From positions 1,376,001 to 1,440,000 of the forward strand of contig OZ242274.1 in assembly GCA_965207375.1 (NCBI GenBank): 64,000 nucleotides of DNA. The letters are read 5' to 3'. The first letter of the stretch is position 1. The number at the start of each line of letters is the position of its first letter. The translations under genes and the position numbers were made by a program. This document shows, one piece after another, positions 1-64,000 of the stretch. A model generated the notes under the pieces. It did not search any database. It was not told the origin of the DNA and worked only from the letters and a program-made list of their open reading frames with translations. Source of the DNA: Nitrosopumilaceae archaeon. Its GTDB lineage: Archaea; Thermoproteota; Nitrososphaeria; Nitrososphaerales; Nitrosopumilaceae.

Positions 1-369
1 TATTGAAATAAGGTGGCAAAAATGATTGAGGAAAACTCTCAGCTACTTTAGGGCGATAATCGTAAAGTCGGCAAAATGGCCCTAGATGATCAAGTCATGT
101 TCTATATCGACAGTTTTCAGAGAGAACTATCTACCGATAACTTACCAGTTCCCAAAACAGTATAATTTATCTATATGTGTAGTTTATTTCTTTTGTTGAT
201 GGGTGTTTGTGAATATAATGAATGTTATATGTCACTTGACAATTTCTTGTACTTTTATTATAAACATTATATCTGGGTAAAGATTTGTGACTGATATGTT
301 GATAAACATAAATTATTTAACAGTATTTGATTCAAGTAATCAAACCATAATCATAGGAGACGATATACA

Positions 370-648
370 ATGAGTGCAAAAGAGAGACTAGTTGATGCTA
401 CAATTCTTTTGCGTTGTGTTAATAACAAACACATTTGCAAGAACTTACGTGATGCATTATCTAATGTTGATGGTGTTACAGAAGCATTCTGTACTGGAGA
501 ACAGATAAGCGGAATTGAATTCTGTGTAGGTGGAACCATTGTTGCTACTTCGAGACGACTTGAACAAATTAAACGGGAAGTACACCAATTGAAAAACAAA
601 AACAAAATTATCGGAGTAGAAAAAACCGCAATGGTTATTGCGGTCTAA
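370..648 (+). CDS. Small hypothetical protein, possibly Lrp/AsnC ligand-binding-like fold
   Basis: 92-aa ORF; pattern ILLRC...LSNVDGVTEAF...IIGVEKTAMVIAV resembles a RAM/ferredoxin-like domain. Confidence 0.4.
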   Translation: MSAKERLVDATILLRCVNNKHICKNLRDALSNVDGVTEAFCTGEQISGIEFCVGGTIVATSRRLEQIKREVHQLKNKNKIIGVEKTAMVIAV

Positions 649-662
649 CCAATTACATTAAA

Positions 663-1568
663 TTGTCATTACCAAAATCTCTATCGGACATTTTAACATC
701 TCAATATTTGAAGAAATATGTTATAGAAAAAGATAACATCATTCTTGAAATCGATAAAAGTATTTACAATAAATCAGAAATTATTAAAAAAACAAAAATT
801 GTCCAAAGTAAAAATAAATTTAAAAAAGCAAAATATTATTGTTTTTTAGATATCGACAGTACTATAACAGACGAACATTCTGATTTACCAGATCCTAGAT
901 GTGAAGTAATTTTCAAAGAAATGAAAAGATTTGGTCATAAAATCTATCTTATTTCTGGCAGACCAAAGGATGAGGTTGCAACGGTAATTAAACAATGTAA
1001 AACACAGCAACATGCAATTGCGGAAAATGGTGGTTTGATAATCAAAAATAAAAAAATAATTGATGTTTTAGGTTCTAAAGATGTTTGTACTGCTGCATAT
1101 AAAAAAATTCGACAAAAATTACCTAAATCATACAAACAAAAAATTAAGCAAGTTAGAATCAATAACACTACAGAAATTATCCTGAATTTAGTATCTCAAA
1201 AGATTATAGATAAAATACAAAGTATTATAGATAATGAAAACTTGTGTGTTGAAATACAAACAAGCAAACGCTTTCTACATCTACATCAAATAGGCATAAA
1301 CAAAGGGTATGCATTAACATCATTTTTCTATAAACATGGTATAAAATACTCTAATACCATGGCCATAGGAGATAGTGCAATTGATCGTTCAATGTTAAAG
1401 AAAGTTAAATATGGTTATGTTGTACATAATGCTCCCAAATGGTTACAAAATAGTGTTTCACCGGCATTTGTTACAAAACGGGATAATTTTGAAGGTGTGG
1501 TAGAAGCTTTTTTGAACATTGAGCCTAGATTGAAGAAAATCATTGAATCAGAAAATATCTTCTGCTAA
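663..1568 (+). CDS. HAD-superfamily hydrolase (Cof/phosphoglycolate phosphatase-like) with N-terminal extension
   Basis: Motif I FLDIDSTIT, motif II ISGR, IAENGG, NKGYAL, AIGDSAIDRSM. Confidence 0.85.
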   Translation: MSLPKSLSDILTSQYLKKYVIEKDNIILEIDKSIYNKSEIIKKTKIVQSKNKFKKAKYYCFLDIDSTITDEHSDLPDPRCEVIFKEMKRFGHKIYLISGRPKDEVATVIKQCKTQQHAIAENGGLIIKNKKIIDVLGSKDVCTAAYKKIRQKLPKSYKQKIKQVRINNTTEIILNLVSQKIIDKIQSIIDNENLCVEIQTSKRFLHLHQIGINKGYALTSFFYKHGIKYSNTMAIGDSAIDRSMLKKVKYGYVVHNAPKWLQNSVSPAFVTKRDNFEGVVEAFLNIEPRLKKIIESENIFC

Positions 1569-1585
1569 ATTCTTTATTGTTACAG

Positions 1586-1686
1586 CAGATAAACGAAATG
1601 TGGGTAAAATAGGCCAAAATCTGACCCAAAATGCAAAGAGAACAACAGGCACAGGTTAAGAATTTGGACCACATTTAGATTAGCTG
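1586..1686 (+). mobile_element. MITE-like repeat family A, copy 1 (about 100 bp)
   Basis: Reverse-complement homolog of 25110-25210; ends CAGATAAACGAAATG ... TTAGCTG. Confidence 0.7.
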
Positions 1687-1687
1687 A

Positions 1688-1768
1688 TTGTTGGTCAAAG
1701 TCAATATGCAGATTTTCTCTGGATTGATGTCTGAATCATGATTCAAAAATTTAACCGTTTTTTGAAAA
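1688..1768 (+). repeat. Dispersed repeat family B, partial copy
   Basis: ttgttggtcaaagtcaatatgcagattttctctggattg...caaaaatttaacc matches 8660-8800 and the reverse complement of 11170-11311. Confidence 0.7.
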
Positions 1769-1819
1769 TATCCCAAAATACAAGACAAATTAAAAATAAC
1801 ACACACCAAAGTAAATGAC

Positions 1820-2032
1820 ATGGAAAAAGACAGATACAAGGTAATAACCGGTGGTAATTTCAAGCCTGGTTCCTTGAAACACAAGATCTTTGAAGCACAA
1901 AAACGAATGTATCTGTATAAATTTGCTGGTCATGATGTTGAAAAACTGATTGATCATTTGGAAAGAAACTATGGTAAAAATGACGATTACAAAACACTGC
2001 ACATAATGTTTCCTTCCGGTAAGGTTGAATAG
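1820..2032 (+). CDS. Hypothetical protein (70 aa, possibly a fragment)
   Basis: ATG-start ORF, no recognisable motif. Confidence 0.35.
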   Translation: MEKDRYKVITGGNFKPGSLKHKIFEAQKRMYLYKFAGHDVEKLIDHLERNYGKNDDYKTLHIMFPSGKVE

Positions 2033-2050
2033 GTAAATTTTTCCCCTAAA

Positions 2051-2095
2051 TTTGGGCATTTTGGGGCTTAAATACTAAACATAATGGTGGTACTA
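2051..2095 (+). promoter_or_regulatory. Element-type promoter (GGGC-TTAAATAC) of pilin gene
   Basis: tttgggcattttggggcttaaata-taaa matches 23598-23626 at 28 of 29 nt; TATA 28 nt before ATG 2096. Confidence 0.7.
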
Positions 2096-2683
2096 ATGAC
2101 ACATAGAAACAAATCTGTGGCCCTTTCAGCCATTCTTGGCATGGTCATAGGTCTTGGACTTACCGGCGCTGCTGGAGGTGGACTATACTATGTCTTCCAA
2201 GAGCAGTCAGACCTGTTTGCGACTTCAAGCAATGTTGAGATAAAAAATCTTAATGCAATAAAGCGTGGCGATGAACTAACCATAACTGCCAACCTGAAAA
2301 ATGTAGGATCGACATCAATTACTGACGTTCATCTGTCTGAATTGACTAGTGGTGATAAGTACAAGGTAGCATACACAGAAGGTTCTGCTCCTGCTTGTAT
2401 CTTTAAAGTCAACGGGGCCCTGTTTAATATAAGCGGCAACGTTACTACTAATGCTCCTAGAATAGAAATCGCAGATGGAATATCGGGTTGTACATCTCCT
2501 TCTGCATTTAGTGAAGCGGTTCCACTTCAAGGTGGGCAGACTAAAGCATTAAAGTTCACAATAACAAGTGCAGAAAACGACAACGTGCTCATCTCTGACA
2601 GACTGACCATACAACTTAGTTATAGTTCAGGTCAAGACACACTCCAATCTGACATCTACAACACCCGCGTTAGACCGGGTTAA
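2096..2683 (+). CDS. Archaeal type IV pilin-like protein
   Basis: Class III signal-like HRNKSVA|LSAILG followed by a hydrophobic helix and beta-rich domain; ORF track start is 2084. Confidence 0.7.
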   Translation: MTHRNKSVALSAILGMVIGLGLTGAAGGGLYYVFQEQSDLFATSSNVEIKNLNAIKRGDELTITANLKNVGSTSITDVHLSELTSGDKYKVAYTEGSAPACIFKVNGALFNISGNVTTNAPRIEIADGISGCTSPSAFSEAVPLQGGQTKALKFTITSAENDNVLISDRLTIQLSYSSGQDTLQSDIYNTRVRPG

Positions 2684-2905
2684 TCCAATTTTTTATCATG
2701 ACTTTTTTTGCAGTATCACTTGTTATTGCTCTGGTTCTAGTCAGTAGTATCTTTGGAAAACACAAGGTGGGCAGACTATGTTAGAAAAAGAGGTTGTAGA
2801 GATCCTTTTAGAAGACAAGGAAATATTATTAATTACAGGACCAAAATTCCACGGATTATTTTATCGTCCTCTACTACATTTACGTAAATCCAAAGGTGAC
2901 GAATC

Positions 2906-3277
2906 ATGAATGAGACAGAAAGAATTTCTGAATATGTCGATACGGGTGAGAAAATTATCATATCAACAAGGCAGAAAAGATGGGTGCCGGGCGGCTCACC
3001 TGTAACTCCAGACACTATCTTTGTCACAGACAAGAAAATCATTATAAGAAATCCAATGATGCTTGGTCTGCGGGAGACAGTCCAGTATTATAATATTCAA
3101 GACATCATAAATATTTCACACAGAAAGGGGTACTTTTCATCGGCACTACATGTAACAGCACCCGGAATGGGCACTGCTGCACAGAGACCTGAAAATCGTG
3201 ACGGTATAATTTCAGGCATTGATAGTGTAGATGCCATACGGATTGTTCAATTGGTACGGGAGAGACAAAATGAGTGA
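2906..3277 (+). CDS. PH-domain (bPH-like) protein
   Basis: GEKII...Q.R...IFVTDKKIII...HRKGYFSSAL pattern typical of prokaryotic PH domains. Confidence 0.7.
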   Translation: MNETERISEYVDTGEKIIISTRQKRWVPGGSPVTPDTIFVTDKKIIIRNPMMLGLRETVQYYNIQDIINISHRKGYFSSALHVTAPGMGTAAQRPENRDGIISGIDSVDAIRIVQLVRERQNE

Positions 3278-3605
3278 AACTTGTGGAAGATGTGGTGCTA
3301 GTACCTCCGTAAATAAGATAAAATCCATCGGAAGCTACAAGCATACACCAATAGTATTTTATGCCAATATCTGTGCTAAGTGTCTTGTTGATTTATCATC
3401 ACTAGATCTTAACATTGATAATTACTTTAACTTTGACCACACATTTGAAATAATAGAACAAGACATAAGCAACTATTCGGAAGAGGATATCGAAATTATT
3501 GCAAGGCATGTAGCACATCACAAAATGGAATATGAGTATCAACAGAAATTATTTTTGGGTTTCAAAGATACGCTATATGACTTGCTAGAAAAAATAGAGG
3601 AATAG
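3270..3605 (+). CDS. Hypothetical Zn-binding protein
   Basis: CGRC...CAKC; ATG 3270 overlaps upstream stop. Confidence 0.55.
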   Translation: MSETCGRCGASTSVNKIKSIGSYKHTPIVFYANICAKCLVDLSSLDLNIDNYFNFDHTFEIIEQDISNYSEEDIEIIARHVAHHKMEYEYQQKLFLGFKDTLYDLLEKIEE

Positions 3606-3636
3606 GTGATATCATGAGTGAATTGTGTGAAGGCTT

Positions 3637-3870
3637 TTGAAATCTGAATTTAAAATCCTTTGTAGTACACAAGAAGATTGTCCTGATGTAAAAAAAGTTC
3701 TATACAGTATGGGATTTACACATCTCAAAGATTTGAACAAATCTCCCGCATTTGATATATCTGCACGATTTGAATTAAAAGATGCATGGCAAAAAGAAGA
3801 GATCGCCGAAAAAATATTTGAAAAGTGTCAGGAAAAAGTTCAAAGCATTCAAATCAATCTAAAAAATTAG
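3637..3870 (+). CDS. Hypothetical protein
   Basis: 77-aa ORF in the same orientation as its neighbours. Confidence 0.5.
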   Translation: MKSEFKILCSTQEDCPDVKKVLYSMGFTHLKDLNKSPAFDISARFELKDAWQKEEIAEKIFEKCQEKVQSIQINLKN

Positions 3871-3977
3871 AAAGTCTTTTGAAATATTTGAAAAACACGA
3901 TCAACTGAATTTACAAGAATTTTATCTAACAAGTTGCGTGGGAAACTATATTTAGCAATTTTAAACAATTAGGTAAT

Positions 3978-4742
3978 ATGTTGAAAAACCCCATTAAACT
4001 AAACACCATACATTGTGGGGATGTACTTGATATACTGAAAACATTTCCATCTAATTCCATTGATTTAGTTGTTACTTCTCCTCCATACAATCTTAAAAAT
4101 TCAACTGGAAATGGCCTTAAATGTGGAAATGGTGGTAAATGGCCTCAAGCTGCATTAATTGAGGGGTATGACAAGTATGATGATGCAATGCCATATGACA
4201 AGTATGTGGAATGGCAACGAAAATGTCTCAAATCCTTGATGCGTGTAATTAGTGATAACGGTGCCATATTCTACAATCACAAATGGCGAGTACAAAAGGG
4301 AATAATACAAGACAGGCATGAAATAATAGAAGAGTTTCCTGTACGACAAATCATAATCTGGGAACGTAATGGGGGAATAAACTTCAACCCTGGCTATTTT
4401 CTGCCTACATATGAAGTCATATACCTCATAGCCAAGCCTGGTTTTAAGTTGAAAAAGGATGCATCCAAAATTGGAGATGTCTGGAAAATAGGACAGGAAC
4501 AAAAGAATTGGCATCCGGCACCGTTTCCGGTAGAATTGGCATCAAGATGTATAGGTTCTACTGGTGCAGATATAGTGCTGGATCCATTTATGGGTTCAGG
4601 CAGTACAGCGATAGCTGCAGAGCAGAATGGACGTAAATGGGTCGGAATTGACATTTCAAAAGAATACTGTACTAAAGCCAAGACTAGGATCAAAACTGCT
4701 AGAAAACATGAACGTTCTCAGGATATTACTGCTTGGCGATGA
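3978..4742 (+). CDS. Site-specific DNA methyltransferase, N4-C/N6-A beta class
   Basis: VTSPPYN catalytic motif precedes HPAPFP and VLDPFMGSGST SAM-binding motif. Confidence 0.93.
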   Translation: MLKNPIKLNTIHCGDVLDILKTFPSNSIDLVVTSPPYNLKNSTGNGLKCGNGGKWPQAALIEGYDKYDDAMPYDKYVEWQRKCLKSLMRVISDNGAIFYNHKWRVQKGIIQDRHEIIEEFPVRQIIIWERNGGINFNPGYFLPTYEVIYLIAKPGFKLKKDASKIGDVWKIGQEQKNWHPAPFPVELASRCIGSTGADIVLDPFMGSGSTAIAAEQNGRKWVGIDISKEYCTKAKTRIKTARKHERSQDITAWR

Positions 4743-5520
4743 TCATATTTACCAAGGAATCACTAAAGGAAAATCTATGTGATATTCATGATCGTGGATG
4801 GATAGTTAATACTCGTAGCAACAATGATGGTGGGGCGGGCAACATGTTGGAAGATTTGCTAGGTATTGAAGAAAACAAACTACCGCTTCCAAACGCCGGT
4901 GAATGGGAACTGAAAACTCAGAGGGCCAATACTACATCATTAGTTACCCTATTTCATTTAGAACCATCTCCAACTGCCTGCAAATTTATATCTAAAATAC
5001 TGCTTCCAAAATACGGTTGGCCACATAAGGAGGCTGGCAAGAAATACGGTTATGATGAAAAAAGTTTTCGGCAGACTATAACATCTGGACAATACACAGA
5101 TCGTGATTTCACAACCATGTCAACCATAAGCTAGAACGCGTGGAAGTGTCATTTGATCATGCATCTATAGATACATCCAGACATGATAGGTGGAAAAATA
5201 CTGTTCGGGATTTGGGAGAATTGAACCCTGTACCATATTGGGGATTTGATGATTTATTCCACAAGGCAGGTACCAAATTACACAAAACAATACACGTCAC
5301 AGCAGAACTGAAATGTGAAGGAGATGTTGCATACGTTAGATATGTTAAATTTACGATGTTGGAGGGATTTACACGTGAGTTGTGGATAAAAGCAATTGAG
5401 AAAGGTATGGTTTTAGTAGATTTTGATGCACGGACAGGACACAATCATGGGACAAAGTTTAGACTACGACAAAACGCATATCCAAAATTATTTTAATCAA
5501 TCAAAGACATTTCACGGTGA
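4739..5520 (+). pseudogene. MvaI/BcnI-family restriction endonuclease, frameshifted
   Basis: GGAGNMLEDLLGIEEN, WELKTQR, TLFHLEP, HNHGTKFR motifs split over two frames; shift near 5110-5120; possible premature TAA at 5494. Confidence 0.85.
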
Positions 5521-5611
5521 CAAATTTTGGAAAACTAGTCCCTAAAAAATTATGTATCTGTTAACATTGTTTTGAAAGTATGGTAATTTTAGGCACGAAA
5601 TTGCTTTGCTG

Positions 5612-5914
5612 TCAAAAGATAGAATAAAAAAATTCAGGCGTAACGTTAACACTTACAAAATGACATAATTTGAGAACAGTATGTCCGCAACTTTTTTTTT
5701 CCAATTCTTCTAGAGATGCATAAAGTCTACTATTCCATCCAAAAGAGCATTGGTTACAAAACCATTTGGTTGGAAATTCCGGTATACAGCAACCGCCCAT
5801 AATAATTCTCCCCTCCTCTAACTCTTTTTCTAGTTCCTCTGAGGGAATTGGGTAACCGTAGAGAATCCTTGCAACGGAATTGCTGCCACATTTGGGACAC
5901 TTTCGTCTGGCCAT
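5612..5914 (-). CDS. Small Zn-finger protein (CPKC...GGCC...CNQC), copy 1
   Basis: Near-identical to 8168-8392; likely start ATG 5914; C-terminus runs on past the paralog's stop. Confidence 0.7.
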   Translation of the reverse strand: MARRKCPKCGSNSVARILYGYPIPSEELEKELEEGRIIMGGCCIPEFPTKWFCNQCSFGWNSRLYASLEELEKKSCGHTVLKLCHFVSVNVTPEFFYSIF

Positions 5915-5964
5915 GTGTAGTTTCAATATTTTATAAAATATAATGTTTAAGAGAACAAAATACG
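5734..5964. repeat. About 230-bp direct repeat, left copy
   Basis: Matches 8212-8442 nearly exactly. Confidence 0.9.
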
Positions 5965-6048
5965 ACACATTGAAAGAATTTCAGGGGTGGACCGGAGAAT
6001 TTTATCAACACTTAATTCGGAATAATCATTTCATAAGATGGGGTAATA

Positions 6049-6741
6049 ATGCAGTGTGAAACAAGGTATCTGTCAATAAATACAGAAAGACTTTTGGGTC
6101 GTAAACTTAATGATATAGAGTTAAAGGCCGATCCAGGAACAGTTTTTGTAAAAGGTTCTTTAGAAATTCCACTACCGTCCCCAAAAGTATCAATCATTGG
6201 TTCTAGAAAAGCGTCCCCCGAAGGAATTGCAAATGCCCAAAAGATTGCAAAAACGTTGATTGAAAATCAAGTAATCATTGTTAGTGGACTTGCTGAAGGG
6301 ATAGATACTGCTGCACATGTCACAGCATTAAACATGAATGGAAAAACTATTGCGGTGATAGGCACCCCATTAGACAAAACATATCCGAAAATAAACTATA
6401 CACTTCAACAAGAATTGATGAAAAATCATCTTGTAGTTTCACAATTTCCGATAGGTTATCCAATCACCGGAAAAAATTTCGTAATACGAAACAGAACAAT
6501 GGCACTTATTTCTGATGCCTCAGTAATTGTAGAAGCTGGAGAAACAAGCGGTTCAAAACATCAAGGATGGGAAACACTTAGAATGGGAAGACCGTTATTC
6601 ATTTGGGAATCCGTTGTAAATAATAAAGAGTTAGATTGGCCCACAGAAATGATGGATCACGGTGCCGTAGAATTATCTAAACCATCAGACATACTTGAAG
6701 TACTACCAACACGTTTTAAAATAATTGATGTGTTTCAATAG
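6049..6741 (+). CDS. dprA: DprA/Smf-family protein (short form)
   Basis: SIIGSRKAS, IVSGLAEGIDTAAH, NFVIRNRTMA, VEAGETSGS motifs. Confidence 0.92.
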   Translation: MQCETRYLSINTERLLGRKLNDIELKADPGTVFVKGSLEIPLPSPKVSIIGSRKASPEGIANAQKIAKTLIENQVIIVSGLAEGIDTAAHVTALNMNGKTIAVIGTPLDKTYPKINYTLQQELMKNHLVVSQFPIGYPITGKNFVIRNRTMALISDASVIVEAGETSGSKHQGWETLRMGRPLFIWESVVNNKELDWPTEMMDHGAVELSKPSDILEVLPTRFKIIDVFQ

Positions 6742-7399
6742 CACTTTGAAAATTACTAGTCTTGATTGTGGTTCTCTTCTCACATATTCTCCGTATGGAA
6801 GTACAAAAGAAGAAACACGTTCAAAAACTTTCAAGGCAAAATTAAAGAGTGATGGATACTTGGAAGAAGAAAAAATTTTGATGACAGAGTACATAGCACG
6901 AGGAATTAAAAATAATTTGGAAAAACTCCCATTTGCTGATTTCTTTAAAAGAAATCCAATTTTAATTCCCACACCAAGTAGTTCTCTTACTAAAACCGAT
7001 ACACTTTGGGTTCCACAACGGTTAGCAATTGCTTTAGTAAATAATGGACTTGGAGAAAAAGTCAGTTCATGTCTTCAACGTACAAATCCTTTACGAAAAT
7101 CCCACACAAGTACCAGTGCTAACAGGCCTAAAGCTCAAGAACATTATAACACAATTGCAGTTCAAAAAGAACTTTCTGAACCCGATGAGATTTTATTGAT
7201 AGATGATTTTATAACTAGAGGAGCCACATTTATTGGAGCTGCAAATAAACTAAAAGATGCTTTCCCTGATTCCAATATTCGTGCATTTGCAGGAATTAAA
7301 ACAATTAGTAATCCAGAAAAATTTAAAAAAATTTTCGACCCTTGTATTGGAAAAATTACATTTGACGGTGAAGAGTCATATAATGATTGTAATGATTAG
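6725..7399 (+). CDS. Phosphoribosyltransferase (ComF-like/ShosT-like PRTase)
   Basis: LIPTPSS and ILLIDDFITRGATF PRPP-binding loop; overlaps dprA stop. Confidence 0.85.
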   Translation: MMCFNSTLKITSLDCGSLLTYSPYGSTKEETRSKTFKAKLKSDGYLEEEKILMTEYIARGIKNNLEKLPFADFFKRNPILIPTPSSSLTKTDTLWVPQRLAIALVNNGLGEKVSSCLQRTNPLRKSHTSTSANRPKAQEHYNTIAVQKELSEPDEILLIDDFITRGATFIGAANKLKDAFPDSNIRAFAGIKTISNPEKFKKIFDPCIGKITFDGEESYNDCND

Positions 7400-7540
7400 G
7401 AACTAGTAATTTTATGATATATGATCTGCATATCTATGATTCTATGCCTAATTTTTGAACATACCTGAAAAATTTACTAATAGAGTTTGTATGAACATCT
7501 TGCCATATACTTTTAATAATCTGTAGAATAATCTTGTATT

Positions 7541-7762
7541 ATGAGTTCTACAATACAGAAAAAAACATATGGAGTAATGATAACCCGCGACAAAACAGAC
7601 GGGGGATTTGTTGGTGTATGTGATGAGTTAAACGCGTTTTCACAAGGAGAAACATATGGAGAAATAATGGAAAACATCAAAGAGGCAGTAGAGCTTGCAG
7701 CAGAAGATGCTGGCAACACGGATGGTTTTAACATGTTAATCATCCAAAATGACAATGACTAA
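7541..7762 (+). CDS. hicB: HicB-family antitoxin
   Basis: GGFVGVCDELNAFSQGETYGEIMENIKEAVEL. Confidence 0.88.
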   Translation: MSSTIQKKTYGVMITRDKTDGGFVGVCDELNAFSQGETYGEIMENIKEAVELAAEDAGNTDGFNMLIIQNDND

Positions 7763-7991
7763 AATTCCTAGAATTTCTGGCAATGTTATGATAAAATATC
7801 TGATCAAACAAAATTTTACAATTGCAACTAGAAAAGGCAGTCATGTCACATTGAGGCGAGATTACATATCTGTGACTGTTCCTGCTAGAAACAGTAGATT
7901 AAAGATAGGATTGCTTTTAGGAGTGTTAAACAAGGTCGGTATTAACAAAGAGAAATTTATCGATGATTGGAATCATGGCATTGTAAAATAA
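7755..7991 (+). CDS. hicA: HicA-family toxin
   Basis: KIPRISG...RKGSHVTL...VTVP...GLLLGVL; coupled to hicB. Confidence 0.88.
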   Translation: MTKIPRISGNVMIKYLIKQNFTIATRKGSHVTLRRDYISVTVPARNSRLKIGLLLGVLNKVGINKEKFIDDWNHGIVK

Positions 7992-8167
7992 TTTTACAAA
8001 TTCATGAATTAATCAACACCTCATGTAATTCCTCAAAGATTTCACCATGTTCATCTCCAAATATCTCATAGAACTTTATCCGTCTGCCCTTTTGGTTAAA
8101 CGAAAACATCATCTAGTGTATAATGATTTTAAAATGATATGATTTGAAAACAATATACCTGTAAGAC

Positions 8168-8392
8168 TTATTTTTCCAATTCCTGTAGTATGGGTTTATC
8201 AAGTGTGCACCTCCATCCAAAAGAGCATTGGTTACAAAACCATTTGGTTGGAAATTCCGGTATACAGCAACCGCCCATAATAATTCTCCCCTCCTCTAAC
8301 TCTTTTTCTAGTTCCTCTGAGGGAATTGGGTAACCGTAGAGAATCCTTGCAACGGAATTGCTGCCACATTTGGGACACTTGCGTCTGGCCAT
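8168..8392 (-). CDS. Small Zn-finger protein, copy 2
   Basis: MARRKCPKCGS...GGCC...CNQC, duplicate of 5612-5914. Confidence 0.75.
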   Translation of the reverse strand: MARRKCPKCGSNSVARILYGYPIPSEELEKELEEGRIIMGGCCIPEFPTKWFCNQCSFGWRCTLDKPILQELEK

Positions 8393-8442
8393 GTGGATAG
8401 TTTCAATATTTTATAAAATATAATGCTTGAGAACAAAATACG
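8212..8442. repeat. About 230-bp direct repeat, right copy
   Basis: Matches 5734-5964. Confidence 0.9.
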
Positions 8443-8659
8443 GTACATGAAAGGTTTGTAATTGTCAGAACTGCCAACTTTACGGTAGTGATTTGTTCTT
8501 GCGTTCATACGTAAGATCTTTCAAAAATTAAAATAGAACCAAGTAGGAAGAAAGGTGATTGGCTCGGTACTCTAGGAAATGGAGCTAAAATCAACATCAT
8601 CTCTGCTTCCACAGATATGGTTGTCACGGCTTATTGTCAATCCTTTTACTTGATTCATA

Positions 8660-8800
8660 GTAGATTCTTCAGCATTAATTGTTGATAAAACACAATATGT
8701 AAATTTTCTCCGGATTGTCCGTGGCCTAAAATTTCTCCAATTGCAGCATAATTTGCTCTTATGGGTAAAAGAGTTCAAAAATTTAACCATTTTTTTTGAA
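8660..8800 (+). repeat. Dispersed repeat family B, full copy (about 140 bp)
   Basis: agattcttcagcattaattgttg...aaattttctccggattg...caaaaatttaaccatttttt; homologous to 9564, 11170-11311(-), 30232. Confidence 0.8.
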
Positions 8801-9290
8801 ATCGAGAGTTTCTTGTTTATCATTAAATGTTATTTGGTATTTGGTGAATAGTCCGCTGCGGCCAACTAGAATGTTTCTTTTAAGTTCAACTCCCGATGGA
8901 TCGCTTTCTGGAAATGCAACATCTACGGTGTCTATGCCAATGCGTTGGCCCTTGTATACTATTTCTAAATACATTTTTGATCTGTACGTAGTAAATTCAC
9001 CTCCGGCACCAACAGTGCTTTTTTTAGATGTCTCATCAATGTCAAGATGTAAAATATTTGCTATTGCCCTGGGAATAAAACATATGTCTGCCCCCGAATC
9101 TACCAACGCATGGGTTCTAAACTCAGGGTTTTTTCCCCACAACTGTATGTTCTGAGAATTTTCTGAATACCACCTCTATTCTGGGCCTTTTGACTAGAAC
9201 TGTTTTTCCGTCATCATGTTTGAGTCGATCTGCCCTGTATTTGAAGTGAAGTTTGGCTGCAAATCTACTGTCTCTTTGCATGTAAGACAT
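8783..9290 (-). pseudogene. Retropepsin-like aspartyl protease with a homopolymer frameshift
   Basis: ALVDSGAD and ILVGR motifs; upstream frame MSYMQRDSRFAAKLHFKY...RPRIEVVF from ATG 9290 shifts at GGGGAAAAAACCC (about 9126-9139). Confidence 0.8.
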
Positions 9291-9297
9291 TAACGTG

Positions 9298-9504
9298 TTA
9301 GAGAATTAAGGTTTCTTCTTGCTTTAGAGGCACTTGTTCAAACAGCGGGGTTCTTCCCTTAGATGCCTCTAAGGCATCTTTATAGACTTTTTCAACGTTT
9401 TCCCCTTTTGCGATAATTTTTGAATCTAAAACTGCAATCCATTTACCAGCATAATGCTCTCTGTCAGTTAAACTCAGTACAAATTCTGATTCCACACTAC
9501 TCAT
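9298..9504 (-). CDS. DUF5678-like small protein
   Basis: YAGKWIAVLDSKIIAKGENVEKV...LIL, the usual upstream partner of retropepsin genes. Confidence 0.75.
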   Translation of the reverse strand: MSSVESEFVLSLTDREHYAGKWIAVLDSKIIAKGENVEKVYKDALEASKGRTPLFEQVPLKQEETLIL

Positions 9505-9563
9505 ATCGCAATCTCTCCATATTACTATATCACCTTTTGTGATTTAAAGATGTATGCAGTCAT

Positions 9564-9635
9564 AGATTCTCCAGCGTTATCTGTTGGTAAAAGTCAATAT
9601 ACAAATTTTCTCCGAATTGCCCGTGCCTAGATTTC
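9564..9635 (+). repeat. Repeat family B, left inverted repeat flanking the SWIM-IS6 transposase
   Basis: gattctccagcgtta...ttctccgaattgcccgtgccta matches the reverse complement of 11240-11311. Confidence 0.8.
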
Positions 9636-9747
9636 TGCCTGTGTCCGCAGAACCATCACAAATTAGCAGAGCAATCACATACCAGCAAAACATAATCTTC
9701 TCCGAGTTGTCACTGTTTCATCACACATGTAACTTTGACATTAGAGT

Positions 9748-11115
9748 TTATTGTACGTACAGTGCAGCGTTTGATATTACGGTCCTCCATTTTTGTCCGT
9801 GTATAGTTATACCTGCAGCCTCTGCAGGCGTCTTGCCTCCAAGACTCGAGTGAGGTCGCATGAAATTGTAATAAATATCACATCCTGCAAATATTGGCGA
9901 GTTTTTACTTTTAATGCCGCGTCTGGGTCGTTGTATAGCACGTAATGTCCCGTTGAATCTTTCTCAGACATTGTTGTTGTTCTTTTTGGAAATTCCTGCA
10001 TTTGATATGTGTGTGCAATGTTGATGTAGTGCATTTGGTGCAGCATACACTGATTCAAATGCTTGTGCATATGAGGGCAGGCCATCGCTTACAAATTCTG
10101 TAGGTTTCTTTCCGGCACGGGCTGCTGCAGCTTTGAGTAGGTTTTCTGCATTGTGTCCGTCCTTACAGTCTGCAACCTCCCATGCTAGTAAAAATCGGGT
10201 ATCATAATCAGTCTCTGCAAAAAGATAATTTTGTTTACCTCTTATGGAAACGTATTCTTCGTCTGCACAGAATCGATTGCCTGTATTAATTGAAAGTGAC
10301 ATCAGGTATACATACACCATTGTTACAAATTTGATTATCCATCTGTATATCGTAGATACACACACATACACTCCCTTTTGTGCTAGCGTGTCTTGTATTG
10401 CACTAGGTGTATGTCCCTTATAGTAGGCATCAAGTGCATCTAGAATCGCCCATGATTCTATTCGTGCGTGTTCCATGCCGCCTCTGTACGCAAAGACACG
10501 CTTGCAATTTTTGCATTGGTATCGTTGCGTAGTGCCATGTCTACGCTGTATGTGACCATATTTTATGATGTGTTCGTCACCGCAATGCATACAGTGTGAT
10601 GGAATCTCTATTAGAACTATTTCTGTGGTTTTTTTCTCAGTATTGTCATCTGCATCTTTGGGCTGTTTGTCCTGGCAAGGCAGCTTAGCTGCATCTTTGG
10701 ATTGTTCATCAATTATTGTCTCTGCATCTCTGTCTACAGTATCTGCAATTACTGCTAGGATATGCTTGCATTGAGCCTGTCTGTATTTGTGATCTGGACA
10801 GTCACAGGACCAAGAATTTTTTTTCTGTATCACGGTATATCTGATGTTGTCCTTAGATTGGGACTGTACTGTGTAATGGTTATGCCTGATTTTTTTTATT
10901 GTATTTTGTGTATCTAGTATTTTCAAGGCACGATTTCCACGCCCTTGTGCACCCTTGCTCCAAGATACACGTGTACTCATCCATCTAGTAACTCTTGCCA
11001 TTTTGTCAGTACTGCGCGTAAGCAGTGTAGATGTCTTGTTTCGTATAGTCTCAAATTTTTCGTGTAGTTTAAATTTTGATCCTGTATATGATTTTTGATG
11101 TGTTAGTCCCATCAT
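9748..11115 (-). pseudogene. IS6-like DDE transposase with N-terminal SWIM zinc finger; in-frame TGA at 9964
   Basis: SWIM CDCPD...CKH, CMHC/CKNC ribbon, ADE, SDGLPSY; the frame continues ERFNGT...YYNFMRPHSSLGGKTPAEAAG to TAA 9748. Confidence 0.88.
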
Positions 11116-11169
11116 TGCGAAATTCGATGGGACTACATGTCGTGATACATTTGGATCATGTGGGTTAAC

Positions 11170-11311
11170 AAATTTTGAAAAAATGGTTAAATTTTTGATC
11201 TCTTTTACCTGTACAAAAGCAAATTATGCTGCAATTGAAGAAATTTTAGGCACGGGCAATTCGGAGAAAATTTGCATATTGACTTTGACCAACAGTTAAC
11301 GCTGGAGAATC
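11170..11311 (-). repeat. Repeat family B, full inverted copy
   Basis: Reverse complement of 8660-8800 and 9564-9635. Confidence 0.8.
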
Positions 11312-11830
11312 GAAAAATCAAAATCAGGAATTTGTTTTAAAATAAATCCAAGCTCAACGGTTGCACGATTCATGACACATTACAGTTTTTACCATGTGAT
11401 ATCTTTTGATATGATCCCAGGTAGACACTAGGGTTGTTTTCATTACTGTTTAATTTTTCAAATGATGATATAAGTCAAATTTTAGGTATTGAAGTTTTGA
11501 TACTAGGGCACTGTATCATTTTATCTTATTTCGTCTTGTTTTATTCCAGTAAGGTGACTTGCATCCGGGACACACTAGAGGCAAAATCAATTCTTCTGTA
11601 TAGGTTCGTGAAGCCCATCTGTAACCGCATCTGTTGCACTCAAAGCCTTTGATGTTAATTATTGGCAATATATTACTTTAAATCATATAATACTTAAGGA
11701 TTATTACAAATAGCAATCCTTTTAAACTATTATATCTCTATATGTCCGTGTTGGAAACATACAAGGTCCACCCAGTACAGTTGTGCCTTTCGCACCAAAA
11801 CGTTCACGGAGTGGAAATGTATGATAACAA

Positions 11831-13297
11831 TTGTATACGGACTGGTACAGAGGAGGAAAAAATCTGTATCTGCCTCCACGGAGGCAAATCATGATTATTT
11901 TAAGACGCGGTGAAAAGATAAAGAGACGATACCCTGCTAAAACCAAAAAAGATGGTGCAGGCAAGGGTACGTTACACTTTACGAATTTGCGTGTGGTTTT
12001 TGAATCTGATAAACATGGTTTTTGTTTTGAGTGTGGGTACCAGTATCTGTACAATTGGACTAGAAAGAAAAAAAGTATCATAATCAGATGGCATGAGCCT
12101 ATGAAAAAGGGTGAAGAATGGGACTGGGGTTGTCCACAATATTCTGCTGAATTTGAAATTGCTGATACGAAATTCAATGGTGGCAAGTTGCTAGTCTGGG
12201 AGGTTTCAAAATCATTATTTTATAGGATGGTGTTTTTCCACAAGGCAAGTGAGGGTCCGGCATGGGCTAGTGGATTTTACTTTGACAAAAACAAATCATT
12301 GTACAGCTGGTGGCAGGATACAGAAAAGGAGCAGAAAAAACCGATTTGGGAGGCTGGCAAAAAAAATGTCTTTGTAGATGATGCCAGCGGTGGTACACAT
12401 AATCTAAAGCATGTGGCTATATTAGATGAAATACATGCAGAAGAAGCATTGTATGTGTACAATTCAATACATAAACGGTATAGTGAGGATGTCAAGTGCC
12501 AATATAATGAAAATGTTCGTAATTGTCCTGCTGAACTGTTAGAAGCAATGATGAAAAGTAACAACAAGCCACCACGTTCTGCCTTTGTAATATCTGAAAT
12601 AGGCAAATTATTTGCAGACCGCATTATATCATCAGATCGACTGCGAAATACAAACAATCTTGAGAAAATTGTAAATTTTCAGCCCCAGGTTGATTCTTTG
12701 ACGGGTAAAGAAATTCCATATACAGAATATGGTCTTTTGGAGCATGATGTGATGGCACATGGCTTGTACATGGACTGGATTTTTAGATTTGATTATCTGG
12801 ATAGGTATGGTTTTATCAATACTAGGGAGATTAAAGGCGAATCTGAGGTTAAAGAGCCAGAGTATTTCTTGGAGCAAGTCAAACGACATGAAAAACATCA
12901 TGGGTTAGAACTATTGGATGAAGAATTACAAGACTACAATAAGGGTGTTGATTATGCTTTAGAATGGCAAGCACCACCGGTGCAGATCGAAGGAAAAACA
13001 GTTTTCAAAGGAGGAAAAATGCCAGAGCACGTAAAATTTCAAAAGGAAAAGTTCCCTGCAACAAAAAGAGAGTGTGAATTAACAAAAGAGTGGATAAAAA
13101 AAGGTTTGATAAAGACACAATTTGAATATCTTAAATTTATTCGAACAATTCGTTCACAACTATTACACCGATTTTTCATTGAAGGAAAAGATGTGGTAAA
13201 CTATACTCCACCTATCCCAGATAAAATAGTAACAGAACCTCAACAAATTGTATATACAATAAAAGCACATGAAGACAGGATTACAGAAACTGCATAA
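11831..13297 (+). CDS. Hypothetical protein, possible N-terminal PH/GRAM-like domain (ATG at 11891)
   Basis: Long ORF; GKGTLHFTNLRVVFES resembles GRAM/PH strands. Confidence 0.7.
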   Translation: MYTDWYRGGKNLYLPPRRQIMIILRRGEKIKRRYPAKTKKDGAGKGTLHFTNLRVVFESDKHGFCFECGYQYLYNWTRKKKSIIIRWHEPMKKGEEWDWGCPQYSAEFEIADTKFNGGKLLVWEVSKSLFYRMVFFHKASEGPAWASGFYFDKNKSLYSWWQDTEKEQKKPIWEAGKKNVFVDDASGGTHNLKHVAILDEIHAEEALYVYNSIHKRYSEDVKCQYNENVRNCPAELLEAMMKSNNKPPRSAFVISEIGKLFADRIISSDRLRNTNNLEKIVNFQPQVDSLTGKEIPYTEYGLLEHDVMAHGLYMDWIFRFDYLDRYGFINTREIKGESEVKEPEYFLEQVKRHEKHHGLELLDEELQDYNKGVDYALEWQAPPVQIEGKTVFKGGKMPEHVKFQKEKFPATKRECELTKEWIKKGLIKTQFEYLKFIRTIRSQLLHRFFIEGKDVVNYTPPIPDKIVTEPQQIVYTIKAHEDRITETA

Positions 13298-13341
13298 TCA
13301 ATGCTGACACATCTTGAGAGGATATAGTCAGAAATAAAAAA

Positions 13342-15324
13342 TTATTCCTTCCTTCCATCAAATTCATCAAAGTATTCTTTTGTCATTTTTCTAGATCTTG
13401 CTTTTGATACTCTGATTTGATCCCTTTCTGGTATCTTATCATGTACCATTCTTCCTGCAATGTCGTCTGTCCCTAACTCATGTGCAACTCTCGGGGTTCC
13501 CTTCCAGAAGTCTATTTCCATTTGTTTTTTAGGCTCAATGTCGAGATTACCTTTTTCATTTGTGTTATTTTTGACAAACTTTTCCAACTCTGTTTCAACA
13601 ATCTCTCTATTTCCAACATCTGATTTTGTACTATCCCAACCATGAGTTATTACACCTTGATTAAGCAGACCTGTAGCATGAGCCTTGTTTCTAGACTCAT
13701 CGGCTATCTTTTCCAAAGTTGTGCCAATTATTTTCTCTTGCTCACCTACCGGCTTTAAATTTGCAGCATCAGGATCTACAGAATGGCCCATCTGCACTCC
13801 CTGACCTATTGCACTTTGCATCTGGCCAGTCGGTATTCCTACAGAGCCTGGACCAAGATTTCCAGGAGCGCCGACACTTGCATGACTTGCAAGGGCGCCA
13901 CCGGCCATTCCAGAACCAAACGCGCCCATTATTCCCTTGATTCCCTTACCTGCCTTGTTTGCATCCATTGCAGCAGTAGCTCCAGAGGTAGCTGCCATGC
14001 CGGTAACCATGGTAGATGTATTGACTGCACTAGAGACAATCTGTGTGGCCATTTGAGTTACTGAACCCAATAATGGCACCATGATAACAGGTAGTGTAAT
14101 AGCAAAAAACACAACTCCAATAGACGTGATCCATGTATACAAATGACTGCTTACTTTGGACTCTACACCATCTTCCAAACCTCCGGCTTCAGCTACAGCC
14201 CCTGCACCTACCACAATTATAACAGCAGACATTAACGGCAACAAAAGCAACGCGGGTAGTGCCTCCAACATTTGATTTGCGAGTTTATCTACTTTGGGTA
14301 TTAGACTTAGCATCAAAAATATCGGCAAGCCTGCTGCCACCATTGCAACTAGCATGTCAGCCATGATGCCAATTAAGAGTGCCATTATCAGAATTTGTAG
14401 TGCAACTAGTGCCTTTGTTAATCCCAAAAATACATTGGTAAAGGTACCCTCTATCCCCTTTTGTACGTCGTGTTGTAAATTGCCTAGCCATGCGTTGTTG
14501 GTGATGTAATTGGTAATGGTACCTACCTGTGTTGTGGCGTTAACTGCAGTATCTGGATTTTTTCTGCGTGGCTCTTTGAGAGCATCTGCATCTGATATGA
14601 CAGTCATGTTTGTTACACCTAAAATTTCATTTCGTATGTGTTGGTCCATTCTAGTTTCAGTATCTTCGGTATTTCGTAGCATCTGTGAAAACACATATGA
14701 CACCTTTAGTTCAGGTTTGCATACATCTTGTGGGTCACCTATGCCAACTGCCTTTTCTACACTCTTGATATATGGTGACCTTTCATATTCTCCACGAATC
14801 TTGTCTGCTGACCAGTCATCAGGACAGGGCGAATCTGGATTAAATGAATATGCCGGATTTAACACCCAGTATGAAATATTTTCCATGGTATCTGATCCTA
14901 TATCCCAAATGGGTGGAAAAATTACAATCACCAACATAAACATCATCGACTTTGAAATCATTTTGTTTGCAGTACCGGGTGCCATGATTCCAGTTTCAGA
15001 TGCCTCCATAACTTTGGAGATACCGGCAACAATTAGCACTGCACCAAACACACCTACTGCTAGATATCGTATGAGGGCAAATGCCTCAAACATTTCATTT
15101 CCTATCTCTCCAGATTCAGACGTGTCAGGGTCCACATCAACATCATAATGAAATTTCGGAGTCTCAAATGCAAGACTCATGTATGTAGATTCTATTGCAC
15201 CAGAAAATGAAACTATAACACCAATTAATGCAACAATCATCATCATTAAACCGCCTATCAAAATGATAGAACCAATACCTGCAGAGCGCCCTCTCGGTGT
15301 AGATGTATTGTGGGATTTTCTCAT
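13342..15324 (-). CDS. Polytopic membrane protein, VirB6/TrbL-like conjugation channel component
   Basis: Multiple TM helices followed by a Gly/Ala-rich tail; element-type promoter upstream. Confidence 0.65.
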   Translation of the reverse strand: MRKSHNTSTPRGRSAGIGSIILIGGLMMMIVALIGVIVSFSGAIESTYMSLAFETPKFHYDVDVDPDTSESGEIGNEMFEAFALIRYLAVGVFGAVLIVAGISKVMEASETGIMAPGTANKMISKSMMFMLVIVIFPPIWDIGSDTMENISYWVLNPAYSFNPDSPCPDDWSADKIRGEYERSPYIKSVEKAVGIGDPQDVCKPELKVSYVFSQMLRNTEDTETRMDQHIRNEILGVTNMTVISDADALKEPRRKNPDTAVNATTQVGTITNYITNNAWLGNLQHDVQKGIEGTFTNVFLGLTKALVALQILIMALLIGIMADMLVAMVAAGLPIFLMLSLIPKVDKLANQMLEALPALLLLPLMSAVIIVVGAGAVAEAGGLEDGVESKVSSHLYTWITSIGVVFFAITLPVIMVPLLGSVTQMATQIVSSAVNTSTMVTGMAATSGATAAMDANKAGKGIKGIMGAFGSGMAGGALASHASVGAPGNLGPGSVGIPTGQMQSAIGQGVQMGHSVDPDAANLKPVGEQEKIIGTTLEKIADESRNKAHATGLLNQGVITHGWDSTKSDVGNREIVETELEKFVKNNTNEKGNLDIEPKKQMEIDFWKGTPRVAHELGTDDIAGRMVHDKIPERDQIRVSKARSRKMTKEYFDEFDGRKE

Positions 15325-15501
15325 TATATCACAATATACTTTAGTATTTAACGGACAAAATTCAGGTCAAAATCCACCCCAAAATGGAGAGAACAACAAT
15401 AGCAGAGAGATGTTTTGTAATTAGAAAACCATGCCTAACAAGAGTAAAAATACGTGCCCAGATCTAATTACGGTTCCCCTCTCATCTTTGCTTAAATGTA
15501 T

Positions 15502-15706
15502 ACTTTGTCGACTTTGCAAGGCTCAGGCGTGGATTTTGTCGACTTTGTCGACTTTGCAAGGCTCAGGCGTGGATTTTGTCGACTTTGTCGACTTTGCAAG
15601 GCTCAGGCGTGGATTTTGTCGACTTTGTCGACTTTGCAAGGCTCAGGCGTGGATTTTGTCGACTTTGTCGACTTTGCAAGGCTCAGGCGTGGATTTTGTC
15701 GACTTT
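15502..15706. repeat. Perfect tandem array, 5 x 40 bp (GACTTTGTCGACTTTGCAAGGCTCAGGCGTGGATTTTGTC)
   Basis: Units start 15501/15541/15581/15621/15661, no spacers. Confidence 0.97.
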
Positions 15707-16984
15707 TCATAATTTCCCTGTAAGATACTTTTTGAATAGAGGTATGGAAAATTGATATGTGCCGCGTTGGGATTTGTGTACTAGTTCTTTTTCTTCTAGT
15801 CGTTTGAGGTGATTGTAAACTGTTCCTTTCCCCATGCCTGTTGTTGTACAAATGGAAGAAAAATCTACAACATTATCCGGAAGTGATGCCATAGAATTCA
15901 ATACGCTATTCTGGGCGGTACTCAGAGCAGACATACGTTGTATAAAGAAACTATGTTCAAGTTTTTTCAATATGGGCGAGCGTACTGTCCTATAATAATC
16001 AAGATCAATGTGCTGTTTTCCACCAGCTCTTTCTATGATCTCGCTACAGAAAAATTGAATAAAATATGGATATCTATCCGTATCTAGTATGAGAGTGGAA
16101 GTTAATTCATCAGAAAAATTCCAATGGGATGACTTGAGTGGTTCTAAAATGGCTCTTTTAGCGTCATAATCTTCCAAGTTGGAGATGGGCATTGATTCAA
16201 ACATTCTTTCAGAATATGAGCGGGATATTTTGACATTGGAGATCATTGGAGGTAGACCACACAAAACAAGCGAAAACTTGTAGCCTTCTATCTGTAAAAG
16301 ATTTATTGCACCTATAAAATCTGCAAGGGTATACCAACCCTTCTTCTTGACATCGTTAATGACATGAAATTCATCTAGTAGGAACACTAGACCTTCAATG
16401 CCTTTTGGTTCCAATACATTCCATGCATTTTTCAAATAATCATATATTCTGTTATCTAAAGGTGCATATGCATCTAGATCATATGCGGGTTGATACGAAA
16501 TCAATCCCGGAATCTCTATCTTCATAGGTTTGAGATATCTTGCGGTGGCCATGATCCTTTTCTTTGCTTTATTGGTCTTAGAACATGCCTTTATTGCCCT
16601 ATCTAAGTCGTACTGGAGACATTTTACAAATATATTGGGATCTGCATGTTGTGTAGTGTATTGTGACCTTGAAATTGGGAGAAATTTTTTATCAATACAG
16701 ATTTCAGCAAATCTATTCAAAAGAACAGTCTTTCCTACACCTCGAAGACCATACAGCAATTTATTTTCAACCTTGCCTGCCTTGATGCGTTGCAACATGT
16801 GTGAGAATGTATCTAGCTCCGAGTTCCTGCCTGCAAGGTATGGTGGTTTCAAACCTGAACCTGGTGTGAATGGATTGTTGTAATCAGACACACATATGTC
16901 ACAATATGATTCGCTATAAACATAATCGAAAACATGTAGATAGAATTGTTTGTCTGATTTTTTGATATTTTTGCGGCTAGTCAC
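15707..16984 (-). CDS. AAA-family ATPase with C-terminal winged helix
   Basis: NPFTPG..PPYLAGR, Walker A GLRGVGKT, Walker B FLLDEFH, YPYFIQ, C-terminal wHTH. Confidence 0.88.
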   Translation of the reverse strand: MTSRKNIKKSDKQFYLHVFDYVYSESYCDICVSDYNNPFTPGSGLKPPYLAGRNSELDTFSHMLQRIKAGKVENKLLYGLRGVGKTVLLNRFAEICIDKKFLPISRSQYTTQHADPNIFVKCLQYDLDRAIKACSKTNKAKKRIMATARYLKPMKIEIPGLISYQPAYDLDAYAPLDNRIYDYLKNAWNVLEPKGIEGLVFLLDEFHVINDVKKKGWYTLADFIGAINLLQIEGYKFSLVLCGLPPMISNVKISRSYSERMFESMPISNLEDYDAKRAILEPLKSSHWNFSDELTSTLILDTDRYPYFIQFFCSEIIERAGGKQHIDLDYYRTVRSPILKKLEHSFFIQRMSALSTAQNSVLNSMASLPDNVVDFSSICTTTGMGKGTVYNHLKRLEEKELVHKSQRGTYQFSIPLFKKYLTGKL

Positions 16985-17238
16985 AGTAGATATTACCCTT
17001 ACAAAATTCCTAAAATCAATCCACTCGATCTTTTCATGCTAAATGCACTCGAATTTAGCAATTAATATTTCTGCTTCAATGGGGCCGTAACGTTTTCGTT
17101 ACAGAAATATGATCGTGGACTGCCAAAGTGCACAGAATAATACATTCTCAACCACTTTAAACCTCATATCAACAACAGTAGACATCGTGGAAAATCCTGC
17201 AAATTTCATCCTTAAATACAAAATACAATTGTGGTACC

Positions 17239-17451
17239 ATGGAAAAATCACCTTCCAAAATCTGGTATATTGCTCATGCATTTTTGTGGGTAGTTTCAGG
17301 ATTTGTATGCTATATTGTCTGGCGGGATCAAAACAAACAAGCAGCAAAGATGCACCTTGTTCATTCATTGTGGCTCCCAATAATACCAACCGTACTGTTA
17401 TGGGGCCTCATATTTGCAATTGCGCCAGAAGAAATGTCTATGCTCCCGTGA
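17239..17451 (+). CDS. Small membrane protein
   Basis: Two hydrophobic segments; element-type promoter CTTAAATAC 27 nt upstream. Confidence 0.7.
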   Translation: MEKSPSKIWYIAHAFLWVVSGFVCYIVWRDQNKQAAKMHLVHSLWLPIIPTVLLWGLIFAIAPEEMSMLP

Positions 17452-17652
17452 TGATGTTTACTAAATGTAGTAACTTTGAAAAATTCTAGATTCTTCAGCG
17501 TTAATTGTTGGTAAATACATTAGTTAACCAAACTACAAAGCATTCTGACTTTTAATTTCCTCTTTGAGTTATATGAGAATTGATTTTGATTTATGACATG
17601 TTTCTCAAAATAATAATGCTTATATTCCATTTTTCTAACATGGGATGTTGTT

Positions 17653-18381
17653 ATGACTGGTAAAACAAAATACACAGTACCATTTTTGGCACTAACACTA
17701 CTAGTTCCAGTCATGGTATTTGCACAAAATTCAACAGATGTGATTTATGATCCGGTAGTAACGCAGTATGTAGAAAAAATCATATCACAGGAAGGTAAAA
17801 GCACAGAAAAAAAAATAATTGATGGTCAAAAAGTTTCAATTACAACAAAAACAAAAGAGCTTCAAGATAACAAATACAAAGTAAAATCTGTAACACATGT
17901 AAACGGTGAGAAAATATCTTCCGAGATATTTCATATTACAATAAATAATGACACATTCAGATTAGAAAATAAAAAACATGGGATTGACCAAACATTCTTC
18001 AATTCTACGAATGTAATTTCTGGTCAGGGTTCTGGTAGTTCATCCACATCTGGAGCAAGAATAGGTTTACATGATCGAGAGTACGGAACTCCTACATTGA
18101 CATTGGACGATAACTATTCTGCATGTTCCACATTGAACCAAGCTGTATTTCAGGCGCCGATTAGACCAAATACCGTAGATGTGACATGGGATGCTAGTCC
18201 ATATTATCTGCATTGGTGTTTTGTACCTCATGAATTTGATCACGGTCAAATAAAATATGGTACAAACAAAGTATCTTTGGAGGGTCACGGAGATAGACGA
18301 GGCAGTCACGTCTTTACAAACTATGACGTTGGTACTACGTGGTATGATGTCAGGATTACATTTGTGTACGGTGATTGGTAA
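17653..18381 (+). CDS. Secreted hypothetical protein
   Basis: Signal peptide MTGKTKYTVPFLALTLLVPVMVFA. Confidence 0.7.
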   Translation: MTGKTKYTVPFLALTLLVPVMVFAQNSTDVIYDPVVTQYVEKIISQEGKSTEKKIIDGQKVSITTKTKELQDNKYKVKSVTHVNGEKISSEIFHITINNDTFRLENKKHGIDQTFFNSTNVISGQGSGSSSTSGARIGLHDREYGTPTLTLDDNYSACSTLNQAVFQAPIRPNTVDVTWDASPYYLHWCFVPHEFDHGQIKYGTNKVSLEGHGDRRGSHVFTNYDVGTTWYDVRITFVYGDW

Positions 18382-18637
18382 ATTACAAATATTTGTTTTG
18401 TTACTTAGAATATTTTTAGGAAGCGTTGGAATTACCCTGATTGTAATCAGTTGTTTTTCACTTTGGTTTGAAATATATTTTGATGTGTCAGCTATTGGAA
18501 CAAGTGCCTTTAATTTAGAATATTCTGACACATTATATTTGGCGATTTTACTGTCTTGCAATATTGGTGTACTAGTAGTAATTTTGAAGTTGACTATTGA
18601 TTCTATACGTAAACGAAAAAAATCAATAAAGTGGTAG
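18371..18637 (+). CDS. Small two-TM membrane protein
   Basis: Hydrophobic ORF overlapping the upstream stop (GTG 18371), basic C-terminus. Confidence 0.5.
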   Translation: MIGKLQIFVLLLRIFLGSVGITLIVISCFSLWFEIYFDVSAIGTSAFNLEYSDTLYLAILLSCNIGVLVVILKLTIDSIRKRKKSIKW

Positions 18638-18660
18638 AACTATAGCACGTATAGTTTTTT

Positions 18661-20155
18661 GTACTTGTTCACGTGGTGTCTACAATTTCACCATTTGTTC
18701 AAATTTTGATCACCATCAGATCTAAATCATTCTGACTCACAAGTTGTATAATGAGTACCATCAACTGGAAAAGTGCATACAAAAAGGAACACCGAAAAGT
18801 CCTTCTTCTTGAATCTCTAGTATCAAGTTTACAAAAAATCATATTACAAAAAGATGACCTCCTACTACAAAAAGATAAAAAAATTCAAGAGCTTACCAAA
18901 CGTGACAACTATCATGACAATTCCAATACTCCTCCATCTAAGGATTCCATTACACGCAAGCAGGACCGCAAAATACGTGCAGAGAACAAAAAATCTACTG
19001 GAAAAAAACAGGGAGGACAACCTGGTCGCACAGGTGTAGCCCGCAAGGTCAAAGTAGATGAAGAAAAAGAGCACAAATTAGACACGTGTACCAAGTGTGG
19101 TTCTCAAGACATACACCATACAGACACCAAAATCAGGATAATAACTGATATTGTAAAAACTCCTCCTCCACATACTTGCAAGCACAAGATTCATGGGTAT
19201 CATTGCAACTGCTGTGGAGCTACTGACATTACACCCGAGGTTGACATTCCAAAAAAAGGTCAGTTTGGAAATGAAGTGATAAAGGAGATAATGGATAACC
19301 ACATACATCGCATGCCGGTACGTATGAACAAGGAGGCCATGAAAAGACGTGGAATCGAAATATCTGAAGGAGGTATTCAAAACATCATAGATACAGTCTC
19401 TGATGCGTTATTTGTGCCTGCAAATGAGATAAAAGAAAAGATACAGGAAGCCGAGATTCTGATAGCAGATGAGACATCAGAGCGACTGCATGGAAAGACT
19501 ATATGGTTGTGGACGTTTCATAATCCAATTACAAGTGAGAATTTCTATATAATTAATCCCAGCAGGGGAGCAAACGTACTCAAGGAAATAATAGGTGACT
19601 CACAAGATATAATCATTACCTGTGACGGATGGCCTCCATACCGCAGATATATCATCCAGAGATGTAACGCGCACCTAATACGTGAAATCAAAACAATATC
19701 ACAAAAGAATCCAGATTCTAAAATTGCAAAAAATACACTGCAATGCCTACAAAAGATATACCATGACGGCAAACATGTCCTAGACAAACCACCTGATTAC
19801 AGAGAATCATATGCTGTACAATTGGAAAAAAGAACACGTAACCTTGTCAAAAGGTATGCCAATGATGAAATTGTGGGTAAATTTGTAGCAAAACTGTCAC
19901 GGGCCATACCTGACATGTTCCGGTTTGTCATAGACCCTCGTATACCATCTACAAGCAATCTTGCAGAGCAGAGCCTGCGTGAGTATGTTGTGTGCAGGAG
20001 AATACGTGGATGTCTCAGATCTGAAAAAAGTATGGAGCGTAGAGGCAATCTGTATACGTGTGTTACTACCTGGAAGAATCTGGGACAGGATTATCTAGCA
20101 GAGCTGGTTCGGTACATTTAGGGCCAAAAATGCTCAAAAATAGGTGAACAAGTAC
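18661..20155 (+). mobile_element. Intact IS66-family element (single ORF)
   Basis: 12-bp TIR GTACTTGTTCAC/GTGAACAAGTAC; 8-bp TSD AGTTTTTT (18653-18660, 20156-20163). Confidence 0.95.
18751..20121 (+). CDS. IS66-family transposase
   Basis: NSNTPPSKD, GGQPG, Zn ribbon, ADET, CDGW, QRCNAHLIRE, SNLAEQSLR. Confidence 0.93.
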   Translation: MSTINWKSAYKKEHRKVLLLESLVSSLQKIILQKDDLLLQKDKKIQELTKRDNYHDNSNTPPSKDSITRKQDRKIRAENKKSTGKKQGGQPGRTGVARKVKVDEEKEHKLDTCTKCGSQDIHHTDTKIRIITDIVKTPPPHTCKHKIHGYHCNCCGATDITPEVDIPKKGQFGNEVIKEIMDNHIHRMPVRMNKEAMKRRGIEISEGGIQNIIDTVSDALFVPANEIKEKIQEAEILIADETSERLHGKTIWLWTFHNPITSENFYIINPSRGANVLKEIIGDSQDIIITCDGWPPYRRYIIQRCNAHLIREIKTISQKNPDSKIAKNTLQCLQKIYHDGKHVLDKPPDYRESYAVQLEKRTRNLVKRYANDEIVGKFVAKLSRAIPDMFRFVIDPRIPSTSNLAEQSLREYVVCRRIRGCLRSEKSMERRGNLYTCVTTWKNLGQDYLAELVRYI

Positions 20156-20433
20156 AGTTTTTTTAAAAATCAGTTATTTTGGTTTTTCATAAACATTTAC
20201 AGAATATTACCCACAATACAAATACTGTGGATCATATTTTGATAAGCACAGGCCGGTTCTCTTAACCTATTTGTTGATTCAACCCCCCAATACATTTTTG
20301 TGTTATTTCCATCAGGGAATCCAATGATGTCTTGTCTGAAAGATAGTCTTGTATTGATTTTTCATACCTGATATCCACACACAAATACTAAGACAGGATT
20401 TGTCCCTTAAATACAAAACATCATTGTGGTACC

Positions 20434-21114
20434 ATGGCAAGACAAAAACACTCTGAGGCCAAAATGCCATGGCTTTCCAAAATGACCTCAATGTCGCAGC
20501 CTATTTTTGCAGTCCCACTGCTTGGTCTAGTATCTACGTACCAAGCCTTGATAATTTTTGCCCTAGGTATTCCGTCTCTGTTTATTACAATGCATATAAC
20601 CGGTGAGATACACTTGGGTTTAGCACCGTTTTTGATTTTCACAATATTTGCAATGATCAGGCCTCCACTGATAAGCTATGAAGGCAGGATGATTGCTATA
20701 CTGTCATTTCATCTTTTCAAGGGTTCGTCAAAAAAATCAAAGAAAAAGTCTAAACAGAAAACAAAGGGTTCAGGATTTTTTGGAAAGGCAGGTGCCACAC
20801 CAGACATAACAGAACCAGCACCCGTACAAACCAAACCAGAAATCATGACAGTACAGGTACATGGAGACAATCTACAAGAAATATCCATGATGCTTTCACA
20901 TCGGGGCACACCGATACGACGTCGCAAGGTATGCATACTGCTTGACGGGGACCCGATTAAAACTGTAATATCCTCGGTATCAGGCGAGGTCCTAACAATT
21001 TTATCCAACGATCTATGTGTTGGAAATCGTACAATATCCATTGCAGAAATCTCCGGCGATACCATAGGGGAGACATTGATGTCTAGGGAGATAAAATTTG
21101 TACGTATATCTTAG
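20434..21114 (+). CDS. Membrane protein, PrgI/VirB3-like N-terminus
   Basis: Two TM helices followed by a basic/soluble domain; element-type promoter upstream. Confidence 0.5.
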   Translation: MARQKHSEAKMPWLSKMTSMSQPIFAVPLLGLVSTYQALIIFALGIPSLFITMHITGEIHLGLAPFLIFTIFAMIRPPLISYEGRMIAILSFHLFKGSSKKSKKKSKQKTKGSGFFGKAGATPDITEPAPVQTKPEIMTVQVHGDNLQEISMMLSHRGTPIRRRKVCILLDGDPIKTVISSVSGEVLTILSNDLCVGNRTISIAEISGDTIGETLMSREIKFVRIS

Positions 21115-23131
21115 TGTGCTTTTGCTTTGTGTAGCATTTACAGGTGGTTTAGTGCCAGTATTTGCATCCTCTGAACAGAACATGGCATCAGATGCATTGG
21201 CACAACAATCAAGATGGGACATATCTCCTGAAATACACGACACATACACATACAGAATATGTGAATCAGCCAAGACTTGTTATGATGCTGCATTTACTGT
21301 GATACACAGCACAAAACATACAGTTACCATGTCTGTGTCAATATCAGAAATACTTGGGGTATACCTTACAGGTACAGATGGCCCTTACAGATTATACGTA
21401 CCAACAGGATACGAATCACAGGATTCACCTACCATACACTATGCTGATTATACTGGAGAGCCGATACAGTTTGAAATTACATTTGATCCACAAGCCCATA
21501 AAATAATCTCTCATACTGCCCCCTACTCACATACGTATTTTCATTCAATCAAAAACACATTGTTTCTTTTGGGTGAGGGCATACGCATAGGGGACGGTAC
21601 CCTTCTAGAACATCCGCCTATACTTGCAGTAGGTGAAAGATGGAGCCGTGATAATGACGTAAATGTATACGTAATAGATACCGAGGGACACTATTTCTTT
21701 GAAGGGTTGCAATATGCTGGTTTGTTGTATATGGTACAATATTCCGACAGAACCGTACTTGCTGACTTTATAATATCTCCTGATACTCCACTCCCAATTG
21801 CAGCAGAGGTCACAGCAGATTATACTGAAATAAGTGAGGAAAAATACATTGACACACGATTCTGGTACAGACTGATAGATTCATCGATTATACCTAACCA
21901 ATCAAAAATGGTTTCTGATGTTACGCCAGATACAATCTTACCCGAACCGCTGTGCCTGTACAACAACATCCCAGTCAGTTGTCATGATCCTGGTACACCT
22001 GAAATAGTCCTGCCTGACCCGCCGATGGTACCTCATACACCAGAGGTTACCACAAACAAAACAGTCGATTTTACCGTATTGCCTCCGGAGATAATTACAA
22101 AAATCCTAAACAGTACAGAGTCAGAACTAGAGGAATTATTTGAATTGTTCCTGAAATATATTGGACAAAAGCCATCCTTTGAGATAACTCTGAATACAGA
22201 TTCAGACACATACACACATGGTGACGAAATCATATTCAGCGGTACAAGCTCTAGTGTAGTATCTGATACAGCCCAGATAATGATATACGATGTACACAAT
22301 GCAACTATTGCCTCTGTACCAGTTACAGGTATAGACGGTACATATTCTACCAGTATAGACACTAATGGTTGGGATGTACATGGTGTATTTGGCGCTACTA
22401 TATCACATGATACTCTAAAAAGTCAGGTATTCTTTGAAATAAAACCAGACGACAGGCGTGTAACAGTTGATGGCAGGTTGACAGATGGAATTGATACAGG
22501 AGATGGATATGTAGTAATACATCTAAAGGCGGGCTCTGCCACTGAGATACTAGTTACATTTTCACGCACCGTACTAGATTCTGTATCTGACGGCAAAACT
22601 GCACCGTTTGAGATACTAGTTGACAGTCAATCCGTACCGTATGATGATTTTAGTACGTCTGCTCACCGCATCATTGCAATTCCAAACATACCCACATTTG
22701 CACATATAGTGGAAATGTTTCCATTAGGTGTTGAAAAACAAGCATGTACAGGTAAAGCAGCATGCATATCAGGTGTACTAGCTGAGGTTATAGATGGGGA
22801 CACTATCCGGTTACAGGACGGCTCACGCATACGATTCACGCTCTCCTCAGCTCCAGAATTGACACAGTCTAGTGGTATACAGGCAAAGCAAGAGATTGCA
22901 AGTGTCTGTCCTGCAGATTCGGAGGTAACCATAGACGAGGATGACGGACAAAAATATGATAGTTTCGGTAGAACGATAGGTATAGTGTATTGTAACGGAA
23001 TCAATCTAAATTCACATCTGCTAGAATCAGGCTATGGTACAATATCTAAAGAATTTTGCAAAACAAGCGAGTTTGGTCTGCATGACTGGGCGATACAACA
23101 TGGCTGTCCCGGCCTGTCAGATGTACCTTGA
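21098..23131 (+). CDS. Secreted multidomain protein with C-terminal thermonuclease (SNase-like) domain
   Basis: Signal peptide; EVIDGDTIRL, IRF, APE, DSFGRTIG, LNSHLLESGYG motifs. Confidence 0.8.
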   Translation: MYVYLSVLLLCVAFTGGLVPVFASSEQNMASDALAQQSRWDISPEIHDTYTYRICESAKTCYDAAFTVIHSTKHTVTMSVSISEILGVYLTGTDGPYRLYVPTGYESQDSPTIHYADYTGEPIQFEITFDPQAHKIISHTAPYSHTYFHSIKNTLFLLGEGIRIGDGTLLEHPPILAVGERWSRDNDVNVYVIDTEGHYFFEGLQYAGLLYMVQYSDRTVLADFIISPDTPLPIAAEVTADYTEISEEKYIDTRFWYRLIDSSIIPNQSKMVSDVTPDTILPEPLCLYNNIPVSCHDPGTPEIVLPDPPMVPHTPEVTTNKTVDFTVLPPEIITKILNSTESELEELFELFLKYIGQKPSFEITLNTDSDTYTHGDEIIFSGTSSSVVSDTAQIMIYDVHNATIASVPVTGIDGTYSTSIDTNGWDVHGVFGATISHDTLKSQVFFEIKPDDRRVTVDGRLTDGIDTGDGYVVIHLKAGSATEILVTFSRTVLDSVSDGKTAPFEILVDSQSVPYDDFSTSAHRIIAIPNIPTFAHIVEMFPLGVEKQACTGKAACISGVLAEVIDGDTIRLQDGSRIRFTLSSAPELTQSSGIQAKQEIASVCPADSEVTIDEDDGQKYDSFGRTIGIVYCNGINLNSHLLESGYGTISKEFCKTSEFGLHDWAIQHGCPGLSDVP

Positions 23132-23216
23132 TGATACCAGAAAACCCCACCTCTCAGGAGCAAAAATCCCTGTCTAGATCTAATTATGAATTATTTCTCA
23201 TGATAACTACAAAATG

Positions 23217-23519
23217 TAATGCTTTCACAAATGTTATGAAACAGTATAGACAATTAAATTATTTTTGAAAAATAATGTAAGATTGTATAATTAATACCTT
23301 AGAATTTATCTAAAGGTTTTTAGATGATTGTATGTTATATTATAATATCCGTCTCCAAGGAATCGAACCTTGGCAACTGCAACTTCTAAGGGTCCGTTGG
23401 GAACCATCCAGACGGTGATTTTATAATGACATAAACATCATTTTAATTTAAATTATAACGAATAATACTAAAAATCCATTTTATGGAAAAATTCTAGTAT
23501 GTCTAATATCTGAGTCATG
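23217..23519. repeat. About 300-bp non-coding segment duplicated at 61352-61689
   Basis: Colinear similarity from taatgctttcacaa to gagtcatg. Confidence 0.85.
23348..23415 (-). ncRNA. tRNA-like structured RNA, copy 1 (6-bp acceptor, 6-bp T-stem, CTTAGAA loop)
   Basis: CCGTCT GGA-TGGT-TCC CAAC GGACC CTTAGAA GTTGCA GTTG CCAAGG-TTCGATT-CCTTGG AGACGG A; covaries with copy 2. Confidence 0.8.
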
Positions 23520-23641
23520 TTTTGGTGTCAGATATTACAAATTATGTTTAGAGATTTAGGTGTGGTCTATTAGTTTTGTCATACTTGTTGAGACAATTTT
23601 GGGCATTTTGGGGCTTAAATATTAAATGATATTGTGGTATC

Positions 23642-24766
23642 ATGGCAAAACCTGTATGGTACGAATTAAGACCGTACAGAACCGATACTGATGTCGGTGA
23701 AGACAGCATGTTGAAACTATTAGATCATCTAGATAAATTTCTAATTGTCATATATCGTGACGAGTCATCAAAGATACGAATTTACGTTAGGACTTTGACA
23801 CAACACCTGTCTACCATATCCACACTAAAAGGCATGGAGGCAATATACTGCAACGAGTACCCGCCTGACTTGAACGGTATGACAGTATACAAAAAATACG
23901 GTATGCGCCGACACTGTGCATATAGCATAATTCCTAAAAACATGATTGTCACCTCAATATATCGTGCCATGGGAAACATGTCTGGATGTGCATTTTTGAC
24001 ACTAAACCTGAGAAAGGTAGATGCTGCACCTCCGATAAACGACTTTATTGCTACTTGTAATCGTGGACAGAATCCAGAAAGCAAACTAACAAACGCGCTT
24101 TCAACAGGTAAATCTGAAAAAAAGGCATCACATGTATCAAAGATGACACTTGCTAGAGAAAAACTAGCAAGTAGAAATCTGTTTTTGTGCAGGATGTTTA
24201 GTGGGGTCAAAGTATCTGGGGATGATAAAATAATTGAAGCCGTGTTTCCTTCAAGGGCGTTTATTTCAAAGAAAATTGATCAAAAACAACTCAAAAAAGA
24301 TATTGTCAGAAACATTGGATTTCCACTGTTTGGAGGGGATAAAAATTTAGTTCTTTCTGATTCTGAGATCTTTGGGTTTTTATCGCTTCCAAACAATGAT
24401 GATATCTCAAATGTAGAGTTTGATATTGGTAGGCTATCTTCTACTGCATCCGGACTTGCAGAGGGCTCATTTGGTACAGAATCTGAAAAGATACAGGAAG
24501 GTACCATACAGCAAGAAGATTTCTCAGAGTCTGAGGATTCGCAGGTGCCTGTAGAGGACTCTGGTGTACTGCGGAGGTGCAATAACAGGTTACGTCCAAT
24601 ATTGATAAAATGTGGCAAAATTATTCACAAAGTTGGACAAAATCTAAACTTGTACTTGAGGAGGTGCAATAACAGGTTACGTCCAATATTGATAAAATGT
24701 GGCAAAATTATTCACAAAGTTGGACAAAATCTAAACTTGTACTTGAGGAGGAAAAACAATGTTTAA
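23642..24766 (+). CDS. Hypothetical element-backbone protein with a duplicated 29-aa C-terminal segment
   Basis: Long ORF with element-type promoter; 87-bp tandem duplication. Confidence 0.7.
   Translation: MAKPVWYELRPYRTDTDVGEDSMLKLLDHLDKFLIVIYRDESSKIRIYVRTLTQHLSTISTLKGMEAIYCNEYPPDLNGMTVYKKYGMRRHCAYSIIPKNMIVTSIYRAMGNMSGCAFLTLNLRKVDAAPPINDFIATCNRGQNPESKLTNALSTGKSEKKASHVSKMTLAREKLASRNLFLCRMFSGVKVSGDDKIIEAVFPSRAFISKKIDQKQLKKDIVRNIGFPLFGGDKNLVLSDSEIFGFLSLPNNDDISNVEFDIGRLSSTASGLAEGSFGTESEKIQEGTIQQEDFSESEDSQVPVEDSGVLRRCNNRLRPILIKCGKIIHKVGQNLNLYLRRCNNRLRPILIKCGKIIHKVGQNLNLYLRRKNNV
24574..24747. repeat. Tandem duplication, 2 x 87 bp
   Basis: 24574-24660 identical to 24661-24747. Confidence 0.95.
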
Positions 24767-25067
24767 GGAATGCCGTATATGTGGATGGCAAATGCATCTC
24801 ATACATTTTGTTAGGATGGGGGATACTAAAGATGGTTTTTCAGACAATTGTCTTGCTTGTGATATTTTATCCCTTAAACAATATTATAAACAGAACCGTA
24901 AAATATTGAAAAAAGAAAATCCAGAATTTATGACAAAATATCAAAAGTTGATAAAAACTATAAAGAAAATGCAAGAGTTTGAAGTAAAATATCCGGGAAA
25001 ATTAGAAGAGATAAAGGGAGAAGCATTAAAGTGTTGTAAGTGGGACCCACACAATGAATTAACATAG
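24759..25067 (+). CDS. Small Zn-binding hypothetical protein
   Basis: CRIC...CLAC; overlaps upstream stop. Confidence 0.6.
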   Translation: MFKECRICGWQMHLIHFVRMGDTKDGFSDNCLACDILSLKQYYKQNRKILKKENPEFMTKYQKLIKTIKKMQEFEVKYPGKLEEIKGEALKCCKWDPHNELT

Positions 25068-25109
25068 TTTTGAGCATTAACCTCAAAGACTTTACATATT
25101 TTGGTAATC

Positions 25110-25210
25110 TCAGCTAAGCGAAATGTGATCCAAATTCTTAACCTGTCCCTGTTGTTTTCTTTGCATTTTGAAATAGATTTTGGCCTATTTTACCGCATTC
25201 GTTTAGCTGA
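25110..25210 (-). mobile_element. MITE-like repeat family A, copy 2
   Basis: Imperfect TIR TCAGCTAAGCGAAATG / CATTCGTTTAGCTGA, no coding capacity. Confidence 0.75.
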
Positions 25211-25256
25211 ATTGTCCATGAGTTATATAGTTAGGTTTTAGAAAAAAACCGACACC

Positions 25257-28200
25257 ATGTTTTACATACAAAAACAACAACAAATACAGCGTAAAATTAC
25301 TAGTTTAACATTAATGGCAATCATGGTTGCTGGTGGTATGACCTTTGCAGTACCAGGAATGACACCGGAGGCTTATGCTGCCAATGCAAACCTGTTTGTC
25401 TCCGCAGAAAACTCACTATTTGACAATTACATGGCAGGACCTCAAGTAATTGAGGTGGTAATAATTGATTCATCTATTTCTGATACTGATGAAAGCAAGG
25501 GAGAACCTGACGTTACAGTTAATGGCAACAACCTGAGAATGGTTCAAGCCACTGACGGTAACTGGTATGGTTACTTTGCTGATTATGCAATGGCAAAGTT
25601 AGCTGCTTCTGAACCTAATGGATTGAACTTTGGTGCAGGAGATGCAGAAGCTTCTGCTGATTCTATAGGTCTTGACACAATTGAAGCTGATGGACTCTTT
25701 TACAACGATAACAATAATGTCAACGTTATAAGAGAAGAAAAGGACGTAAACCAGAATAGAGTTGGTGTTGGTAATGGAACTAACGCAAATCCATATGGTG
25801 GTCAAATAGGCATCGATGAAGGTGCATGGCCATTCATCCAACTGTACAAACTAAGTCAAGGTGGCAATGTTGTGGTACAGTACAACAAGGGTGGTGACAC
25901 ACAAAGCACAATCCTAACCTTTGATACTGTTGATGACTATGCAGGTATAGAACTGGACAGAACTTCTTATCCACAAGGAGCACAAGTTCATGCAACTGTT
26001 ATTGATGTGTGGTTAAACATTGACCCAACTGACGAAGATTCATGGACGTTTAATACTGTAAATGGTACAGCATACTATCATGTCTATAATGACGATGATG
26101 GTGGAAGAGGTGATAACGATTCATTGAAACCCATTATCTTACTCGACTACACTAGCAATCATACAGTTAATTCTGTAGATGTTGGAAACTTGATGTGTTC
26201 AGATTGTGCCTTGAAATTAAATCCTAATGTTCAAGGTGATGATAAACACGTCATTACAATTCAGGACAATGCAGATTCTATAATTGTTAACAAAGGCGAT
26301 ACTGCCGATAAAGCAGATGCTTGGGTACGTGACGGTGTAGCAATTATAACGTTAGGTCAAGGCACTCAACCAGTTACTATCACAGAACAAGGACCTAACA
26401 GTGGAATCTTTGGTACTTATGACGAGTATGACCTATCTGTACTCAAAATCATCGATGATGCAGATAGAGACACGTTAGCTACTATCGATTACAATGATAG
26501 TCTAGTATCTGTCCTAGTCACTCACGCATTTGCTACAATTGACATTCAACCAGCATCTGACGTTTGGTACAGCGGTGAACTAATACCAGTCGTTCTTGTC
26601 GATGCTGATAATAACAAAAATAGTAGAGCAGACGAGGACATTAGATTAAGTGATCCTAGCTACAAAATAATTCCTAGTCTTAGGACTGGAGACCCAATTA
26701 CATTGGGTAGTGGAGTAGATAGTAACGGACAAATCACAGTGTACTATGACGGTATAGAAAAGAAAACAGATGTGAATGCATTCAGCGACAGGGCAATTCT
26801 AAATGATACTGTCCCTGACGGCACAGTAAGTTCAATACTAATCGATCTTGGTATTACCGGTGATGAATTAAAAGCCTCTTTGGTTGATACAACTGCTGAC
26901 AAAAACTACGGATACAACCTATTCAATTATGACATTAGTTCATTGCCTGAAGGCACTGTAAACATATCATTGGTTAACACCACAAACGGTGTATCAATCG
27001 ATGTTGATTTAGTTTGTGAAACATCAAGAAGTGGTCTAGAATTATTGAATGGTATTACTTGTGACCCACTAACAGAACCAACATCAATAGTAATTCCATC
27101 ACTACACTCCGATAGTGCTTACGAATCACAACACTTTGGAACAGCATTTGATACAATAGTTTCAGACTATAGCGTCACTTTTCCCAAAGTATTTAGCTCA
27201 CAAAAGCTAGACTTGGGAACTAATCCTATACAATCTGTACTAGATACAGGATCTATAGTCGATACTTTTGAACAGTTGAGAATTCTTAACGAAACCAGCA
27301 AGATCGGTACAGACGTTGGGGACATTTCCTTGTTAAGTTACTCTTCAACAGCACAATCATTTGCAAAACCAGGCGATGGTATATTTAGATTGACTATAGA
27401 TACCTCCCGTCAGGTGGAATTGAATAGCCCACAGACAGTATCATGTATTGACTGTGCGCTTAATTCATTTGGTGAAATCTTTGGACAAACAGTTCAGGTA
27501 CAATCAACACAATTATCTGATGCAGGTACAATCACAGATCTATTGCAAGTTCCAAACAATGACACCAAAGTAGGAATACTAATTGAATACCATAAAGACA
27601 ACGTTCGAACGTATCATGCAACCGATGCCGAGGCAGATCCAATCGTATTGGACTTTTTCGCATTTGGATTTGGTGATGACGGAAGAACAGCTAACCAAAT
27701 AGTCAGACTTGAATTGGAAGAATCTGGCGATAACACTGACACCTTTGAAGGCGGTCTTGAATACACCATGCTTAACCAACTCAATATTCTGGACGCATAT
27801 ACATACACCGGACTTGACCCTATATCTGATGAGCCAACATTTATCGTAATGGAGGATCTAACAGATGAGGATTCTCCTCGAGTCAATTATCTTGACCTGG
27901 GGGCAGACGGTGTATCAATACAGATTGCTGACCAACAAGAGGCACCATCACACTCTGGTGTGGTAGCACTTGATTCAGACAACTACAAGGTTGCTGATAC
28001 GGTGATTGTCACATTGACTGATGCTGACCTAAACGTGGACAGTGACTTGATTGATATATTCACTACAGTTGCACATGGACACGGTGGCATGTCTGATACG
28101 GTAGGTGAAGATGTAGAGTTTAATGGTGAATCCGTCAATATTGGTGGTTCTCCATTAGGACGATTACTTGACATTACCTTTGATGACCAGATATGGACTG

Positions 28201-30248
28201 TAAACGAATGTACTCCAATAGACGGATTTGATGACGGCTTGCACGATACAGGTTTCACACTAATTGAAACCGAGACTGCAAGTGGTGTCTTTACTGGTGC
28301 ATTTCAGATTCCAACAGAATATTGCCGAAACGATGCAAAATTCGTTGACGGTAAATATGTACGAGAATCTGTTATTGGTACTGACATTGAGGTAAACTAT
28401 GTCGACTTTAGAGACGCATCTGGCGAAACCATCGAAGTAGGTGATTCAGCAGGTGTACGACACAGCACCGGTTCAGTATCTCTTGACAGAACTGTTTATC
28501 CAGTTCCATTTGCTGAAAACACATTCAATTTGCATGCTTCAGCAGGCGATGACCAATACCTGCCAACAGGTGATGTAACAATTCACATTAGGGTTTCAGA
28601 TTCTGACTATAACATATCAGCCTCCGACGAAGATAAAATTGCAAGCGGTACAACGGGACCTGTAGAGGTTACTGTTTCAAGAGGACAAGCATCTAAAATT
28701 GTTGCAACAGCAGGCGCAGCAACTGCAAATGCTATTGCAAATGAGTATGGACCAATCACAGAGATTGCACCTGACGAGGGAATATTTGAAGCGGCTATTT
28801 CAATTAGTTACAAGGACGGTCCCACAAACGGTTGTCCAGAATACAACCCAGATGACGGACCTAACATATTCGCAGATGGATGTGTTCTACAGGGAGACAT
28901 TGTCACCGTAGAATATACAGATCCAACTGACGCATCGGGTGAACCAAACACTGTAACTGATTCAGCTACATTTGACTTGAGAAACTCCGTACTGCAATCT
29001 GACAAGCCAGTTTACATCATTGGAAGCGATATGATCTTGACTCTAATCGAGCCAGACTTTGATCTTGACAATGATGCAGCCGAGTCATATTCACTTGATC
29101 TAATCGAGTGGGATTCAGATGCTGCAATGGTTTCAATGGGCACATTGGGCGGTGCAAAATCCAATAATGGAAACGACTTTGATCCAGAACCATCTGATTT
29201 TAGAGAAACAGGCGACAGCACTGGAGTCTTCCAGGTTGTAATCGAAATTCCTGAAGAACTTGATGGTAACAAATTCAAAAGAGGTGAAGAAATTGAACTA
29301 GAGTATACTGATTGGGGCCCATCTGGTTCTAACTATGTTGGTGAAGCATATGACGACATTAATCTTACAATTTTCACATCAAACTTTGGTAGTACGGTGG
29401 AGCTAGACCAAAATGCCTACACTTGGACTGATAAGGTCTACATTACTATAGTGGCACCTGATCACAACTTTGATTCTGACTTGATAGATGAAATAGGTAA
29501 TACTGATGACGACCCAATAAGGATTGCAACTAAAAGTGCGGTTCTTGACAACTACAAGTTGGAAGAGACAGGCACTGACACTGGAATCTTTACTGGTGAA
29601 GTAATCCTTACAGGATTTGCACATGATGCTAATGGTGACGGCGAAACTGACGACTCAAACCCACGTACAGGTTACGGTAATGGTAACATTAAGGGCTTGG
29701 GTCCAACCAACGGATTCCTAGAAACTAAAGATAATGACGATCTCAGTGTATCCTTTGAATTTTCAGAGGATGAAATGGTAGTAGGATCAGCACTAATCAG
29801 ATGGAATATCGGTGAGGTTCAATGGCTTGAAGCAAGCTATGCATCTAGCGGTACAGGTGTAGTCAGAGTAATAGACCCAGACATGAATTTAAATCCAGAA
29901 TCAGTCGATAACTTTGAGATTGATGTCTGGTTAGATACACCTACCAGAGGTATTAACTTGACTGTAACTGAGACAAACCAGGCAACGGGAATCTTTGAGG
30001 GAACAGTATTCTTTACTGTGACTGACGAGTCTTCCGGACACAGACTGCAAGTCTCAGAAGGTGACACTGTCACTGCGGAATATACAGACCGCACACTACC
30101 TGAACCACACAATACATTAGATAAGCTTGACATTTTTGCAACAACACAGATTGACTCAATCATGCCTCCATTTGAGAGAGTACCAGATATCAACTTGAGA
30201 ATGGGTGATGCATTTAGCCACATGCTAGATAAGATTCTTCATCGTTAA
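25257..30248 (+). CDS. Nitrosopumilus-type S-layer protein (SlaA-like), C-terminally truncated
   Basis: RKITSLTLMAIMVAGGMTFAVPG, ANANLFVSAENS, GEPDVTVNG, repeated ETGxxTGxFxG; ends inside repeat B. Confidence 0.88.
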   Translation: MFYIQKQQQIQRKITSLTLMAIMVAGGMTFAVPGMTPEAYAANANLFVSAENSLFDNYMAGPQVIEVVIIDSSISDTDESKGEPDVTVNGNNLRMVQATDGNWYGYFADYAMAKLAASEPNGLNFGAGDAEASADSIGLDTIEADGLFYNDNNNVNVIREEKDVNQNRVGVGNGTNANPYGGQIGIDEGAWPFIQLYKLSQGGNVVVQYNKGGDTQSTILTFDTVDDYAGIELDRTSYPQGAQVHATVIDVWLNIDPTDEDSWTFNTVNGTAYYHVYNDDDGGRGDNDSLKPIILLDYTSNHTVNSVDVGNLMCSDCALKLNPNVQGDDKHVITIQDNADSIIVNKGDTADKADAWVRDGVAIITLGQGTQPVTITEQGPNSGIFGTYDEYDLSVLKIIDDADRDTLATIDYNDSLVSVLVTHAFATIDIQPASDVWYSGELIPVVLVDADNNKNSRADEDIRLSDPSYKIIPSLRTGDPITLGSGVDSNGQITVYYDGIEKKTDVNAFSDRAILNDTVPDGTVSSILIDLGITGDELKASLVDTTADKNYGYNLFNYDISSLPEGTVNISLVNTTNGVSIDVDLVCETSRSGLELLNGITCDPLTEPTSIVIPSLHSDSAYESQHFGTAFDTIVSDYSVTFPKVFSSQKLDLGTNPIQSVLDTGSIVDTFEQLRILNETSKIGTDVGDISLLSYSSTAQSFAKPGDGIFRLTIDTSRQVELNSPQTVSCIDCALNSFGEIFGQTVQVQSTQLSDAGTITDLLQVPNNDTKVGILIEYHKDNVRTYHATDAEADPIVLDFFAFGFGDDGRTANQIVRLELEESGDNTDTFEGGLEYTMLNQLNILDAYTYTGLDPISDEPTFIVMEDLTDEDSPRVNYLDLGADGVSIQIADQQEAPSHSGVVALDSDNYKVADTVIVTLTDADLNVDSDLIDIFTTVAHGHGGMSDTVGEDVEFNGESVNIGGSPLGRLLDITFDDQIWTVNECTPIDGFDDGLHDTGFTLIETETASGVFTGAFQIPTEYCRNDAKFVDGKYVRESVIGTDIEVNYVDFRDASGETIEVGDSAGVRHSTGSVSLDRTVYPVPFAENTFNLHASAGDDQYLPTGDVTIHIRVSDSDYNISASDEDKIASGTTGPVEVTVSRGQASKIVATAGAATANAIANEYGPITEIAPDEGIFEAAISISYKDGPTNGCPEYNPDDGPNIFADGCVLQGDIVTVEYTDPTDASGEPNTVTDSATFDLRNSVLQSDKPVYIIGSDMILTLIEPDFDLDNDAAESYSLDLIEWDSDAAMVSMGTLGGAKSNNGNDFDPEPSDFRETGDSTGVFQVVIEIPEELDGNKFKRGEEIELEYTDWGPSGSNYVGEAYDDINLTIFTSNFGSTVELDQNAYTWTDKVYITIVAPDHNFDSDLIDEIGNTDDDPIRIATKSAVLDNYKLEETGTDTGIFTGEVILTGFAHDANGDGETDDSNPRTGYGNGNIKGLGPTNGFLETKDNDDLSVSFEFSEDEMVVGSALIRWNIGEVQWLEASYASSGTGVVRVIDPDMNLNPESVDNFEIDVWLDTPTRGINLTVTETNQATGIFEGTVFFTVTDESSGHRLQVSEGDTVTAEYTDRTLPEPHNTLDKLDIFATTQIDSIMPPFERVPDINLRMGDAFSHMLDKILHR

Positions 30249-30353
30249 CTGTTTGTAAAAAGTCAATATACAAATTTTCTCCGGATTACCAGTGACCTAA
30301 AATCTCTTTAATTGCCATATAGTTTGTTCTTGTGCCAGTAAAAAAGATCAAAA
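30232..30353 (+). repeat. Repeat family B copy that supplies the S-layer gene stop
   Basis: agattcttcatcgttaactgtttgtaaaaagtcaatatacaaattttctccggatt. Confidence 0.8.
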
Positions 30354-30443
30354 CCTAGTCACGACGTTAACACTTACACTATATTTGATGTTATAGTGTG
30401 ATGATACCGTTTTGTATTTTGAAGATATGACTATCCCGTGATG

Positions 30444-30476
30444 GGTAAGAATTTGATTCACATTTTGCTTAGCTGA
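30444..30476 (+). repeat. MITE family A right-end fragment
   Basis: ggtaagaatttgattcacattttgcttagctga resembles 1655-1687. Confidence 0.55.
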
Positions 30477-30519
30477 CAATGCAGACAATCTTTATAATGT
30501 TAATAGGAGAAACAGTATC

Positions 30520-30732
30520 ATGAGCACAGTAGTACAAAAAAAGACATATTCCGTTTTAATAACTCCTGATCTTGAAGAGGGAGGATTTGTCGGTACCTGT
30601 GACGAGCTTCATGCAGTGTCAGAAGGAGATACATTTGGAGAAATAATGGAGAACATGAAAGAGGCAATGGAACTTGCTGCCGAAGAAGCAGGGTACACAA
30701 CGGATTTCAACATGCTTATCATAAAACAATAA
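30520..30732 (+). CDS. hicB: HicB-family antitoxin (paralog of 7541)
   Basis: EEGGFVGTCDELHAVSEGDTFGEIMENMKEAMEL. Confidence 0.88.
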   Translation: MSTVVQKKTYSVLITPDLEEGGFVGTCDELHAVSEGDTFGEIMENMKEAMELAAEEAGYTTDFNMLIIKQ

Positions 30733-30968
30733 TGACAAGATTTCCACGTGTATCTGGCAACTGGATGGTAAGATATCTATAGAGAAAGGGATATGTCATA
30801 ACCCAGAGAAAAGGAAGCCATATGACGTTACGTAATGAAGATCGAGTTACGGTCGTGCCAGCAGGAAACAAAAAATTGAGAATTAGAACTCAGTTTTCTA
30901 TACTGCTGTATGCAGGTATAGATAAGGAAGAATTTATCGATGATTACGAGCATGATCTGGTGAAATAA
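30732..30968 (+). pseudogene. hicA: HicA toxin pseudogene (in-frame TAG at 30780)
   Basis: MTRFPRVSGNWMVRYL*RKGYVITQRKGSHMTL...AGIDKEEFIDD, colinear with 7755-7991. Confidence 0.85.
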
Positions 30969-31029
30969 GCCTACAAATACACCGACAAATAAAAATACAA
31001 ACTTTTCAGGCATACAATACTTGTCGAAT

Positions 31030-31150
31030 CAGCACACCAAAGAAACATGATCTTGTTTGAAGAATCAATAAAATCGAAATACACTAAAAGAAACTACATA
31101 TCACAAATAAACCGATTCAAAACATTCAAGGGTGTATCTAGTACAAAGAG
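31030..31150 (+). pseudogene. Possible N-terminal remnant of a tyrosine integrase
   Basis: QRNMILFEESIKSKYTKRNYISQINRFKTF resembles, from recollection, thaumarchaeal integrase N-termini; next to a tRNA. Confidence 0.45.
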
Positions 31151-31364
31151 ATGTTTCGTAATTAGAAAATCACACCTAACAAGAGCAAAAATTTCAGATA
31201 TTACATTTAGACGATAGGATTCCATACCTTGAACATCATTATAAAAACACATTTAGAAAGATTTGAATCATAAACAGAAATTAAAAAAAACAGGCTAGTT
31301 CAGTAGGTAGCCTTTGTTGCCTGAAAGTCAAATTTATTACGTATAATAAGTATAAAATCCTTGT

Positions 31365-31438
31365 GGGCCTGTGGTTCAGCTTGGTAGAACGATTGCCTGA
31401 AAGCCAATAGGTCACGGGTTCAAATCCCGTCAGGTCCA
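31365..31438 (+). tRNA. tRNA with GAA anticodon (Phe), atypical body
   Basis: GGGCCTG/CAGGTCC acceptor, GTTC/GAAC D-stem, ATTGC-CTGAAAG-CCAAT (C31:C39 mismatch), ACGGG-TTCAAAT-CCCGT. Confidence 0.85.
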
Positions 31439-31540
31439 CATTTTACTTTCCGTACAAATTCCTTGATCGACTTGAGATAGAGTTTGTACCTGATTTTGTA
31501 CTGATTTGCCCCCTTTTATACAAAATAATTCTATGTCACC

Positions 31541-31876
31541 ATGATATTAATCGCAATTGTAGCCGTTGTCATAATCTTTCTTGCCATTGGTACTGCCATG
31601 AACTATTACTCACACAGAGATGATGTTTCACAAAAACAAGAGGTCTCAAATATTATCCAAAACGACCGAATAAAGGAACAACTTACTGTATCTAGAAACG
31701 ACTCACATCTGTTTGTTGCAAACCAGTGGGGTGGAGAGTCGTCCACACTACAGGCAATAGGTATCACATGTGATGATGGGCGTGTCTTTACAACACAGCT
31801 AAAGATAAACATAACATCACTACACATCGCCAACCAGTCAAAGGTATTTGAGGAACTGAACGCCAAATGTGGCTAG
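31541..31876 (+). CDS. Pilin-like small membrane-anchored protein
   Basis: N-terminal hydrophobic helix and short beta domain; first gene of the pilus/T4SS operon. Confidence 0.55.
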   Translation: MILIAIVAVVIIFLAIGTAMNYYSHRDDVSQKQEVSNIIQNDRIKEQLTVSRNDSHLFVANQWGGESSTLQAIGITCDDGRVFTTQLKINITSLHIANQSKVFEELNAKCG

Positions 31877-34800
31877 TGATTTTACTGCTTTGTGTACTAT
31901 GTGTGCCAGCAGCATGGGCCCAGTCAGAGGAAATAATACGTCACGGTGACCAAACTGCATTTACACTACACATACCAGATATCATGATTGCAGGTGACAT
32001 ATACGAAGGAGTCATCATAACAAAGAAACCTCAAGCCATACCACAAACAATCAATCTAGCATCAGATAATCGTCATCTGGAAATACCAACTACTGTAACC
32101 ATACATCCTGGACAAAATCATGTCATATTCCCAATACACCTGACACATCCACGTACCGATACAGCTATACGTGTACATGCTATCACTCCAGAACACCGAG
32201 ACTATACCGATACTACAATCTTTTCAATATCAAACAATCCGACATCACTACACATAATCACACCCGCACAAGATACTCTAACTACCGCTACAGATACATT
32301 ACCTGCCAAGGTAATGCTTACAGATGCCGCAGGCATTCCTGTTATAACCAAAAATAATGTAACTGTTCGCCTTACTGCAACTCCAGACATAAGATTCTCA
32401 CAGACAATATCTTTTGATCCTTCACAGGTACTAGATGTTATGATCCCTGCAGGTCAATATGAGACAGACTTTATTGCTAGTATCACCGGTGACGGCCAGA
32501 TACACGCACATTCTGAATCATTGACCCCAGATTCTGTACAGATAGAGTATGTTGCAAGTCAGGATATCACGATACACATAGCAATAACTCCAATACCTGC
32601 GGCTGCCTATTCGTCTGGTAGTTATTTTGTCTGGCTTGAACGAGACGGAATAATGTACGTCCCCCAAGAGGTCATCACAGTAAAGCTTGAATCGAGTGGA
32701 CAATCTGTACGGTTCACAAATACTATAGGAGTACAAGAGGTATACACACAGATTCCACCATCTGGCATACAGCAGGGTATAGTGTATTTTGGCCAGCCCA
32801 CACAGGGTGAGAATCCAGCATCAGTTACTGCCACGATACCTGGCATCGGGACAGGCTCTGCTCAGGTAATTGTACATGATACCTATAATGGTGCAGCCCA
32901 ACTCATCTGCCTTTGGTACTTTCCTCCAATTCCATCATCTATAGTATGGATATCAGCAGGGTTCTATGCAGGAGACGAGGATGCAACATGTGTTGATACA
33001 ACATCAGATATAACCATTGAAGATACAGAAAATCTAACAGTTAGCAACTCGACTGAAAAAGACAAACTAAAACCTATACGCATTCACAATACTAGACTAG
33101 ATGATTTATCATACACATCAAGTATGGGCCATGATGATCATATCGCAATACTTGATACGTTACAAAAAAAATCACCGGCAACCTACATCTCAACTATAGA
33201 TACACCGTTTAAGATTCTAGATCATAGAGAACACTATATCACCGTAACTCCAAGTGAAAATACGGCAGGAGATACGACATCATTTGTATCACTTCCAGAA
33301 TCAGGTTCAGAATATGTTGTTACACTGAGTCCGATTCCTGCAATTCGTGGCATACCGGGGGAAATTGCCTATATCGTAATTACTGACCAACAGGGAATAA
33401 TCAGAAATCCACAATGGGTAACAAACGAAGACATTGCTAATAGTATCGTAACACAATCAGGTAATGCTATCGATAATTTACATATCCAAAACAATTGGAT
33501 TGGCACCACTAGTACCATATCTGGCATATATCAACAGGAGGTGACAACCATATCTGCAGCAATTCCGGGATTACTATCTGATGAACCTTTGTACATGACA
33601 GTTACTGGCGCCAAAACCGGAATATCTGTCTGGATGCCACCTGAAATAAACATTGGTTCAGAATTTCCCGTCACCGTACATGCGTTATCACAAAATAGAC
33701 CATTACAGCGACTCGATGCTGATTCTCTGACCATTACAGGTCAACAAATACACGTATACAATGTGAATCAACAGACACGCAGTATAATCACACAAAGCGG
33801 CAACGGCACTCTAAATATAATCTCATCAGACAGTTACATTTCAAGTGTTGAATTTTCAACATTTCAAAATGAAATACATGATGTAAATGTGCGTTCTGTG
33901 TCACCTGATGTCGTAAGGCTGGGAAGTAACATTTTACTAGAATTTCTCACGGGTTCTGTGTACGATCCCGATGTTTCCATACTCGGCAATATTGACTTTA
34001 CCCAAGATGAACAAACAGGACTATACACTGCAACACCGCAGGAGCCTGGCCAGTATCAGGTTACAGTTTTAGTTGAAAAGGACGGCTGGGATGATTATCG
34101 TCAGAGCTTTGGCTGGGAGGTAGAACACATGGTTACAGCATCTGTTAGCATAATAGCAGATGACGGCGTATCGCTACCTATCGGTATCAACATGACACAT
34201 AGTGAATCAACTAATGTTACACTGCACAACGGTGTACAGGATGATGTTCGTGCAGGTGTTTACACAATTGGTATCCCTGAAATGTACAGTTTCGGCCAAG
34301 ATCGAACCTATGTCCTGCGTGATATCAACATAAACGGTGAAACCCTTACTCCTGTAGGCTCATTTACGTATCTAATTGATTCAGACAGTGTAGTATCTGC
34401 CGTATATCATAGAGAAATAGATGTACAGTTTGTACCCATACTTGATGCACCAGATGATATCATAGATGCAGCATTTGTGCAAGGTAACGGTCTGTACAGG
34501 TATGGTGATACAGTAACGGTGTCAGCAACATCAGTCCCTGAACTGTTTGGTCTGATATGGCATGTACCAGTATCGTATAACACACAAAACGGTATCATCA
34601 AATCAGAATCAATATCCTTTGAAGCAATAACTTCTGAATCTGGTTATGTTGAATACGAGAAAAACTATACCGTAACTATAGCATTTATTGGAATAATTGT
34701 AGCAGCACCCGTAATTGTAATCCGGATAAAATCACCTGAAATAATCTGGGATCTAAAGGATGGGATTCACAGCACCATAAAGAAACTAAAATCAAAAAAT

Positions 34801-34884
34801 AACAAAAAATATAACAAAAAACAAAATGTACAAGAGACCAAATCTGGATTATTTGGCAGCATTTTGGGGAGGCTAAAAAAATGA
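31867..34884 (+). CDS. Large secreted beta-rich surface protein with C-terminal TM anchor
   Basis: Signal peptide, Ig-like composition, TM helix and basic tail. Confidence 0.75.
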   Translation: MWLVILLLCVLCVPAAWAQSEEIIRHGDQTAFTLHIPDIMIAGDIYEGVIITKKPQAIPQTINLASDNRHLEIPTTVTIHPGQNHVIFPIHLTHPRTDTAIRVHAITPEHRDYTDTTIFSISNNPTSLHIITPAQDTLTTATDTLPAKVMLTDAAGIPVITKNNVTVRLTATPDIRFSQTISFDPSQVLDVMIPAGQYETDFIASITGDGQIHAHSESLTPDSVQIEYVASQDITIHIAITPIPAAAYSSGSYFVWLERDGIMYVPQEVITVKLESSGQSVRFTNTIGVQEVYTQIPPSGIQQGIVYFGQPTQGENPASVTATIPGIGTGSAQVIVHDTYNGAAQLICLWYFPPIPSSIVWISAGFYAGDEDATCVDTTSDITIEDTENLTVSNSTEKDKLKPIRIHNTRLDDLSYTSSMGHDDHIAILDTLQKKSPATYISTIDTPFKILDHREHYITVTPSENTAGDTTSFVSLPESGSEYVVTLSPIPAIRGIPGEIAYIVITDQQGIIRNPQWVTNEDIANSIVTQSGNAIDNLHIQNNWIGTTSTISGIYQQEVTTISAAIPGLLSDEPLYMTVTGAKTGISVWMPPEINIGSEFPVTVHALSQNRPLQRLDADSLTITGQQIHVYNVNQQTRSIITQSGNGTLNIISSDSYISSVEFSTFQNEIHDVNVRSVSPDVVRLGSNILLEFLTGSVYDPDVSILGNIDFTQDEQTGLYTATPQEPGQYQVTVLVEKDGWDDYRQSFGWEVEHMVTASVSIIADDGVSLPIGINMTHSESTNVTLHNGVQDDVRAGVYTIGIPEMYSFGQDRTYVLRDININGETLTPVGSFTYLIDSDSVVSAVYHREIDVQFVPILDAPDDIIDAAFVQGNGLYRYGDTVTVSATSVPELFGLIWHVPVSYNTQNGIIKSESISFEAITSESGYVEYEKNYTVTIAFIGIIVAAPVIVIRIKSPEIIWDLKDGIHSTIKKLKSKNNKKYNKKQNVQETKSGLFGSILGRLKK

Positions 34885-36722
34885 TTCGTTACATTTTGTA
34901 TATTGCTATTTTTAGTATCATTCCTGCAGCATATGGTTCTTGCGAAAGTATTGAAGAGTGCAAGTTTGCAAATCTGTTTCCAGAACCCGAGGCCAAACTG
35001 TACTTGCCCACTGAATCTGTCACGATATCTCATGGCAAGACTGCACATGTCTTGATTGCAGGCACCCTACCAGAAGAAAAGGTGGCAAAACGCCCCATTT
35101 TGATAGACATAACAGGTCCGGATGAGAAAACCGTATCCCTTGAGATACTCTCTACAGAACAAGGCTATTTCCAAACGTTACATAGTATAACTGCTGACAG
35201 ACATGCAGAGGGAATATACAAGGTAGAGTCATGGTTTGCAGAAACTGAAACAGATACTGATGAGGAGATAATTTCAGAGCTTGCAGAAGGTGAGTTTCAT
35301 GTTACGGTTCTAGGTGATACAGCAGACCACATTGTTATAATTGCTGATACTGTAGGAAGGGCTTGTCTTGAAGATGTCAATACATGTTATGAAAATCCCG
35401 ATGCTCAAATTGTAGTTGGAAACACGATACAGTGGATAAATGAATCTACAGAAGCTCATCATATTCGGGCTACAGCAATTGGCTCAAATGACACAGACAT
35501 GTCTATCGTACAGTCAACATTAGAATCCGGATACTTTGATACTGGTGTCATACCGCCACACATGTCTGAAACGATTCTATTTGATACACCGCTTGTCGCA
35601 ATATACTCTTGTATGTTTCATCCTTGGATGGAAGGTACTATACATGTGGCGACACTACCAGATGAACAAACAGACATCCCAGAAACCATACTTGATGTAA
35701 AACCGGAACGTGAAACGCCTGGAAGTTCTGAACCCCGCATCGTCTTTGATGTTACAAATACACGATACCACAATGCAGGAGATAAGATACAAATTAGTGT
35801 ACACTATGTCAATACAAGGTCATCTAGTGTAAGTGTTGATTTACTAGATTCAGATGGTATTGAAATAGCAGACACATATGCTTCAAGAGAAGAAGACACC
35901 TCCACATTTGAAATCCTCACACAGCCCACATGGGAACCCGGAAAATACACAGTAGTGGTAGACCCGCGTGGCAAAACCAAATCCTCTGAAATTACTATAA
36001 CTATTGATACTCATGATATTGTATGTGTGGAAGACACCATATCCAACATAACAAAGAAACAGCACAGCAAGAACTGTTACGCAGGAATAATTGATAAAAT
36101 CATTGATGCAGACACCTTGTCAATATCAAAAAAATACAACTCACTTAGTGTAGCAAATCCCGGAAACAACGATACTCATCGAGATGTATCAAAACAGTTC
36201 CTTGAAGAAACATGTCCGCCGGGTAGTATAGCTATAGTAGACATGGACAGACAAATGACTGCTGATTCGCGCTCACTTGCAGGAGAGAGATCACAGGGGG
36301 CATATTCTGCTGTATACTGTAATTCTAATCCTACTAGTGTAAACCAGCAGATGATAAATGCTGGACTAGCAGAGATAGATCCCATCGGCTGTCTGACATC
36401 TGAATTTGAGTGGAGTATTTGTCCTGTTATACATGAAATCATAGAAACGATACCAACAGAATTAGAACCAGAAAACAACTGTATGATTGCCCTGGTGTCA
36501 TACGGTACGGATCTTGCATATCCGGTACAATTATTGCGTGAATTTCGAGGTGATATCATAACTGACCCGTTTATGAAAGTCGGTCTTGATTCCATACACC
36601 AGGCATACTATACCGTATCCCCACATATCGTTGATATCATGACTGACATGCCCGAACTAAAGATTGTGGCATATTCGATACTATACGTACCGATATCTGT
36701 GGCAGGTGCATATCTTGAGTGA
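34881..36722 (+). CDS. Secreted protein with cupredoxin, degenerate thermonuclease and CFI-box-CTERM domains
   Basis: HHI...YSCMFHPWMEG copper site; KIIDADTL...VNQQMINAGLA; CMIALVSYGTDLAYPVQLLREFRG. Confidence 0.8.
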   Translation: MIRYILYIAIFSIIPAAYGSCESIEECKFANLFPEPEAKLYLPTESVTISHGKTAHVLIAGTLPEEKVAKRPILIDITGPDEKTVSLEILSTEQGYFQTLHSITADRHAEGIYKVESWFAETETDTDEEIISELAEGEFHVTVLGDTADHIVIIADTVGRACLEDVNTCYENPDAQIVVGNTIQWINESTEAHHIRATAIGSNDTDMSIVQSTLESGYFDTGVIPPHMSETILFDTPLVAIYSCMFHPWMEGTIHVATLPDEQTDIPETILDVKPERETPGSSEPRIVFDVTNTRYHNAGDKIQISVHYVNTRSSSVSVDLLDSDGIEIADTYASREEDTSTFEILTQPTWEPGKYTVVVDPRGKTKSSEITITIDTHDIVCVEDTISNITKKQHSKNCYAGIIDKIIDADTLSISKKYNSLSVANPGNNDTHRDVSKQFLEETCPPGSIAIVDMDRQMTADSRSLAGERSQGAYSAVYCNSNPTSVNQQMINAGLAEIDPIGCLTSEFEWSICPVIHEIIETIPTELEPENNCMIALVSYGTDLAYPVQLLREFRGDIITDPFMKVGLDSIHQAYYTVSPHIVDIMTDMPELKIVAYSILYVPISVAGAYLE

Positions 36723-36729
36723 AATTGTT

Positions 36730-38604
36730 ATGCGACCAAAACCTTCAAGCAGATTTCGTACCTGTCTGTCTATATCATGTATCTGTGGCATTGTTATAAT
36801 TATCTTATTTTCCAAAGGCACATACAGTGACGTGGTACTGTCTTGTATCCTTGCGGTATCTGCTGTATCTGCACTACTTGTGCCGACTAGACGGAACAAA
36901 AAGAAATACGTGTCAGCCGACCGCAGGGTAACAGTACGAAAAATAGACTTTCCAAGGGGTTGGAAAATCTTTATCATTTTAGAAAACAAACTCCCCTTTA
37001 TCAAAAAACTAAGACAATACAATGATGGTATCATAAGCAGTATTGCCCCATCTGCAGGAATCCCATATGATACGGAATCTGCTGCCACCAAAAGCACCAG
37101 ATTTGCCATTGTATCAATCATACCCTGTGTGATATCTGGCATATTTTTGACCCAGAATCTACATTTGGGGTTTATAGGAATTGCAGTAGCACCGCTTTTA
37201 GTATTTTTTGCCCCGTTTGTAAAATTAAAATTTGCAGTACAGGAGCGCCGTGGCAAGATAGAAGAAGAGATGGCATACTTTCTAAGTTACGTCAATATAA
37301 TGCAAAGTGTTGGCCGTGGTCTGTATCAGGCATTTGATGAAATCCGCAATCAAAGAATATTTCCTGCAATGGAAAAAGACGCAAGAGAGCTAGTCAGACG
37401 TGTCAACATGCTTGGAAACAGTCAGAAACAGGCACTGTCTGACTATGCCTCACATCATCCATCTGAATCATTTCGTGCCTTTGTATCTGGGTATATGGCA
37501 AAGATGTCTAGTATCGGAAATGTACCTGCATATACAGAAGCCAAGGCAAAATATTTCTTTGAAGAATACATGTCTGCCTGGGAGCGATATGAAAAAAGTG
37601 CACAAGAAATATTTTCAGCAGTTTTGATGATTTCAATTATTTTGCCCATGATGATGGCATTTAATTCCATGATGGGGACCGCTTCTACTGCAAGCATTCT
37701 GATATTTGCAGGCACCCTCATCTCGCCTCTAGTGGCTGCAGTCATGATCTCTGCTTTGAACTCATCACAGCCAGCAACAGGACATCGAATCAAAATGGCA
37801 TGGCCCTCATTTGCAGCAGGTGGTATAGTAGGAATTACATGTATGGTATCAGGACTAGATACTGCCACATCTCTGGCACTAGGCGTTCTAGTTGGTGCAA
37901 TAGTAAACTATGTCACCGTACGCCCACAGCTTGCACAAATCCATGCAATAGATGCAATGATTCCTGAATTTATGCGAGATGTCACTGAAATGTCAAAGAC
38001 AGGTACCGGAATAAACCAGATAATTATAAAACAGTCAGGCAACTATACGGGCGGCTTTAATTCCATGCTACAAGATATTGCAGTAAAAATCCGTGCAGGA
38101 AGAACCTTTGCGTCAGCCGCTCGAGAAATAAAATCAGAATCAACACATGTAAGATTTATCATGTTTTTGCTATCAAAGGCACAAAGTACTGGTGGTGGCT
38201 CACCTTCATTGTACCTTGATATCACAGATTTTGTCACAAAGATACACCAGACAAAGACAAAAATTGTAAAGGGCCTAACAATGCTGTCAGGTATAGTATA
38301 CTTTTCACCGTTTATGATGTTAGGTATCACTCACATGATGGTTGCAATATTTGCAACTGATACTAGTACCAGTACAAATTCTATGGCATTTGACTTGTCC
38401 ACATTTGGTAGTATCGATGAATCAATCATAGACGGGATATCATTAATGGCCGTATGTACTACTGCACCGATGGCAGTAGTTGCCTCCAAGGTGTCTAGTT
38501 TTACTGTCAAAAACACGCTACCTGTGGCTGTAACTGCTGTAACTACCATTTTGGCAATACATCTTACACCTGTAATTATTGCAATGTTTGGGTTTGGTGG
38601 CTAG
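36730..38604 (+). CDS. Type IV pilus platform protein (TadC/FlaJ, T2SS-F family)
   Basis: Two T2SSF repeats (IEEEMAYFLSYV...; IDAMIPEFMRDVTE...G) separated by TM helices. Confidence 0.85.
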   Translation: MRPKPSSRFRTCLSISCICGIVIIILFSKGTYSDVVLSCILAVSAVSALLVPTRRNKKKYVSADRRVTVRKIDFPRGWKIFIILENKLPFIKKLRQYNDGIISSIAPSAGIPYDTESAATKSTRFAIVSIIPCVISGIFLTQNLHLGFIGIAVAPLLVFFAPFVKLKFAVQERRGKIEEEMAYFLSYVNIMQSVGRGLYQAFDEIRNQRIFPAMEKDARELVRRVNMLGNSQKQALSDYASHHPSESFRAFVSGYMAKMSSIGNVPAYTEAKAKYFFEEYMSAWERYEKSAQEIFSAVLMISIILPMMMAFNSMMGTASTASILIFAGTLISPLVAAVMISALNSSQPATGHRIKMAWPSFAAGGIVGITCMVSGLDTATSLALGVLVGAIVNYVTVRPQLAQIHAIDAMIPEFMRDVTEMSKTGTGINQIIIKQSGNYTGGFNSMLQDIAVKIRAGRTFASAAREIKSESTHVRFIMFLLSKAQSTGGGSPSLYLDITDFVTKIHQTKTKIVKGLTMLSGIVYFSPFMMLGITHMMVAIFATDTSTSTNSMAFDLSTFGSIDESIIDGISLMAVCTTAPMAVVASKVSSFTVKNTLPVAVTAVTTILAIHLTPVIIAMFGFGG

Positions 38605-41455
38605 CTTGTTTGGAAGAAAACCAAAGATATCAAAACCAAAAAAAGTCAACAAAAAGCCAAAGTATGAAGTAGACTATATCGGATTCAAGTATGCTGACCC
38701 TTTATTGTCATCAAAAAAATCTGATACAAACAAGGCATATGGCATATCCGCAGAGGAACGTGTTCATATGGCAATATTTGGGCTACCGGGCTCTGGAAAA
38801 TCAAGCCTGATAAAACTATTGATACTACAAAACATACAGAGGCAGCAAGGATTCATGGTTATCGACCCACATGGCTCCCTTGCCCGCGATGTAATGGAGA
38901 TGATACCTCCTGAGAGGGCAGAAGATGTAATCTATGTGAATCCAGCATCGTTATACAAATACGGCAAGACAATACACATCAATCCGCTTGAGGTACGTTC
39001 TGAAAATGAACGATATGTAGTTGTAATGGCCTTTGTCAACATGCTGTACAATCTGTACAAAGACACCTGGGGGCCCAGACTGGAGGTGGTGTTGCGAAAT
39101 GCTGCAAACGCCTTGGTTGAAACCCGGGATCACAACAGACTAAACAATATTTCAGCATTGATTACCGATGAGGAGCAAAGAGCAACGATTCTAGCCGATG
39201 TTGCCTCAAAAAATGTAAAACACTTTTGGGAGGAAATATTTGCAAAACAATACAGCAAAGATGCAGGAAGTAGTGCATACAACAAAATCGACAAAATCAT
39301 GGCCACACCTACGGTCAACGCAATGCTTGATGCAACAAAATCATCTATTTCCATGCGTGATATAATGGAGAACCGCAGAATGATTATAGTGGATTTATCT
39401 ACTGGAGCTTCAGATGATATTGCTGAATTTCTAGGCTCAATATTTCTCAACATGCTGTATGTTGAGGCCAAAAAAAGACTGGACATAGAAGGTGAGACAG
39501 GCGACATTTTGGCAAATCCGTTTTACTGTTATGTGGACGAGGCACACATGTTTTCAAACAGTACAATGTCTGAAATGTTGCGTTCTTTGCGCAAGTTCAA
39601 TGTAAAGATGTGTCTTGCAACACAGACGGCAAACGCCTATGAACGTGATTTTGCACAAGAGATAACTGGTATCTGCAAGACAATAGTTACAGGAAGATGT
39701 GATTTTTTTACTGCAAACATACTCCGGGCAGTAATGTCAATCTCTACTGAAGAGATGCAGAGACTACCTGCACATTCTTTTGCGTTATTTTCTGATGAGC
39801 GTGGAGTTCATGCAAATGCAATATTTCGTTCAAGACCAATACCCATGGATGGACAAAAGTGCAGCAACTGGAATGATATTGCAAAAATCTCCTCAGAAAA
39901 ATGGGGCAGAGAAATAATAATGGAAAGATACATTCCAAGCACAGCACTAGGTAATCTTTTGTTTAATCCGCTTGAGACATGTATCATACATATGATGCAT
40001 TTTGATAAACGTGATTGGTATCGTGCAGAAATTATAATGAAAACAAAAATGGTGTTTCCTAGAGTTGTGGAGCGGGCCATAAACGGAGCAATTGACCGAT
40101 TGACCCGAGAAATGTATGTAAAAACAATGTATCCACATACAGACGATGGCGACGAGTTTGACGGCATGAAAAGATATGTGTTACATGACAGGGTATATTC
40201 CACCTACCTGTCTAGGGCATATGGTTCACGCAGAGCCGGAGGCGAGGATCACAATGAGATACTTTTTAAAATTGCTGAACTAAACATGAAGCACCACAGA
40301 TACTGCATACCTGATTTGGGCAACAAGGGGGACGAGGCACCAGACCTATTGATAATAGAGCCTGCCATAATAACTGACAAGGACGGTTATCTTACATTTG
40401 ATCCGCACAAGTGGAGTGAGAAAAACCGACTTGCAGTAGAGGTTGAAACCATGGCAGGAAAACACATGGCACACTCTGTATACAATTATACCAAAAATAC
40501 AGAACGTGGTTATGACGTATGGTTTGTCTGTTTTAATGCAGCAGACAGGGAGAAACTTGAAACAGCAATACGAGAAAAACACGAAAAGTTTGAAAAATGC
40601 AAAATGGATGTAATAGATTACAAAAAGATAATGTCAGGCCAACACCAGATTCCTGATACTGCTGAGGAATCATTTCATGATGTAAAGGTGCAAAACATTG
40701 ATGAAATAAACAAACAGAGTCAGATAGAACAAGATACCAGGACAAAACCAAAATCGACAGTACCACCTGAACAGCTACAATCATACAATGAAACCAAAAA
40801 GAAACAGGCCCAATTCTATCGAAACATTGTAGATGCAAACTTGACAAATTTCAAAAAAATCATAGAGCCACAAAATACAAAGGGTACAGATGAGCCACAT
40901 CTTTCACCACTAGAATGGACACTATTGGAAAATGTACGAAAAGAAAACATTGCAGAATTAAATTATGAAAAGATATGGAAAAAATACGGTCAAGGCAAGT
41001 CACTAAATGACATAAAGTATGCTGTAAAGCGACTCACTTCTTTGGAAAAACTTCGAATCACACACTATACAAAACATCAAAAAAGAGGATCTCTTGATGG
41101 TACAGGTGACCATAAAATAACAACAAAGGTGGCCGTTTTGGAATATGTATATCGGGATGACCCAAAGGCTGACTCTGTAAAAACAACCGATACAGAACAT
41201 CAAAAGGTAAAACCAACAAACACACCAACAAAAATAAAAGATAACACTACAAAAACTATCGATACAGACAGTACAGAATCACAACATGCTCAAGATACTG
41301 TACAAAAACCCAAGACAAACAAGGAAAGAAATCCTATTGTATCACTAGACCTAGAATCTTTAGACAGTGCTAGGTTAAACATGATATTACATGATGACAC
41401 ACAGGCGCCAATACATGAGCAAATCAGGGCAGAATTGGCCAAAAGACAGGACTAA
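38597..41455 (+). CDS. VirD4/TraG/VirB4-like conjugative ATPase (coupling-protein type) with long C-terminal extension
   Basis: HMAIFGLPGSGKS Walker A, VIDPHG, INPL, WGPRLE, YVDEAH Walker B, RKF...LATQ. Confidence 0.88.
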   Translation: MASLFGRKPKISKPKKVNKKPKYEVDYIGFKYADPLLSSKKSDTNKAYGISAEERVHMAIFGLPGSGKSSLIKLLILQNIQRQQGFMVIDPHGSLARDVMEMIPPERAEDVIYVNPASLYKYGKTIHINPLEVRSENERYVVVMAFVNMLYNLYKDTWGPRLEVVLRNAANALVETRDHNRLNNISALITDEEQRATILADVASKNVKHFWEEIFAKQYSKDAGSSAYNKIDKIMATPTVNAMLDATKSSISMRDIMENRRMIIVDLSTGASDDIAEFLGSIFLNMLYVEAKKRLDIEGETGDILANPFYCYVDEAHMFSNSTMSEMLRSLRKFNVKMCLATQTANAYERDFAQEITGICKTIVTGRCDFFTANILRAVMSISTEEMQRLPAHSFALFSDERGVHANAIFRSRPIPMDGQKCSNWNDIAKISSEKWGREIIMERYIPSTALGNLLFNPLETCIIHMMHFDKRDWYRAEIIMKTKMVFPRVVERAINGAIDRLTREMYVKTMYPHTDDGDEFDGMKRYVLHDRVYSTYLSRAYGSRRAGGEDHNEILFKIAELNMKHHRYCIPDLGNKGDEAPDLLIIEPAIITDKDGYLTFDPHKWSEKNRLAVEVETMAGKHMAHSVYNYTKNTERGYDVWFVCFNAADREKLETAIREKHEKFEKCKMDVIDYKKIMSGQHQIPDTAEESFHDVKVQNIDEINKQSQIEQDTRTKPKSTVPPEQLQSYNETKKKQAQFYRNIVDANLTNFKKIIEPQNTKGTDEPHLSPLEWTLLENVRKENIAELNYEKIWKKYGQGKSLNDIKYAVKRLTSLEKLRITHYTKHQKRGSLDGTGDHKITTKVAVLEYVYRDDPKADSVKTTDTEHQKVKPTNTPTKIKDNTTKTIDTDSTESQHAQDTVQKPKTNKERNPIVSLDLESLDSARLNMILHDDTQAPIHEQIRAELAKRQD
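41413..41446. repeat. 34-bp direct repeat, left copy (3' end of ATPase gene)
   Basis: ACATGAGCAAATCAGGGCAGAATTGGCCAAAAGA, identical at 42615-42648. Confidence 0.95.
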
Positions 41456-41531
41456 ACACTAGGGAATTTGTAATGCTAGATCTAGCATCTTACGATCATG
41501 TTATAGTTGCTTTTTAAACAATCTTTTTAAA

Positions 41532-41897
41532 ATGGCGATTAGAAATATGGTTATGCAAAATATGGATAATAATATGATGATATTTTTAAAAATTACTCGT
41601 GATATACTTGTTGATTTTTCATCTTTGGTAAACACTATGATAGAATCTAAGGAAAAATATGGCGTTGGTCTAGATGCTATGAAAACAATTAATTTTTCAG
41701 AACCCAAATCTTTACAGCAATTAGCTGCAAGTATTCCAAATGAAAAATTAGGTATTCTATTAAATGTAGCAGCAGAATTAATATCAACACAAAACGACTT
41801 TTCAAAAGTTATGAAAATGAATGAAAAGGAACTATCCGAATTAAATGATAAACTAAATTCAATAACGACAAAATTAAGTGAAATTGTAGGTAAATAA
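41532..41897 (+). CDS. Hypothetical helical protein
   Basis: AT-rich ORF, first gene of the inserted cassette. Confidence 0.6.
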   Translation: MAIRNMVMQNMDNNMMIFLKITRDILVDFSSLVNTMIESKEKYGVGLDAMKTINFSEPKSLQQLAASIPNEKLGILLNVAAELISTQNDFSKVMKMNEKELSELNDKLNSITTKLSEIVGK

Positions 41898-41899
41898 TA

Positions 41900-42193
41900 T
41901 TGTCAGCACAAGTAACAGGTCAAAGTATCATAGCGAATATCCTTCAGGCTTTTTTTACTGGAGTACAATTAGGCAAATCTATGATTCCAGACATAATGAT
42001 GTCTTCGTTTTTATATTCTGCACCAGAGGAACAGGGTGTTAAAGTCAAACAAGAAGCAAATAAGGAACATATTGAAATTGATGTAGATAAAATGGATATT
42101 GGAAAATTTTACATGGTAAAATATCATGATGAGGCTTTTATTGTAAGAAAAATCGGTAATGAACAAATTGCGTTTTATGATGTGATAGAATGA
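41900..42193 (+). CDS. Hypothetical protein
   Basis: Coupled to upstream ORF. Confidence 0.55.
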   Translation: MSAQVTGQSIIANILQAFFTGVQLGKSMIPDIMMSSFLYSAPEEQGVKVKQEANKEHIEIDVDKMDIGKFYMVKYHDEAFIVRKIGNEQIAFYDVIE

Positions 42194-42402
42194 GCATAGA
42201 TACAGTATCAATGCCAGATTTACCATTTAAAAAAATTGAACAAAAATCCATCATTGACATTAGGACATTTCAACCACATCAAATCAAGGAAATAGAAGAA
42301 TGGAGTTGGAAGAAGATGAAAAATGAAAAATGGTTAGTTCAATTGGACTGCGTTACTAAAAAGCTTAAAAAATGGAAGTTAGTAGAAACCATTGATAATT
42401 AG
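42190..42402 (+). CDS. Hypothetical protein
   Basis: ATGA overlap with upstream ORF. Confidence 0.55.
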   Translation: MSIDTVSMPDLPFKKIEQKSIIDIRTFQPHQIKEIEEWSWKKMKNEKWLVQLDCVTKKLKKWKLVETIDN

Positions 42403-42614
42403 TTAATTTTTAGTAACACTTCGACTTTCTAAAGTTGTGTACGTAAAAAACACCAACCATTGAATTTTTACATTTGATTCAGGCATGGCACTTTATAAAA
42501 TCGATCAGTTACAATCTTTATGATTCTTTTGCATCCGGTACAGATAAAATCCTACAGATTGTTTATGCATGTTCCCAGTATGTGCTGATATCATGACCTG
42601 TAAAACACAGTTCC

Positions 42615-42648
42615 ACATGAGCAAATCAGGGCAGAATTGGCCAAAAGA
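42615..42648. repeat. 34-bp direct repeat, right copy
   Basis: Identical to 41413-41446. Confidence 0.95.
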
Positions 42649-42691
42649 GCCTAACTAATTGCCCTTAATAACAAAATGAAATTTTGTTTCT

Positions 42692-43396
42692 ATGAAAAGC
42701 AAGAACAAAAAATATGGAAATTTTTGCTATCTGTGTAAACTAGTACAGATACCAGAACAACAACTTGCAGTTGCCATATCTACTGCACAAACAGGCAAGC
42801 AGATACAGACAGAAACTCATACGGCATCAAGTGTACAAAGCTATCTAATTACTGTAATAGCAAAAAAAGCAAAAGTAGATGAATATCTGATAAGCATCCA
42901 AAATGCAAAAGACGTCATATTTCAAGGATGGATTCGTCTACACAAACTAAAACGTAGTGGGCGCAAAAAAAATCCTGCAATATCTAACATACTAGACATT
43001 GTGATTCTGTTAGCAATTGCAGGAGCAGCTTCTGGTGCATTTTACTATTTTGCAACTGATAGTTTTGAAACAAATTCAGCAAAAAGTATAGAAATTGTAC
43101 GATTTGATATAACCAAAGTAGGTAATTATTCAGGTAACGGGCTTGCACACGTAATAATTTACACACCTGATGACACAAATGTACGACTCGGAGGTGACAT
43201 TGCAGAAATAAGACTAACAGATGTTGCAGGCAATGCACTAGGCCTAGCTGAAATCCATGCAAGAGCAGACGGTTTTAATGTACACTATGAGGGACTAGTA
43301 AAATTTACAGGTTCAGATGCTGTACAGGGTGAATTTATCCTAGTATCCATACAGTACGGAAATCATCAAGAGGATCATGGCGTGTTGATAAAATGA
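42692..43396 (+). CDS. Pilin-like protein with a long N-terminal leader
   Basis: Internal RKKNPA|ISNILDIVILLAIAG class III-like signal about 95 aa from the start. Confidence 0.65.
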   Translation: MKSKNKKYGNFCYLCKLVQIPEQQLAVAISTAQTGKQIQTETHTASSVQSYLITVIAKKAKVDEYLISIQNAKDVIFQGWIRLHKLKRSGRKKNPAISNILDIVILLAIAGAASGAFYYFATDSFETNSAKSIEIVRFDITKVGNYSGNGLAHVIIYTPDDTNVRLGGDIAEIRLTDVAGNALGLAEIHARADGFNVHYEGLVKFTGSDAVQGEFILVSIQYGNHQEDHGVLIK

Positions 43397-43845
43397 GACA
43401 TGCAGCATTATCTGAGATTCTATCTGCCATTGCAATTATCGGAGTCAGTGCAGTAATTGCCACACTCTTGTATGGTACCTTTGCAGAACAAGATGACGGG
43501 CGTGAAAATACCGCAATTACCATAGCAGAAATTGAAAATGCAAGAGCAACAGAGCTTTTGACAACAACTCATGTACGATGCGATGTTTCACTAGAGTTTT
43601 TCCTGCACAATTATGCCCGTGATGTCACAATACACAAACAAAATCTCAAAATGTTTAGTTCTGATATCAACGGTACGTTAACTCTAATACCACAACATGA
43701 CATTACGTGGATGAATTTTGACGGTGTTATAATTGATGCAATACAAGGGTCTACATCTGCTGATGTTACCATATCTCCATTTGATTGCAGGTATAATCTG
43801 ATACTGTTGACACCTGCAGGCGAGATTGTACAGGTCCGGACATGA
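43393..43845 (+). CDS. Archaeal type IV pilin-like protein
   Basis: MRHAA|LSEILSAIAIIGVS class III signal. Confidence 0.75.
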   Translation: MRHAALSEILSAIAIIGVSAVIATLLYGTFAEQDDGRENTAITIAEIENARATELLTTTHVRCDVSLEFFLHNYARDVTIHKQNLKMFSSDINGTLTLIPQHDITWMNFDGVIIDAIQGSTSADVTISPFDCRYNLILLTPAGEIVQVRT

Positions 43846-46148
43846 TGTATAGAGTATTGTTTGCCATTTTAATTGTAACAGCTATATTCTCACTGGTAGA
43901 AACAGCAGAAGCAGGTGACCGTCCGTGCAGACCATGGGTTACAGGTTCGTTACATTATGATGTGACAGATTCAGATGGAAATCCAAGAAACAACCCAAAT
44001 GAAACACTATACCCCGGCGATGTAGTACGATATGTATTTGATTATGGGTTCAGGGGTACCTGTTATGCCCAAAAGGTTCATCCAGTACAATCTTTTGGTG
44101 CGGTACAATCAATTGGTACTGCACCTACAGGTATAGTCCAAGCTCTAATTGTCCAAACAAATGATTGCCATGGTGGCGGCTCACGTGGGGCATATGGATA
44201 TGGTGGCGATGATTCATGGGTGCGTGGTGATATCCGTACAGATTGTGGCTCGCTTAAAATGAAGGTAACAGCAAAGGAGCGGCACTGCTATCGTACATCA
44301 GAGGGTACCAGATGTATCTACATACCACGCTCTGCAACTGACACAATATATCCTAAAACCACACCGCCCGTAGTTGAGATAAACCTGTACGAGCACGTAC
44401 TAAAAGACGTATACGGATATAATGCAACAAACAAGGACTGGACCAACTATCCCTGGGATCCTATAGCTATAGAACACATTGCAGACTTTGAATATGTAGA
44501 TGAACGCAGTGGTACCATACGGTTTGTTTATGAGCGAACATTTGAGCCACTAGTTGAGGAGGGCGGCTATGAATGTGACAAGCCATGTACAAAACAGTTG
44601 GAGGTAACAGATGGTACACCACTGTCTGCTACAGGTATAGGATTTGTACCATATGAAAAAGAGTCATCAAACGGCGGTGGAATGTATGCATATACTGCAC
44701 CAACACTAAACCATTCTGGAAATCATATGATACGATACGATGTTACAATACTAAATGAGGGTGCCATGATAAACACACATACAAATCAGACAGAGCAACT
44801 TGTGGTAGATTATAGTCCTGTATTTTCTCACTATGAATTTCCTGTACTTGCTGACTTGAAAAAATATGCCTATGATGACAGACAAGGAATGGTAATACTG
44901 TATAATGGCTCTATAGGTACAGGTCCAGATGATGAGTACAAGTTGCATCCGGACAGACGTTCACGAATAAACGCATTTTATGCAAATACGACCTTGTGGT
45001 CAGAATATGTAGGGATTTCACCGGTTGGCATAGATCCTGTCTTGTTGCAATGGGATTCTATCCATCATGTCAACGGAACTGACCCTGACGGCTGGCTCAG
45101 TACGGGCAAGGGTCATGCAATGTTTATACATGACAGTTATGGTGTGCTGTATCTTGACCAGAAAATTGCAGATATTGTAAAACGCCAAGAAAATATAGAC
45201 CTGTGGAGATACAATGTCACAACATACAACGAGATAGCTTCAGACAGGTGGGCAGGTCACGAATCGTATCGCAATTGGAACTATACCTATCAGTATCCCC
45301 ATACACCGTTTGCAACCTGGTATCATGTGACAACGTATCTTGCAGACGGGACACCTGCTGATTCCACACGCCTTGCACTTTATTCAAAAGTTTTTGAACC
45401 AGTACACAGTATACCTGAAACTCTTGAAAATGATTCAAAGGTAATTCTGTACGTGGATGATTACATGTATCACAAAACGATACATGATACTGGAGACCCA
45501 CACTTTGCAACAGCAGTAAGAGATGCAGTATATTTGATACACAACACAGATTATGGTACAGGCAGTATCTCACTATGGTTTGTAAAACCTGCTATAGAAT
45601 TTCAATACGGATATCTTCCATATGACATACTTGATTTGTCCAGATATTTAGCACTTGATTTGGACACACAGGTCGAAACTATAGTTACTGCTGATGATAT
45701 AGATGTAAATCGAATCTTCAAACTTGATTTAGAGTATGACTATACAGAAACTTTTATGATCCAAAATGATGTCGTCATACCCGAGGTGGTACGCCGAAAT
45801 AACAGTCTTGGTGCCACAAATATTGTAGATATTTCAGTACCCAGACACTTTGGTGACATATATCGGATATATGTAGGTGATGTGCCAGTGGATATAACCT
45901 CTGAATGTATCAATACATGTAGTATAGTCACCTCCCTTTCTGGAAATGTTACTGTTCAAAATATCTGGGGTGTAAATTCATCTGATAATGTCATATTAAA
46001 TGAAACAGCACAAATTATACCACCAGATGTAGAACAGACCTACAGGGCAGTAAAAGATTACATCATAATGTCAGCAATTGCAGGCCTTGTAATGTATATT
46101 GTGTACAAGGCCCTCAAATTTGCATATGCTAGATCAATGGAGACGTAA
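43842..46148 (+). CDS. Large secreted protein with C-terminal TM anchor (possible adhesin)
   Basis: Signal peptide ...AEA, Cys pairs, C-terminal TM helix. Confidence 0.75.
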   Translation: MMYRVLFAILIVTAIFSLVETAEAGDRPCRPWVTGSLHYDVTDSDGNPRNNPNETLYPGDVVRYVFDYGFRGTCYAQKVHPVQSFGAVQSIGTAPTGIVQALIVQTNDCHGGGSRGAYGYGGDDSWVRGDIRTDCGSLKMKVTAKERHCYRTSEGTRCIYIPRSATDTIYPKTTPPVVEINLYEHVLKDVYGYNATNKDWTNYPWDPIAIEHIADFEYVDERSGTIRFVYERTFEPLVEEGGYECDKPCTKQLEVTDGTPLSATGIGFVPYEKESSNGGGMYAYTAPTLNHSGNHMIRYDVTILNEGAMINTHTNQTEQLVVDYSPVFSHYEFPVLADLKKYAYDDRQGMVILYNGSIGTGPDDEYKLHPDRRSRINAFYANTTLWSEYVGISPVGIDPVLLQWDSIHHVNGTDPDGWLSTGKGHAMFIHDSYGVLYLDQKIADIVKRQENIDLWRYNVTTYNEIASDRWAGHESYRNWNYTYQYPHTPFATWYHVTTYLADGTPADSTRLALYSKVFEPVHSIPETLENDSKVILYVDDYMYHKTIHDTGDPHFATAVRDAVYLIHNTDYGTGSISLWFVKPAIEFQYGYLPYDILDLSRYLALDLDTQVETIVTADDIDVNRIFKLDLEYDYTETFMIQNDVVIPEVVRRNNSLGATNIVDISVPRHFGDIYRIYVGDVPVDITSECINTCSIVTSLSGNVTVQNIWGVNSSDNVILNETAQIIPPDVEQTYRAVKDYIIMSAIAGLVMYIVYKALKFAYARSMET

Positions 46149-46546
46149 AACTGTCCATTTGATTTTAATCAAAACTGACCAACCTACTAGAGTTATCTTT
46201 GTTTAGTGAATTGGTACTTGTTCACCTATTTTTGAGCATTTCTGGCCCTAAATGTATCGGACCAACTCTGCCAGATAATCCTGTCCTGTATTCTTCCAGG
46301 TGGTAACACACGTATGCAGATTGCCTCTACGCTTCATACTCTTCAGATCTGAGACATCCATGTATTCTCCGGCACACAACATACTCACGCAGACTCTGCT
46401 CTGCAAGATTGCTTGTAGATGATATACAAGTATCTAGGACAAACCGGAACATGTCAGGTATGGCTCGTGACAGTTTTGCTACAAATTTACCCACAATTTC
46501 ATCATTGGCATACCTTTTGACAAGGTTATGTATTTTTTCCAATTGT

Positions 46547-48022
46547 TAGTTAGTGTTATAACCCCTCTCTATTTCCACATGAGGGACATAGTACACCAAT
46601 GTTCAAGTCGTATGTTTATGCTATTGCCCTCCTTTGTACCTGTAACATCTTGTTGTAGATGTGTACCTTGAGATTAATCTCTTGTATGATGTTTTCCCAC
46701 GTTACAACAGATACCGAATCACCAAACAGTCGCTTAATTGATGATATTGCTATCTCAACTATCCATCTTTTGCCATATTGCACCCTTTTTTTCCAGACCT
46801 TCCTGTTTGCCTCGCGTTCTTCTTTTGTCAGATGTGCAAATTTTTTAGGATCTGATACACCACCACCTAGTTGATCAATGGCTGCAAGAGTACGATCCCT
46901 ACTGACACCATCTGAACGCGTATTTGCATTGTGTTTTATTCTGATGCATGGTTTGATTTTTAGCTTTTTACATAATGCAAATATTTTACGCGAGTCAAAC
47001 CCACCGTCTGCCCGCACGACTATTTTTAATTCATCCAATAATTCATTATTCAGAGATTGATATTCTTGCATGTCGTCTTCATCTTTCTGTGAATCTGCAA
47101 TTGGATGTTCTGGGTCATCTGCTTTTTGACATGCTGATTGATCCTCATTTGATTTCTCTGCTTGGTTAATTCTGTCTGCAACATCTATACCGCAGTTTTC
47201 TAGTGCAGTACACGTAAGTTCCTCAAACTGTGGGGCCTCACCTATCCTTTCATCTGTTACGCTAAAGGAGAGTATCTCACGCGTGTCAGTATCTACAACA
47301 ATGACAAACCTGATGAATCCGTGCTGTACTTTGTGCCTGTACCTGATGTATTCGCTTCTCTTACTGGGACTGAGACCAGTACCATCAGGTGCAAGATGAA
47401 GTGCACTCTTTTTGCCTTGTGCCGTAATGAGGCCATCTTTGATTGACACCTTGACGGTTTTCATTCTTTTTTGGATCTGACTAAAGCTTGGAACATACTC
47501 TTGGCCTAGTGCCTCTGTTGCAAAGCCTTCTAGTATGCGATAGGATAATCCACAAAATGCCCTCATTGTTGCAAGAGCTAGTATTGTAGATTCTGCGTAT
47601 CTGTAAGGGTGACCGTTTTTCTTTTTGTTGGCTCTTTTGAGTTCATCGTCATGATCTGGATTTTTTTTGGGATATATCATGCGTCCAACTGCTAGATATC
47701 TTGCATCGTTTTGTGCATTGGTCATCTTTAGACGTGATTTTTGCTTTGGTTTACTCGAAACTTTTTGCTCTGTCAATACTGTGACCTCCTGTAAATCATG
47801 TATCATGCGTTGCCGAAGATTTTATACCTCCTTGGTTTGTATTGTATCAGGATTGTTTGCTCATCTCTTATGTGCAATCTGAGATGAGTAGGCAATCCTA
47901 CTATTTGGATCTGAAAGGTCAAACTTTGTCTATTGTGTGATCAAATTGATTTCTCCCAGACCGAATCTGGCCTGAAAATTGCAAATTTTGAAAAATTCTA
48001 GGCAGGGTTATAACACAAACTA
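46547..48022 (-). mobile_element. IS5-family element nested in the IS66 remnant
   Basis: 18-bp TIR TAGTT(A/T)GTGTTATAACCC; 8-bp TSD CCAATTGT (46539-46546, 48023-48030). Confidence 0.92.
46616..47806 (-). CDS. IS5-family transposase
   Basis: PDGTG, ADGGFD, YGKRWIVEIAISSIKRLFG DDE motifs. Confidence 0.9.
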   Translation of the reverse strand: MIHDLQEVTVLTEQKVSSKPKQKSRLKMTNAQNDARYLAVGRMIYPKKNPDHDDELKRANKKKNGHPYRYAESTILALATMRAFCGLSYRILEGFATEALGQEYVPSFSQIQKRMKTVKVSIKDGLITAQGKKSALHLAPDGTGLSPSKRSEYIRYRHKVQHGFIRFVIVVDTDTREILSFSVTDERIGEAPQFEELTCTALENCGIDVADRINQAEKSNEDQSACQKADDPEHPIADSQKDEDDMQEYQSLNNELLDELKIVVRADGGFDSRKIFALCKKLKIKPCIRIKHNANTRSDGVSRDRTLAAIDQLGGGVSDPKKFAHLTKEEREANRKVWKKRVQYGKRWIVEIAISSIKRLFGDSVSVVTWENIIQEINLKVHIYNKMLQVQRRAIA

Positions 48023-48077
48023 CCAATTGTACAGCATATGATTCTATATACTCAGGCGGTTTGTCTAGTACATGCTT

Positions 48078-48300
48078 CATGACTCACTTGATACCTCCAA
48101 ATTAGAGACTCCTGCACAGGCATTTGCAAGAAAGATGCCTCCTGAAGACATAGTCGAGGAGGTCACAAAATGACTACCCATTACTGGAGTGGAAATGGTA
48201 CTAGAAATCCAATGACATGTAGAGGTGTGAAATCCTAATGAAATTCAAATTAATCGATTATGGGAGTCTAACGGGGGTGAACTACTTTTGGGATCCTACA
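48078..48300 (+). mobile_element. Probable IS481-like 3' remnant
   Basis: HDSLDTSKLETPAQAFARKMPP C-terminal motif; ends ...GGATCCTACA at the gltX junction. Confidence 0.5.
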
Positions 48301-48731
48301 CTTTCTGGATTTGTATCATCAAACCTGAGAATCTTTTTCCCTCCATACATGTTGACATATTCTGAATTAATTATTGTAGCCTTGGCATGTCCTATGTGTG
48401 GATAGCCATTTGGTTCCGGAGGAAATCGTGTGACGATATTTCCATTTATTGCATCCTCTAACTGAGGCAACGGAGTCTTCTGCTTGGGTTTTTCTTTTTC
48501 AACCATATTTGGAAAATCCCTTTGTAATTGCTCTTTTTGTTGTGACATTGTTAAATTATTTACTTCCTCAACTATTGGCGCAATTTGAATTGAAATTTCT
48601 TTAACCCTTGTTCTCAATTCTGGCAATGTGCCTAGGATCTTTGCCAAGATTACCTTGTCTTTGGTCTTACCATCATGCTCTGAGGCATTCTGTAAGGCAA
48701 ACCTTTGTATTTCCTTTTTTATCTCGTCCAA
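48301..48731 (-). pseudogene. gltX: Glutamyl-tRNA synthetase N-terminal fragment
   Basis: [19 protein letters not shown] (HIGH) and LRFDDTNPE, then abrupt end. Confidence 0.9.
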
Positions 48732-49007
48732 TTTATCTGCAAATCATGTCTATGACGGCTTTTTTATACTAACTACCACGAGTTTGTCAATCAAACAGAT
48801 GAGTAATGTAAATGTAATTCTAGAATCCCGATGATTTTAGGCACAAATTCAAAACATAATCAAAAAATGTTAATGTCACATCTAAACTCTATTTTTTATT
48901 TCGTCATTATCTGAACTATTTAATTTCATGAAAAATATGTTGACACCTGTAAAACAGAATAGAATCTAGGTACGATATCATAGGTTACAAAGAGATGATA
49001 CAAGTGC

Positions 49008-51023
49008 TTAATTTGCAGCCTCTAATTTCTTCAAGGTGTCAGCAATTTGTGCCCAGAGTGAACTAGAATATTTTTGGGTATTGTTTTGAGCCTCTGCTGC
49101 AGTCATTGGATTGTCATGTTCTGTAATGTTAAATGCTGCAAGTGTTCTATTCCATAAATCAGCTTGTTCTTTTACAGCTTCAATCAAAGTTGCATTTATC
49201 GTGTATGTTGGTTCAGGTACTGGTTCTACTATAGGTGTTGGTTCTATTGGTTCAACCTGTGGTGAATCTTGAGCAACGGCTGATGTGTGGTTAATTTGTG
49301 GTATGTGTATTTCCTGTGGTTCTTGCTGTGGTGTATTTTGTGTTGCATTTTGTTGCTGTTGTTGTTGTTGTTGTTGTTGTTGTTGCTGTTGTTGTTGTTG
49401 TTGTTGCTGTTGTTGTTCAATTACAGCCTCACGCTCTTGTAAGATATTTGCAATTTTTACCCATAATGGACTAGAGTATTTCTTTGTATTTGCCTGAGCC
49501 TCTGCTGCAGTAAGTGGATTATCATGTTGTATCACTCCAAAGGCTGCAAGTGCTCTATTCCATCTGTCAACGTGATCATGACCGTGATGTGTCATAGATG
49601 CAAGGTACTTTATATCCTCAATTAGTTCTGGGTCAGCTGTAGGTATTGGTATAGATTCTGGTACAATTATCGGTGTATCTTGAGCAATATTTGATGTATG
49701 ATTAATTTGTGGTACGTGTATTTCCTGTGGTTGCTGTGGTGAATCTTGAGGTTGCTGTGAGGCAGCATCCCTTGCAGCCTCTAATTTCTTTAATTCTTCA
49801 TATACCAAATTCCAAAATGGCACGTTACTGTATTTTTCTACATTGGCTAGAGCCTCTGCTGCAGTCATAGGATTATCATGTTGTATCACTCCAAATGCTG
49901 CCAAAACTCTATTCCATAAATCAACGTGATCTGCACCAAGCTGCGTTTGTGCTGCCATTATCTTTGCACCGTCTATTACTGATGGATCAATTTCATCATA
50001 CGGATTTTCTGGTATTGGAACGCCAGATTTGATGCCACTGGTGCCACCGTCATCATCAATTACTACCACGTCAACTCTGGTCGGCCCGACTATACTGTAG
50101 GAGGAATGAGGATTTATCGTACATGTAACAACACTGGGCGGTTCCTGTACAGAATCCCCCACCGTTCTAACTACTTCAAAATTGCCATTGACTGTTTGGG
50201 ATCCTAGAGAATCACCATCTAGCATGTTTCCAGTTTCGCTAATGGTGAAAAATACTAGGGGTGAGCCGCCGCTTCTATCCCAATGGCATTCAAAGGTTTG
50301 CCCCTCCGTTATCGTGCCGCCGGGTGCAGTGGTTCTCAAGTTACTTATTGTAGGTAGTACAGAGGTAGTAGCACCAAACGAAGCCTCCCAATAATGTTGG
50401 CTGCTTTGTATTATATCTGATGGAGTGTTTGAATTTATCCAGTCATGAAGGTATGGGTTATCTGCAGTGCGTTGTGTTATTGGTGAAACATGGAAAAGTA
50501 GTGATTCACCATTTACTCTATTTGATCCTGTGTTTGTGCTCCATGAGGCAGTACCTGATGTGTCTCCTGCATTGATGGTTATCTTTTTGAAGAGCCAAGG
50601 ATTGTCGCCTCTAAATGTTTCAGTGTCGCTGCTAGTGCCGCCTACTGTGGCCATATTGGAATTATCACATCTATTTGCTGTACCGTGTGGCTTGGAACTG
50701 TGAGATAATTGACAGTTATCAATTTGGGCCCAAAATTCTATTGTTCCTCTTGCTGCCTGATCTAGCGTTACAGTTACTGTGAAGGGGTGACCGTGACCTG
50801 CATTGCTGAATGTGACTTGAGCCTTGTTTGTCCCACCATCATTTCTATAAAATTGAGGGGACATTGACTCGGATGAATCCTCTTGGTGACAGAATTGGTT
50901 AGTCAGTGATTGGGTTCTAATGTCCCAACATAACTCATGCTCGGAGAATGCCTCTGGTGTTTGAACACCAAACAATAATGATATAGAAACTGCCGTAATA
51001 ACTGCAAAGTATAAGGTTTTCAC
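49008..51023 (-). CDS. Secreted repeat protein: Calx-beta-like domain, three DHVDxWNRxLAAFG modules and polyQ
   Basis: Signal peptide; ITEG...VVVIDDD; repeated module of about 65 aa (third partial); Q-run. Confidence 0.8.
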   Translation of the reverse strand: MKTLYFAVITAVSISLLFGVQTPEAFSEHELCWDIRTQSLTNQFCHQEDSSESMSPQFYRNDGGTNKAQVTFSNAGHGHPFTVTVTLDQAARGTIEFWAQIDNCQLSHSSKPHGTANRCDNSNMATVGGTSSDTETFRGDNPWLFKKITINAGDTSGTASWSTNTGSNRVNGESLLFHVSPITQRTADNPYLHDWINSNTPSDIIQSSQHYWEASFGATTSVLPTISNLRTTAPGGTITEGQTFECHWDRSGGSPLVFFTISETGNMLDGDSLGSQTVNGNFEVVRTVGDSVQEPPSVVTCTINPHSSYSIVGPTRVDVVVIDDDGGTSGIKSGVPIPENPYDEIDPSVIDGAKIMAAQTQLGADHVDLWNRVLAAFGVIQHDNPMTAAEALANVEKYSNVPFWNLVYEELKKLEAARDAASQQPQDSPQQPQEIHVPQINHTSNIAQDTPIIVPESIPIPTADPELIEDIKYLASMTHHGHDHVDRWNRALAAFGVIQHDNPLTAAEAQANTKKYSSPLWVKIANILQEREAVIEQQQQQQQQQQQQQQQQQQQQQQNATQNTPQQEPQEIHIPQINHTSAVAQDSPQVEPIEPTPIVEPVPEPTYTINATLIEAVKEQADLWNRTLAAFNITEHDNPMTAAEAQNNTQKYSSSLWAQIADTLKKLEAAN
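49348..49416. repeat. CAA/CAG microsatellite encoding polyglutamine
   Basis: About 22 consecutive Gln codons on the minus strand. Confidence 0.9.
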
Positions 51024-51300
51024 GAAATTACGGGGGGGGGGGGTTCTAAAAATGTTGCGATTTAGATGATGGTTTATCTACTGATTTTAGTTGATCATTT
51101 ACAAACTAAAGTTACTTCAGAATCGATCTACGAAAATAATGATAAATTTTTACACACAAGTACAGTTTAAAATCACTTATTGTGATAATATTATAACCAT
51201 ATTTAGAAATATGATCGATTACTAGTCAATTTATGATTATTTATATGTCAATAAAAACATTCTTTACAAGATTAAATGTCTTAATTCCTCATGATTATAA

Positions 51301-51855
51301 ATGACAATAGATGTATTTGATGCAATTGCATTAACTATTCATGCAAATGATAATGAGATTATTAGTAAAACCACAGTACAAAAATTAATTTATTTTCACA
51401 CTACTTTGATCAAGAATTTAGACATTTCCGATTATACCCATCATTACTATGGCCCATTTAGTAGAGACGTATCTATAGCATTAGAAGACATGTCTGAATT
51501 TTCATATATAGATCAAAACATTATTTCAGGATATTATGAAACTTATAGATATAGATTAACCAATAGTGGAATCAACTATGCACAAACTACTGCAAATAAA
51601 TATCCTGATGAATTCAAAGAAATTTTGAAGACAATTCAAATATGTAACAAATATTGTAAATTGAAACCTGTACCATTATCATATGCCGCAAAATCTCATT
51701 ATATTTTAGTAAATTCTAAAGATAAACTTGAAAAAACACATTATGCAGAAGATGTAAAAACAATCGCTAAAGATTTTGATTGGAATATTTCTACAAAAGA
51801 TGCAGAAACTGGACTTGAATTACTTCAAAAGCTAAATCTTGTCTCTTCCACATAA
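51301..51855 (+). CDS. Winged-helix protein (YwgA-like)
   Basis: KTTVQKLIYF...YYGPFSRDV...YRLTNSG; upstream of an HD hydrolase. Confidence 0.7.
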   Translation: MTIDVFDAIALTIHANDNEIISKTTVQKLIYFHTTLIKNLDISDYTHHYYGPFSRDVSIALEDMSEFSYIDQNIISGYYETYRYRLTNSGINYAQTTANKYPDEFKEILKTIQICNKYCKLKPVPLSYAAKSHYILVNSKDKLEKTHYAEDVKTIAKDFDWNISTKDAETGLELLQKLNLVSST

Positions 51856-52550
51856 TTATTTTCGTTCTAAAGCAATTCGAGATCCTCTCTATGGATTTAT
51901 TGATCTTTCTGAATTAGAAATTAAAGTAATTGACACAGAAATTTTTAGAAGATTGCAATTCATAAAACAACTTTCTCATACTTATGTTGTATACCCATCT
52001 TCATTTCATACCCGATTTGAACATTCCTTAGGAACTTTACATGTGTCCAATATTATGGCAAATGAATTAAATTTTACAGATCAAAAAGATATTGAAAGAA
52101 TAAGACTATCATGTTTACTTCACGATATTGGCCATGGTCCATTTTCTCATTTGTTTGAATCCATAATGGAAAAAATTAATCCCACAATTACCGAACCACA
52201 TGAAAAAATTTCAAAAATTATTATAAAAGAAAATTCAGAATTAGATTCAGTTTTAGGCTCAAAAACAAATGAAATTATAGAATTACTAGAGAAAAAGATC
52301 GATTCCCATAAAGAACCTAAAAAATCTCTTCAAGCAGATATTGTTTCAAGTGGAATTGATGCAGACAAATTAGATTATCTCAGACGAGATTCTTACCATA
52401 TTGGTGTGACATATGGACAATTTGATTTTGATAGAATTCTTCACACTCTTACTACTACTCCAAAAAATTCTCAAATTTGTATTAGTAAGAAAGGAAAAGA
52501 TGCTCTTGAAAATTACAGATTAGCACGTTATTTAATGTACGCACAAGTTT

Positions 52551-53826
52551 CAGTACTTCCGATTATAGATCACAGGTCACTATTTAGACAATATTTTTTG
52601 ACATACAGATCCAAATAACGGAATAATCCTACCCATCTTAACCTTGAGAGAAAAAGATGGGCAAGATATCCCAATAAAATCAGGAACACGAGGGTTTAAA
52701 GTATTTCAATCTGCACTAGGCAGGCTGCCCATTTCGTTTGGAACAGGAAACAACACGAGGTATGGACTCTCAAACGCAGTCAACATGCTACAGGTCATGT
52801 CAGTATACGGCGTGGCTGCCAACAGTGCACACCAATACGCTCCTTCAGGAATAGATATTCCAGGCGGAGACTGGCTTGTACAAAAGATAACCCCAATCGA
52901 TCATGACGACATGATAAAACATGGAGAAAAGATGATACACGATACTGTTGATGTACGCCAAATGAAGCTGGACCGCAGAAACGGCAACAACCAGACGCGC
53001 GTTGCAGCAATAGACAAACACAAGATCCCACACTATGACAAAGACCCTGACATGACAGATATGGTATACTCAAAGCATCATGCAGGAACATACGTCTTTG
53101 AAGCATACATGACTGCCAAGATGGTCTCAGGTGCAAAAGAATTTCATCTTGCAATGGTTCCAGTAACTCGGAACAAGTTTAACCCTGAATTCGTGCGTAA
53201 AACCATACAAAAATGCGATGATTTAGGTGCTGATGTGAACATATACTTGTTGGACCGTGAGTTTTATGCATCTGATGTTATGGATACAATACAGAATCTC
53301 AAAAAACATTTCATAATGCCTGCAGTAAAGAATGCGGGAATCAAAAAGGCAATATTTCAATATGCCCAAGGAAAGCGCGATGCAATATCACAGTATACCT
53401 TTGATAATGGATTTGAATTTAATTTGATCATAGTACCAAATCCCAAAAAACCTGATGCAAAAAATATCTTTGAGAGATATCATGTGTTTGCAACATCATT
53501 GCCGTGTACAGATTCTGATGACATGTTGAAATACATTCCTAAAGCATACAAAACGAGGTGGGGGATTGAGACTGGATATAAACAGGCAAAATCTATACGT
53601 CCATACACCACAAGCAAGAATTCCTCAATGCGGATGTTGATGTTTGTTGTATCTGTAATCCTATCTAACATATGGATAGATTCGCGGATAGAGGTTGCCC
53701 ATCAGACATACAATATTACACTTGTAGCCTTTGTAATGCAGATGGCTCATGCATATTTTGAGTGTCACTCAACTTGGCCGCCCCCCAATAAATCGGCATA
53801 GTCTGGATTTAAAATCGGAAGTACTG
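52551..53826 (+). mobile_element. ISH3-like (IS4 superfamily) element
   Basis: 14-bp perfect TIR CAGTACTTCCGATT; 6-bp TSD AAGTTT (52545-52550, 53827-53832). Confidence 0.93.
52644..53801 (+). CDS. ISH3-like transposase
   Basis: AIDKH, LLDREFY, YKTRWGIETGYK. Confidence 0.9.
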   Translation: MREKDGQDIPIKSGTRGFKVFQSALGRLPISFGTGNNTRYGLSNAVNMLQVMSVYGVAANSAHQYAPSGIDIPGGDWLVQKITPIDHDDMIKHGEKMIHDTVDVRQMKLDRRNGNNQTRVAAIDKHKIPHYDKDPDMTDMVYSKHHAGTYVFEAYMTAKMVSGAKEFHLAMVPVTRNKFNPEFVRKTIQKCDDLGADVNIYLLDREFYASDVMDTIQNLKKHFIMPAVKNAGIKKAIFQYAQGKRDAISQYTFDNGFEFNLIIVPNPKKPDAKNIFERYHVFATSLPCTDSDDMLKYIPKAYKTRWGIETGYKQAKSIRPYTTSKNSSMRMLMFVVSVILSNIWIDSRIEVAHQTYNITLVAFVMQMAHAYFECHSTWPPPNKSA

Positions 53827-54477
53827 AAGTTTATACTCATCATGCTAGATTGGCAGCAGATCAAATGTTTCTTAAAGCATTAACAATTGCAATTTATGAC
53901 GAAAAAATCTTTGACAAAGATTTGTTAAGATTTAATCCAGAAAAAAATAATCCTGAATTTCTAGAATTTTATACATCTCTTGATGACTATTCAATATACA
54001 ACAAAATCATACATCACGAAAATGCAAAAACATCAAAATTAATCCTAAATAATATCAAAAAAAGAAAACTATTGAAACGTGCTTGTGAATTTACTCCTAA
54101 AAATCTAGAAAATGCCGCAGATGTTAATAACATATTAATGAAAATGAAACCACAAGATTTTGACAATGCTGCACTTGAGAGTAGCAATTCTCTTGGTTTA
54201 GAATCTCATGAAGTGCTTTTCTTTAAATCTACTATAAAGAATAAACTATACAAAGAAAGAGAAATTCTTTTTAGAGTTGATGATGACGTTTATGATCTTG
54301 ATGCATTCTCTCCAATATCTGGAACAGATGTGGATAAATTTCTGATCTATGGTCCTAGAGATAAAGAAATTAGGAAAAAAATAGTCAAACAAATATCTGA
54401 AAGATTTGGCATTGACCTTTTAAAAAGAGTCCAAATTCAATAATTATTCTTATGATGAAAAACAATATTTGTTCATA

Positions 54478-55201
54478 CAGTTATTGGTGAGGACCCAGTC
54501 AGAATAGGAACACTTGTTTTCATACATCTTAAGTCAGATAACTGGAGAAATACACTATGAACAGTAGATGGAAATTCACCCCTAACCTGCGCCACCTGCA
54601 TCGTACGGCATTCTGACAATTCTGATATATTGTACAGCACACACCATAACTGCACCGATCATCTGTCTCATTGTAATGTTTGAATGTGTGACCTCATCAT
54701 GTCTAGTCCATGCCCACATGTTGCGCATGAAAACGCAAATAAAAAACAGAAAAATCCGAAACAGATGATTGCGACTAGTTCTAGGTCTGAATTGTTCTAG
54801 ATGTCTGTAACCTGTCTCTATTCCCCACCTACGACGATACGCCTTTGGCAGTATCTCAATTTCTTTGATGGCACGAACATGTGATAAATTGGTGGCAAAG
54901 ACTATTCAATTATTTTAGCATCAGGATCATTATACTTTTTGGATTTTCTGATAACTAGTGTAAAGGTGAATTCTTGTCCATCTTTATTTTTCATAGTATG
55001 AGACGATACTGCATCTGCTTTTCCTTCGTGGAATTTTATAATGCTATTTTTGATTATGGCGTTTTTTACTGCTGGCATAAGAAACGTATGAAGATTTTCG
55101 TACAGTGATTCCATGACCTCTACTGAGAAAAATTCTCTATCTAGCAGCAAAAGGCGTGGATGAATCTTGTATTTTTGTAGACTTTTGGCAAATCTACGCA
55201 C
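54478..55201 (-). pseudogene. ISH3-like transposase C-terminal remnant
   Basis: LLLDREFFS, then a stop, then YRRRWGIETGYR; putative end CAGTTATTGG at 54478. Confidence 0.8.
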
Positions 55202-55773
55202 GGAATTCGATATATATCTTTGATTTTTGTATCTATATTCGTTAAAATCTGCATCTTGTGAATGGTATTTGTAAATTTCTGCCGTGCAAAAGTTGATTAT
55301 ACATTAGGTTCAAAATTAATCATTAGGTTACTTTGGTACAGGATAGTCAAATGATTAGCCCAACTTTGTTTTTTTAAAAACAGATTTTTTTCAAACTTGC
55401 AAAGAATGATTTCTTCATTATACTGTATGTCATTAGGATATATAAATACAAGAGTTGTTTTGTCATACTTTTTGGTACGTTAATTTCCTAAATGATATCT
55501 TTTGGATATGTCTAGAGTTTTTTCTAATATTCCCAATGCCATTTTTGTGGCATTGGCTTTTTTCAAAATGATACAATTGATTGTACGATAGAAAAACAAA
55601 AATATTTTCTACATGTCTTGGTTAAAATGGTTTAATTTTGTAAGAATCAAAACAAATTTTAAAAGTTAATTGCATTTTTTTATTTGGGGTAAATTAAATA
55701 ATGCAAGTAAATTCAAATACAATTATTAATTTGCTATACTACTAATAAACAAGTCCTGTAGAGAATATGCAAC

Positions 55774-56520
55774 ATGAGAGTAGTTGCAGCAGTTGCATGT
55801 GAACACAAAAACGAACTTGTAAAATCAGACGGTGAATTAATTTGCCCTGATTGTGGTGTGGTAATTGTTGATAAAGAAACAGTACAGAATCAGGAAATGG
55901 AAGTACGTGCAAATAGCAAGACCACTTTATACAACAGACATAAGGTTGGCACAAGGGAACTAGTACCAAAAAACAAATCAACAGAAGGTGTAAGGAGATT
56001 TCTAAAAGGTGGAATAACAAATGGGAAAATTGCAAGAAACGACCAGTTGCTTTCAACGCTATCAAAATGCTGTAATAAATTAGGAATGAGTGAAGCAGAA
56101 AGTGAATATGTTAGAAAGCTGTACAAACGTGGCTCTGATTATACAAAAAAGAAAGATAGCCCATATGTTGCAATGTGGGCCATATACAAGTCATCTAAAA
56201 GACATTCTATACCTATACCGTCTACCAAAATACAAAGAACTGTAATTGAGGAATGGGGACGTGGTCACACCATACACATGACACACCTCCTTTGGAAAAT
56301 GATGGGTGTGCCTTTAGATTTTGATGAAACAAGTGATGAAAGATACAATTTCAGACTATATTTGAACAAAATTCTCAAAGGTAAAAAATTCAAAAAGCAT
56401 GATTATGCCATAATGGAAAGAAACGCCTGGGAGCTATACAAAAATACCTACGTGATAGGTACGAATCCGGCGCGTGCAAAAAGGGCGATCAGTGATGCAT
56501 TCAGGGTGAGGGGCGTATGA
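55774..56520 (+). CDS. Divergent TFB/TFIIB-like transcription factor
   Basis: Zn ribbon CEH...GELICPDCGVV; cyclin-fold-like CNKLGMS...LYKR...AIYKSSKRHSIP. Confidence 0.72.
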   Translation: MRVVAAVACEHKNELVKSDGELICPDCGVVIVDKETVQNQEMEVRANSKTTLYNRHKVGTRELVPKNKSTEGVRRFLKGGITNGKIARNDQLLSTLSKCCNKLGMSEAESEYVRKLYKRGSDYTKKKDSPYVAMWAIYKSSKRHSIPIPSTKIQRTVIEEWGRGHTIHMTHLLWKMMGVPLDFDETSDERYNFRLYLNKILKGKKFKKHDYAIMERNAWELYKNTYVIGTNPARAKRAISDAFRVRGV

Positions 56521-57581
56521 GTAAATCATTATCTAGTATGGCAGTATCAAAAATAAACGACCCACTGTATAGACTTACAATTACATCAAAAAAATATGTG
56601 GAATCAGTATGTAAACAAATAAAATCAGGACACATCAATGAAATACCTAATCTTATAGTTGCTGAACTAAAAGGCCAATATTATCCAATAGGAAATTTAT
56701 CAACACTTGATGCAGCACGTATTGCCAATACAAAAACACTAGTCTGTATAATCAAAAAGGCAAAAAGTAAACAAAACGTGATTGAAATGCAAATTATTAA
56801 TTCAAAAAATGAAACATACAATCCCATTGCCATGATTCGACTTGTAAAACAAATAAAAGCAACTGACAACAAAATATCTTCTGTCGTCATTCCTAAGATA
56901 TTTCTCAAACCCTGTAATCTTGAAGAGCCAGTTGAGAAAAAATTTGAACAGTTTATAGAAAATATTACAGCTACAGAATTTACAATTCCAAACATTACTC
57001 ATGTTATGTTTAGCGTATCACGTGTAAAAAAATCAAGACAACTTGATGCGTTGAATCGTGTCACGCACTATTCCAAAAATGGTGAACACTATTCGCCTCC
57101 TGACAACAAAACCCTAGTCGCCATAATGAGTGATTTTGAAAAAGAAGGAGATGAAAAACTTACTTCACATGACTATGTAGAATTTCCAGATGATGAGGAA
57201 TATGAAGAGACTCATAAAAAGGAATATGGTGAGACCAAGATGGATGTAAAATCTACAGGAAAGGATCTTGGTACATGTTTTCCAGCAGTTGGAAACATGA
57301 TAAGTCATGATTGTAAATGTGGAAGAAGATACAATATTAATTTGAAAAACGGTACGATAAAGGAGCTAGTTGACAAGGGTTCAAACATTGCTATAATAGA
57401 TACAGAAGTTGGTATGGTCTATCCACTAGGTGACAAAGAGGCAGAATATTTATCACTTGATATGTCACCTGTAATAAACTCGTACTGTATAGGTTCCAAG
57501 GACATGGGTGATTTTGTTCTGTTATCAAAACGAAAACTGACAAAAAAGATAGTTGATAAAATTCACAAGGTGATACGTTGA
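56517..57581 (+). CDS. Hypothetical protein with possible degenerate ParB/Srx N-terminus and C-terminal Zn ribbon
   Basis: QIKSGHINEIPNLIV...YYPIGN...LDAARIA; HDCKCG. Confidence 0.5.
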   Translation: MSKSLSSMAVSKINDPLYRLTITSKKYVESVCKQIKSGHINEIPNLIVAELKGQYYPIGNLSTLDAARIANTKTLVCIIKKAKSKQNVIEMQIINSKNETYNPIAMIRLVKQIKATDNKISSVVIPKIFLKPCNLEEPVEKKFEQFIENITATEFTIPNITHVMFSVSRVKKSRQLDALNRVTHYSKNGEHYSPPDNKTLVAIMSDFEKEGDEKLTSHDYVEFPDDEEYEETHKKEYGETKMDVKSTGKDLGTCFPAVGNMISHDCKCGRRYNINLKNGTIKELVDKGSNIAIIDTEVGMVYPLGDKEAEYLSLDMSPVINSYCIGSKDMGDFVLLSKRKLTKKIVDKIHKVIR

Positions 57582-58147
57582 AAGGGGTAAATTTGTGCAA
57601 ACCTAGTCCCAAATTTGCTAATTTGGGATATGATTGGTTAGATTGTAGGCTTGTTAAAGACAGCACATCATACTGTGCACTTTATATTTTAGGTGACAGG
57701 AAACTAGCAATTAAAAATTTTAAAAAACTAACAGTCAAAAAGTATCAAAAAGATCCTATTCCCTCATGGTTTAGTCGCATGATACAAAATAAACTAGTCA
57801 AAATCAAAAACAATAAGGTATCTGTAACTACAAAGGGTCACATATTGTATTCTGCCTGTGAACTTGACCTTCCGATAAATGCCTTTTTGATTTTGTCCCT
57901 AGTGTATATGAAAGTGCTCACCTTTGGAAAATATTACAAGTCAGGTGTGGATTTTGTAAATTTTTACAAACTGTCTAATTTTAATTATCATTTATTTGAA
58001 TATAATTTTAAAAAACTCTCAAATAAGAAAATCATCGTACCATACGATCCAAAACACAAGCTAAGATGGACAATTGCAGACATGGTTACCATCAAAAAAT
58101 ACCATAAAGTGCTAGTCGGAATCTACACATACATGGTAAACGCATGA
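57578..58147 (+). CDS. Basic hypothetical protein, possible winged helix
   Basis: MIQNKLVK...VSVTTKG; in operon. Confidence 0.55.
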   Translation: MKGVNLCKPSPKFANLGYDWLDCRLVKDSTSYCALYILGDRKLAIKNFKKLTVKKYQKDPIPSWFSRMIQNKLVKIKNNKVSVTTKGHILYSACELDLPINAFLILSLVYMKVLTFGKYYKSGVDFVNFYKLSNFNYHLFEYNFKKLSNKKIIVPYDPKHKLRWTIADMVTIKKYHKVLVGIYTYMVNA

Positions 58148-58815
58148 TGAACGAATATCTTTCCTTTGCAGTAACTGTCATCATGCTTGCTCCAATGGCA
58201 TGGAGTGATCTCCGTGAACGAACCGTCATGAACGACATTTTGGCAGTATCTGTTTGTATATCTGCATGCTTTTTTGTGTATACCATACTTGTAGAGTGGT
58301 CCCTTGCAGACATGTCAGTTTTAATTGCAATAGTTATGGGAGGTATCATAACTGGAACCATGTTTGTCATGTATCGTCTTGGTCTGATGGGTCTTGCTGA
58401 TGTTGCAGTTTGTGCAGTTATTACACTAATGCTTCCGGTCCTGTATAATTTTCCACTAGCCATTACAATTATAATTTTAGGATATGGTATCGGCATAGGG
58501 TACACTGTCTGTATAAATGCTAAATGCAATATAGCAGACATGTACCACAAAAGACCCTTTGATAGTTCCATAATTTTGTATCATAAAAAGCGCAAGGGGG
58601 AAAAATTCTGTATTCAGGGACATGTCTCCATAGGAAAGGTAGATGATTCTGGAAAAATACTTGCACGTGACGGTACTAGCTTGTTTGTATGTGAGGGGGA
58701 ATCTGGTCAAAGAGTTACTGTTGCCATACCAATGATTTTTATGTTTTTGATAGCAACTGTTGCCTTATTTTGTCTGGTACAGTCCGGTATTATTCTAGGC
58801 GGATTGTTTTTCTAG
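58144..58815 (+). CDS. Prepilin peptidase (A24, PibD/FlaK-like)
   Basis: AWSDLRERTV and MGLADV catalytic Asp motifs, polytopic, C-terminal IPMI. Confidence 0.8.
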   Translation: MMNEYLSFAVTVIMLAPMAWSDLRERTVMNDILAVSVCISACFFVYTILVEWSLADMSVLIAIVMGGIITGTMFVMYRLGLMGLADVAVCAVITLMLPVLYNFPLAITIIILGYGIGIGYTVCINAKCNIADMYHKRPFDSSIILYHKKRKGEKFCIQGHVSIGKVDDSGKILARDGTSLFVCEGESGQRVTVAIPMIFMFLIATVALFCLVQSGIILGGLFF

Positions 58816-59211
58816 TTTTGATATGTTCGAAAATCCATATTTTCATTATTTTCACAAAAATTAGGAATATGCAAGTTCATTGATGATTTTATTTATAGGC
58901 GGATATAACATGCCTAAGATACCACAAAGATATTTTGAGACAAATGTACTATGAATAGGGCAAATCAATACATGAAATAGCCACAAGATATTTTGGTTAT
59001 TTCATTACTATGAAAATTAAGATGTGATATTGAGATAAAACAGCGCAAGATAGCCATATCTCAAGCATCATGTCATCTAGAGTTTTAGGTGATACTAGAT
59101 GGCCACGCCTTGATTCTGAAGGATTGTATGGTTTTTGTCTTGCATGGTCTTGGCTGCAATCACAAAACAAAGACATTGATTTTGATTAGGTTTGGTAAGT
59201 TTAAAAATTTG

Positions 59212-61272
59212 TTAATTACTTTCTAATTGCTTCAAAATCTCTGCAATCTTTGGCCATAGTGGACTAGAGTATTTCTTGCTATTTGCTTCAGCTTCTGCTG
59301 CAGTCGTTGGATTATCATGTTGTATCACCCCAAATGCTGCTAGTACCTTATTCCATCTGTCAACGTGATCATGACCGTGATGTGTCATAGATGCCATGTA
59401 CTTTACATCCTCAATTAGTTCTGGGTCTATTGCAGGTGTTGGTTCAGGTTCTGGCTCAATTTGTGGTATGTCTTGTATTGTATCTGGTATTGAATCTGGT
59501 ATTGAATCTGGTATTGAATCTGGTATAGGCTGCGGTTCTGTTGGTTCTGCGTTAATACCTGTAGGTGTATCTGATTCTAACTCGCTTAATGCTGTTGCAA
59601 TTCTTGACCATAATGGGCCTCCGTATGTATCCGCATTGACTTGAGCCTCTGTAGCAGTCATTTTACCTTGATCCAAATGTCCAAATGCTGCTAATACCTT
59701 ATTCCAAGTCTCATGATCATTAGGGCCATTTGATATTGATTTACCGTGTTCTAATAGAGATTTTGTATATCTTACTTCATTGAGTAAAGGTGTATCAACA
59801 TAACCTGGTACAGCAATTAATGGCTCTGGTGTTATCTCGTTACTCAAGTTACGGTCATATTTTGCAGATGCAGTATCATGAGTGCTGCCGCCTGTTCTTG
59901 GAATCTGACGCTCTAGAAATTCAAAATATTCTGCCCTTATATCATCAGTGCATGTTATTATTGTTTTAGATGTAGTAGCACACCGTTCAGCACCGGTTGG
60001 ATCAATCATGCCGTTGTGAAATATTGAAGTTTGAGTATGTATTGGATAGACAAAGGCATCTGAACTACCAAACGTTGGAATGTTTATCCAGTCATAGTTT
60101 ACAGCAAATCCGATTGTACCAACACGTCCAGCAAAACCAAGATCGGCAAGTCCCTCAGTTACAAATTCATTTGCAAGTTGTCTTGCTTTAGATGGACTGG
60201 CTCCCTCTGGAATTGCAATTGCATTGCTTATACTGTCTGCAATTGCATTGCTTATCTCCTCTGTGTAATGAGTTTTTGTAAAATGCAAACCTTCCATGCT
60301 ATTTTTTACACGTTCTTTAATTTTAGGCTGTATGTTATTTTGGTGATCCTGGTCAGAATTGGCAAAGTTACCTCGAAGTTCATTATATACGAGACTCACA
60401 AGAGTGGGTTTTGAAATATCTGCTATAGTCTGAGGATTTACGAGTTTTGCATTTGAACCGACTACAGTAGCATAACTCCCACCACTGGGGTATGTTTTGT
60501 CATAGTTGACCAAAGTTCCATGTTCATTCCATGTTATAGTCAAGTCTTTACCATCTGGAAATATTTCATAATAACTCTTTTGGATTCCGTTATCATGCCA
60601 TGTAGTTTTATTTTGAGGTAATAGGAAATTACCGTTTTCATCTGTTCTTGTGGTGTTTTCTGCCTTCAAGTCACGTTTGATAACTTCTGTTGCAATGTTT
60701 CCGCCCTCTTTGAATTTTATTTCACTTGTAGATTTACCATCCTCAAGATTGATTATTTCTTTGAGTGTGCCATCTTCATGATGTTCTAGTTTCATAAACA
60801 CGCCTTGATTTGGGTTACTGTTAGGATCATCTTCATCTGAAACACCTAGAATGCTTTTTGCCTCATATAGAATAGATTCTTTTAGAGTGCCATTATGATG
60901 GAAAATGTCAATTCTTTCTATTCCGTCATGGTAATTTTGGCCAGGTGGTACAGTGTATGTGTCTGTAGCTCTGCTATATTGTACGCGTGTAGCAGTATCA
61001 AACTGTAATTGATTGTCATAATAGTTAATGCATGTGTAGGTTATACCATCAGAGTCGGTATAAACACCCAATTGGCCACGTTGTCCTCCTACCATATCCA
61101 AGAAAGTGAAACGTACTGTACCGTCTGGGTTGTAAATTGATCTTGGGACTATTTCCGCTCCAAACTGCGCCATCACTTTGTCACTTTTACATAACCATTC
61201 ATCATCAGTTGGAGAATGGGCCTCTGCAAAGTCTGGTGTAAATAGTAATAACAATCCTGCGGCAGATACCAT
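59212..61272 (-). CDS. Secreted protein with MORN-like stretches and two WNKVLAAFG modules
   Basis: Signal ...AEA; HHNGTLKE/HEDGTLKE/HDNGIQK; C-terminal module nearly identical to that of 49008-51023; (PDSI)n linker. Confidence 0.8.
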   Translation of the reverse strand: MVSAAGLLLLFTPDFAEAHSPTDDEWLCKSDKVMAQFGAEIVPRSIYNPDGTVRFTFLDMVGGQRGQLGVYTDSDGITYTCINYYDNQLQFDTATRVQYSRATDTYTVPPGQNYHDGIERIDIFHHNGTLKESILYEAKSILGVSDEDDPNSNPNQGVFMKLEHHEDGTLKEIINLEDGKSTSEIKFKEGGNIATEVIKRDLKAENTTRTDENGNFLLPQNKTTWHDNGIQKSYYEIFPDGKDLTITWNEHGTLVNYDKTYPSGGSYATVVGSNAKLVNPQTIADISKPTLVSLVYNELRGNFANSDQDHQNNIQPKIKERVKNSMEGLHFTKTHYTEEISNAIADSISNAIAIPEGASPSKARQLANEFVTEGLADLGFAGRVGTIGFAVNYDWINIPTFGSSDAFVYPIHTQTSIFHNGMIDPTGAERCATTSKTIITCTDDIRAEYFEFLERQIPRTGGSTHDTASAKYDRNLSNEITPEPLIAVPGYVDTPLLNEVRYTKSLLEHGKSISNGPNDHETWNKVLAAFGHLDQGKMTATEAQVNADTYGGPLWSRIATALSELESDTPTGINAEPTEPQPIPDSIPDSIPDSIPDTIQDIPQIEPEPEPTPAIDPELIEDVKYMASMTHHGHDHVDRWNKVLAAFGVIQHDNPTTAAEAEANSKKYSSPLWPKIAEILKQLESN

Positions 61273-61351
61273 GAAAACTATACCGTGTAATGTATGGGGG
61301 GGGGTTCCTAATGTAGCATCTACACGCGGCAGATACCATGAAAACTAGAGA

Positions 61352-61689
61352 TAATGCTTTCACAAAGATTATCAAACAGTACAGATAATTAAGTTATTCT
61401 GTAAAATAACGTAAGATTGTATAACTAATACCTTAGAATTTCTTATATCTGTTAACATTTACAATTTATCTAAAAGTTTTTAGATGATTGTGTGTTATTA
61501 ATAACATCCGCTTCTAGGGAATCGAACCCTAGCAACGACATCTTCTAAGGGCGTGTTGGGTACCAACCAAGCGGTGATTTTATAATAATACAAACGCTAT
61601 TTTAATAATTTTAATTCATAACGAATAACGCTAAAAATCTGTTTTTTAATGGAAAAATTCTATTATGTCTAATATCTCATAGAGTCATG
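61352..61689. repeat. Second copy of the 300-bp non-coding segment
   Basis: Colinear with 23217-23519, with a short insertion. Confidence 0.85.
61507..61574 (-). ncRNA. tRNA-like structured RNA, copy 2
   Basis: CCGCTT GGT-TGGT-ACC CAAC ACGCC CTTAGAA GATGTC GTTG CTAGGG-TTCGATT-CCCTAG AAGCGG A. Confidence 0.8.
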
Positions 61690-61804
61690 GGCCTGTTTTG
61701 ATTTTGCCTGCATAAAATTAAGGCTAGATGTTAAACTCCCTCAATTTTTGGTTATTTTGAAAGTTTCTCGATTAAGGAATTTGTGCGATATTAGGCAAAA
61801 AGTA

Positions 61805-61829
61805 GACCTGATGGGATTTGAACCCGTGA
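61805..61829 (-). repeat. att-like copy of the tRNA(GAA) 3' end, inverted
   Basis: TCACGGGTTCAAATCCCATCAGGTC, 24 of 25 nt match to 31412-31436. Confidence 0.8.
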
Positions 61830-62212
61830 GATTGAAACAAGGATCTTTAACATCTTCTCAAACACACTTGGAACTGCAGGTATACAATTTGGCACAGCAG
61901 ACAATACAAAATACAAACTAGCAAATTTTACAACAATGCTAACTGAAATGAGTCGTTCTCGCATTACTATATAATCAATAGCTGCAGATTTTAAAACTAA
62001 CAAAGATGCACCATGTGGAAAATGGATACGCAACATGATAAATGGCCTGCGTTATGATCAGACAGAGCATGTCTGCAATGAGATGTTACACCAGACAGCA
62101 CGACCTTGCAATAAAAACAATAATTCACAAAACAGACACACTGATTGCAATAGACAAACATCTCATACCAAGATACGACATGGTGAGGACCCAGTCAGAA
62201 TAGGAACACTTG
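61830..62212 (+). pseudogene. ISH3-like transposase N-terminal remnant plus a 32-bp IS-end copy
   Basis: IQFGTADNTKY...LIAIDKHLIPRYD aligns with the 52644 protein; 62181-62212 identical to 54485-54516. Confidence 0.75.
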
Positions 62213-62422
62213 CATTAATACATAATATTAGTACTGGATGGAAAACTCATGGTGTACAAACTTTGGTCGTAAATTTTTCTGACATTAAATTTTCGTGTAT
62301 GTTCAAAAACTATATCATAGAATCAGAGGTGTTCTTAGTATGTAATACACACATCGCAGGCAGGTGTCTGATGTCTGGAACTATACATAATTACTTTCAT
62401 CGCCCTAACTCTACATACCATA

Positions 62423-62470
62423 TTTGCTTAGGTGTATACTTTGTCGACTTTGCAAGGCTCAGGCATGGAT
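62423..62470. repeat. Single copy of the 40-bp array unit plus its leader
   Basis: tttgctta--tgtatactttgtcgactttgcaaggctcaggc-tggat matches 15487-15534. Confidence 0.9.
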
Positions 62471-62548
62471 GTATAGAAAAAGACTCGGATAATTTGTGCA
62501 ATTAATTTTCAAATTTCGTCCTTAAATAGATTTGATTAATTAGACACC

Positions 62549-63427
62549 ATGGTTACACCGGTAGGACTTGATATCGGTACCGGATTCACAAAAGTATCCG
62601 GACTAGGCAAACAATTATCATTTCCATCTCTTTATGCATCACGATATACTGACGGCAGGACGATACACAACATGAATCAGTCAAAAAACATCCTTGAGGA
62701 GTGTGTTGGAAGACATGCTATTCCAATGGGTGAATCGCGTACAGGCACAATGATACGTCCCGTAAAACATGGACTCCCATGTCATGACAAGGGATATTCT
62801 AAATTGACAACAGAGGCCCTATCACTTGTTGGTATAAGCAATATATCTGATGCATATATTGTAGCAGGAGTAACCTTTGATGCAAAATCAGGCATTAAAA
62901 GAATTAAAAGAATAATCAAGTCACTAAAGCCCCATATGATCAAGATTGTACCACAGGCCTATGGAACCATGACATATTGTAACAAAAAAAGTGGAACCGT
63001 TGTAAATATAGGCCATGGAACCACAGAAGTAATCCATATCAAATCAGGAGTTATAGAGGGTAGTTCCATTCCAAAGGCTTCAAACTTTGTAACGGATCAG
63101 CTTGACAAAACACGTGGTTCCTATGTCAATTACAAAAAACTGTTTTCACAAAATGAATCCCTTACACAAAAACTAGTGTATCATTTGGCAGAACACATTG
63201 CAGATGAGGTGACCCGTATAGCATCACATGATAATATCATACTTGCAGGAGGGGGCTCGTTGCTTCCAGGAATGCGCGAAAACTTGGAAAAAATACTTTA
63301 TACTAAAACCATAGTGCCTGACAATCCAGTATTTTCAAATGCCATAGGTCTTGAAATGATAGCCAAAACAATGGTAGAACAGGCAGAACCAAAGACAGAA
63401 CATACATCTGTTGAAAAAATACTCTAA
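62549..63427 (+). CDS. ParM/StbA-like actin ATPase
   Basis: GLDIGTGFTK, VPQAYG, VNIGHGTTE, ILAGGGS, NAIG actin motifs. Confidence 0.85.
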   Translation: MVTPVGLDIGTGFTKVSGLGKQLSFPSLYASRYTDGRTIHNMNQSKNILEECVGRHAIPMGESRTGTMIRPVKHGLPCHDKGYSKLTTEALSLVGISNISDAYIVAGVTFDAKSGIKRIKRIIKSLKPHMIKIVPQAYGTMTYCNKKSGTVVNIGHGTTEVIHIKSGVIEGSSIPKASNFVTDQLDKTRGSYVNYKKLFSQNESLTQKLVYHLAEHIADEVTRIASHDNIILAGGGSLLPGMRENLEKILYTKTIVPDNPVFSNAIGLEMIAKTMVEQAEPKTEHTSVEKIL

Positions 63428-64000
63428 ATCTCTAAGGTAGGAAATCATCTTACACCTGGCGCATCGTGCCTAAAAATGCGCCAGATAAAACAGCCATTTT
63501 GAGAAAATATTGTATCAACAGCAGATGACACTACATCATCCGGTGTTGATTCTATCGGTTTTTCACCTGTTTATGCATTCTTATTTATTGGTACATATTG
63601 ACTATCAAAACTTGTCAGTTCTGCTACGAATTAGGTGTTGTATTAAAATTTGAACATTTACAATCCGGATTTAAAATCGCACAAGATTTTTCAATTTCCA
63701 CCAAGTCATGTTTTTGATCAAACGCATTTTCCCAACAGTAGCAAATATCAGATTTTTCGTTTTTCACACTGGAACGATGCAACAAATGCTTAAAACCTCC
63801 AAAATGTCTTTATTTCTAAAAAATAATGATACCAGTATGATAAAAGACAGACATGTTATGACATCTGAATTTGGACCAGCGCCTATTGATGAACCAAAAT
63901 CATATCCTGGCAGACGTCCGAATTATTCTTATGTTTTTTGTGGTGATAAAATATTTCCAATTGATATATCATATGGAAAACCCATTGAAGAGTTGTTAAT

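Follow-up and report, generated by a model that had tools for sequence, protein, structure and literature searches.

An element-specific promoter class and a compact TFB homologue in a thaumarchaeal integrated conjugative element

The window analysed here, a 64,000-nt stretch of DNA from an archaeon of the ammonia-oxidiser type, contains the greater part of a thaumarchaeal-type integrated conjugative element, and it raises the question of which factor reads the unusual promoters that head the pilus and transfer genes. The element encodes a type IV pilus platform, pilins, a prepilin peptidase, a VirD4/TraD-like ATPase and an actin-like partition protein, with VirB4/TraG-like and PilB/FlaI-like ATPases encoded just upstream of the window; it is broken up by insertion sequences and cargo, and one of the eight tRNA-Phe genes on contig C1 lies inside the split conjugation module (Table 1). 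A sequence-only reading had proposed that eight of its genes share a promoter design with a non-canonical BRE, which would be recognised by the C-terminal helix-turn-helix of a divergent TFB encoded by the element itself. The promoter observation was confirmed as a whole, and both the element-specific class and the divergent TFB homologue stood, while the BRE reading head found no support in the form proposed.

Table 1. Class promoters and associated features in window coordinates (LOO, leave-one-out score; box, G/C-rich box before the TATA element)
Feature	Position	Strand	Remarks
Class promoter, 195-aa pilin-like gene (2096-2683)	2052..2098	+	27.9 bits, rank 1/63; box GGGGC; three ATTT..SSC boxes in tandem, TTAAATAC starting 28 nt ahead of ATG, then ..GGTGGTACTA
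Class promoter, 660-aa polytopic membrane protein (13342-15324)	15322..15367	-	23.0 bits; box GTCCG; three tandem boxes; protein with 7 predicted TM
Class promoter, 70-aa two-TM protein (17239-17451)	17196..17241	+	LOO 41.8 bits; box CATCC
242-aa secreted protein	17653-18381		Follows 17239-17451
Class promoter, 20434-21114 (226 aa, 2 TM)	20391..20436	+	Box GTCCC
677-aa protein, weak SNase-like end	21098-23131		Behind promoter 20391..20436
Class promoter, 23642-24766 (374 aa, no family)	23599..23644	+	Box GGGGC; two tandem boxes
102-aa Cys-rich protein	24759-25067		Behind promoter 23599..23644
tRNA-Phe(GAA)	31365..31439	+	Inside split conjugation module
Weaker class promoter, long operon 31541-41455	31498..31543	+	LOO 14.9 bits; box CCCCC; three boxes spaced ~11 nt; operon also includes a small TM protein and two large secreted ones
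UpsF/TadC-like platform	36664-38604		Operon 31541-41455; UpsF-like (E 9.7e-68)
VirD4/TraD/CedD-like ATPase	38579-41455		Operon 31541-41455; weak CedD/TraD-like matches (E about 1e-7)
Weaker class promoter, 42692-43396 and 43393-43845 (pilin-type N-termini)	42649..42694	+	LOO 11.6 bits; box TGCCC
768-aa secreted protein	43842-46148		Behind promoter 42649..42694
Compact TFB/TFIIB homologue, 248 aa	55774..56520	+
ParB/sulfiredoxin-fold protein	56517..57581	+	Overlaps TFB-like stop codon; profile matches ParB 4umk_A (E 5.3e-4), sulfiredoxin (E 1.3e-3)
189-aa protein (no family) and A24 prepilin peptidase (58144-58815)	57578..58815	+	With the two preceding genes, a four-gene cassette
Weaker class promoter, actin-like (ParM/MreB-fold) gene (62549-63427)	62506..62551	+	LOO 15.8 bits; box CGTCC

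Architecture and distribution of the promoter class

All eight upstream sequences are real and agree with the sequence-only reading: a TTAAATAC-type TATA element starts 27 nt before the ATG of 15324 (minus strand), 17239, 20434, 23642, 31541, 42692 and 62549, and 28 nt before that of 2096 alone, and at every site it is preceded by a G/C-rich box. The shared design runs from ATTT through the G/C-rich box and TTAAATAC, which sits 27-28 nt ahead of the start codon, to AAAA..TTGTGRTAYC; the T-tract and box (ATTTnSSSC) abut the TATA element, and an A-run leads to a conserved initiator, TTGTGRTAYC, which ends at the ATG, so that the mRNAs of the class would be leaderless. The sequence TTGTGGTAYCATG is exact in 17239, 20434 and 23642 and near-exact in 2096 and 15324; these five sites are nearly identical over ~43 nt, while the other three have only the architecture in common. 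In leave-one-out matrix scoring the five reached 34-42 bits, while none of the 8.6 million positions of a reversed-genome null exceeded 21.7 bits; 31541, 42692 and 62549 scored only 11.6-15.8 bits and are therefore not significant genome-wide by sequence alone. A second, independent matrix, trained solely on six members outside the window, was run on 63 window genes, over 80 nt of upstream sequence for each. It placed the eight sites at ranks 1-8, each exactly at -27 or -28, with 27.9, 23.2, 23.0, 19.7, 18.0, 15.5, 14.6 and 9.0 bits; rank 9 obtained just 4.0 bits, and the original list is thus complete for the window. The two hicB-like cargo genes (7755, minus strand; 30520, plus strand), said to lack the motif, both scored below 0 with this matrix.

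The class differs from host promoters both in the position of the TATA element and in its flank. At least three of the four nucleotides before the TATA element are G or C at 7/8 sites, compared with 12/143 host promoters (Fisher p = 1.2e-6), and the BRE position is G/C-rich and A-poor, whereas host promoters carry few G/C there. The TATA element opens with C or G at 14/14 class sites but in only 12 of 135 host promoters. Host TATA elements lie about 2 nt further upstream: among 164 leaderless candidates the TATA 8-mer starts at -31 to -29 in 88 and at -28 in 8, the latter being the class position in the same 8-mer register. When TTAAATA starts were counted in 28 host cases, 19 fell at -28 to -30 and one at -27.

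The class extends beyond the window. On C1 further members were found at 1370136(-), 1370512(+), 1374722(+), 1375473(+), 1448286(-), 1448719(-) and 1465395(+), and remnants at 1341003(-), 2016.4 kb, 234 kb and 1995 kb. A genome-wide scan with the eight-site matrix yielded 15 positions above 22 bits and none in the reversed-genome null, and the matches outside the training set cluster at 1341-1466 kb of C1. A covariance model (R1) returned 13 matches with E < 1e-4 in this genome (G000), namely 12 training sites and one new site. Under a rule of architecture only (box with at least 4/5 G/C; TT[ATG]WWW 26-28 nt before the start), the 98 kb island has 12 sites and is 9-fold denser in them than the remaining 2059 kb of C1, which has 28; by this rule a peak in TATA distance is seen in the island only, with 11 of 19 sites at 27-28. 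The class is element-specific, heading the conserved backbone operons and missing from cargo genes.

Conservation in related elements

All eight motif genes have homologues in a syntenic element (G031), whereas most cargo genes do not; this synteny and the matrix ranking support the earlier claim that the class heads backbone operons and is absent from cargo. Class-like promoters with a G/C box and a TATA element at 26-28 nt head orthologous genes in G031, G001, G019, L056 and L057, although such a box carries little weight where the genome itself has 50-68 % G+C. The co-occurrence of the TFB-like gene with the promoter architecture, suggested as a check of the original reading, was thus seen in five related elements. 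In the stretch fetched for G031, 12 class-like sites lie at 35-72 kb and five in the other 83 kb. What is conserved is the architecture only, not the sequence: in the four genomes whose TFB-like genes are closest, the exact G000 motif was not found, R1 giving no match with E <= 0.1 and one match of E 0.47 on the G019 element contig, and no clear class was seen in more distant elements. Relatives of the element are also present in Nitrosopumilus sp. and Nitrosocaldus sequence records.

The element-borne TFB-like protein

The product of gene 55774 is a genuine, divergent and compact TFB homologue, as indicated by its family profile, hhalign and structure matches. It comprises, in order, a C-x-H...C-x-x-C ribbon, a short B-reader, a B-linker-like motif and a first cyclin repeat, after which only three further helices follow. 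With the query, 27 proteins were found at E <= 1e-3 among 1.84 billion representatives, and the protein and its 25 aligned relatives measure 210-349 aa, mostly 235-276. The family profile matched TFIIB chains with E 4.6e-11 and hhalign gave 97.8 % probability against the host TFBs, while the AlphaFold model (pLDDT 85.8) had TFIIB, TFB and Brf as its top Foldseek and VIA matches. Only its zinc ribbon, its linker and its first cyclin repeat can be aligned with host TFBs (residues 7-183 with 10-210 of 300), and structural alignment with the Pyrococcus TFB core of the BRE/TATA complex runs from chain residue 1100 to 1269 in a 201-residue chain. The recognition-helix motif GVTEVTIRNR, present in 3/3 host TFBs, was not found in the 55774 protein. 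Because the canonical helix-turn-helix of the second repeat is missing, the proposal that this protein reads the BRE with its C-terminal helix-turn-helix finds no support in its original form.

The three canonical TFBs and two TBPs of the host are all encoded outside the element, which supplies a TFB-type subunit only. In all six related elements the TFB-like protein is the only recognisable transcription factor, and its gene always adjoins a ParB-like gene. The upstream region of the TFB-like gene itself is not of the class in G000 (score -0.4), G031 and G001, where it lacks the G/C box, and is borderline in L056; in G044 and G059 it has a host-like -30 spacing.

Candidate readers of the class

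We tentatively favour an explanation, plausible though short of probable, in which the compact TFB-like factor drives the class promoters with host TBP and RNA polymerase, replacing host TFB. Host TFB would transcribe the TFB-like/ParB-like cassette from its ordinary promoter; the factor so made would then act with TBP and the polymerase at the class promoters, displacing host TFB and turning on pilus and transfer genes together, much as an alternative sigma factor does. Since the factor lacks the BRE-reading helix and its B-reader is shortened, we propose a non-canonical specificity: either the three-helix C-terminal unit may touch the G/C box, or an altered B-reader may be responsible, which would fit the conserved initiator and the 2 nt shorter spacing from TATA to start. 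Against the TFB-like factor stand the absence of the obvious reading mechanism, the weak match of three of the eight sites, the fact that related elements keep the architecture but not the motif itself, and the tandem boxes, which an initiation factor would not appear to need and which resemble sites of a cooperative DNA-binding regulator.

The tandem upstream boxes and the near-palindromic initiator give scope for a further regulator. In 8/15 class promoters the TATA-proximal box has one or two additional ATTT..SSC boxes upstream of it, at 8-13 nt spacing, and the initiator consensus TGRTAYCA, over the presumed start, is a palindrome such as would be expected of a dimeric operator. It is unlikely, yet deserves serious attention, that the boxes are operators of a separate element-encoded regulator, with host TFB and TBP initiating at deliberately weak-BRE promoters and the TFB-like protein serving another role. 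Candidates would be a ParB-like global repressor, of which KorB of IncP plasmids is an example, the 189-aa cassette protein and the Cys-rich protein at 24759. Such a regulator could block via the TATA-proximal box and the start-site operator, or recruit in the manner of TFB-RF1 and EarA, activators at archaeal promoters whose poor BRE is offset by a protein bound just upstream (described in PMC5937170, PMC5512572). Like the tandem boxes, EarA-type sites come in repeats; we take these systems as models and claim no membership. The missing BRE-reading helix also speaks for a separate regulator, as does the ParB/Srx-fold protein, whose gene is co-transcribed with the TFB-like one in every related element. 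However, 7/15 promoters, including the strong 17239 and 20434, have no extra boxes, and the palindrome is unspecific, as TGRTAYCATG occurs 111 times in the assembly, 70 times on C1 and 17 of these in the island. Moreover, tblastn found no counterpart of the 189-aa protein in related elements, and in L057 the gap between the ParB-like gene and the peptidase is too small for a gene. A separate regulator would also leave the shortened spacing unexplained.

An improbable alternative requires no dedicated factor: the promoters would be duplication or recombination copies of one ancestor within the element, read by host TFBs as ordinary, weak leaderless promoters whose G/C box lowers basal expression. 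Five of the eight sites are as alike as one would expect of recent copies, related elements do not keep the exact sequence, and the existence of some host promoters with a G/C-rich flank (12/143) or TATA at -28 (8/164) agrees with this. Nevertheless, orthologous operon heads in the five other elements keep the 26-28 nt spacing and the G/C box while sequence and base composition diverged (38 to 68 % G+C), which indicates that the architecture is under selection; the design is missing from cargo genes and from the TFB-like gene of the same element, and neutral descent cannot explain the conserved, non-transcribed 10 nt before the ATG. Chance likeness of AT-rich upstream regions has a negligible probability and is rejected by the leave-one-out scores (34-42 bits, where the null goes no higher than 21.7) and by the independent matrix, in which the eight sites take the top eight ranks among 63 genes, each at -27 or -28, even though TATA-like words are common in a genome of 38 % G+C, with 276 copies of TTAAATAC in the assembly.

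The TFB-like factor invites comparison with Sulfolobus TFB3, which lacks a cyclin core, works with TFB1 and has the Ups pili and the Ced DNA-import system among its targets; in the present element the platform protein is UpsF-like and the ATPase has weak CedD/TraD-like matches. The 55774 protein instead keeps the ribbon, linker and full first cyclin repeat, so that it could replace TFB, and it is borne by a mobile element, whereas TFB3 is host-borne. TFB3 is likewise described as a shortened TFB paralogue, and it activates DNA-damage genes (PMC6101594, PMC6101591), and the 55774 protein is a candidate for a similarly dedicated activator of a gene set. In haloarchaea, multiple TFB/TBP pairs are described with promoter-specific use (PMC2396416, PMC2121645), sharing the sigma-like idea of promoter choice at the BRE region by alternative TFBs; those are full-length host paralogues with a canonical helix-turn-helix, whereas the 55774 protein is element-borne and C-terminally short, and its putative promoters differ in spacing and initiator too.

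Archaeal type IV pilus loci also hold TFIIB homologues, arCOG01981 and arCOG05559, as predicted regulators (Makarova et al., 2016, PMC4858521). By their descriptions there, the former has a zinc finger and two cyclin domains and the latter one cyclin, which sets apart the 55774 protein with its one full repeat and three helices; the main text does not use the word 'promoter' or give a cis element. That thaumarchaeal conjugative elements carry TFIIB homologues had been published before and is not a discovery made in this window (Krupovic et al., 2019, PMC6563490): the elements described there likewise have VirD4/VirB4-type ATPases, a TadC/UpsF-type platform, a prepilin peptidase and pilins, and their TFIIB homologue is directly followed by a ParB-like gene. 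In the main text of that article the word 'promoter' is absent, and its passages on the homologue propose no target; relative to that text, what is new is a candidate cognate promoter class with a shorter TATA-to-start spacing, and a factor that breaks off after helix three of its second cyclin repeat. With this reduced version of the general transcription factor TFB, the element brings along a protein that may read its unusual promoters.

The promoter class and its contrast with host promoters

All eight upstream regions that the sequence-only reading had put forward were re-read identically, and alignment of these with four sites from the flanks of the window gave the consensus CAAATTTnGnCC TTAAATAC AAAATAnTATTGTGnTACC ATG (12 sites; genes and promoters are named here by their start coordinate in the window). 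In a leave-one-out analysis, where each site was scored against the matrix from the other seven and the reversed whole assembly served as null, the sites at 2096, 15324, 17239, 20434 and 23642 reached 34-42 bits, and those at 31541, 42692 and 62549 scored 14.9, 11.6 and 15.8 bits, respectively; the former are therefore regarded as a tight family and the latter as three looser members. The null maximum was 21.7 bits, and 15 real positions exceeded 22 bits compared with none in the null. A second, independent matrix of 25 nt (box, TATA and 4 nt), trained on six sites outside the window and applied to 80 nt upstream of the 63 window genes, placed the eight noted genes at ranks 1-8, all at -27 or -28, with the ninth gene at 4.0, so the list is complete for the window and none had been missed. 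Both hicB-like genes, whose promoters had been said to lack the motif, were left unmatched by this matrix, as were the other cargo genes and also the gene for the TFB-like factor itself.

The spacing of the class fits leaderless transcription, as the TATA lies 27-28 nt before the start codon, a pyrimidine occupies -1 in 11/12 aligned sites (A at 15324) and A is found at +1 in 12/12. An architecture-only rule was also applied, requiring a box with at least 4/5 G/C that ends in G or C, followed by TT[ATG]WWW 26-28 nt before the start, where the first four starts of each ORF with a minimum of 60 aa were allowed. This rule retrieved 12 sites in the island around the element (1368-1466 kb of contig OZ242274.1, hereafter C1) vs 28 in the other 2059 kb, and the distance peak at 27-28 nt was seen in the island only. 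The initiator word TGRTAYCATG alone was 3.6-fold enriched in the island, most of its copies lying away from gene starts. Altogether the class comprises about 16 promoters, ranging from near-identical to architecture-similar, that head transfer genes; members and degenerate copies beyond the window are listed with the element's gene content in the table. Around one of the degenerate copies, C1 2016145-2016829 duplicates, in degenerate form, the surroundings of window 1790-2100, with two small-ORF paralogues of 60-64 % identity, and is probably the remnant of another element.

Features of the element and class promoters outside the window
Feature	Coordinates	Frame	Strand	Product or evidence
UpsF/TadC-type pilus platform	36664-38604	window		T2SSF E 7.2e-19, UpsF E 9.7e-68 (Pfam, NCBIfam)
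VirD4/TraD/CedD-like ATPase	38579-41455	window		Pfam TrwB_AAD_bind, AAA_10, DUF87; NCBIfam TraD, CedD, VirB4
Second AAA_10/TraG P-loop ATPase (VirB4/TraG-type)	1370512-1372416	C1, outside window
T2SSE ATPase (PilB/FlaI-type)	1368676-1370136	C1, outside window	minus
Prepilin peptidase	58144-58815	window		Peptidase_A24 E 2.6e-6
Actin-like protein	62549-63427	window		Pfam/NCBIfam
Pilin-type N-termini	2096, 42692, 43393	window		by-eye reading; no family match
Cargo		window		two restriction-modification systems, DprA, HicAB, insertion sequences
Class promoter	1370136	C1	minus	PilB/FlaI-type ATPase
Class promoter	1370512	C1		VirB4/TraG-type ATPase
Class promoter	1374722	C1		108-aa membrane protein
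Class promoter	1375473	C1		172-aa protein
Class promoters	1448286 and 1448719	C1		two paralogous 102-aa proteins
Class promoter with 6-nt longer spacer	1465395	C1		173-aa protein
Degenerate copy	1341003	C1		before paralogue of 15324 membrane protein
Degenerate copy	234059			before truncated copy of the 15324-protein paralogue
Degenerate copy	1995 kb
Degenerate copy	2016408-2016447 (2016.4 kb)	C1		class promoter with TTGAATAC replacing TTAAATAC

The class differs from host promoters in three measurable respects, namely a G/C box in place of the A-rich BRE, a TATA 2 nt nearer the start and a conserved, non-AT initiator. For the host, leaderless candidates were ORFs of 100 aa or more, read from their first ATG, whose TATA 8-mer deviates from TTTAWATA by at most one mismatch; being aligned on near-consensus TATA words, this set is biased to strong TATAs. 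An EM motif search of 2038 upstream regions of the host ended in an A/T pattern of low information and was set aside. The host 8-mer starts at -31 to -29 in 88/164 candidates and at -28 in 8, compared with -28 for the class in the same register. Likewise, TTAAATA stands at -28 to -30 in 19/28 host cases and at -27 in one, and in the class at -27, once at -28. At least three G/C in the 4 nt before the 8-mer were counted at seven of the eight initial sites vs 12/143 host promoters (135 leaderless and 8 tRNA; Fisher p = 1.2e-6), and 10/14 class sites carry at least three G/C in the last 4 positions vs the same 12/143. The first base of the 8-mer is C or G in 14/14 class sites vs 12/135 host promoters, and A is missing from the 6 nt before the 8-mer in 9/14 vs 6/135 host leaderless candidates. 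The canonical purine/A-rich BRE directly 5' of the TATA is absent from the class sites, and host tRNA promoters, read by eye, have A-rich flanks such as CAAAG, AGAAAC and AAAAGA. The proposal of a non-canonical BRE thus holds in that the class flank is G/C-rich and A-poor against the host; since the host BRE signal is itself weak (A 0.49 at -4), 'non-canonical' denotes a departure from host promoters rather than from any sharp consensus among them.

The assembly consists of four contigs, of which C1 (2.16 Mb, 38 % G+C) is densely coding and C2-C4 are not, so C1 was treated as the archaeal chromosome. The host genome carries three canonical TFB genes and two TBP genes, none within the window. 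As a side observation, C2, C3 and C4 (0.43, 0.78 and 0.93 Mb) have 11-19 % of their length in open frames of at least 150 codons vs 78 % on C1, an almost nil TATA-to-ATG signal and odd clusters of tRNA-Arg and tRNA-Thr genes; unlike an archaeal chromosome, they may belong to another organism or be a different kind of replicon, an oddity not flagged by assembly quality figures of 99.95 % complete and 0.06 % contaminated.

The element, its island and its relatives

The traits by which PMC6563490 describes thaumarchaeal integrative-conjugative elements were found here, i.e. a pair of VirB4/TrbE-like and VirD4/TraG-like ATPases, a TadC-type platform, a prepilin peptidase, pilins, and a TFIIB homologue directly upstream of a ParB-like gene, the two overlapping by 4 nt (55774-56520 and 56517-57581). 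The profile of the second gene aligned with ParB 4umk_A at E 5.3e-4 and with sulfiredoxin at E 1.3e-3, pointing to a ParB/sulfiredoxin fold; such a gene after a TFB-like gene is the arrangement published for thaumarchaeal elements in the main text of PMC6563490. Element relatives were found in Nitrosopumilus sp. and Nitrosocaldus records.

Related loci were gathered with an alignment of the ATPase. Genome G031, of the same family, and G001, of the same genus, each carry the backbone in synteny and as one contiguous stretch (about 28 kb in G031), G019 and G036 have portions of it on short contigs, and loci L056 and L057 add two further copies; the TFIIB-homologue/ParB-like pair is present in all six. 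Homologues of all eight motif genes occur in G031. A covariance model of the motif (R1) gave no match at E <= 0.1 in G001, G031, G019 and G036. The orthologous operon heads nevertheless carry a TATA-like word 26-28 nt before the start and a G/C box mostly ending in C, often preceded by ATTT, as in G031 (ATTTTCCCGC-TTTATAAT), L056 (ATTTCCCCC-TTAAAACG) and the AT-rich G019 (TTTAGGGAGC-TTAAATAG). Thus, the class sequence is element-specific, and only the architecture is common to related elements. This architecture accompanies the TFB-like/ParB-like pair in G031, G001, G019, L056 and L057, in agreement with the co-occurrence expected of a dedicated factor. In G031, 12 architecture sites fall inside the element vs 5 in the other 83 kb examined. 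The G/C box alone is weak evidence in genomes of 50-68 % G+C, and the fixed spacing is the stronger point; the G031 flanks suggest a host spacing of 29-30 nt vs 26-27 nt inside the element, a weak comparison because a repeated gene family swells the flank counts. More distant elements (the G044 and G059 regions, and a 40-locus set intended to be low in G+C, from which the G+C cut-off excluded none) displayed no clear class, with G/C-box counts of 0-5 per distance. No relative of the 23642 protein turned up in a metagenome scan.

The promoter of the TFB-like gene itself departs from the class and reads TAATAAAC at about -31 in the present genome, ATATC-TTATATTA in G031, TATTC-TTTAATAT in G001 and GGAACA-TTTAAATA at -30 in both G044 and G059, and that of L056 is borderline for the class. 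In the G031 element, the frame of the ParB-like gene (L023:8135-8995) is interrupted by a stop at codon 205 of the part aligned, and this element may be decaying.

Several observations concern the island as such. C1 holds eight tRNA-Phe(GAA) genes (823190, 1341225, 1355322, 1407365, 1444064, 1677242, 1921024 and 1974998), five of them with near-identical 70-nt upstream regions, and the one at 1407365 (window 31365-31439) stands midway in the split conjugation module; the pattern suggests that mobile elements have integrated repeatedly, either at tRNA-Phe or with a copy on board. At window 48282-48731, the minus strand carries a 149-aa ORF whose end corresponds to residues 1-45 of a class I Glu/Gln-tRNA synthetase domain. 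With 92 % identity to the host GluRS gene located at C1 820 kb, this ORF is a duplicated piece of a gene and may mark an old integration or recombination event. Together with the tRNA-Phe copies at C1 1341225, 1355322, 1407365 and 1444064, it suggests a composite island. An MvaI/BcnI-type restriction endonuclease is split into ORFs 4733-5134 and 5140-5496, one matching the N-terminal and the other the C-terminal half of the family, and is probably inactivated; the adjoining N4/N6 methylase (3978-4742) is intact. A DDE transposase gene likewise stands between an HD-domain gene and the C-terminal, 'HD associated' part of the latter (51839-52618, 52644-53801 and 53850-54443), a disruption by an insertion sequence; an intact 461-aa version is encoded at C1 1345 kb. 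The IS66-family transposase at 18751-20121 has 31 tblastn matches elsewhere on C1, many more than 99 % identical, and one IS66 copy lies within the backbone, between the 17239 and 20434 operons. Besides, a gene for a 1663-aa protein (25257-30248) sits between two backbone operons and carries no class promoter; the protein has no Pfam match, six C1 paralogues (39-77 % identical) and 52 % identical relatives in genomes G033 and G022.

A compact TFB-like factor

The 55774 protein (248 aa) was the only sequence returned by a word-indexed protein search with it as query, while a full HMMER search found 26 relatives among 1.84 billion representatives, mostly of 235-276 aa. A zinc ribbon is recognizable, for which the Pfam model Zn_Ribbon_TF matches the 55774 protein weakly (E 6.8e-4, 19.6 bits, under the 29-bit cut-off) and 15/26 family members at E <= 0.01; the Pfam TFIIB repeat is matched by 6/26. 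The ribbon ligands C9, H11, C24 and C27 are nearly invariant and form a C-H-C-C set, not C4. The stretch from ribbon to linker is about nine residues shorter than in host TFBs and does not contain their EWRSF motif, with model confidence there running from 59-64 to 80; hhalign paired TTLYNRHKVGTRELVP with the host TSLTMHDMGLSTIIG, which is linker-like. The first cyclin repeat is likewise present, as the family profile aligned with TFIIB chains at E 4.6e-11 over positions 17-158/179 (ribbon, linker and first repeat), and hhalign against the three host TFBs gave a probability of 97.8 % over residues 7-183 (183 pairs with 210 of 300). Five helices span residues 84-175 at pLDDT 95-98 (85.8 for the whole model), and the top structural matches are TFIIB, TFB and Brf.

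The second cyclin repeat with its BRE-reading helix-turn-helix was not found, and three helices (187-201, 208-225 and 231-243) follow the first repeat. Structural alignment to 1d3u_B, the Pyrococcus TFB core in a BRE/TATA complex, covers chain residues 1100-1269 of the 201-residue chain (Z 10.8, rmsd 4.1 A, 161 aligned), and alignments to human TFIIB stop at 271-272. No sequence alignment to the host TFBs extends past residue 183, and GVTEVTIRNR, found in all three host TFBs, is absent from the 55774 protein. G229 and R234 in the last two helices are nearly invariant, and these helices might act as a substitute reading head. In complex prediction, residues 78-248 of the TFB-like family modelled with host TBP scored 0.03 and 0.08 vs a mark of 0.32, values that speak neither for nor against binding. 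The 55774 protein is therefore a real member of the TFB/TFIIB family without one defining feature, the canonical BRE-reading head. Of the private TFB regulon proposed by the sequence-only reading, the element-specific class and the genuine TFB homologue stand, and the reading of the BRE by a canonical C-terminal head is not supported for this protein.

Candidate readers of the class and their significance

We tentatively favor the compact TFB-like factor as the reader of the class promoters, at somewhat less than an even chance. A host-type promoter would drive the TFB-like/ParB-like cassette, the compact TFB would then displace host TFB at the class promoters, and the pilus, secretion and partition operons would be turned on together. 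The constant spacing, 2 nt shorter than in the host, and the 10 nt before the ATG, which are conserved, non-transcribed and not AT-rich, are more readily explained by a changed initiation factor than by a classical regulator. In known TFB/TFIIB complexes, the B-reader and linker act at the position just before the start.

A separate regulator reading these promoters is a rather less probable alternative, which two other features fit better. Extra ATTT(T)nnnSC boxes, one or two in tandem and 8-13 nt apart, lie upstream of the TATA-proximal box in 8/15 class promoters (in the window at 2000-2070, 15360-15400, 23580-23615, 31470-31515 and 62480-62520), and the initiator TGRTAYCA is palindromic; the tandem boxes may serve a regulator as a binding array or, as phased T-tracts, bend the DNA. 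That no dedicated factor serves the class at all is less probable again. A more far-reaching form of the compact-TFB reading, which we consider unlikely, is an orthogonal initiation system, in which the factor, with its short B-reader and without the canonical BRE-reading helix, would read the G/C-box promoter and set the start 2 nt nearer the TATA. Only its own initiation would then begin exactly at the AUG and yield a translatable leaderless mRNA, and initiation by host TFB, falling within the codon, would be unproductive.

According to the main text of PMC6563490, TFIIB homologues adjoin ParB in all thaumarchaeal conjugative elements, and that of PMC4858521 ranks them first among the regulators predicted in archaeal pilus loci. 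The word 'promoter' is absent from both main texts, and no target for these homologues was found there. Truncated or alternative TFBs are described as dedicated regulators in Sulfolobus (PMC6101594, PMC6101591) and haloarchaea (PMC2396416, PMC2121645), and no description of a cognate promoter class for element TFIIB homologues was found in main-text literature. New here are the promoter class, its three differences from the host, its conservation at the level of architecture and the domain structure of the truncated factor. Given the recurrence of TFIIB homologues in archaeal conjugative elements and pilus loci, the window provides a concrete, testable target.

If the compact TFB does read the class, it would offer a clear example of an alternative TFB selecting a promoter class, and the first such example from a mobile element; BRE-side specificity would then be achievable without the canonical helix-turn-helix. 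The orthogonal system, if true, would amount to a sigma-like switch of promoter specificity in archaea that is encoded on a mobile element and works by promoter recognition as well as by the geometry of the start site. To our knowledge, gene transfer in archaea of the ammonia-oxidizer type is almost unstudied and genetic tools are lacking. Even if another protein reads the class, the set would still define a conjugation switch of these archaea, in its regulon as well as its operator.

What the first reader, a model, noticed from the sequence alone, without database searches (positions are those of the whole stretch)
23348..23415. Non-canonical 6/6 tRNA-like RNA in two covarying copies
Seen: two 67-nt minus-strand sequences (23349-23415 and 61508-61574) fold into a four-way junction with no linker bases. 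They have a 6-bp acceptor, a 3-bp D-stem with TGGT loop, a long irregular arm (CAAC/GTTG plus inner pairs) capped by CT-TAG-AA, a 6-bp T-stem with canonical TTCGATT loop, and an A discriminator. Every difference outside the anticodon-like arm is compensatory: 2 pairs in the acceptor (CCGTCT/AGACGG vs CCGCTT/AAGCGG), 1 in the D-stem and 2 in the T-stem. Known: real tRNAs are mostly 7/5 with a variable loop, while tRNA mimics keep the 12-bp stack and the D/T elbow. Inference: a selected, element-borne tRNA mimic (decoy for anticodon nucleases, RNase P/Z-processed regulator, or UAG-anticodon adaptor), not a decayed tRNA.
Basis: partly seen in the sequence, partly recalled or inferred. Interest (0 to 1): 0.88.

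Follow-up and report, generated by a model that had tools for sequence, protein, structure and literature searches.

The report
Miniature 6/6 tRNA-like RNA gene pair
An ammonia-oxidising archaeon carries two diverged copies of a shrunken, oddly proportioned tRNA-like gene whose stems have changed only in matching pairs, so its folded shape is being kept by selection, although what it does is still unknown.

Summary
Two 69-nt minus-strand copies (23416-23348 and 61575-61507) differ at 16 positions. Fifteen lie in paired columns, 12 form six doubly compensatory pairs, and no pair is broken. None of 200,000 random placements of 16 substitutions matched this.

ARAGORN and the Rfam tRNA model do not call it. 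Only ARAGORN's permissive mitochondrial mode does, as Leu(UAG). A covariance model finds only these two copies in the genome and none in about 300 related genomes. Motif scans of public collections found no relative.

The host is an ammonia-oxidising archaeon. The copies lie in an IS-rich region with conjugative-element genes. A normal tRNA-Leu(UAG) exists elsewhere.

Best reading: a selected, tRNA-derived small RNA matured by tRNA-processing enzymes and acting as a mimic, not a standard decoder. Expression and function are untested, because no RNA runs were available.

The parts
23348..23416 (-). tRNA-like gene copy A. 69 nt: 5' A, 67-nt fold, discriminator A.
   Evidence: Sequence; alignment A2; 97.0 bits to model R1; ARAGORN -mt calls it mtRNA-Leu(tag), 68 nt.
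61507..61575 (-). tRNA-like gene copy B, 69 nt.
   Evidence: Sequence; alignment A2; 97.6 bits to R1; ARAGORN -mt calls it mtRNA-Leu(tag).
23440..23447 (-). A/T box ATTAAAAT at -32..-25 from the first acceptor base of copy A. Candidate archaeal TATA box.
   Evidence: Same octamer at the same distance in both copies. Host tRNA genes show A/T boxes at about -35..-24, judged by eye. That it is a promoter is inferred.
61599..61606 (-). The same ATTAAAAT box at -32..-25 upstream of copy B.
   Evidence: Inferred promoter element.
23308..23325 (-). Conserved hairpin AUCUAAA-AACC-UUUAGAU, 23 nt downstream of copy A.
   Evidence: Read. Present in both copies; only the loop differs, by one base.
61468..61485 (-). 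The same hairpin downstream of copy B.
23297..23304 (-). UUCUAAGG, the exact reverse complement of loop bases CCUUAGAA of the tRNA-like RNA, on the same strand downstream of copy A.
   Evidence: The 8-mer and its complement occur 74 times in 8.6 Mb of both strands, about 0.002 expected per 250 nt.
61431..61438 (-). The same UUCUAAGG downstream of copy B.
   Evidence: The two paralogous 5' regions that lack the tRNA-like gene (C1:1760837 and C1:1969653) read UUCAAGG instead.
23140..23540 (-). Conserved block around copy A: about 125 nt upstream, the gene, about 70 nt, then about 170 nt shared with the 5' regions of a paralogous secreted-protein family. In copy A the block ends without that gene.
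   Evidence: 75% identity over 358 columns to the copy-B block.
61272..61700 (-). Conserved block around copy B. It runs into the start codon (61272) of the 686-aa gene.
59212..61272 (-). 686-aa ORF on the same strand, 234 nt downstream of copy B. It has no Pfam or PHROG hit and belongs to a multi-copy family with a hydrophobic N-terminus.

Best explanation
The two loci are diverged paralogous copies of an independently transcribed, tRNA-derived small RNA gene that is kept by selection for its fold.

SHOWN
- The part that is thermodynamically robust and holds four of the six compensatory pairs is the tRNA 'top half'. It is a 12-bp coaxial acceptor/T helix split 6+6 instead of 7+5, with a canonical UUCGAUU T loop and an unpaired A discriminator.
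- The loops are invariant between the copies: UGGU, CCCUUAGAAG and UUCGAUU.

INFERRED
- The RNA is transcribed from an A/T box at -32..-25.
- It is cut by RNase P at the 5' side and by tRNase Z at the 3' side. It has no adjacent T-run terminator and no encoded CCA.
- It receives CCA and then acts as a tRNA mimic rather than an ordinary decoder.
- The top half supplies recognition by tRNA-handling proteins. The invariant CCCUUAGAAG loop on a weak, mismatch-containing stem is the specificity element. It would be read by a protein (for example an anticodon-directed nuclease or modification enzyme, the decoy model) or by pairing with the UUCUAAGG that lies 44-70 nt downstream in both copies.

My odds: about 0.85 that it is a selected structured tRNA-like RNA gene, and about 0.4 that it is a non-decoding mimic as opposed to a working tRNA or a cis element.
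For: Covariation:
- 6 doubly compensatory pairs and 0 broken pairs among 16 differences. None of 200,000 random substitution sets gave 6 or more, and P(no broken pair) = 5e-6.
- 15 of 16 differences fall in the 48 paired columns and 1 in the 21 unpaired columns.

Robust top half:
- Acceptor and T pairs have ensemble probabilities of 0.92-0.999.

Strand:
- The T-loop consensus and a G.U pair in copy B (24-36) are read only on the minus strand.

Not a standard tRNA:
- No call by standard ARAGORN.
- No RF00005 hit at gathering score, nor even at E<=10 in 401-nt searches.
- The anticodon-stem register has P<0.06 in both copies and a mismatch in both (C.U and C.A).
- A normal 88-nt tRNA-Leu(UAG) exists at C1:795870.
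- CUA is not enriched in the surrounding genes.

Gene-like signals:
- The same ATTAAAAT box at the same distance in both copies.
- No ORF of 70 aa or more covers either copy.

Loop complement:
- UUCUAAGG downstream in both copies but not in the two paralogous 5' regions without the gene.
Against: - No transcript evidence at all: no RNA run holds the stretch. This is a blank, not a negative.
- There are only two sequences, plus an incompletely seen strain variant in run X7. The fold of the D/anticodon half is therefore unresolved.
- The 7-nt loop with U33 and A37, the canonical T loop and A73 are also what a working tRNA would have. ARAGORN's mitochondrial mode reads both copies as a complete cloverleaf.
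- Folding energy is not exceptional against shuffles (z = -0.85 and -1.47).
- The 8-nt loop complement has about a 1-2% chance of occurring after allowing for the windows I looked at, and the two copies are not independent.
- No partner protein, nuclease or defence system was identified next to either copy.
Confidence: 0.45

Rival explanations
1. It is a working, miniaturised decoding tRNA with anticodon UAG. It would have a conventional cloverleaf: a 6-bp acceptor, GG at positions 8-9, a 4-bp D stem, a 3-nt D loop, a 5-nt variable loop and a 6-bp T stem. It would be charged by a host synthetase and used on the ribosome. Its acceptor end (C1-G72 plus A73) is the set I recall as the main identity elements of archaeal TyrRS, so it could even carry Tyr to CUA codons. 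Otherwise it would supply Leu.
For: - ARAGORN -mt draws this cloverleaf for both copies.
- This fold keeps 5 compensatory pairs.
- The loop CUUAGAA has U33 and A37, and the T loop is canonical.
- Only 1 of 68 ARAGORN tRNAs in the genome starts with C, namely tRNA-Tyr, which also ends GGGA.
- CUA is the commonest Leu codon on C1, at 21.9%.
- The 3' half aligns loosely with type-I tRNAs of the genome, with AGUUG in the place of their AGGUC variable loop.
Against: - The Rfam tRNA model gives nothing at E<=10, and standard ARAGORN gives nothing.
- ARAGORN -mt is permissive: with -ps80 it reports 14 'genes' in 542 nt.
- Strict fold 2 is about 4.7 kcal/mol worse than fold 1 in both copies, and its D stem has an A.A mismatch in copy A.
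- A 3-nt D loop lacks the G18-G19 elbow contacts.
- The anticodon stem has 2 non-pairs in copy A and 1 in copy B.
- It lacks the long variable arm that, as I recall, archaeal LeuRS needs.
- Putting Tyr at the commonest Leu codon would be highly toxic.
- A normal tRNA-Leu(UAG) exists.
- No host tRNA stands out as a parent: the best global scores are 42 for tRNA-Glu and 36 for tRNA-Tyr.
Confidence: 0.25
2. It is a cis-acting part of the leader of the downstream secreted-protein gene. A tRNA-like 'punctuation' signal would be cut by RNase P and tRNase Z to define the mRNA 5' end. Its loop would pair with UUCUAAGG in the leader to control the gene.
For: - Copy B is on the same strand, 234 nt upstream of the 686-aa ORF start. 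Copy A keeps the same leader block but lost the gene.
- There is no T5 run until about 75 nt downstream of copy A.
- The exact 8-nt loop complement and a conserved hairpin lie in the leader of both copies.
- From memory (not read here): tRNA-like processing signals exist upstream of haloarchaeal 5S rRNA and as plant mitochondrial t-elements. One search listed only the title and abstract start of PMC1920247, which concerns t-elements.
Against: - At least two other family members (C1:1760837 and C1:1969653) have the same proximal 5' region without any tRNA-like gene, so the family's own promoter lies downstream of it.
- Copy A has been kept intact, with full compensation, although its downstream gene is gone.
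- The gene has its own A/T box at tRNA-gene distance.
Confidence: 0.15
3. It works at the DNA level, as a tRNA-derived attachment or transfer-origin site of a mobile element. The inverted repeats would be kept for a recombinase or relaxase.
For: - Complementarity is also preserved in single-stranded or cruciform DNA.
- Passages of PMC6563490 say thaumarchaeal elements commonly integrate in tRNA genes: 39 of the 68 elements with defined sites.
- The region holds conjugation-type genes and many tRNA-Ala-derived repeats.
- The two copies are direct repeats 38.2 kb apart.
Against: - The copies share no long identical core. The longest identical runs are about 11-16 nt and the block is 75% identical overall, unlike fresh att sites.
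- Each copy has matched 5' and 3' acceptor strands, so they are not recombinant hybrids.
- No integrase domain was found in the 46 window ORFs scanned with Pfam, though not all ORFs were scanned.
- A G.U pair and the T-loop consensus point to RNA.
Confidence: 0.07
4. They are decaying tRNA pseudogenes, or a chance resemblance.
For: - The genome holds several degenerate tRNA-like sequences, such as C1:823190 and C1:1233023.
- No detector of real tRNAs accepts it.
Against: - 6 compensatory pairs and no broken pair among 16 differences; none of 200,000 simulations gave 6 or more compensatory pairs.
- All three loops are invariant.
- In a strict scan of the whole genome, these are the only two true sequences with a full 6/6 acceptor/T geometry. 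Four hits came up, and the other two are a normal tRNA-Asn and one unrelated sequence.
Confidence: 0.03

Closest known systems
Canonical elongator tRNA (Rfam RF00005)
   Same: Four-armed fold. A 12-bp acceptor/T coaxial stack. T loop UUCGAUU. A 7-nt anticodon-like loop with U33 and A37. Unpaired discriminator. An upstream A/T box at the same distance as in host tRNA genes.
   Different: The stack is split 6/6 instead of 7/5. The length is 67-68 nt. There are either no linkers and no variable loop (fold 1), or a 3-nt D loop (fold 2). The anticodon stem carries a conserved mismatch. There is no RF00005 hit even at E<=10 and no standard ARAGORN call.
Non-canonical natural tRNAs with a re-partitioned acceptor branch: allo-tRNAs (8/4, 9/3), selC*-type and tRNA-Sec (8/5, 9/4). 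Sources: abstract of PMC5389517 from the search listing and passages of the review PMC7609411.
   Same: They keep a 12- or 13-bp acceptor/T stack while moving the boundary between the two stems. tRNA-Sec also has a 4-nt UGGU D loop and no base between the D and anticodon stems in the Rfam consensus. [quoted passage not shown]
   Different: Those tRNAs lengthen the acceptor and shorten the T stem, whereas this one does the opposite. They are bacterial, 85-115 nt, and have a long variable arm. There is no RF01852 hit here. The outline and the passages returned for '6 bp', '12 bp' and 'tRNA-like' in PMC7609411 mention no 6/6 form; I did not read the whole text.
Reduced metazoan mitochondrial tRNAs
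   Same: Short length, a tiny D loop and a type-I Leu anticodon. ARAGORN's mitochondrial mode calls both copies mtRNA-Leu(tag).
   Different: This is a chromosomal locus of an ammonia-oxidising archaeon. The T loop is fully canonical, unlike most reduced mitochondrial tRNAs. That ARAGORN mode is permissive.
tRNA mimics processed by RNase P and RNase Z (mascRNA/menRNA, RF01684; plant mitochondrial t-elements; the tRNA-like element before haloarchaeal 5S rRNA). These are recalled from memory, apart from the listing.
   Same: An acceptor/T minihelix with a degenerate lower half. Position upstream of another transcript on the same strand (copy B).
   Different: Only a sub-threshold RF01684 match, and only for copy B (14.7 bits against a gathering score of 42.5). 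Processing was not tested. The anticodon-like loop is strictly conserved here.

Membership tests
Canonical tRNA (RF00005 / ARAGORN standard) | Scores above threshold with the general tRNA covariance model or detector. | tested here: not met
   No RF00005 match at gathering score or at E<=10 in 401-nt searches around each copy. ARAGORN standard finds only tRNA-Phe at 31365 in the window.
Canonical tRNA (RF00005 / ARAGORN standard) | 7-bp acceptor stem and 5-bp T stem. | tested here: not met
   6 and 6 pairs in both copies. Position 7 would be G opposite G66.
Canonical tRNA (RF00005 / ARAGORN standard) | T loop U54-U55-C56-R57-A58 and a 7-nt anticodon loop with U33 and R37. | tested here: met
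   UUCGAUU and CUUAGAA are invariant in both copies.
Canonical tRNA (RF00005 / ARAGORN standard) | Aminoacylation and use in translation. | not testable with these tools
   No RNA or biochemical data. No RNA run holds the locus.
tRNA-Sec / allo-tRNA (RF01852; 8/5, 9/4, 8/4, 9/3) | Acceptor stem of 8-9 bp, a shortened T stem and a long variable arm. | tested here: not met
   6-bp acceptor, 6-bp T stem and no long arm. No RF01852 match in the window. The RF01852 hits are unrelated bacterial loci that share only a short motif.
mascRNA-menRNA tRNA-like RNAs (RF01684) | Score at or above the family's gathering score. | tested here: not met
   Copy B scores 14.7 bits against 42.5 (E = 3.2). Copy A is not listed.
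Metazoan mitochondrial-type tRNA | Detected by ARAGORN -mt as a complete reduced cloverleaf. | tested here: met
   Both copies are called mtRNA-Leu(tag), 68 nt. The mode is permissive and the locus is not organellar, so this describes the shape and does not establish membership.
Selected structured RNA (generic criterion) | Compensatory substitutions beyond chance, with no disruptive ones. | tested here: met
   6 doubly compensatory pairs and 0 broken; none of 200,000 simulations matched. Slid-partner controls give 0-1. Only two sequences are available.
Integrative-element att site | An identical core repeat at both ends of an element, with a recombinase nearby. | tested here: not met
   The blocks are 75% identical with no long identical core. 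No integrase domain was found in the 46 ORFs scanned. The ORF scan was not exhaustive.

The most novel reading that the evidence does not exclude
A previously undescribed architectural class of natural tRNA. It has a 6/6 acceptor/T split, and its 'D stem' is rebuilt from the 22-25 strand and the variable-loop strand, which frees a GG-bearing mini-hairpin for the elbow. It is carried by archaeal conjugative-element DNA. It would be either charged by a host synthetase, as an orthogonal or mistranslating adaptor with a Tyr-type C1-G72/A73 acceptor end and a Leu UAG anticodon, or serve as an anti-defence decoy for an anticodon-directed nuclease.
Probability: 0.15. Interest if true: 0.85.

Novelty: new variant of a known kind. 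Interest (0 to 1): 0.62.

Why it matters
Natural tRNAs and tRNA mimics that depart from the 7/5 acceptor/T layout are few (8/5, 9/4, 8/4, 9/3). Each one has taught something about how processing enzymes, synthetases and the ribosome measure a tRNA, and several became tools for genetic-code engineering.

A 6/6 form would extend that series in the opposite direction. It would also be the first such case from an ammonia-oxidising archaeon, a group whose small RNAs and mobile elements are hardly studied.

The evidence for selection is unusually clean for just two sequences. The claim is also cheap to test with a Northern blot or small-RNA sequencing of one culture. If the RNA proves to be an element-borne decoy or a mis-charging adaptor, it would bear on conflicts between archaeal mobile elements and their hosts.

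Tried and rejected
Homolog searches that found nothing useful:
- Model R1 against 150 family genomes, 150 class genomes and 4 genus genomes gave 0 matches outside the own genome. The two large searches used Infernal's stricter filters.
- BLAST of the 381-nt block against 60 relatives gave one weak 52-nt match in the A/T-rich upstream part (G025, E = 6e-4) and none to the gene.
- The motif CCCAACNNNCCCTTAGAAGNNNNNGTTG gave 0 hits in viral, genome and metagenome collections.
- The motif CCCTTAGAAGN{8,14}GGTTCGATTCC gave 9 metagenome and 5 genome loci and 0 viral loci. Eight of the 14 are tRNA-Sec-family genes, named as Nitrospirota or Thermodesulfovibrionales MAGs for three of the four genome-contig records among them. 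In these the motif sits in the long variable arm. The others score 13-34 bits to R1 against 97 for the real copies. I rejected all of them as unrelated.
- The motif TGGTNCCCAACN{18,30}GGTTCGATTCC in viral contigs gave one ordinary tRNA-Met inside a phage tRNA cluster. Rejected.
- blastn in distant mode against plasmids and phages gave no match.

RNA evidence:
- No RNA holder was listed for the stretch, so expression is simply unknown.
- Laying contigs of four coded runs showed that run X7, from another study, holds a copy-B-like variant over 23360-23511. It carries B-type letters at columns 5, 6, 10, 15, 22 and 23, and a U at column 24.
- The table omitted 14 further differences, so the variant could not be reconstructed or used for covariation.
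- Parts of the stretch without cover in the other runs say nothing.

Origin from a particular host tRNA: global alignment to 68 ARAGORN tRNAs gave no clear parent.

Tandem related elements: I first thought the two copies marked two related 37-kb elements. There is no protein similarity between the two neighbourhoods and no DNA similarity beyond the block, so I dropped the idea.

Other odd tRNA-like genes of this architecture: genome scans for 6/6, 5/7, 8/4, 9/3 and unannotated 7/5 minihelices found no further convincing member.

Codon supply: CUA is not enriched in the surrounding genes.

Supplementary files of papers were not consulted; Table S2 of PMC6563490, which lists att sites, might bear on the tRNA-Ala-derived repeats.
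Full report
WHAT IS THERE

On the minus strand, window 23416-23348 (copy A) and 61575-61507 (copy B) align over 69 columns without gaps. Each copy has the following parts:
- a 5' A;
- a 6-bp acceptor stem (CCGUCU/AGACGG in A, CCGCUU/AAGCGG in B);
- the stretch GG(A/U)UGGU(U/A)CC;
- CAAC;
- a 5-position irregular stem closing the loop CUUAGAA;
- one unpaired base;
- GUUG;
- a 6-bp T stem with loop UUCGAUU;
- an unpaired A.

Fifty-three of 69 columns are identical.

IS IT MORE THAN CHANCE?

Fifteen of the 16 differences lie in the 48 paired columns, and one lies in the 21 unpaired columns. Twelve differences form six doubly compensatory pairs:
- acceptor: 5-65 and 6-64;
- T stem: 45-61 and 47-59;
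- small hairpin: 10-15;
- anticodon-like stem: 22-38.

The remaining changes turn G.G into C-G, turn A-U into G.U, leave one mismatch a mismatch, and alter the bulge. No existing pair is broken.

I placed 16 random substitutions on copy A 200,000 times. No trial reached six compensatory pairs, and the fraction leaving no pair broken was 5e-6. Sliding the 3' partners by one to three columns gives 0-1 compensatory pairs against 6.

Raw identity of the gene (77%) is about the same as that of the surrounding 350-nt block (75% including gaps). It is therefore the pattern of change, not slow change, that shows constraint.

Folding energy alone is unremarkable (z = -0.85 and -1.47).

WHICH FOLD?

The acceptor and T stems are unambiguous, with ensemble pair probabilities of 0.92-0.999. 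The other half has two solutions.

- a 3-bp hairpin with a UGGU loop;
- CAAC paired to GUUG, stacked on the anticodon-like stem;
- no linker bases.

Fold 2 is what ARAGORN's mitochondrial mode draws:
- GG as positions 8-9;
- a 4-bp D stem, (A/U)UGG with CCAA;
- a 3-nt D loop;
- a 5-nt variable loop, (A/C)GUUG.

Fold 1 has six compensatory pairs and energies of -18.9 and -20.4 kcal/mol. Strict fold 2 has five compensatory pairs, an A.A mismatch in copy A, and energies of -14.1 and -15.7 kcal/mol. The minimum-energy structure is fold 1 for copy A and a fold-2-like D hairpin for copy B.

In fold 1 the UGGU loop could offer the two G residues that normally touch the T loop. The CAAC/GUUG helix takes the place of the D stem on top of the anticodon stem, so the overall proportions of a tRNA would be kept. 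That last point is my inference.

The register of the anticodon-like stem is supported by covariation (22-38, 24-36) but has P<0.06 thermodynamically. Two sequences cannot settle this.

WHAT THE DETECTORS SAY

- Standard ARAGORN finds only a tRNA-Phe-like gene at 31365 in the window.
- Rfam at gathering scores finds only that same gene.
- In 401-nt searches around each copy at E<=10, the general tRNA model does not appear at all. The best entries are far below threshold. One is an antisense match to a plastid leader built on a tRNA-like shape (20.7 bits against 65.7). The other, for copy B only, is mascRNA-menRNA (14.7 bits against 42.5).
- ARAGORN with a relaxed threshold finds copy B with a poor acceptor.
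- ARAGORN's metazoan-mitochondrial mode calls both copies 'mtRNA-Leu(tag)', 68 nt. That mode is permissive: with a lowered threshold it reports 14 genes in 542 nt.

DISTRIBUTION

A covariance model built on fold 1 gave the following results:
- 97.6 and 97.0 bits for the two copies, and nothing else in the 4.3-Mb genome;
- nothing in 4 genomes of the same genus;
- nothing in 150 genomes of the family;
- nothing in 150 genomes of the class.

Three motif scans of public viral, genome and metagenome collections returned either nothing or unrelated tRNAs that share a short motif. These were tRNA-Sec-family genes (named as Nitrospirota or Thermodesulfovibrionales MAGs where titles were given), one GC-rich tRNA-like sequence and a phage tRNA-Met.

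Plasmid and phage collections gave no match.

A contig of a coded run from another study carries a copy-B-like variant, but I could not see its whole sequence.

A strict scan of the genome for 6/6 minihelices gave four hits. Two are the copies, one is a normal tRNA-Asn and one is an unrelated sequence. Scans for other splits found no further family.

CONTEXT

The genome encodes archaeal AmoA (382 bits) and has intron-bearing tRNA genes. The host is therefore an ammonia-oxidising archaeon. Its relatives have 1-3-Mb genomes.

The window is rich in transposases (IS66, rve/IS240 and DDE_Tnp_1) and in repeats.

Each copy sits in a conserved block of about 350 nt. The block has three parts:
- about 125 nt upstream, which include the octamer ATTAAAAT at -32..-25 in both copies. 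This is the distance at which host tRNA genes show A/T boxes (by eye);
- the gene itself;
- a downstream stretch whose last 170 nt or so are shared with the 5' regions of a multi-copy family of large proteins with no Pfam or PHROG hit, whose homologous start regions elsewhere in the genome read as a hydrophobic N-terminus.

Copy B is followed 234 nt later by such a gene on the same strand (59212-61272). Copy A keeps the leader but not the gene. At least two other family members have the leader without any tRNA-like gene.

The protein genes around the two copies are otherwise unrelated.

Copy B lies between two direct repeats of a tRNA-Ala-derived gene (window 31365 and C1:1444064, 36.7 kb apart). 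These repeats bracket TadC-like, VirB4/HerA-like, prepilin-peptidase and ParM-like genes. Passages of PMC6563490 list this gene set as typical of thaumarchaeal integrative-conjugative elements. That copy B is element-borne is thus a reasonable inference. For copy A it is weaker.

A SMALL EXTRA

The loop bases CCUUAGAA are the exact reverse complement of UUCUAAGG, which lies 44 nt (copy A) or 70 nt (copy B) downstream on the same strand. The two leaders without the gene read UUCAAGG there.

The 8-mer and its complement occur 74 times in 8.6 Mb of both strands. Its presence within 250 nt has a chance of about 0.002, or about 0.01-0.02 after allowing for the windows I would have accepted. The two copies are not independent. 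I treat this as a lead.

HOW IT MOST LIKELY WORKS

The shown facts are selection on the fold, a robust tRNA top half, invariant loops, and failure to qualify as a standard tRNA.

From established knowledge, an acceptor/T minihelix with a T loop and a discriminator is the substrate feature that RNase P, tRNase Z and the CCA-adding enzyme read. This is recalled, not tested here. From that I infer a small RNA that is matured like a tRNA.

Three points count against a decoding role:
- the weak, mismatch-bearing anticodon stem;
- the existence of a normal 88-nt tRNA-Leu(UAG);
- no excess of CUA codons nearby.

Hence my preference for a non-decoding mimic whose invariant loop is the specificity element.

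The decoding rival stays alive:
- the loop has the right form;
- the acceptor end (C1-G72 and A73) is shared with only one of 68 predicted tRNAs, tRNA-Tyr. I recall this as the main identity set of archaeal TyrRS.

The cis-leader rival is weakened because copy A is kept intact without its gene, and because other family members lack the element.

The DNA-site rival is weakened by the lack of an identical core, by matched acceptor strands in each copy, and by a G.U pair.

Decay or chance is excluded.

COMPARISON AND NOVELTY

Known departures from the 7/5 layout lengthen the acceptor stem: 8/5, 9/4, 8/4 and 9/3. My sources are the abstract of PMC5389517 in the search listing, and the outline and selected passages of PMC7609411.

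I found no 6/6 form in what I read. My two searches for tRNA-like RNAs in ammonia-oxidising archaea or archaeal processing signals listed nothing similar. This is not a full literature survey.

I file it as a new variant of a known kind (non-canonical tRNA or tRNA mimic), not as a member of any named family.

VERDICT

- Observation: confirmed.
- Selection on structure: strongly supported.
- Family membership: none.
- Function: open.
- Interest: moderate to high. It is limited by there being two copies in one genome and no expression data.

Noticed in passing
window 31257-31468 (gene at 31365-31439, +); also C1:1341225, 1355322, 1444064, 1974998 (anticodon GAA) and C1:234286, 1233023 (anticodon AAG): A family of 70-76-nt type-I tRNA genes. 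Their acceptor and T arms match the host tRNA-Ala(UGC), including G3.U70 and A73, but their anticodon loops read GAA (Phe) or AAG (Leu). Each has a partial D-arm plus anticodon-arm duplicate about 35 nt upstream. In the GAA copies the duplicate carries the same anticodon-stem variant as the gene. All share a TATAAA(A/G)AT leader and a conserved downstream block. They could be att-site debris of elements that target tRNA-Ala, or alanine-identity tRNAs with foreign anticodons.
   Followed up: partly
window 31365 to about 68064 (C1:1407365-1444136): Two of those tRNA-Ala-derived genes are direct repeats 36.7 kb apart. They bracket a TadC/T2SSF-like gene (36664-38604), a VirB4/HerA/TrwB-like ATPase (38579-41455), a prepilin peptidase (58144-58815) and a ParM/actin-like gene (62549-63427). 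This looks like an integrative-conjugative element interrupted by IS copies.
   Followed up: partly
genome contigs C2, C3, C4 (0.43, 0.78 and 0.93 Mb): Together these contigs hold only about 50,000 codons in ATG ORFs of 300 aa or more. C1, of similar total size, holds 358,000. They carry their own odd tRNA clusters: several Arg(CCU/UCG) and Thr genes. Coding density under code 11 is far too low for ordinary archaeal DNA. Another genetic code, another organism, or very unusual elements are all possible.
   Followed up: no
window about 61180-61272 (-); L007 1595-1680; L008 1595-1680: The start regions of the large secreted-protein family contain a tandem duplication of the start-codon segment, separated by a run of 9 C residues in L007 and L008. 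This would be a candidate slipped-strand on/off switch.
   Followed up: no
L020, L022, L023, L025, L028-L031 (bacterial MAG and metagenome contigs): 115-nt tRNA-Sec-family genes (RF01852, 51-59 bits), in Nitrospirota or Thermodesulfovibrionales MAGs where record titles name the organism. The three alignments shown have a GCA (Cys-type) anticodon and a very long variable arm. Standard ARAGORN misses them.
   Followed up: no
window 21098-23131 (+): A 677-aa ORF converging on copy A ends in a staphylococcal-nuclease domain (Pfam E = 2e-4; PHROG endonuclease 2.7e-7). The rest of the ORF has no family match.
   Followed up: no
window 25257-30248 (+): A 1663-aa ORF with no Pfam hit has four or five paralogs on C1 at 77-81% DNA identity.
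   Followed up: no
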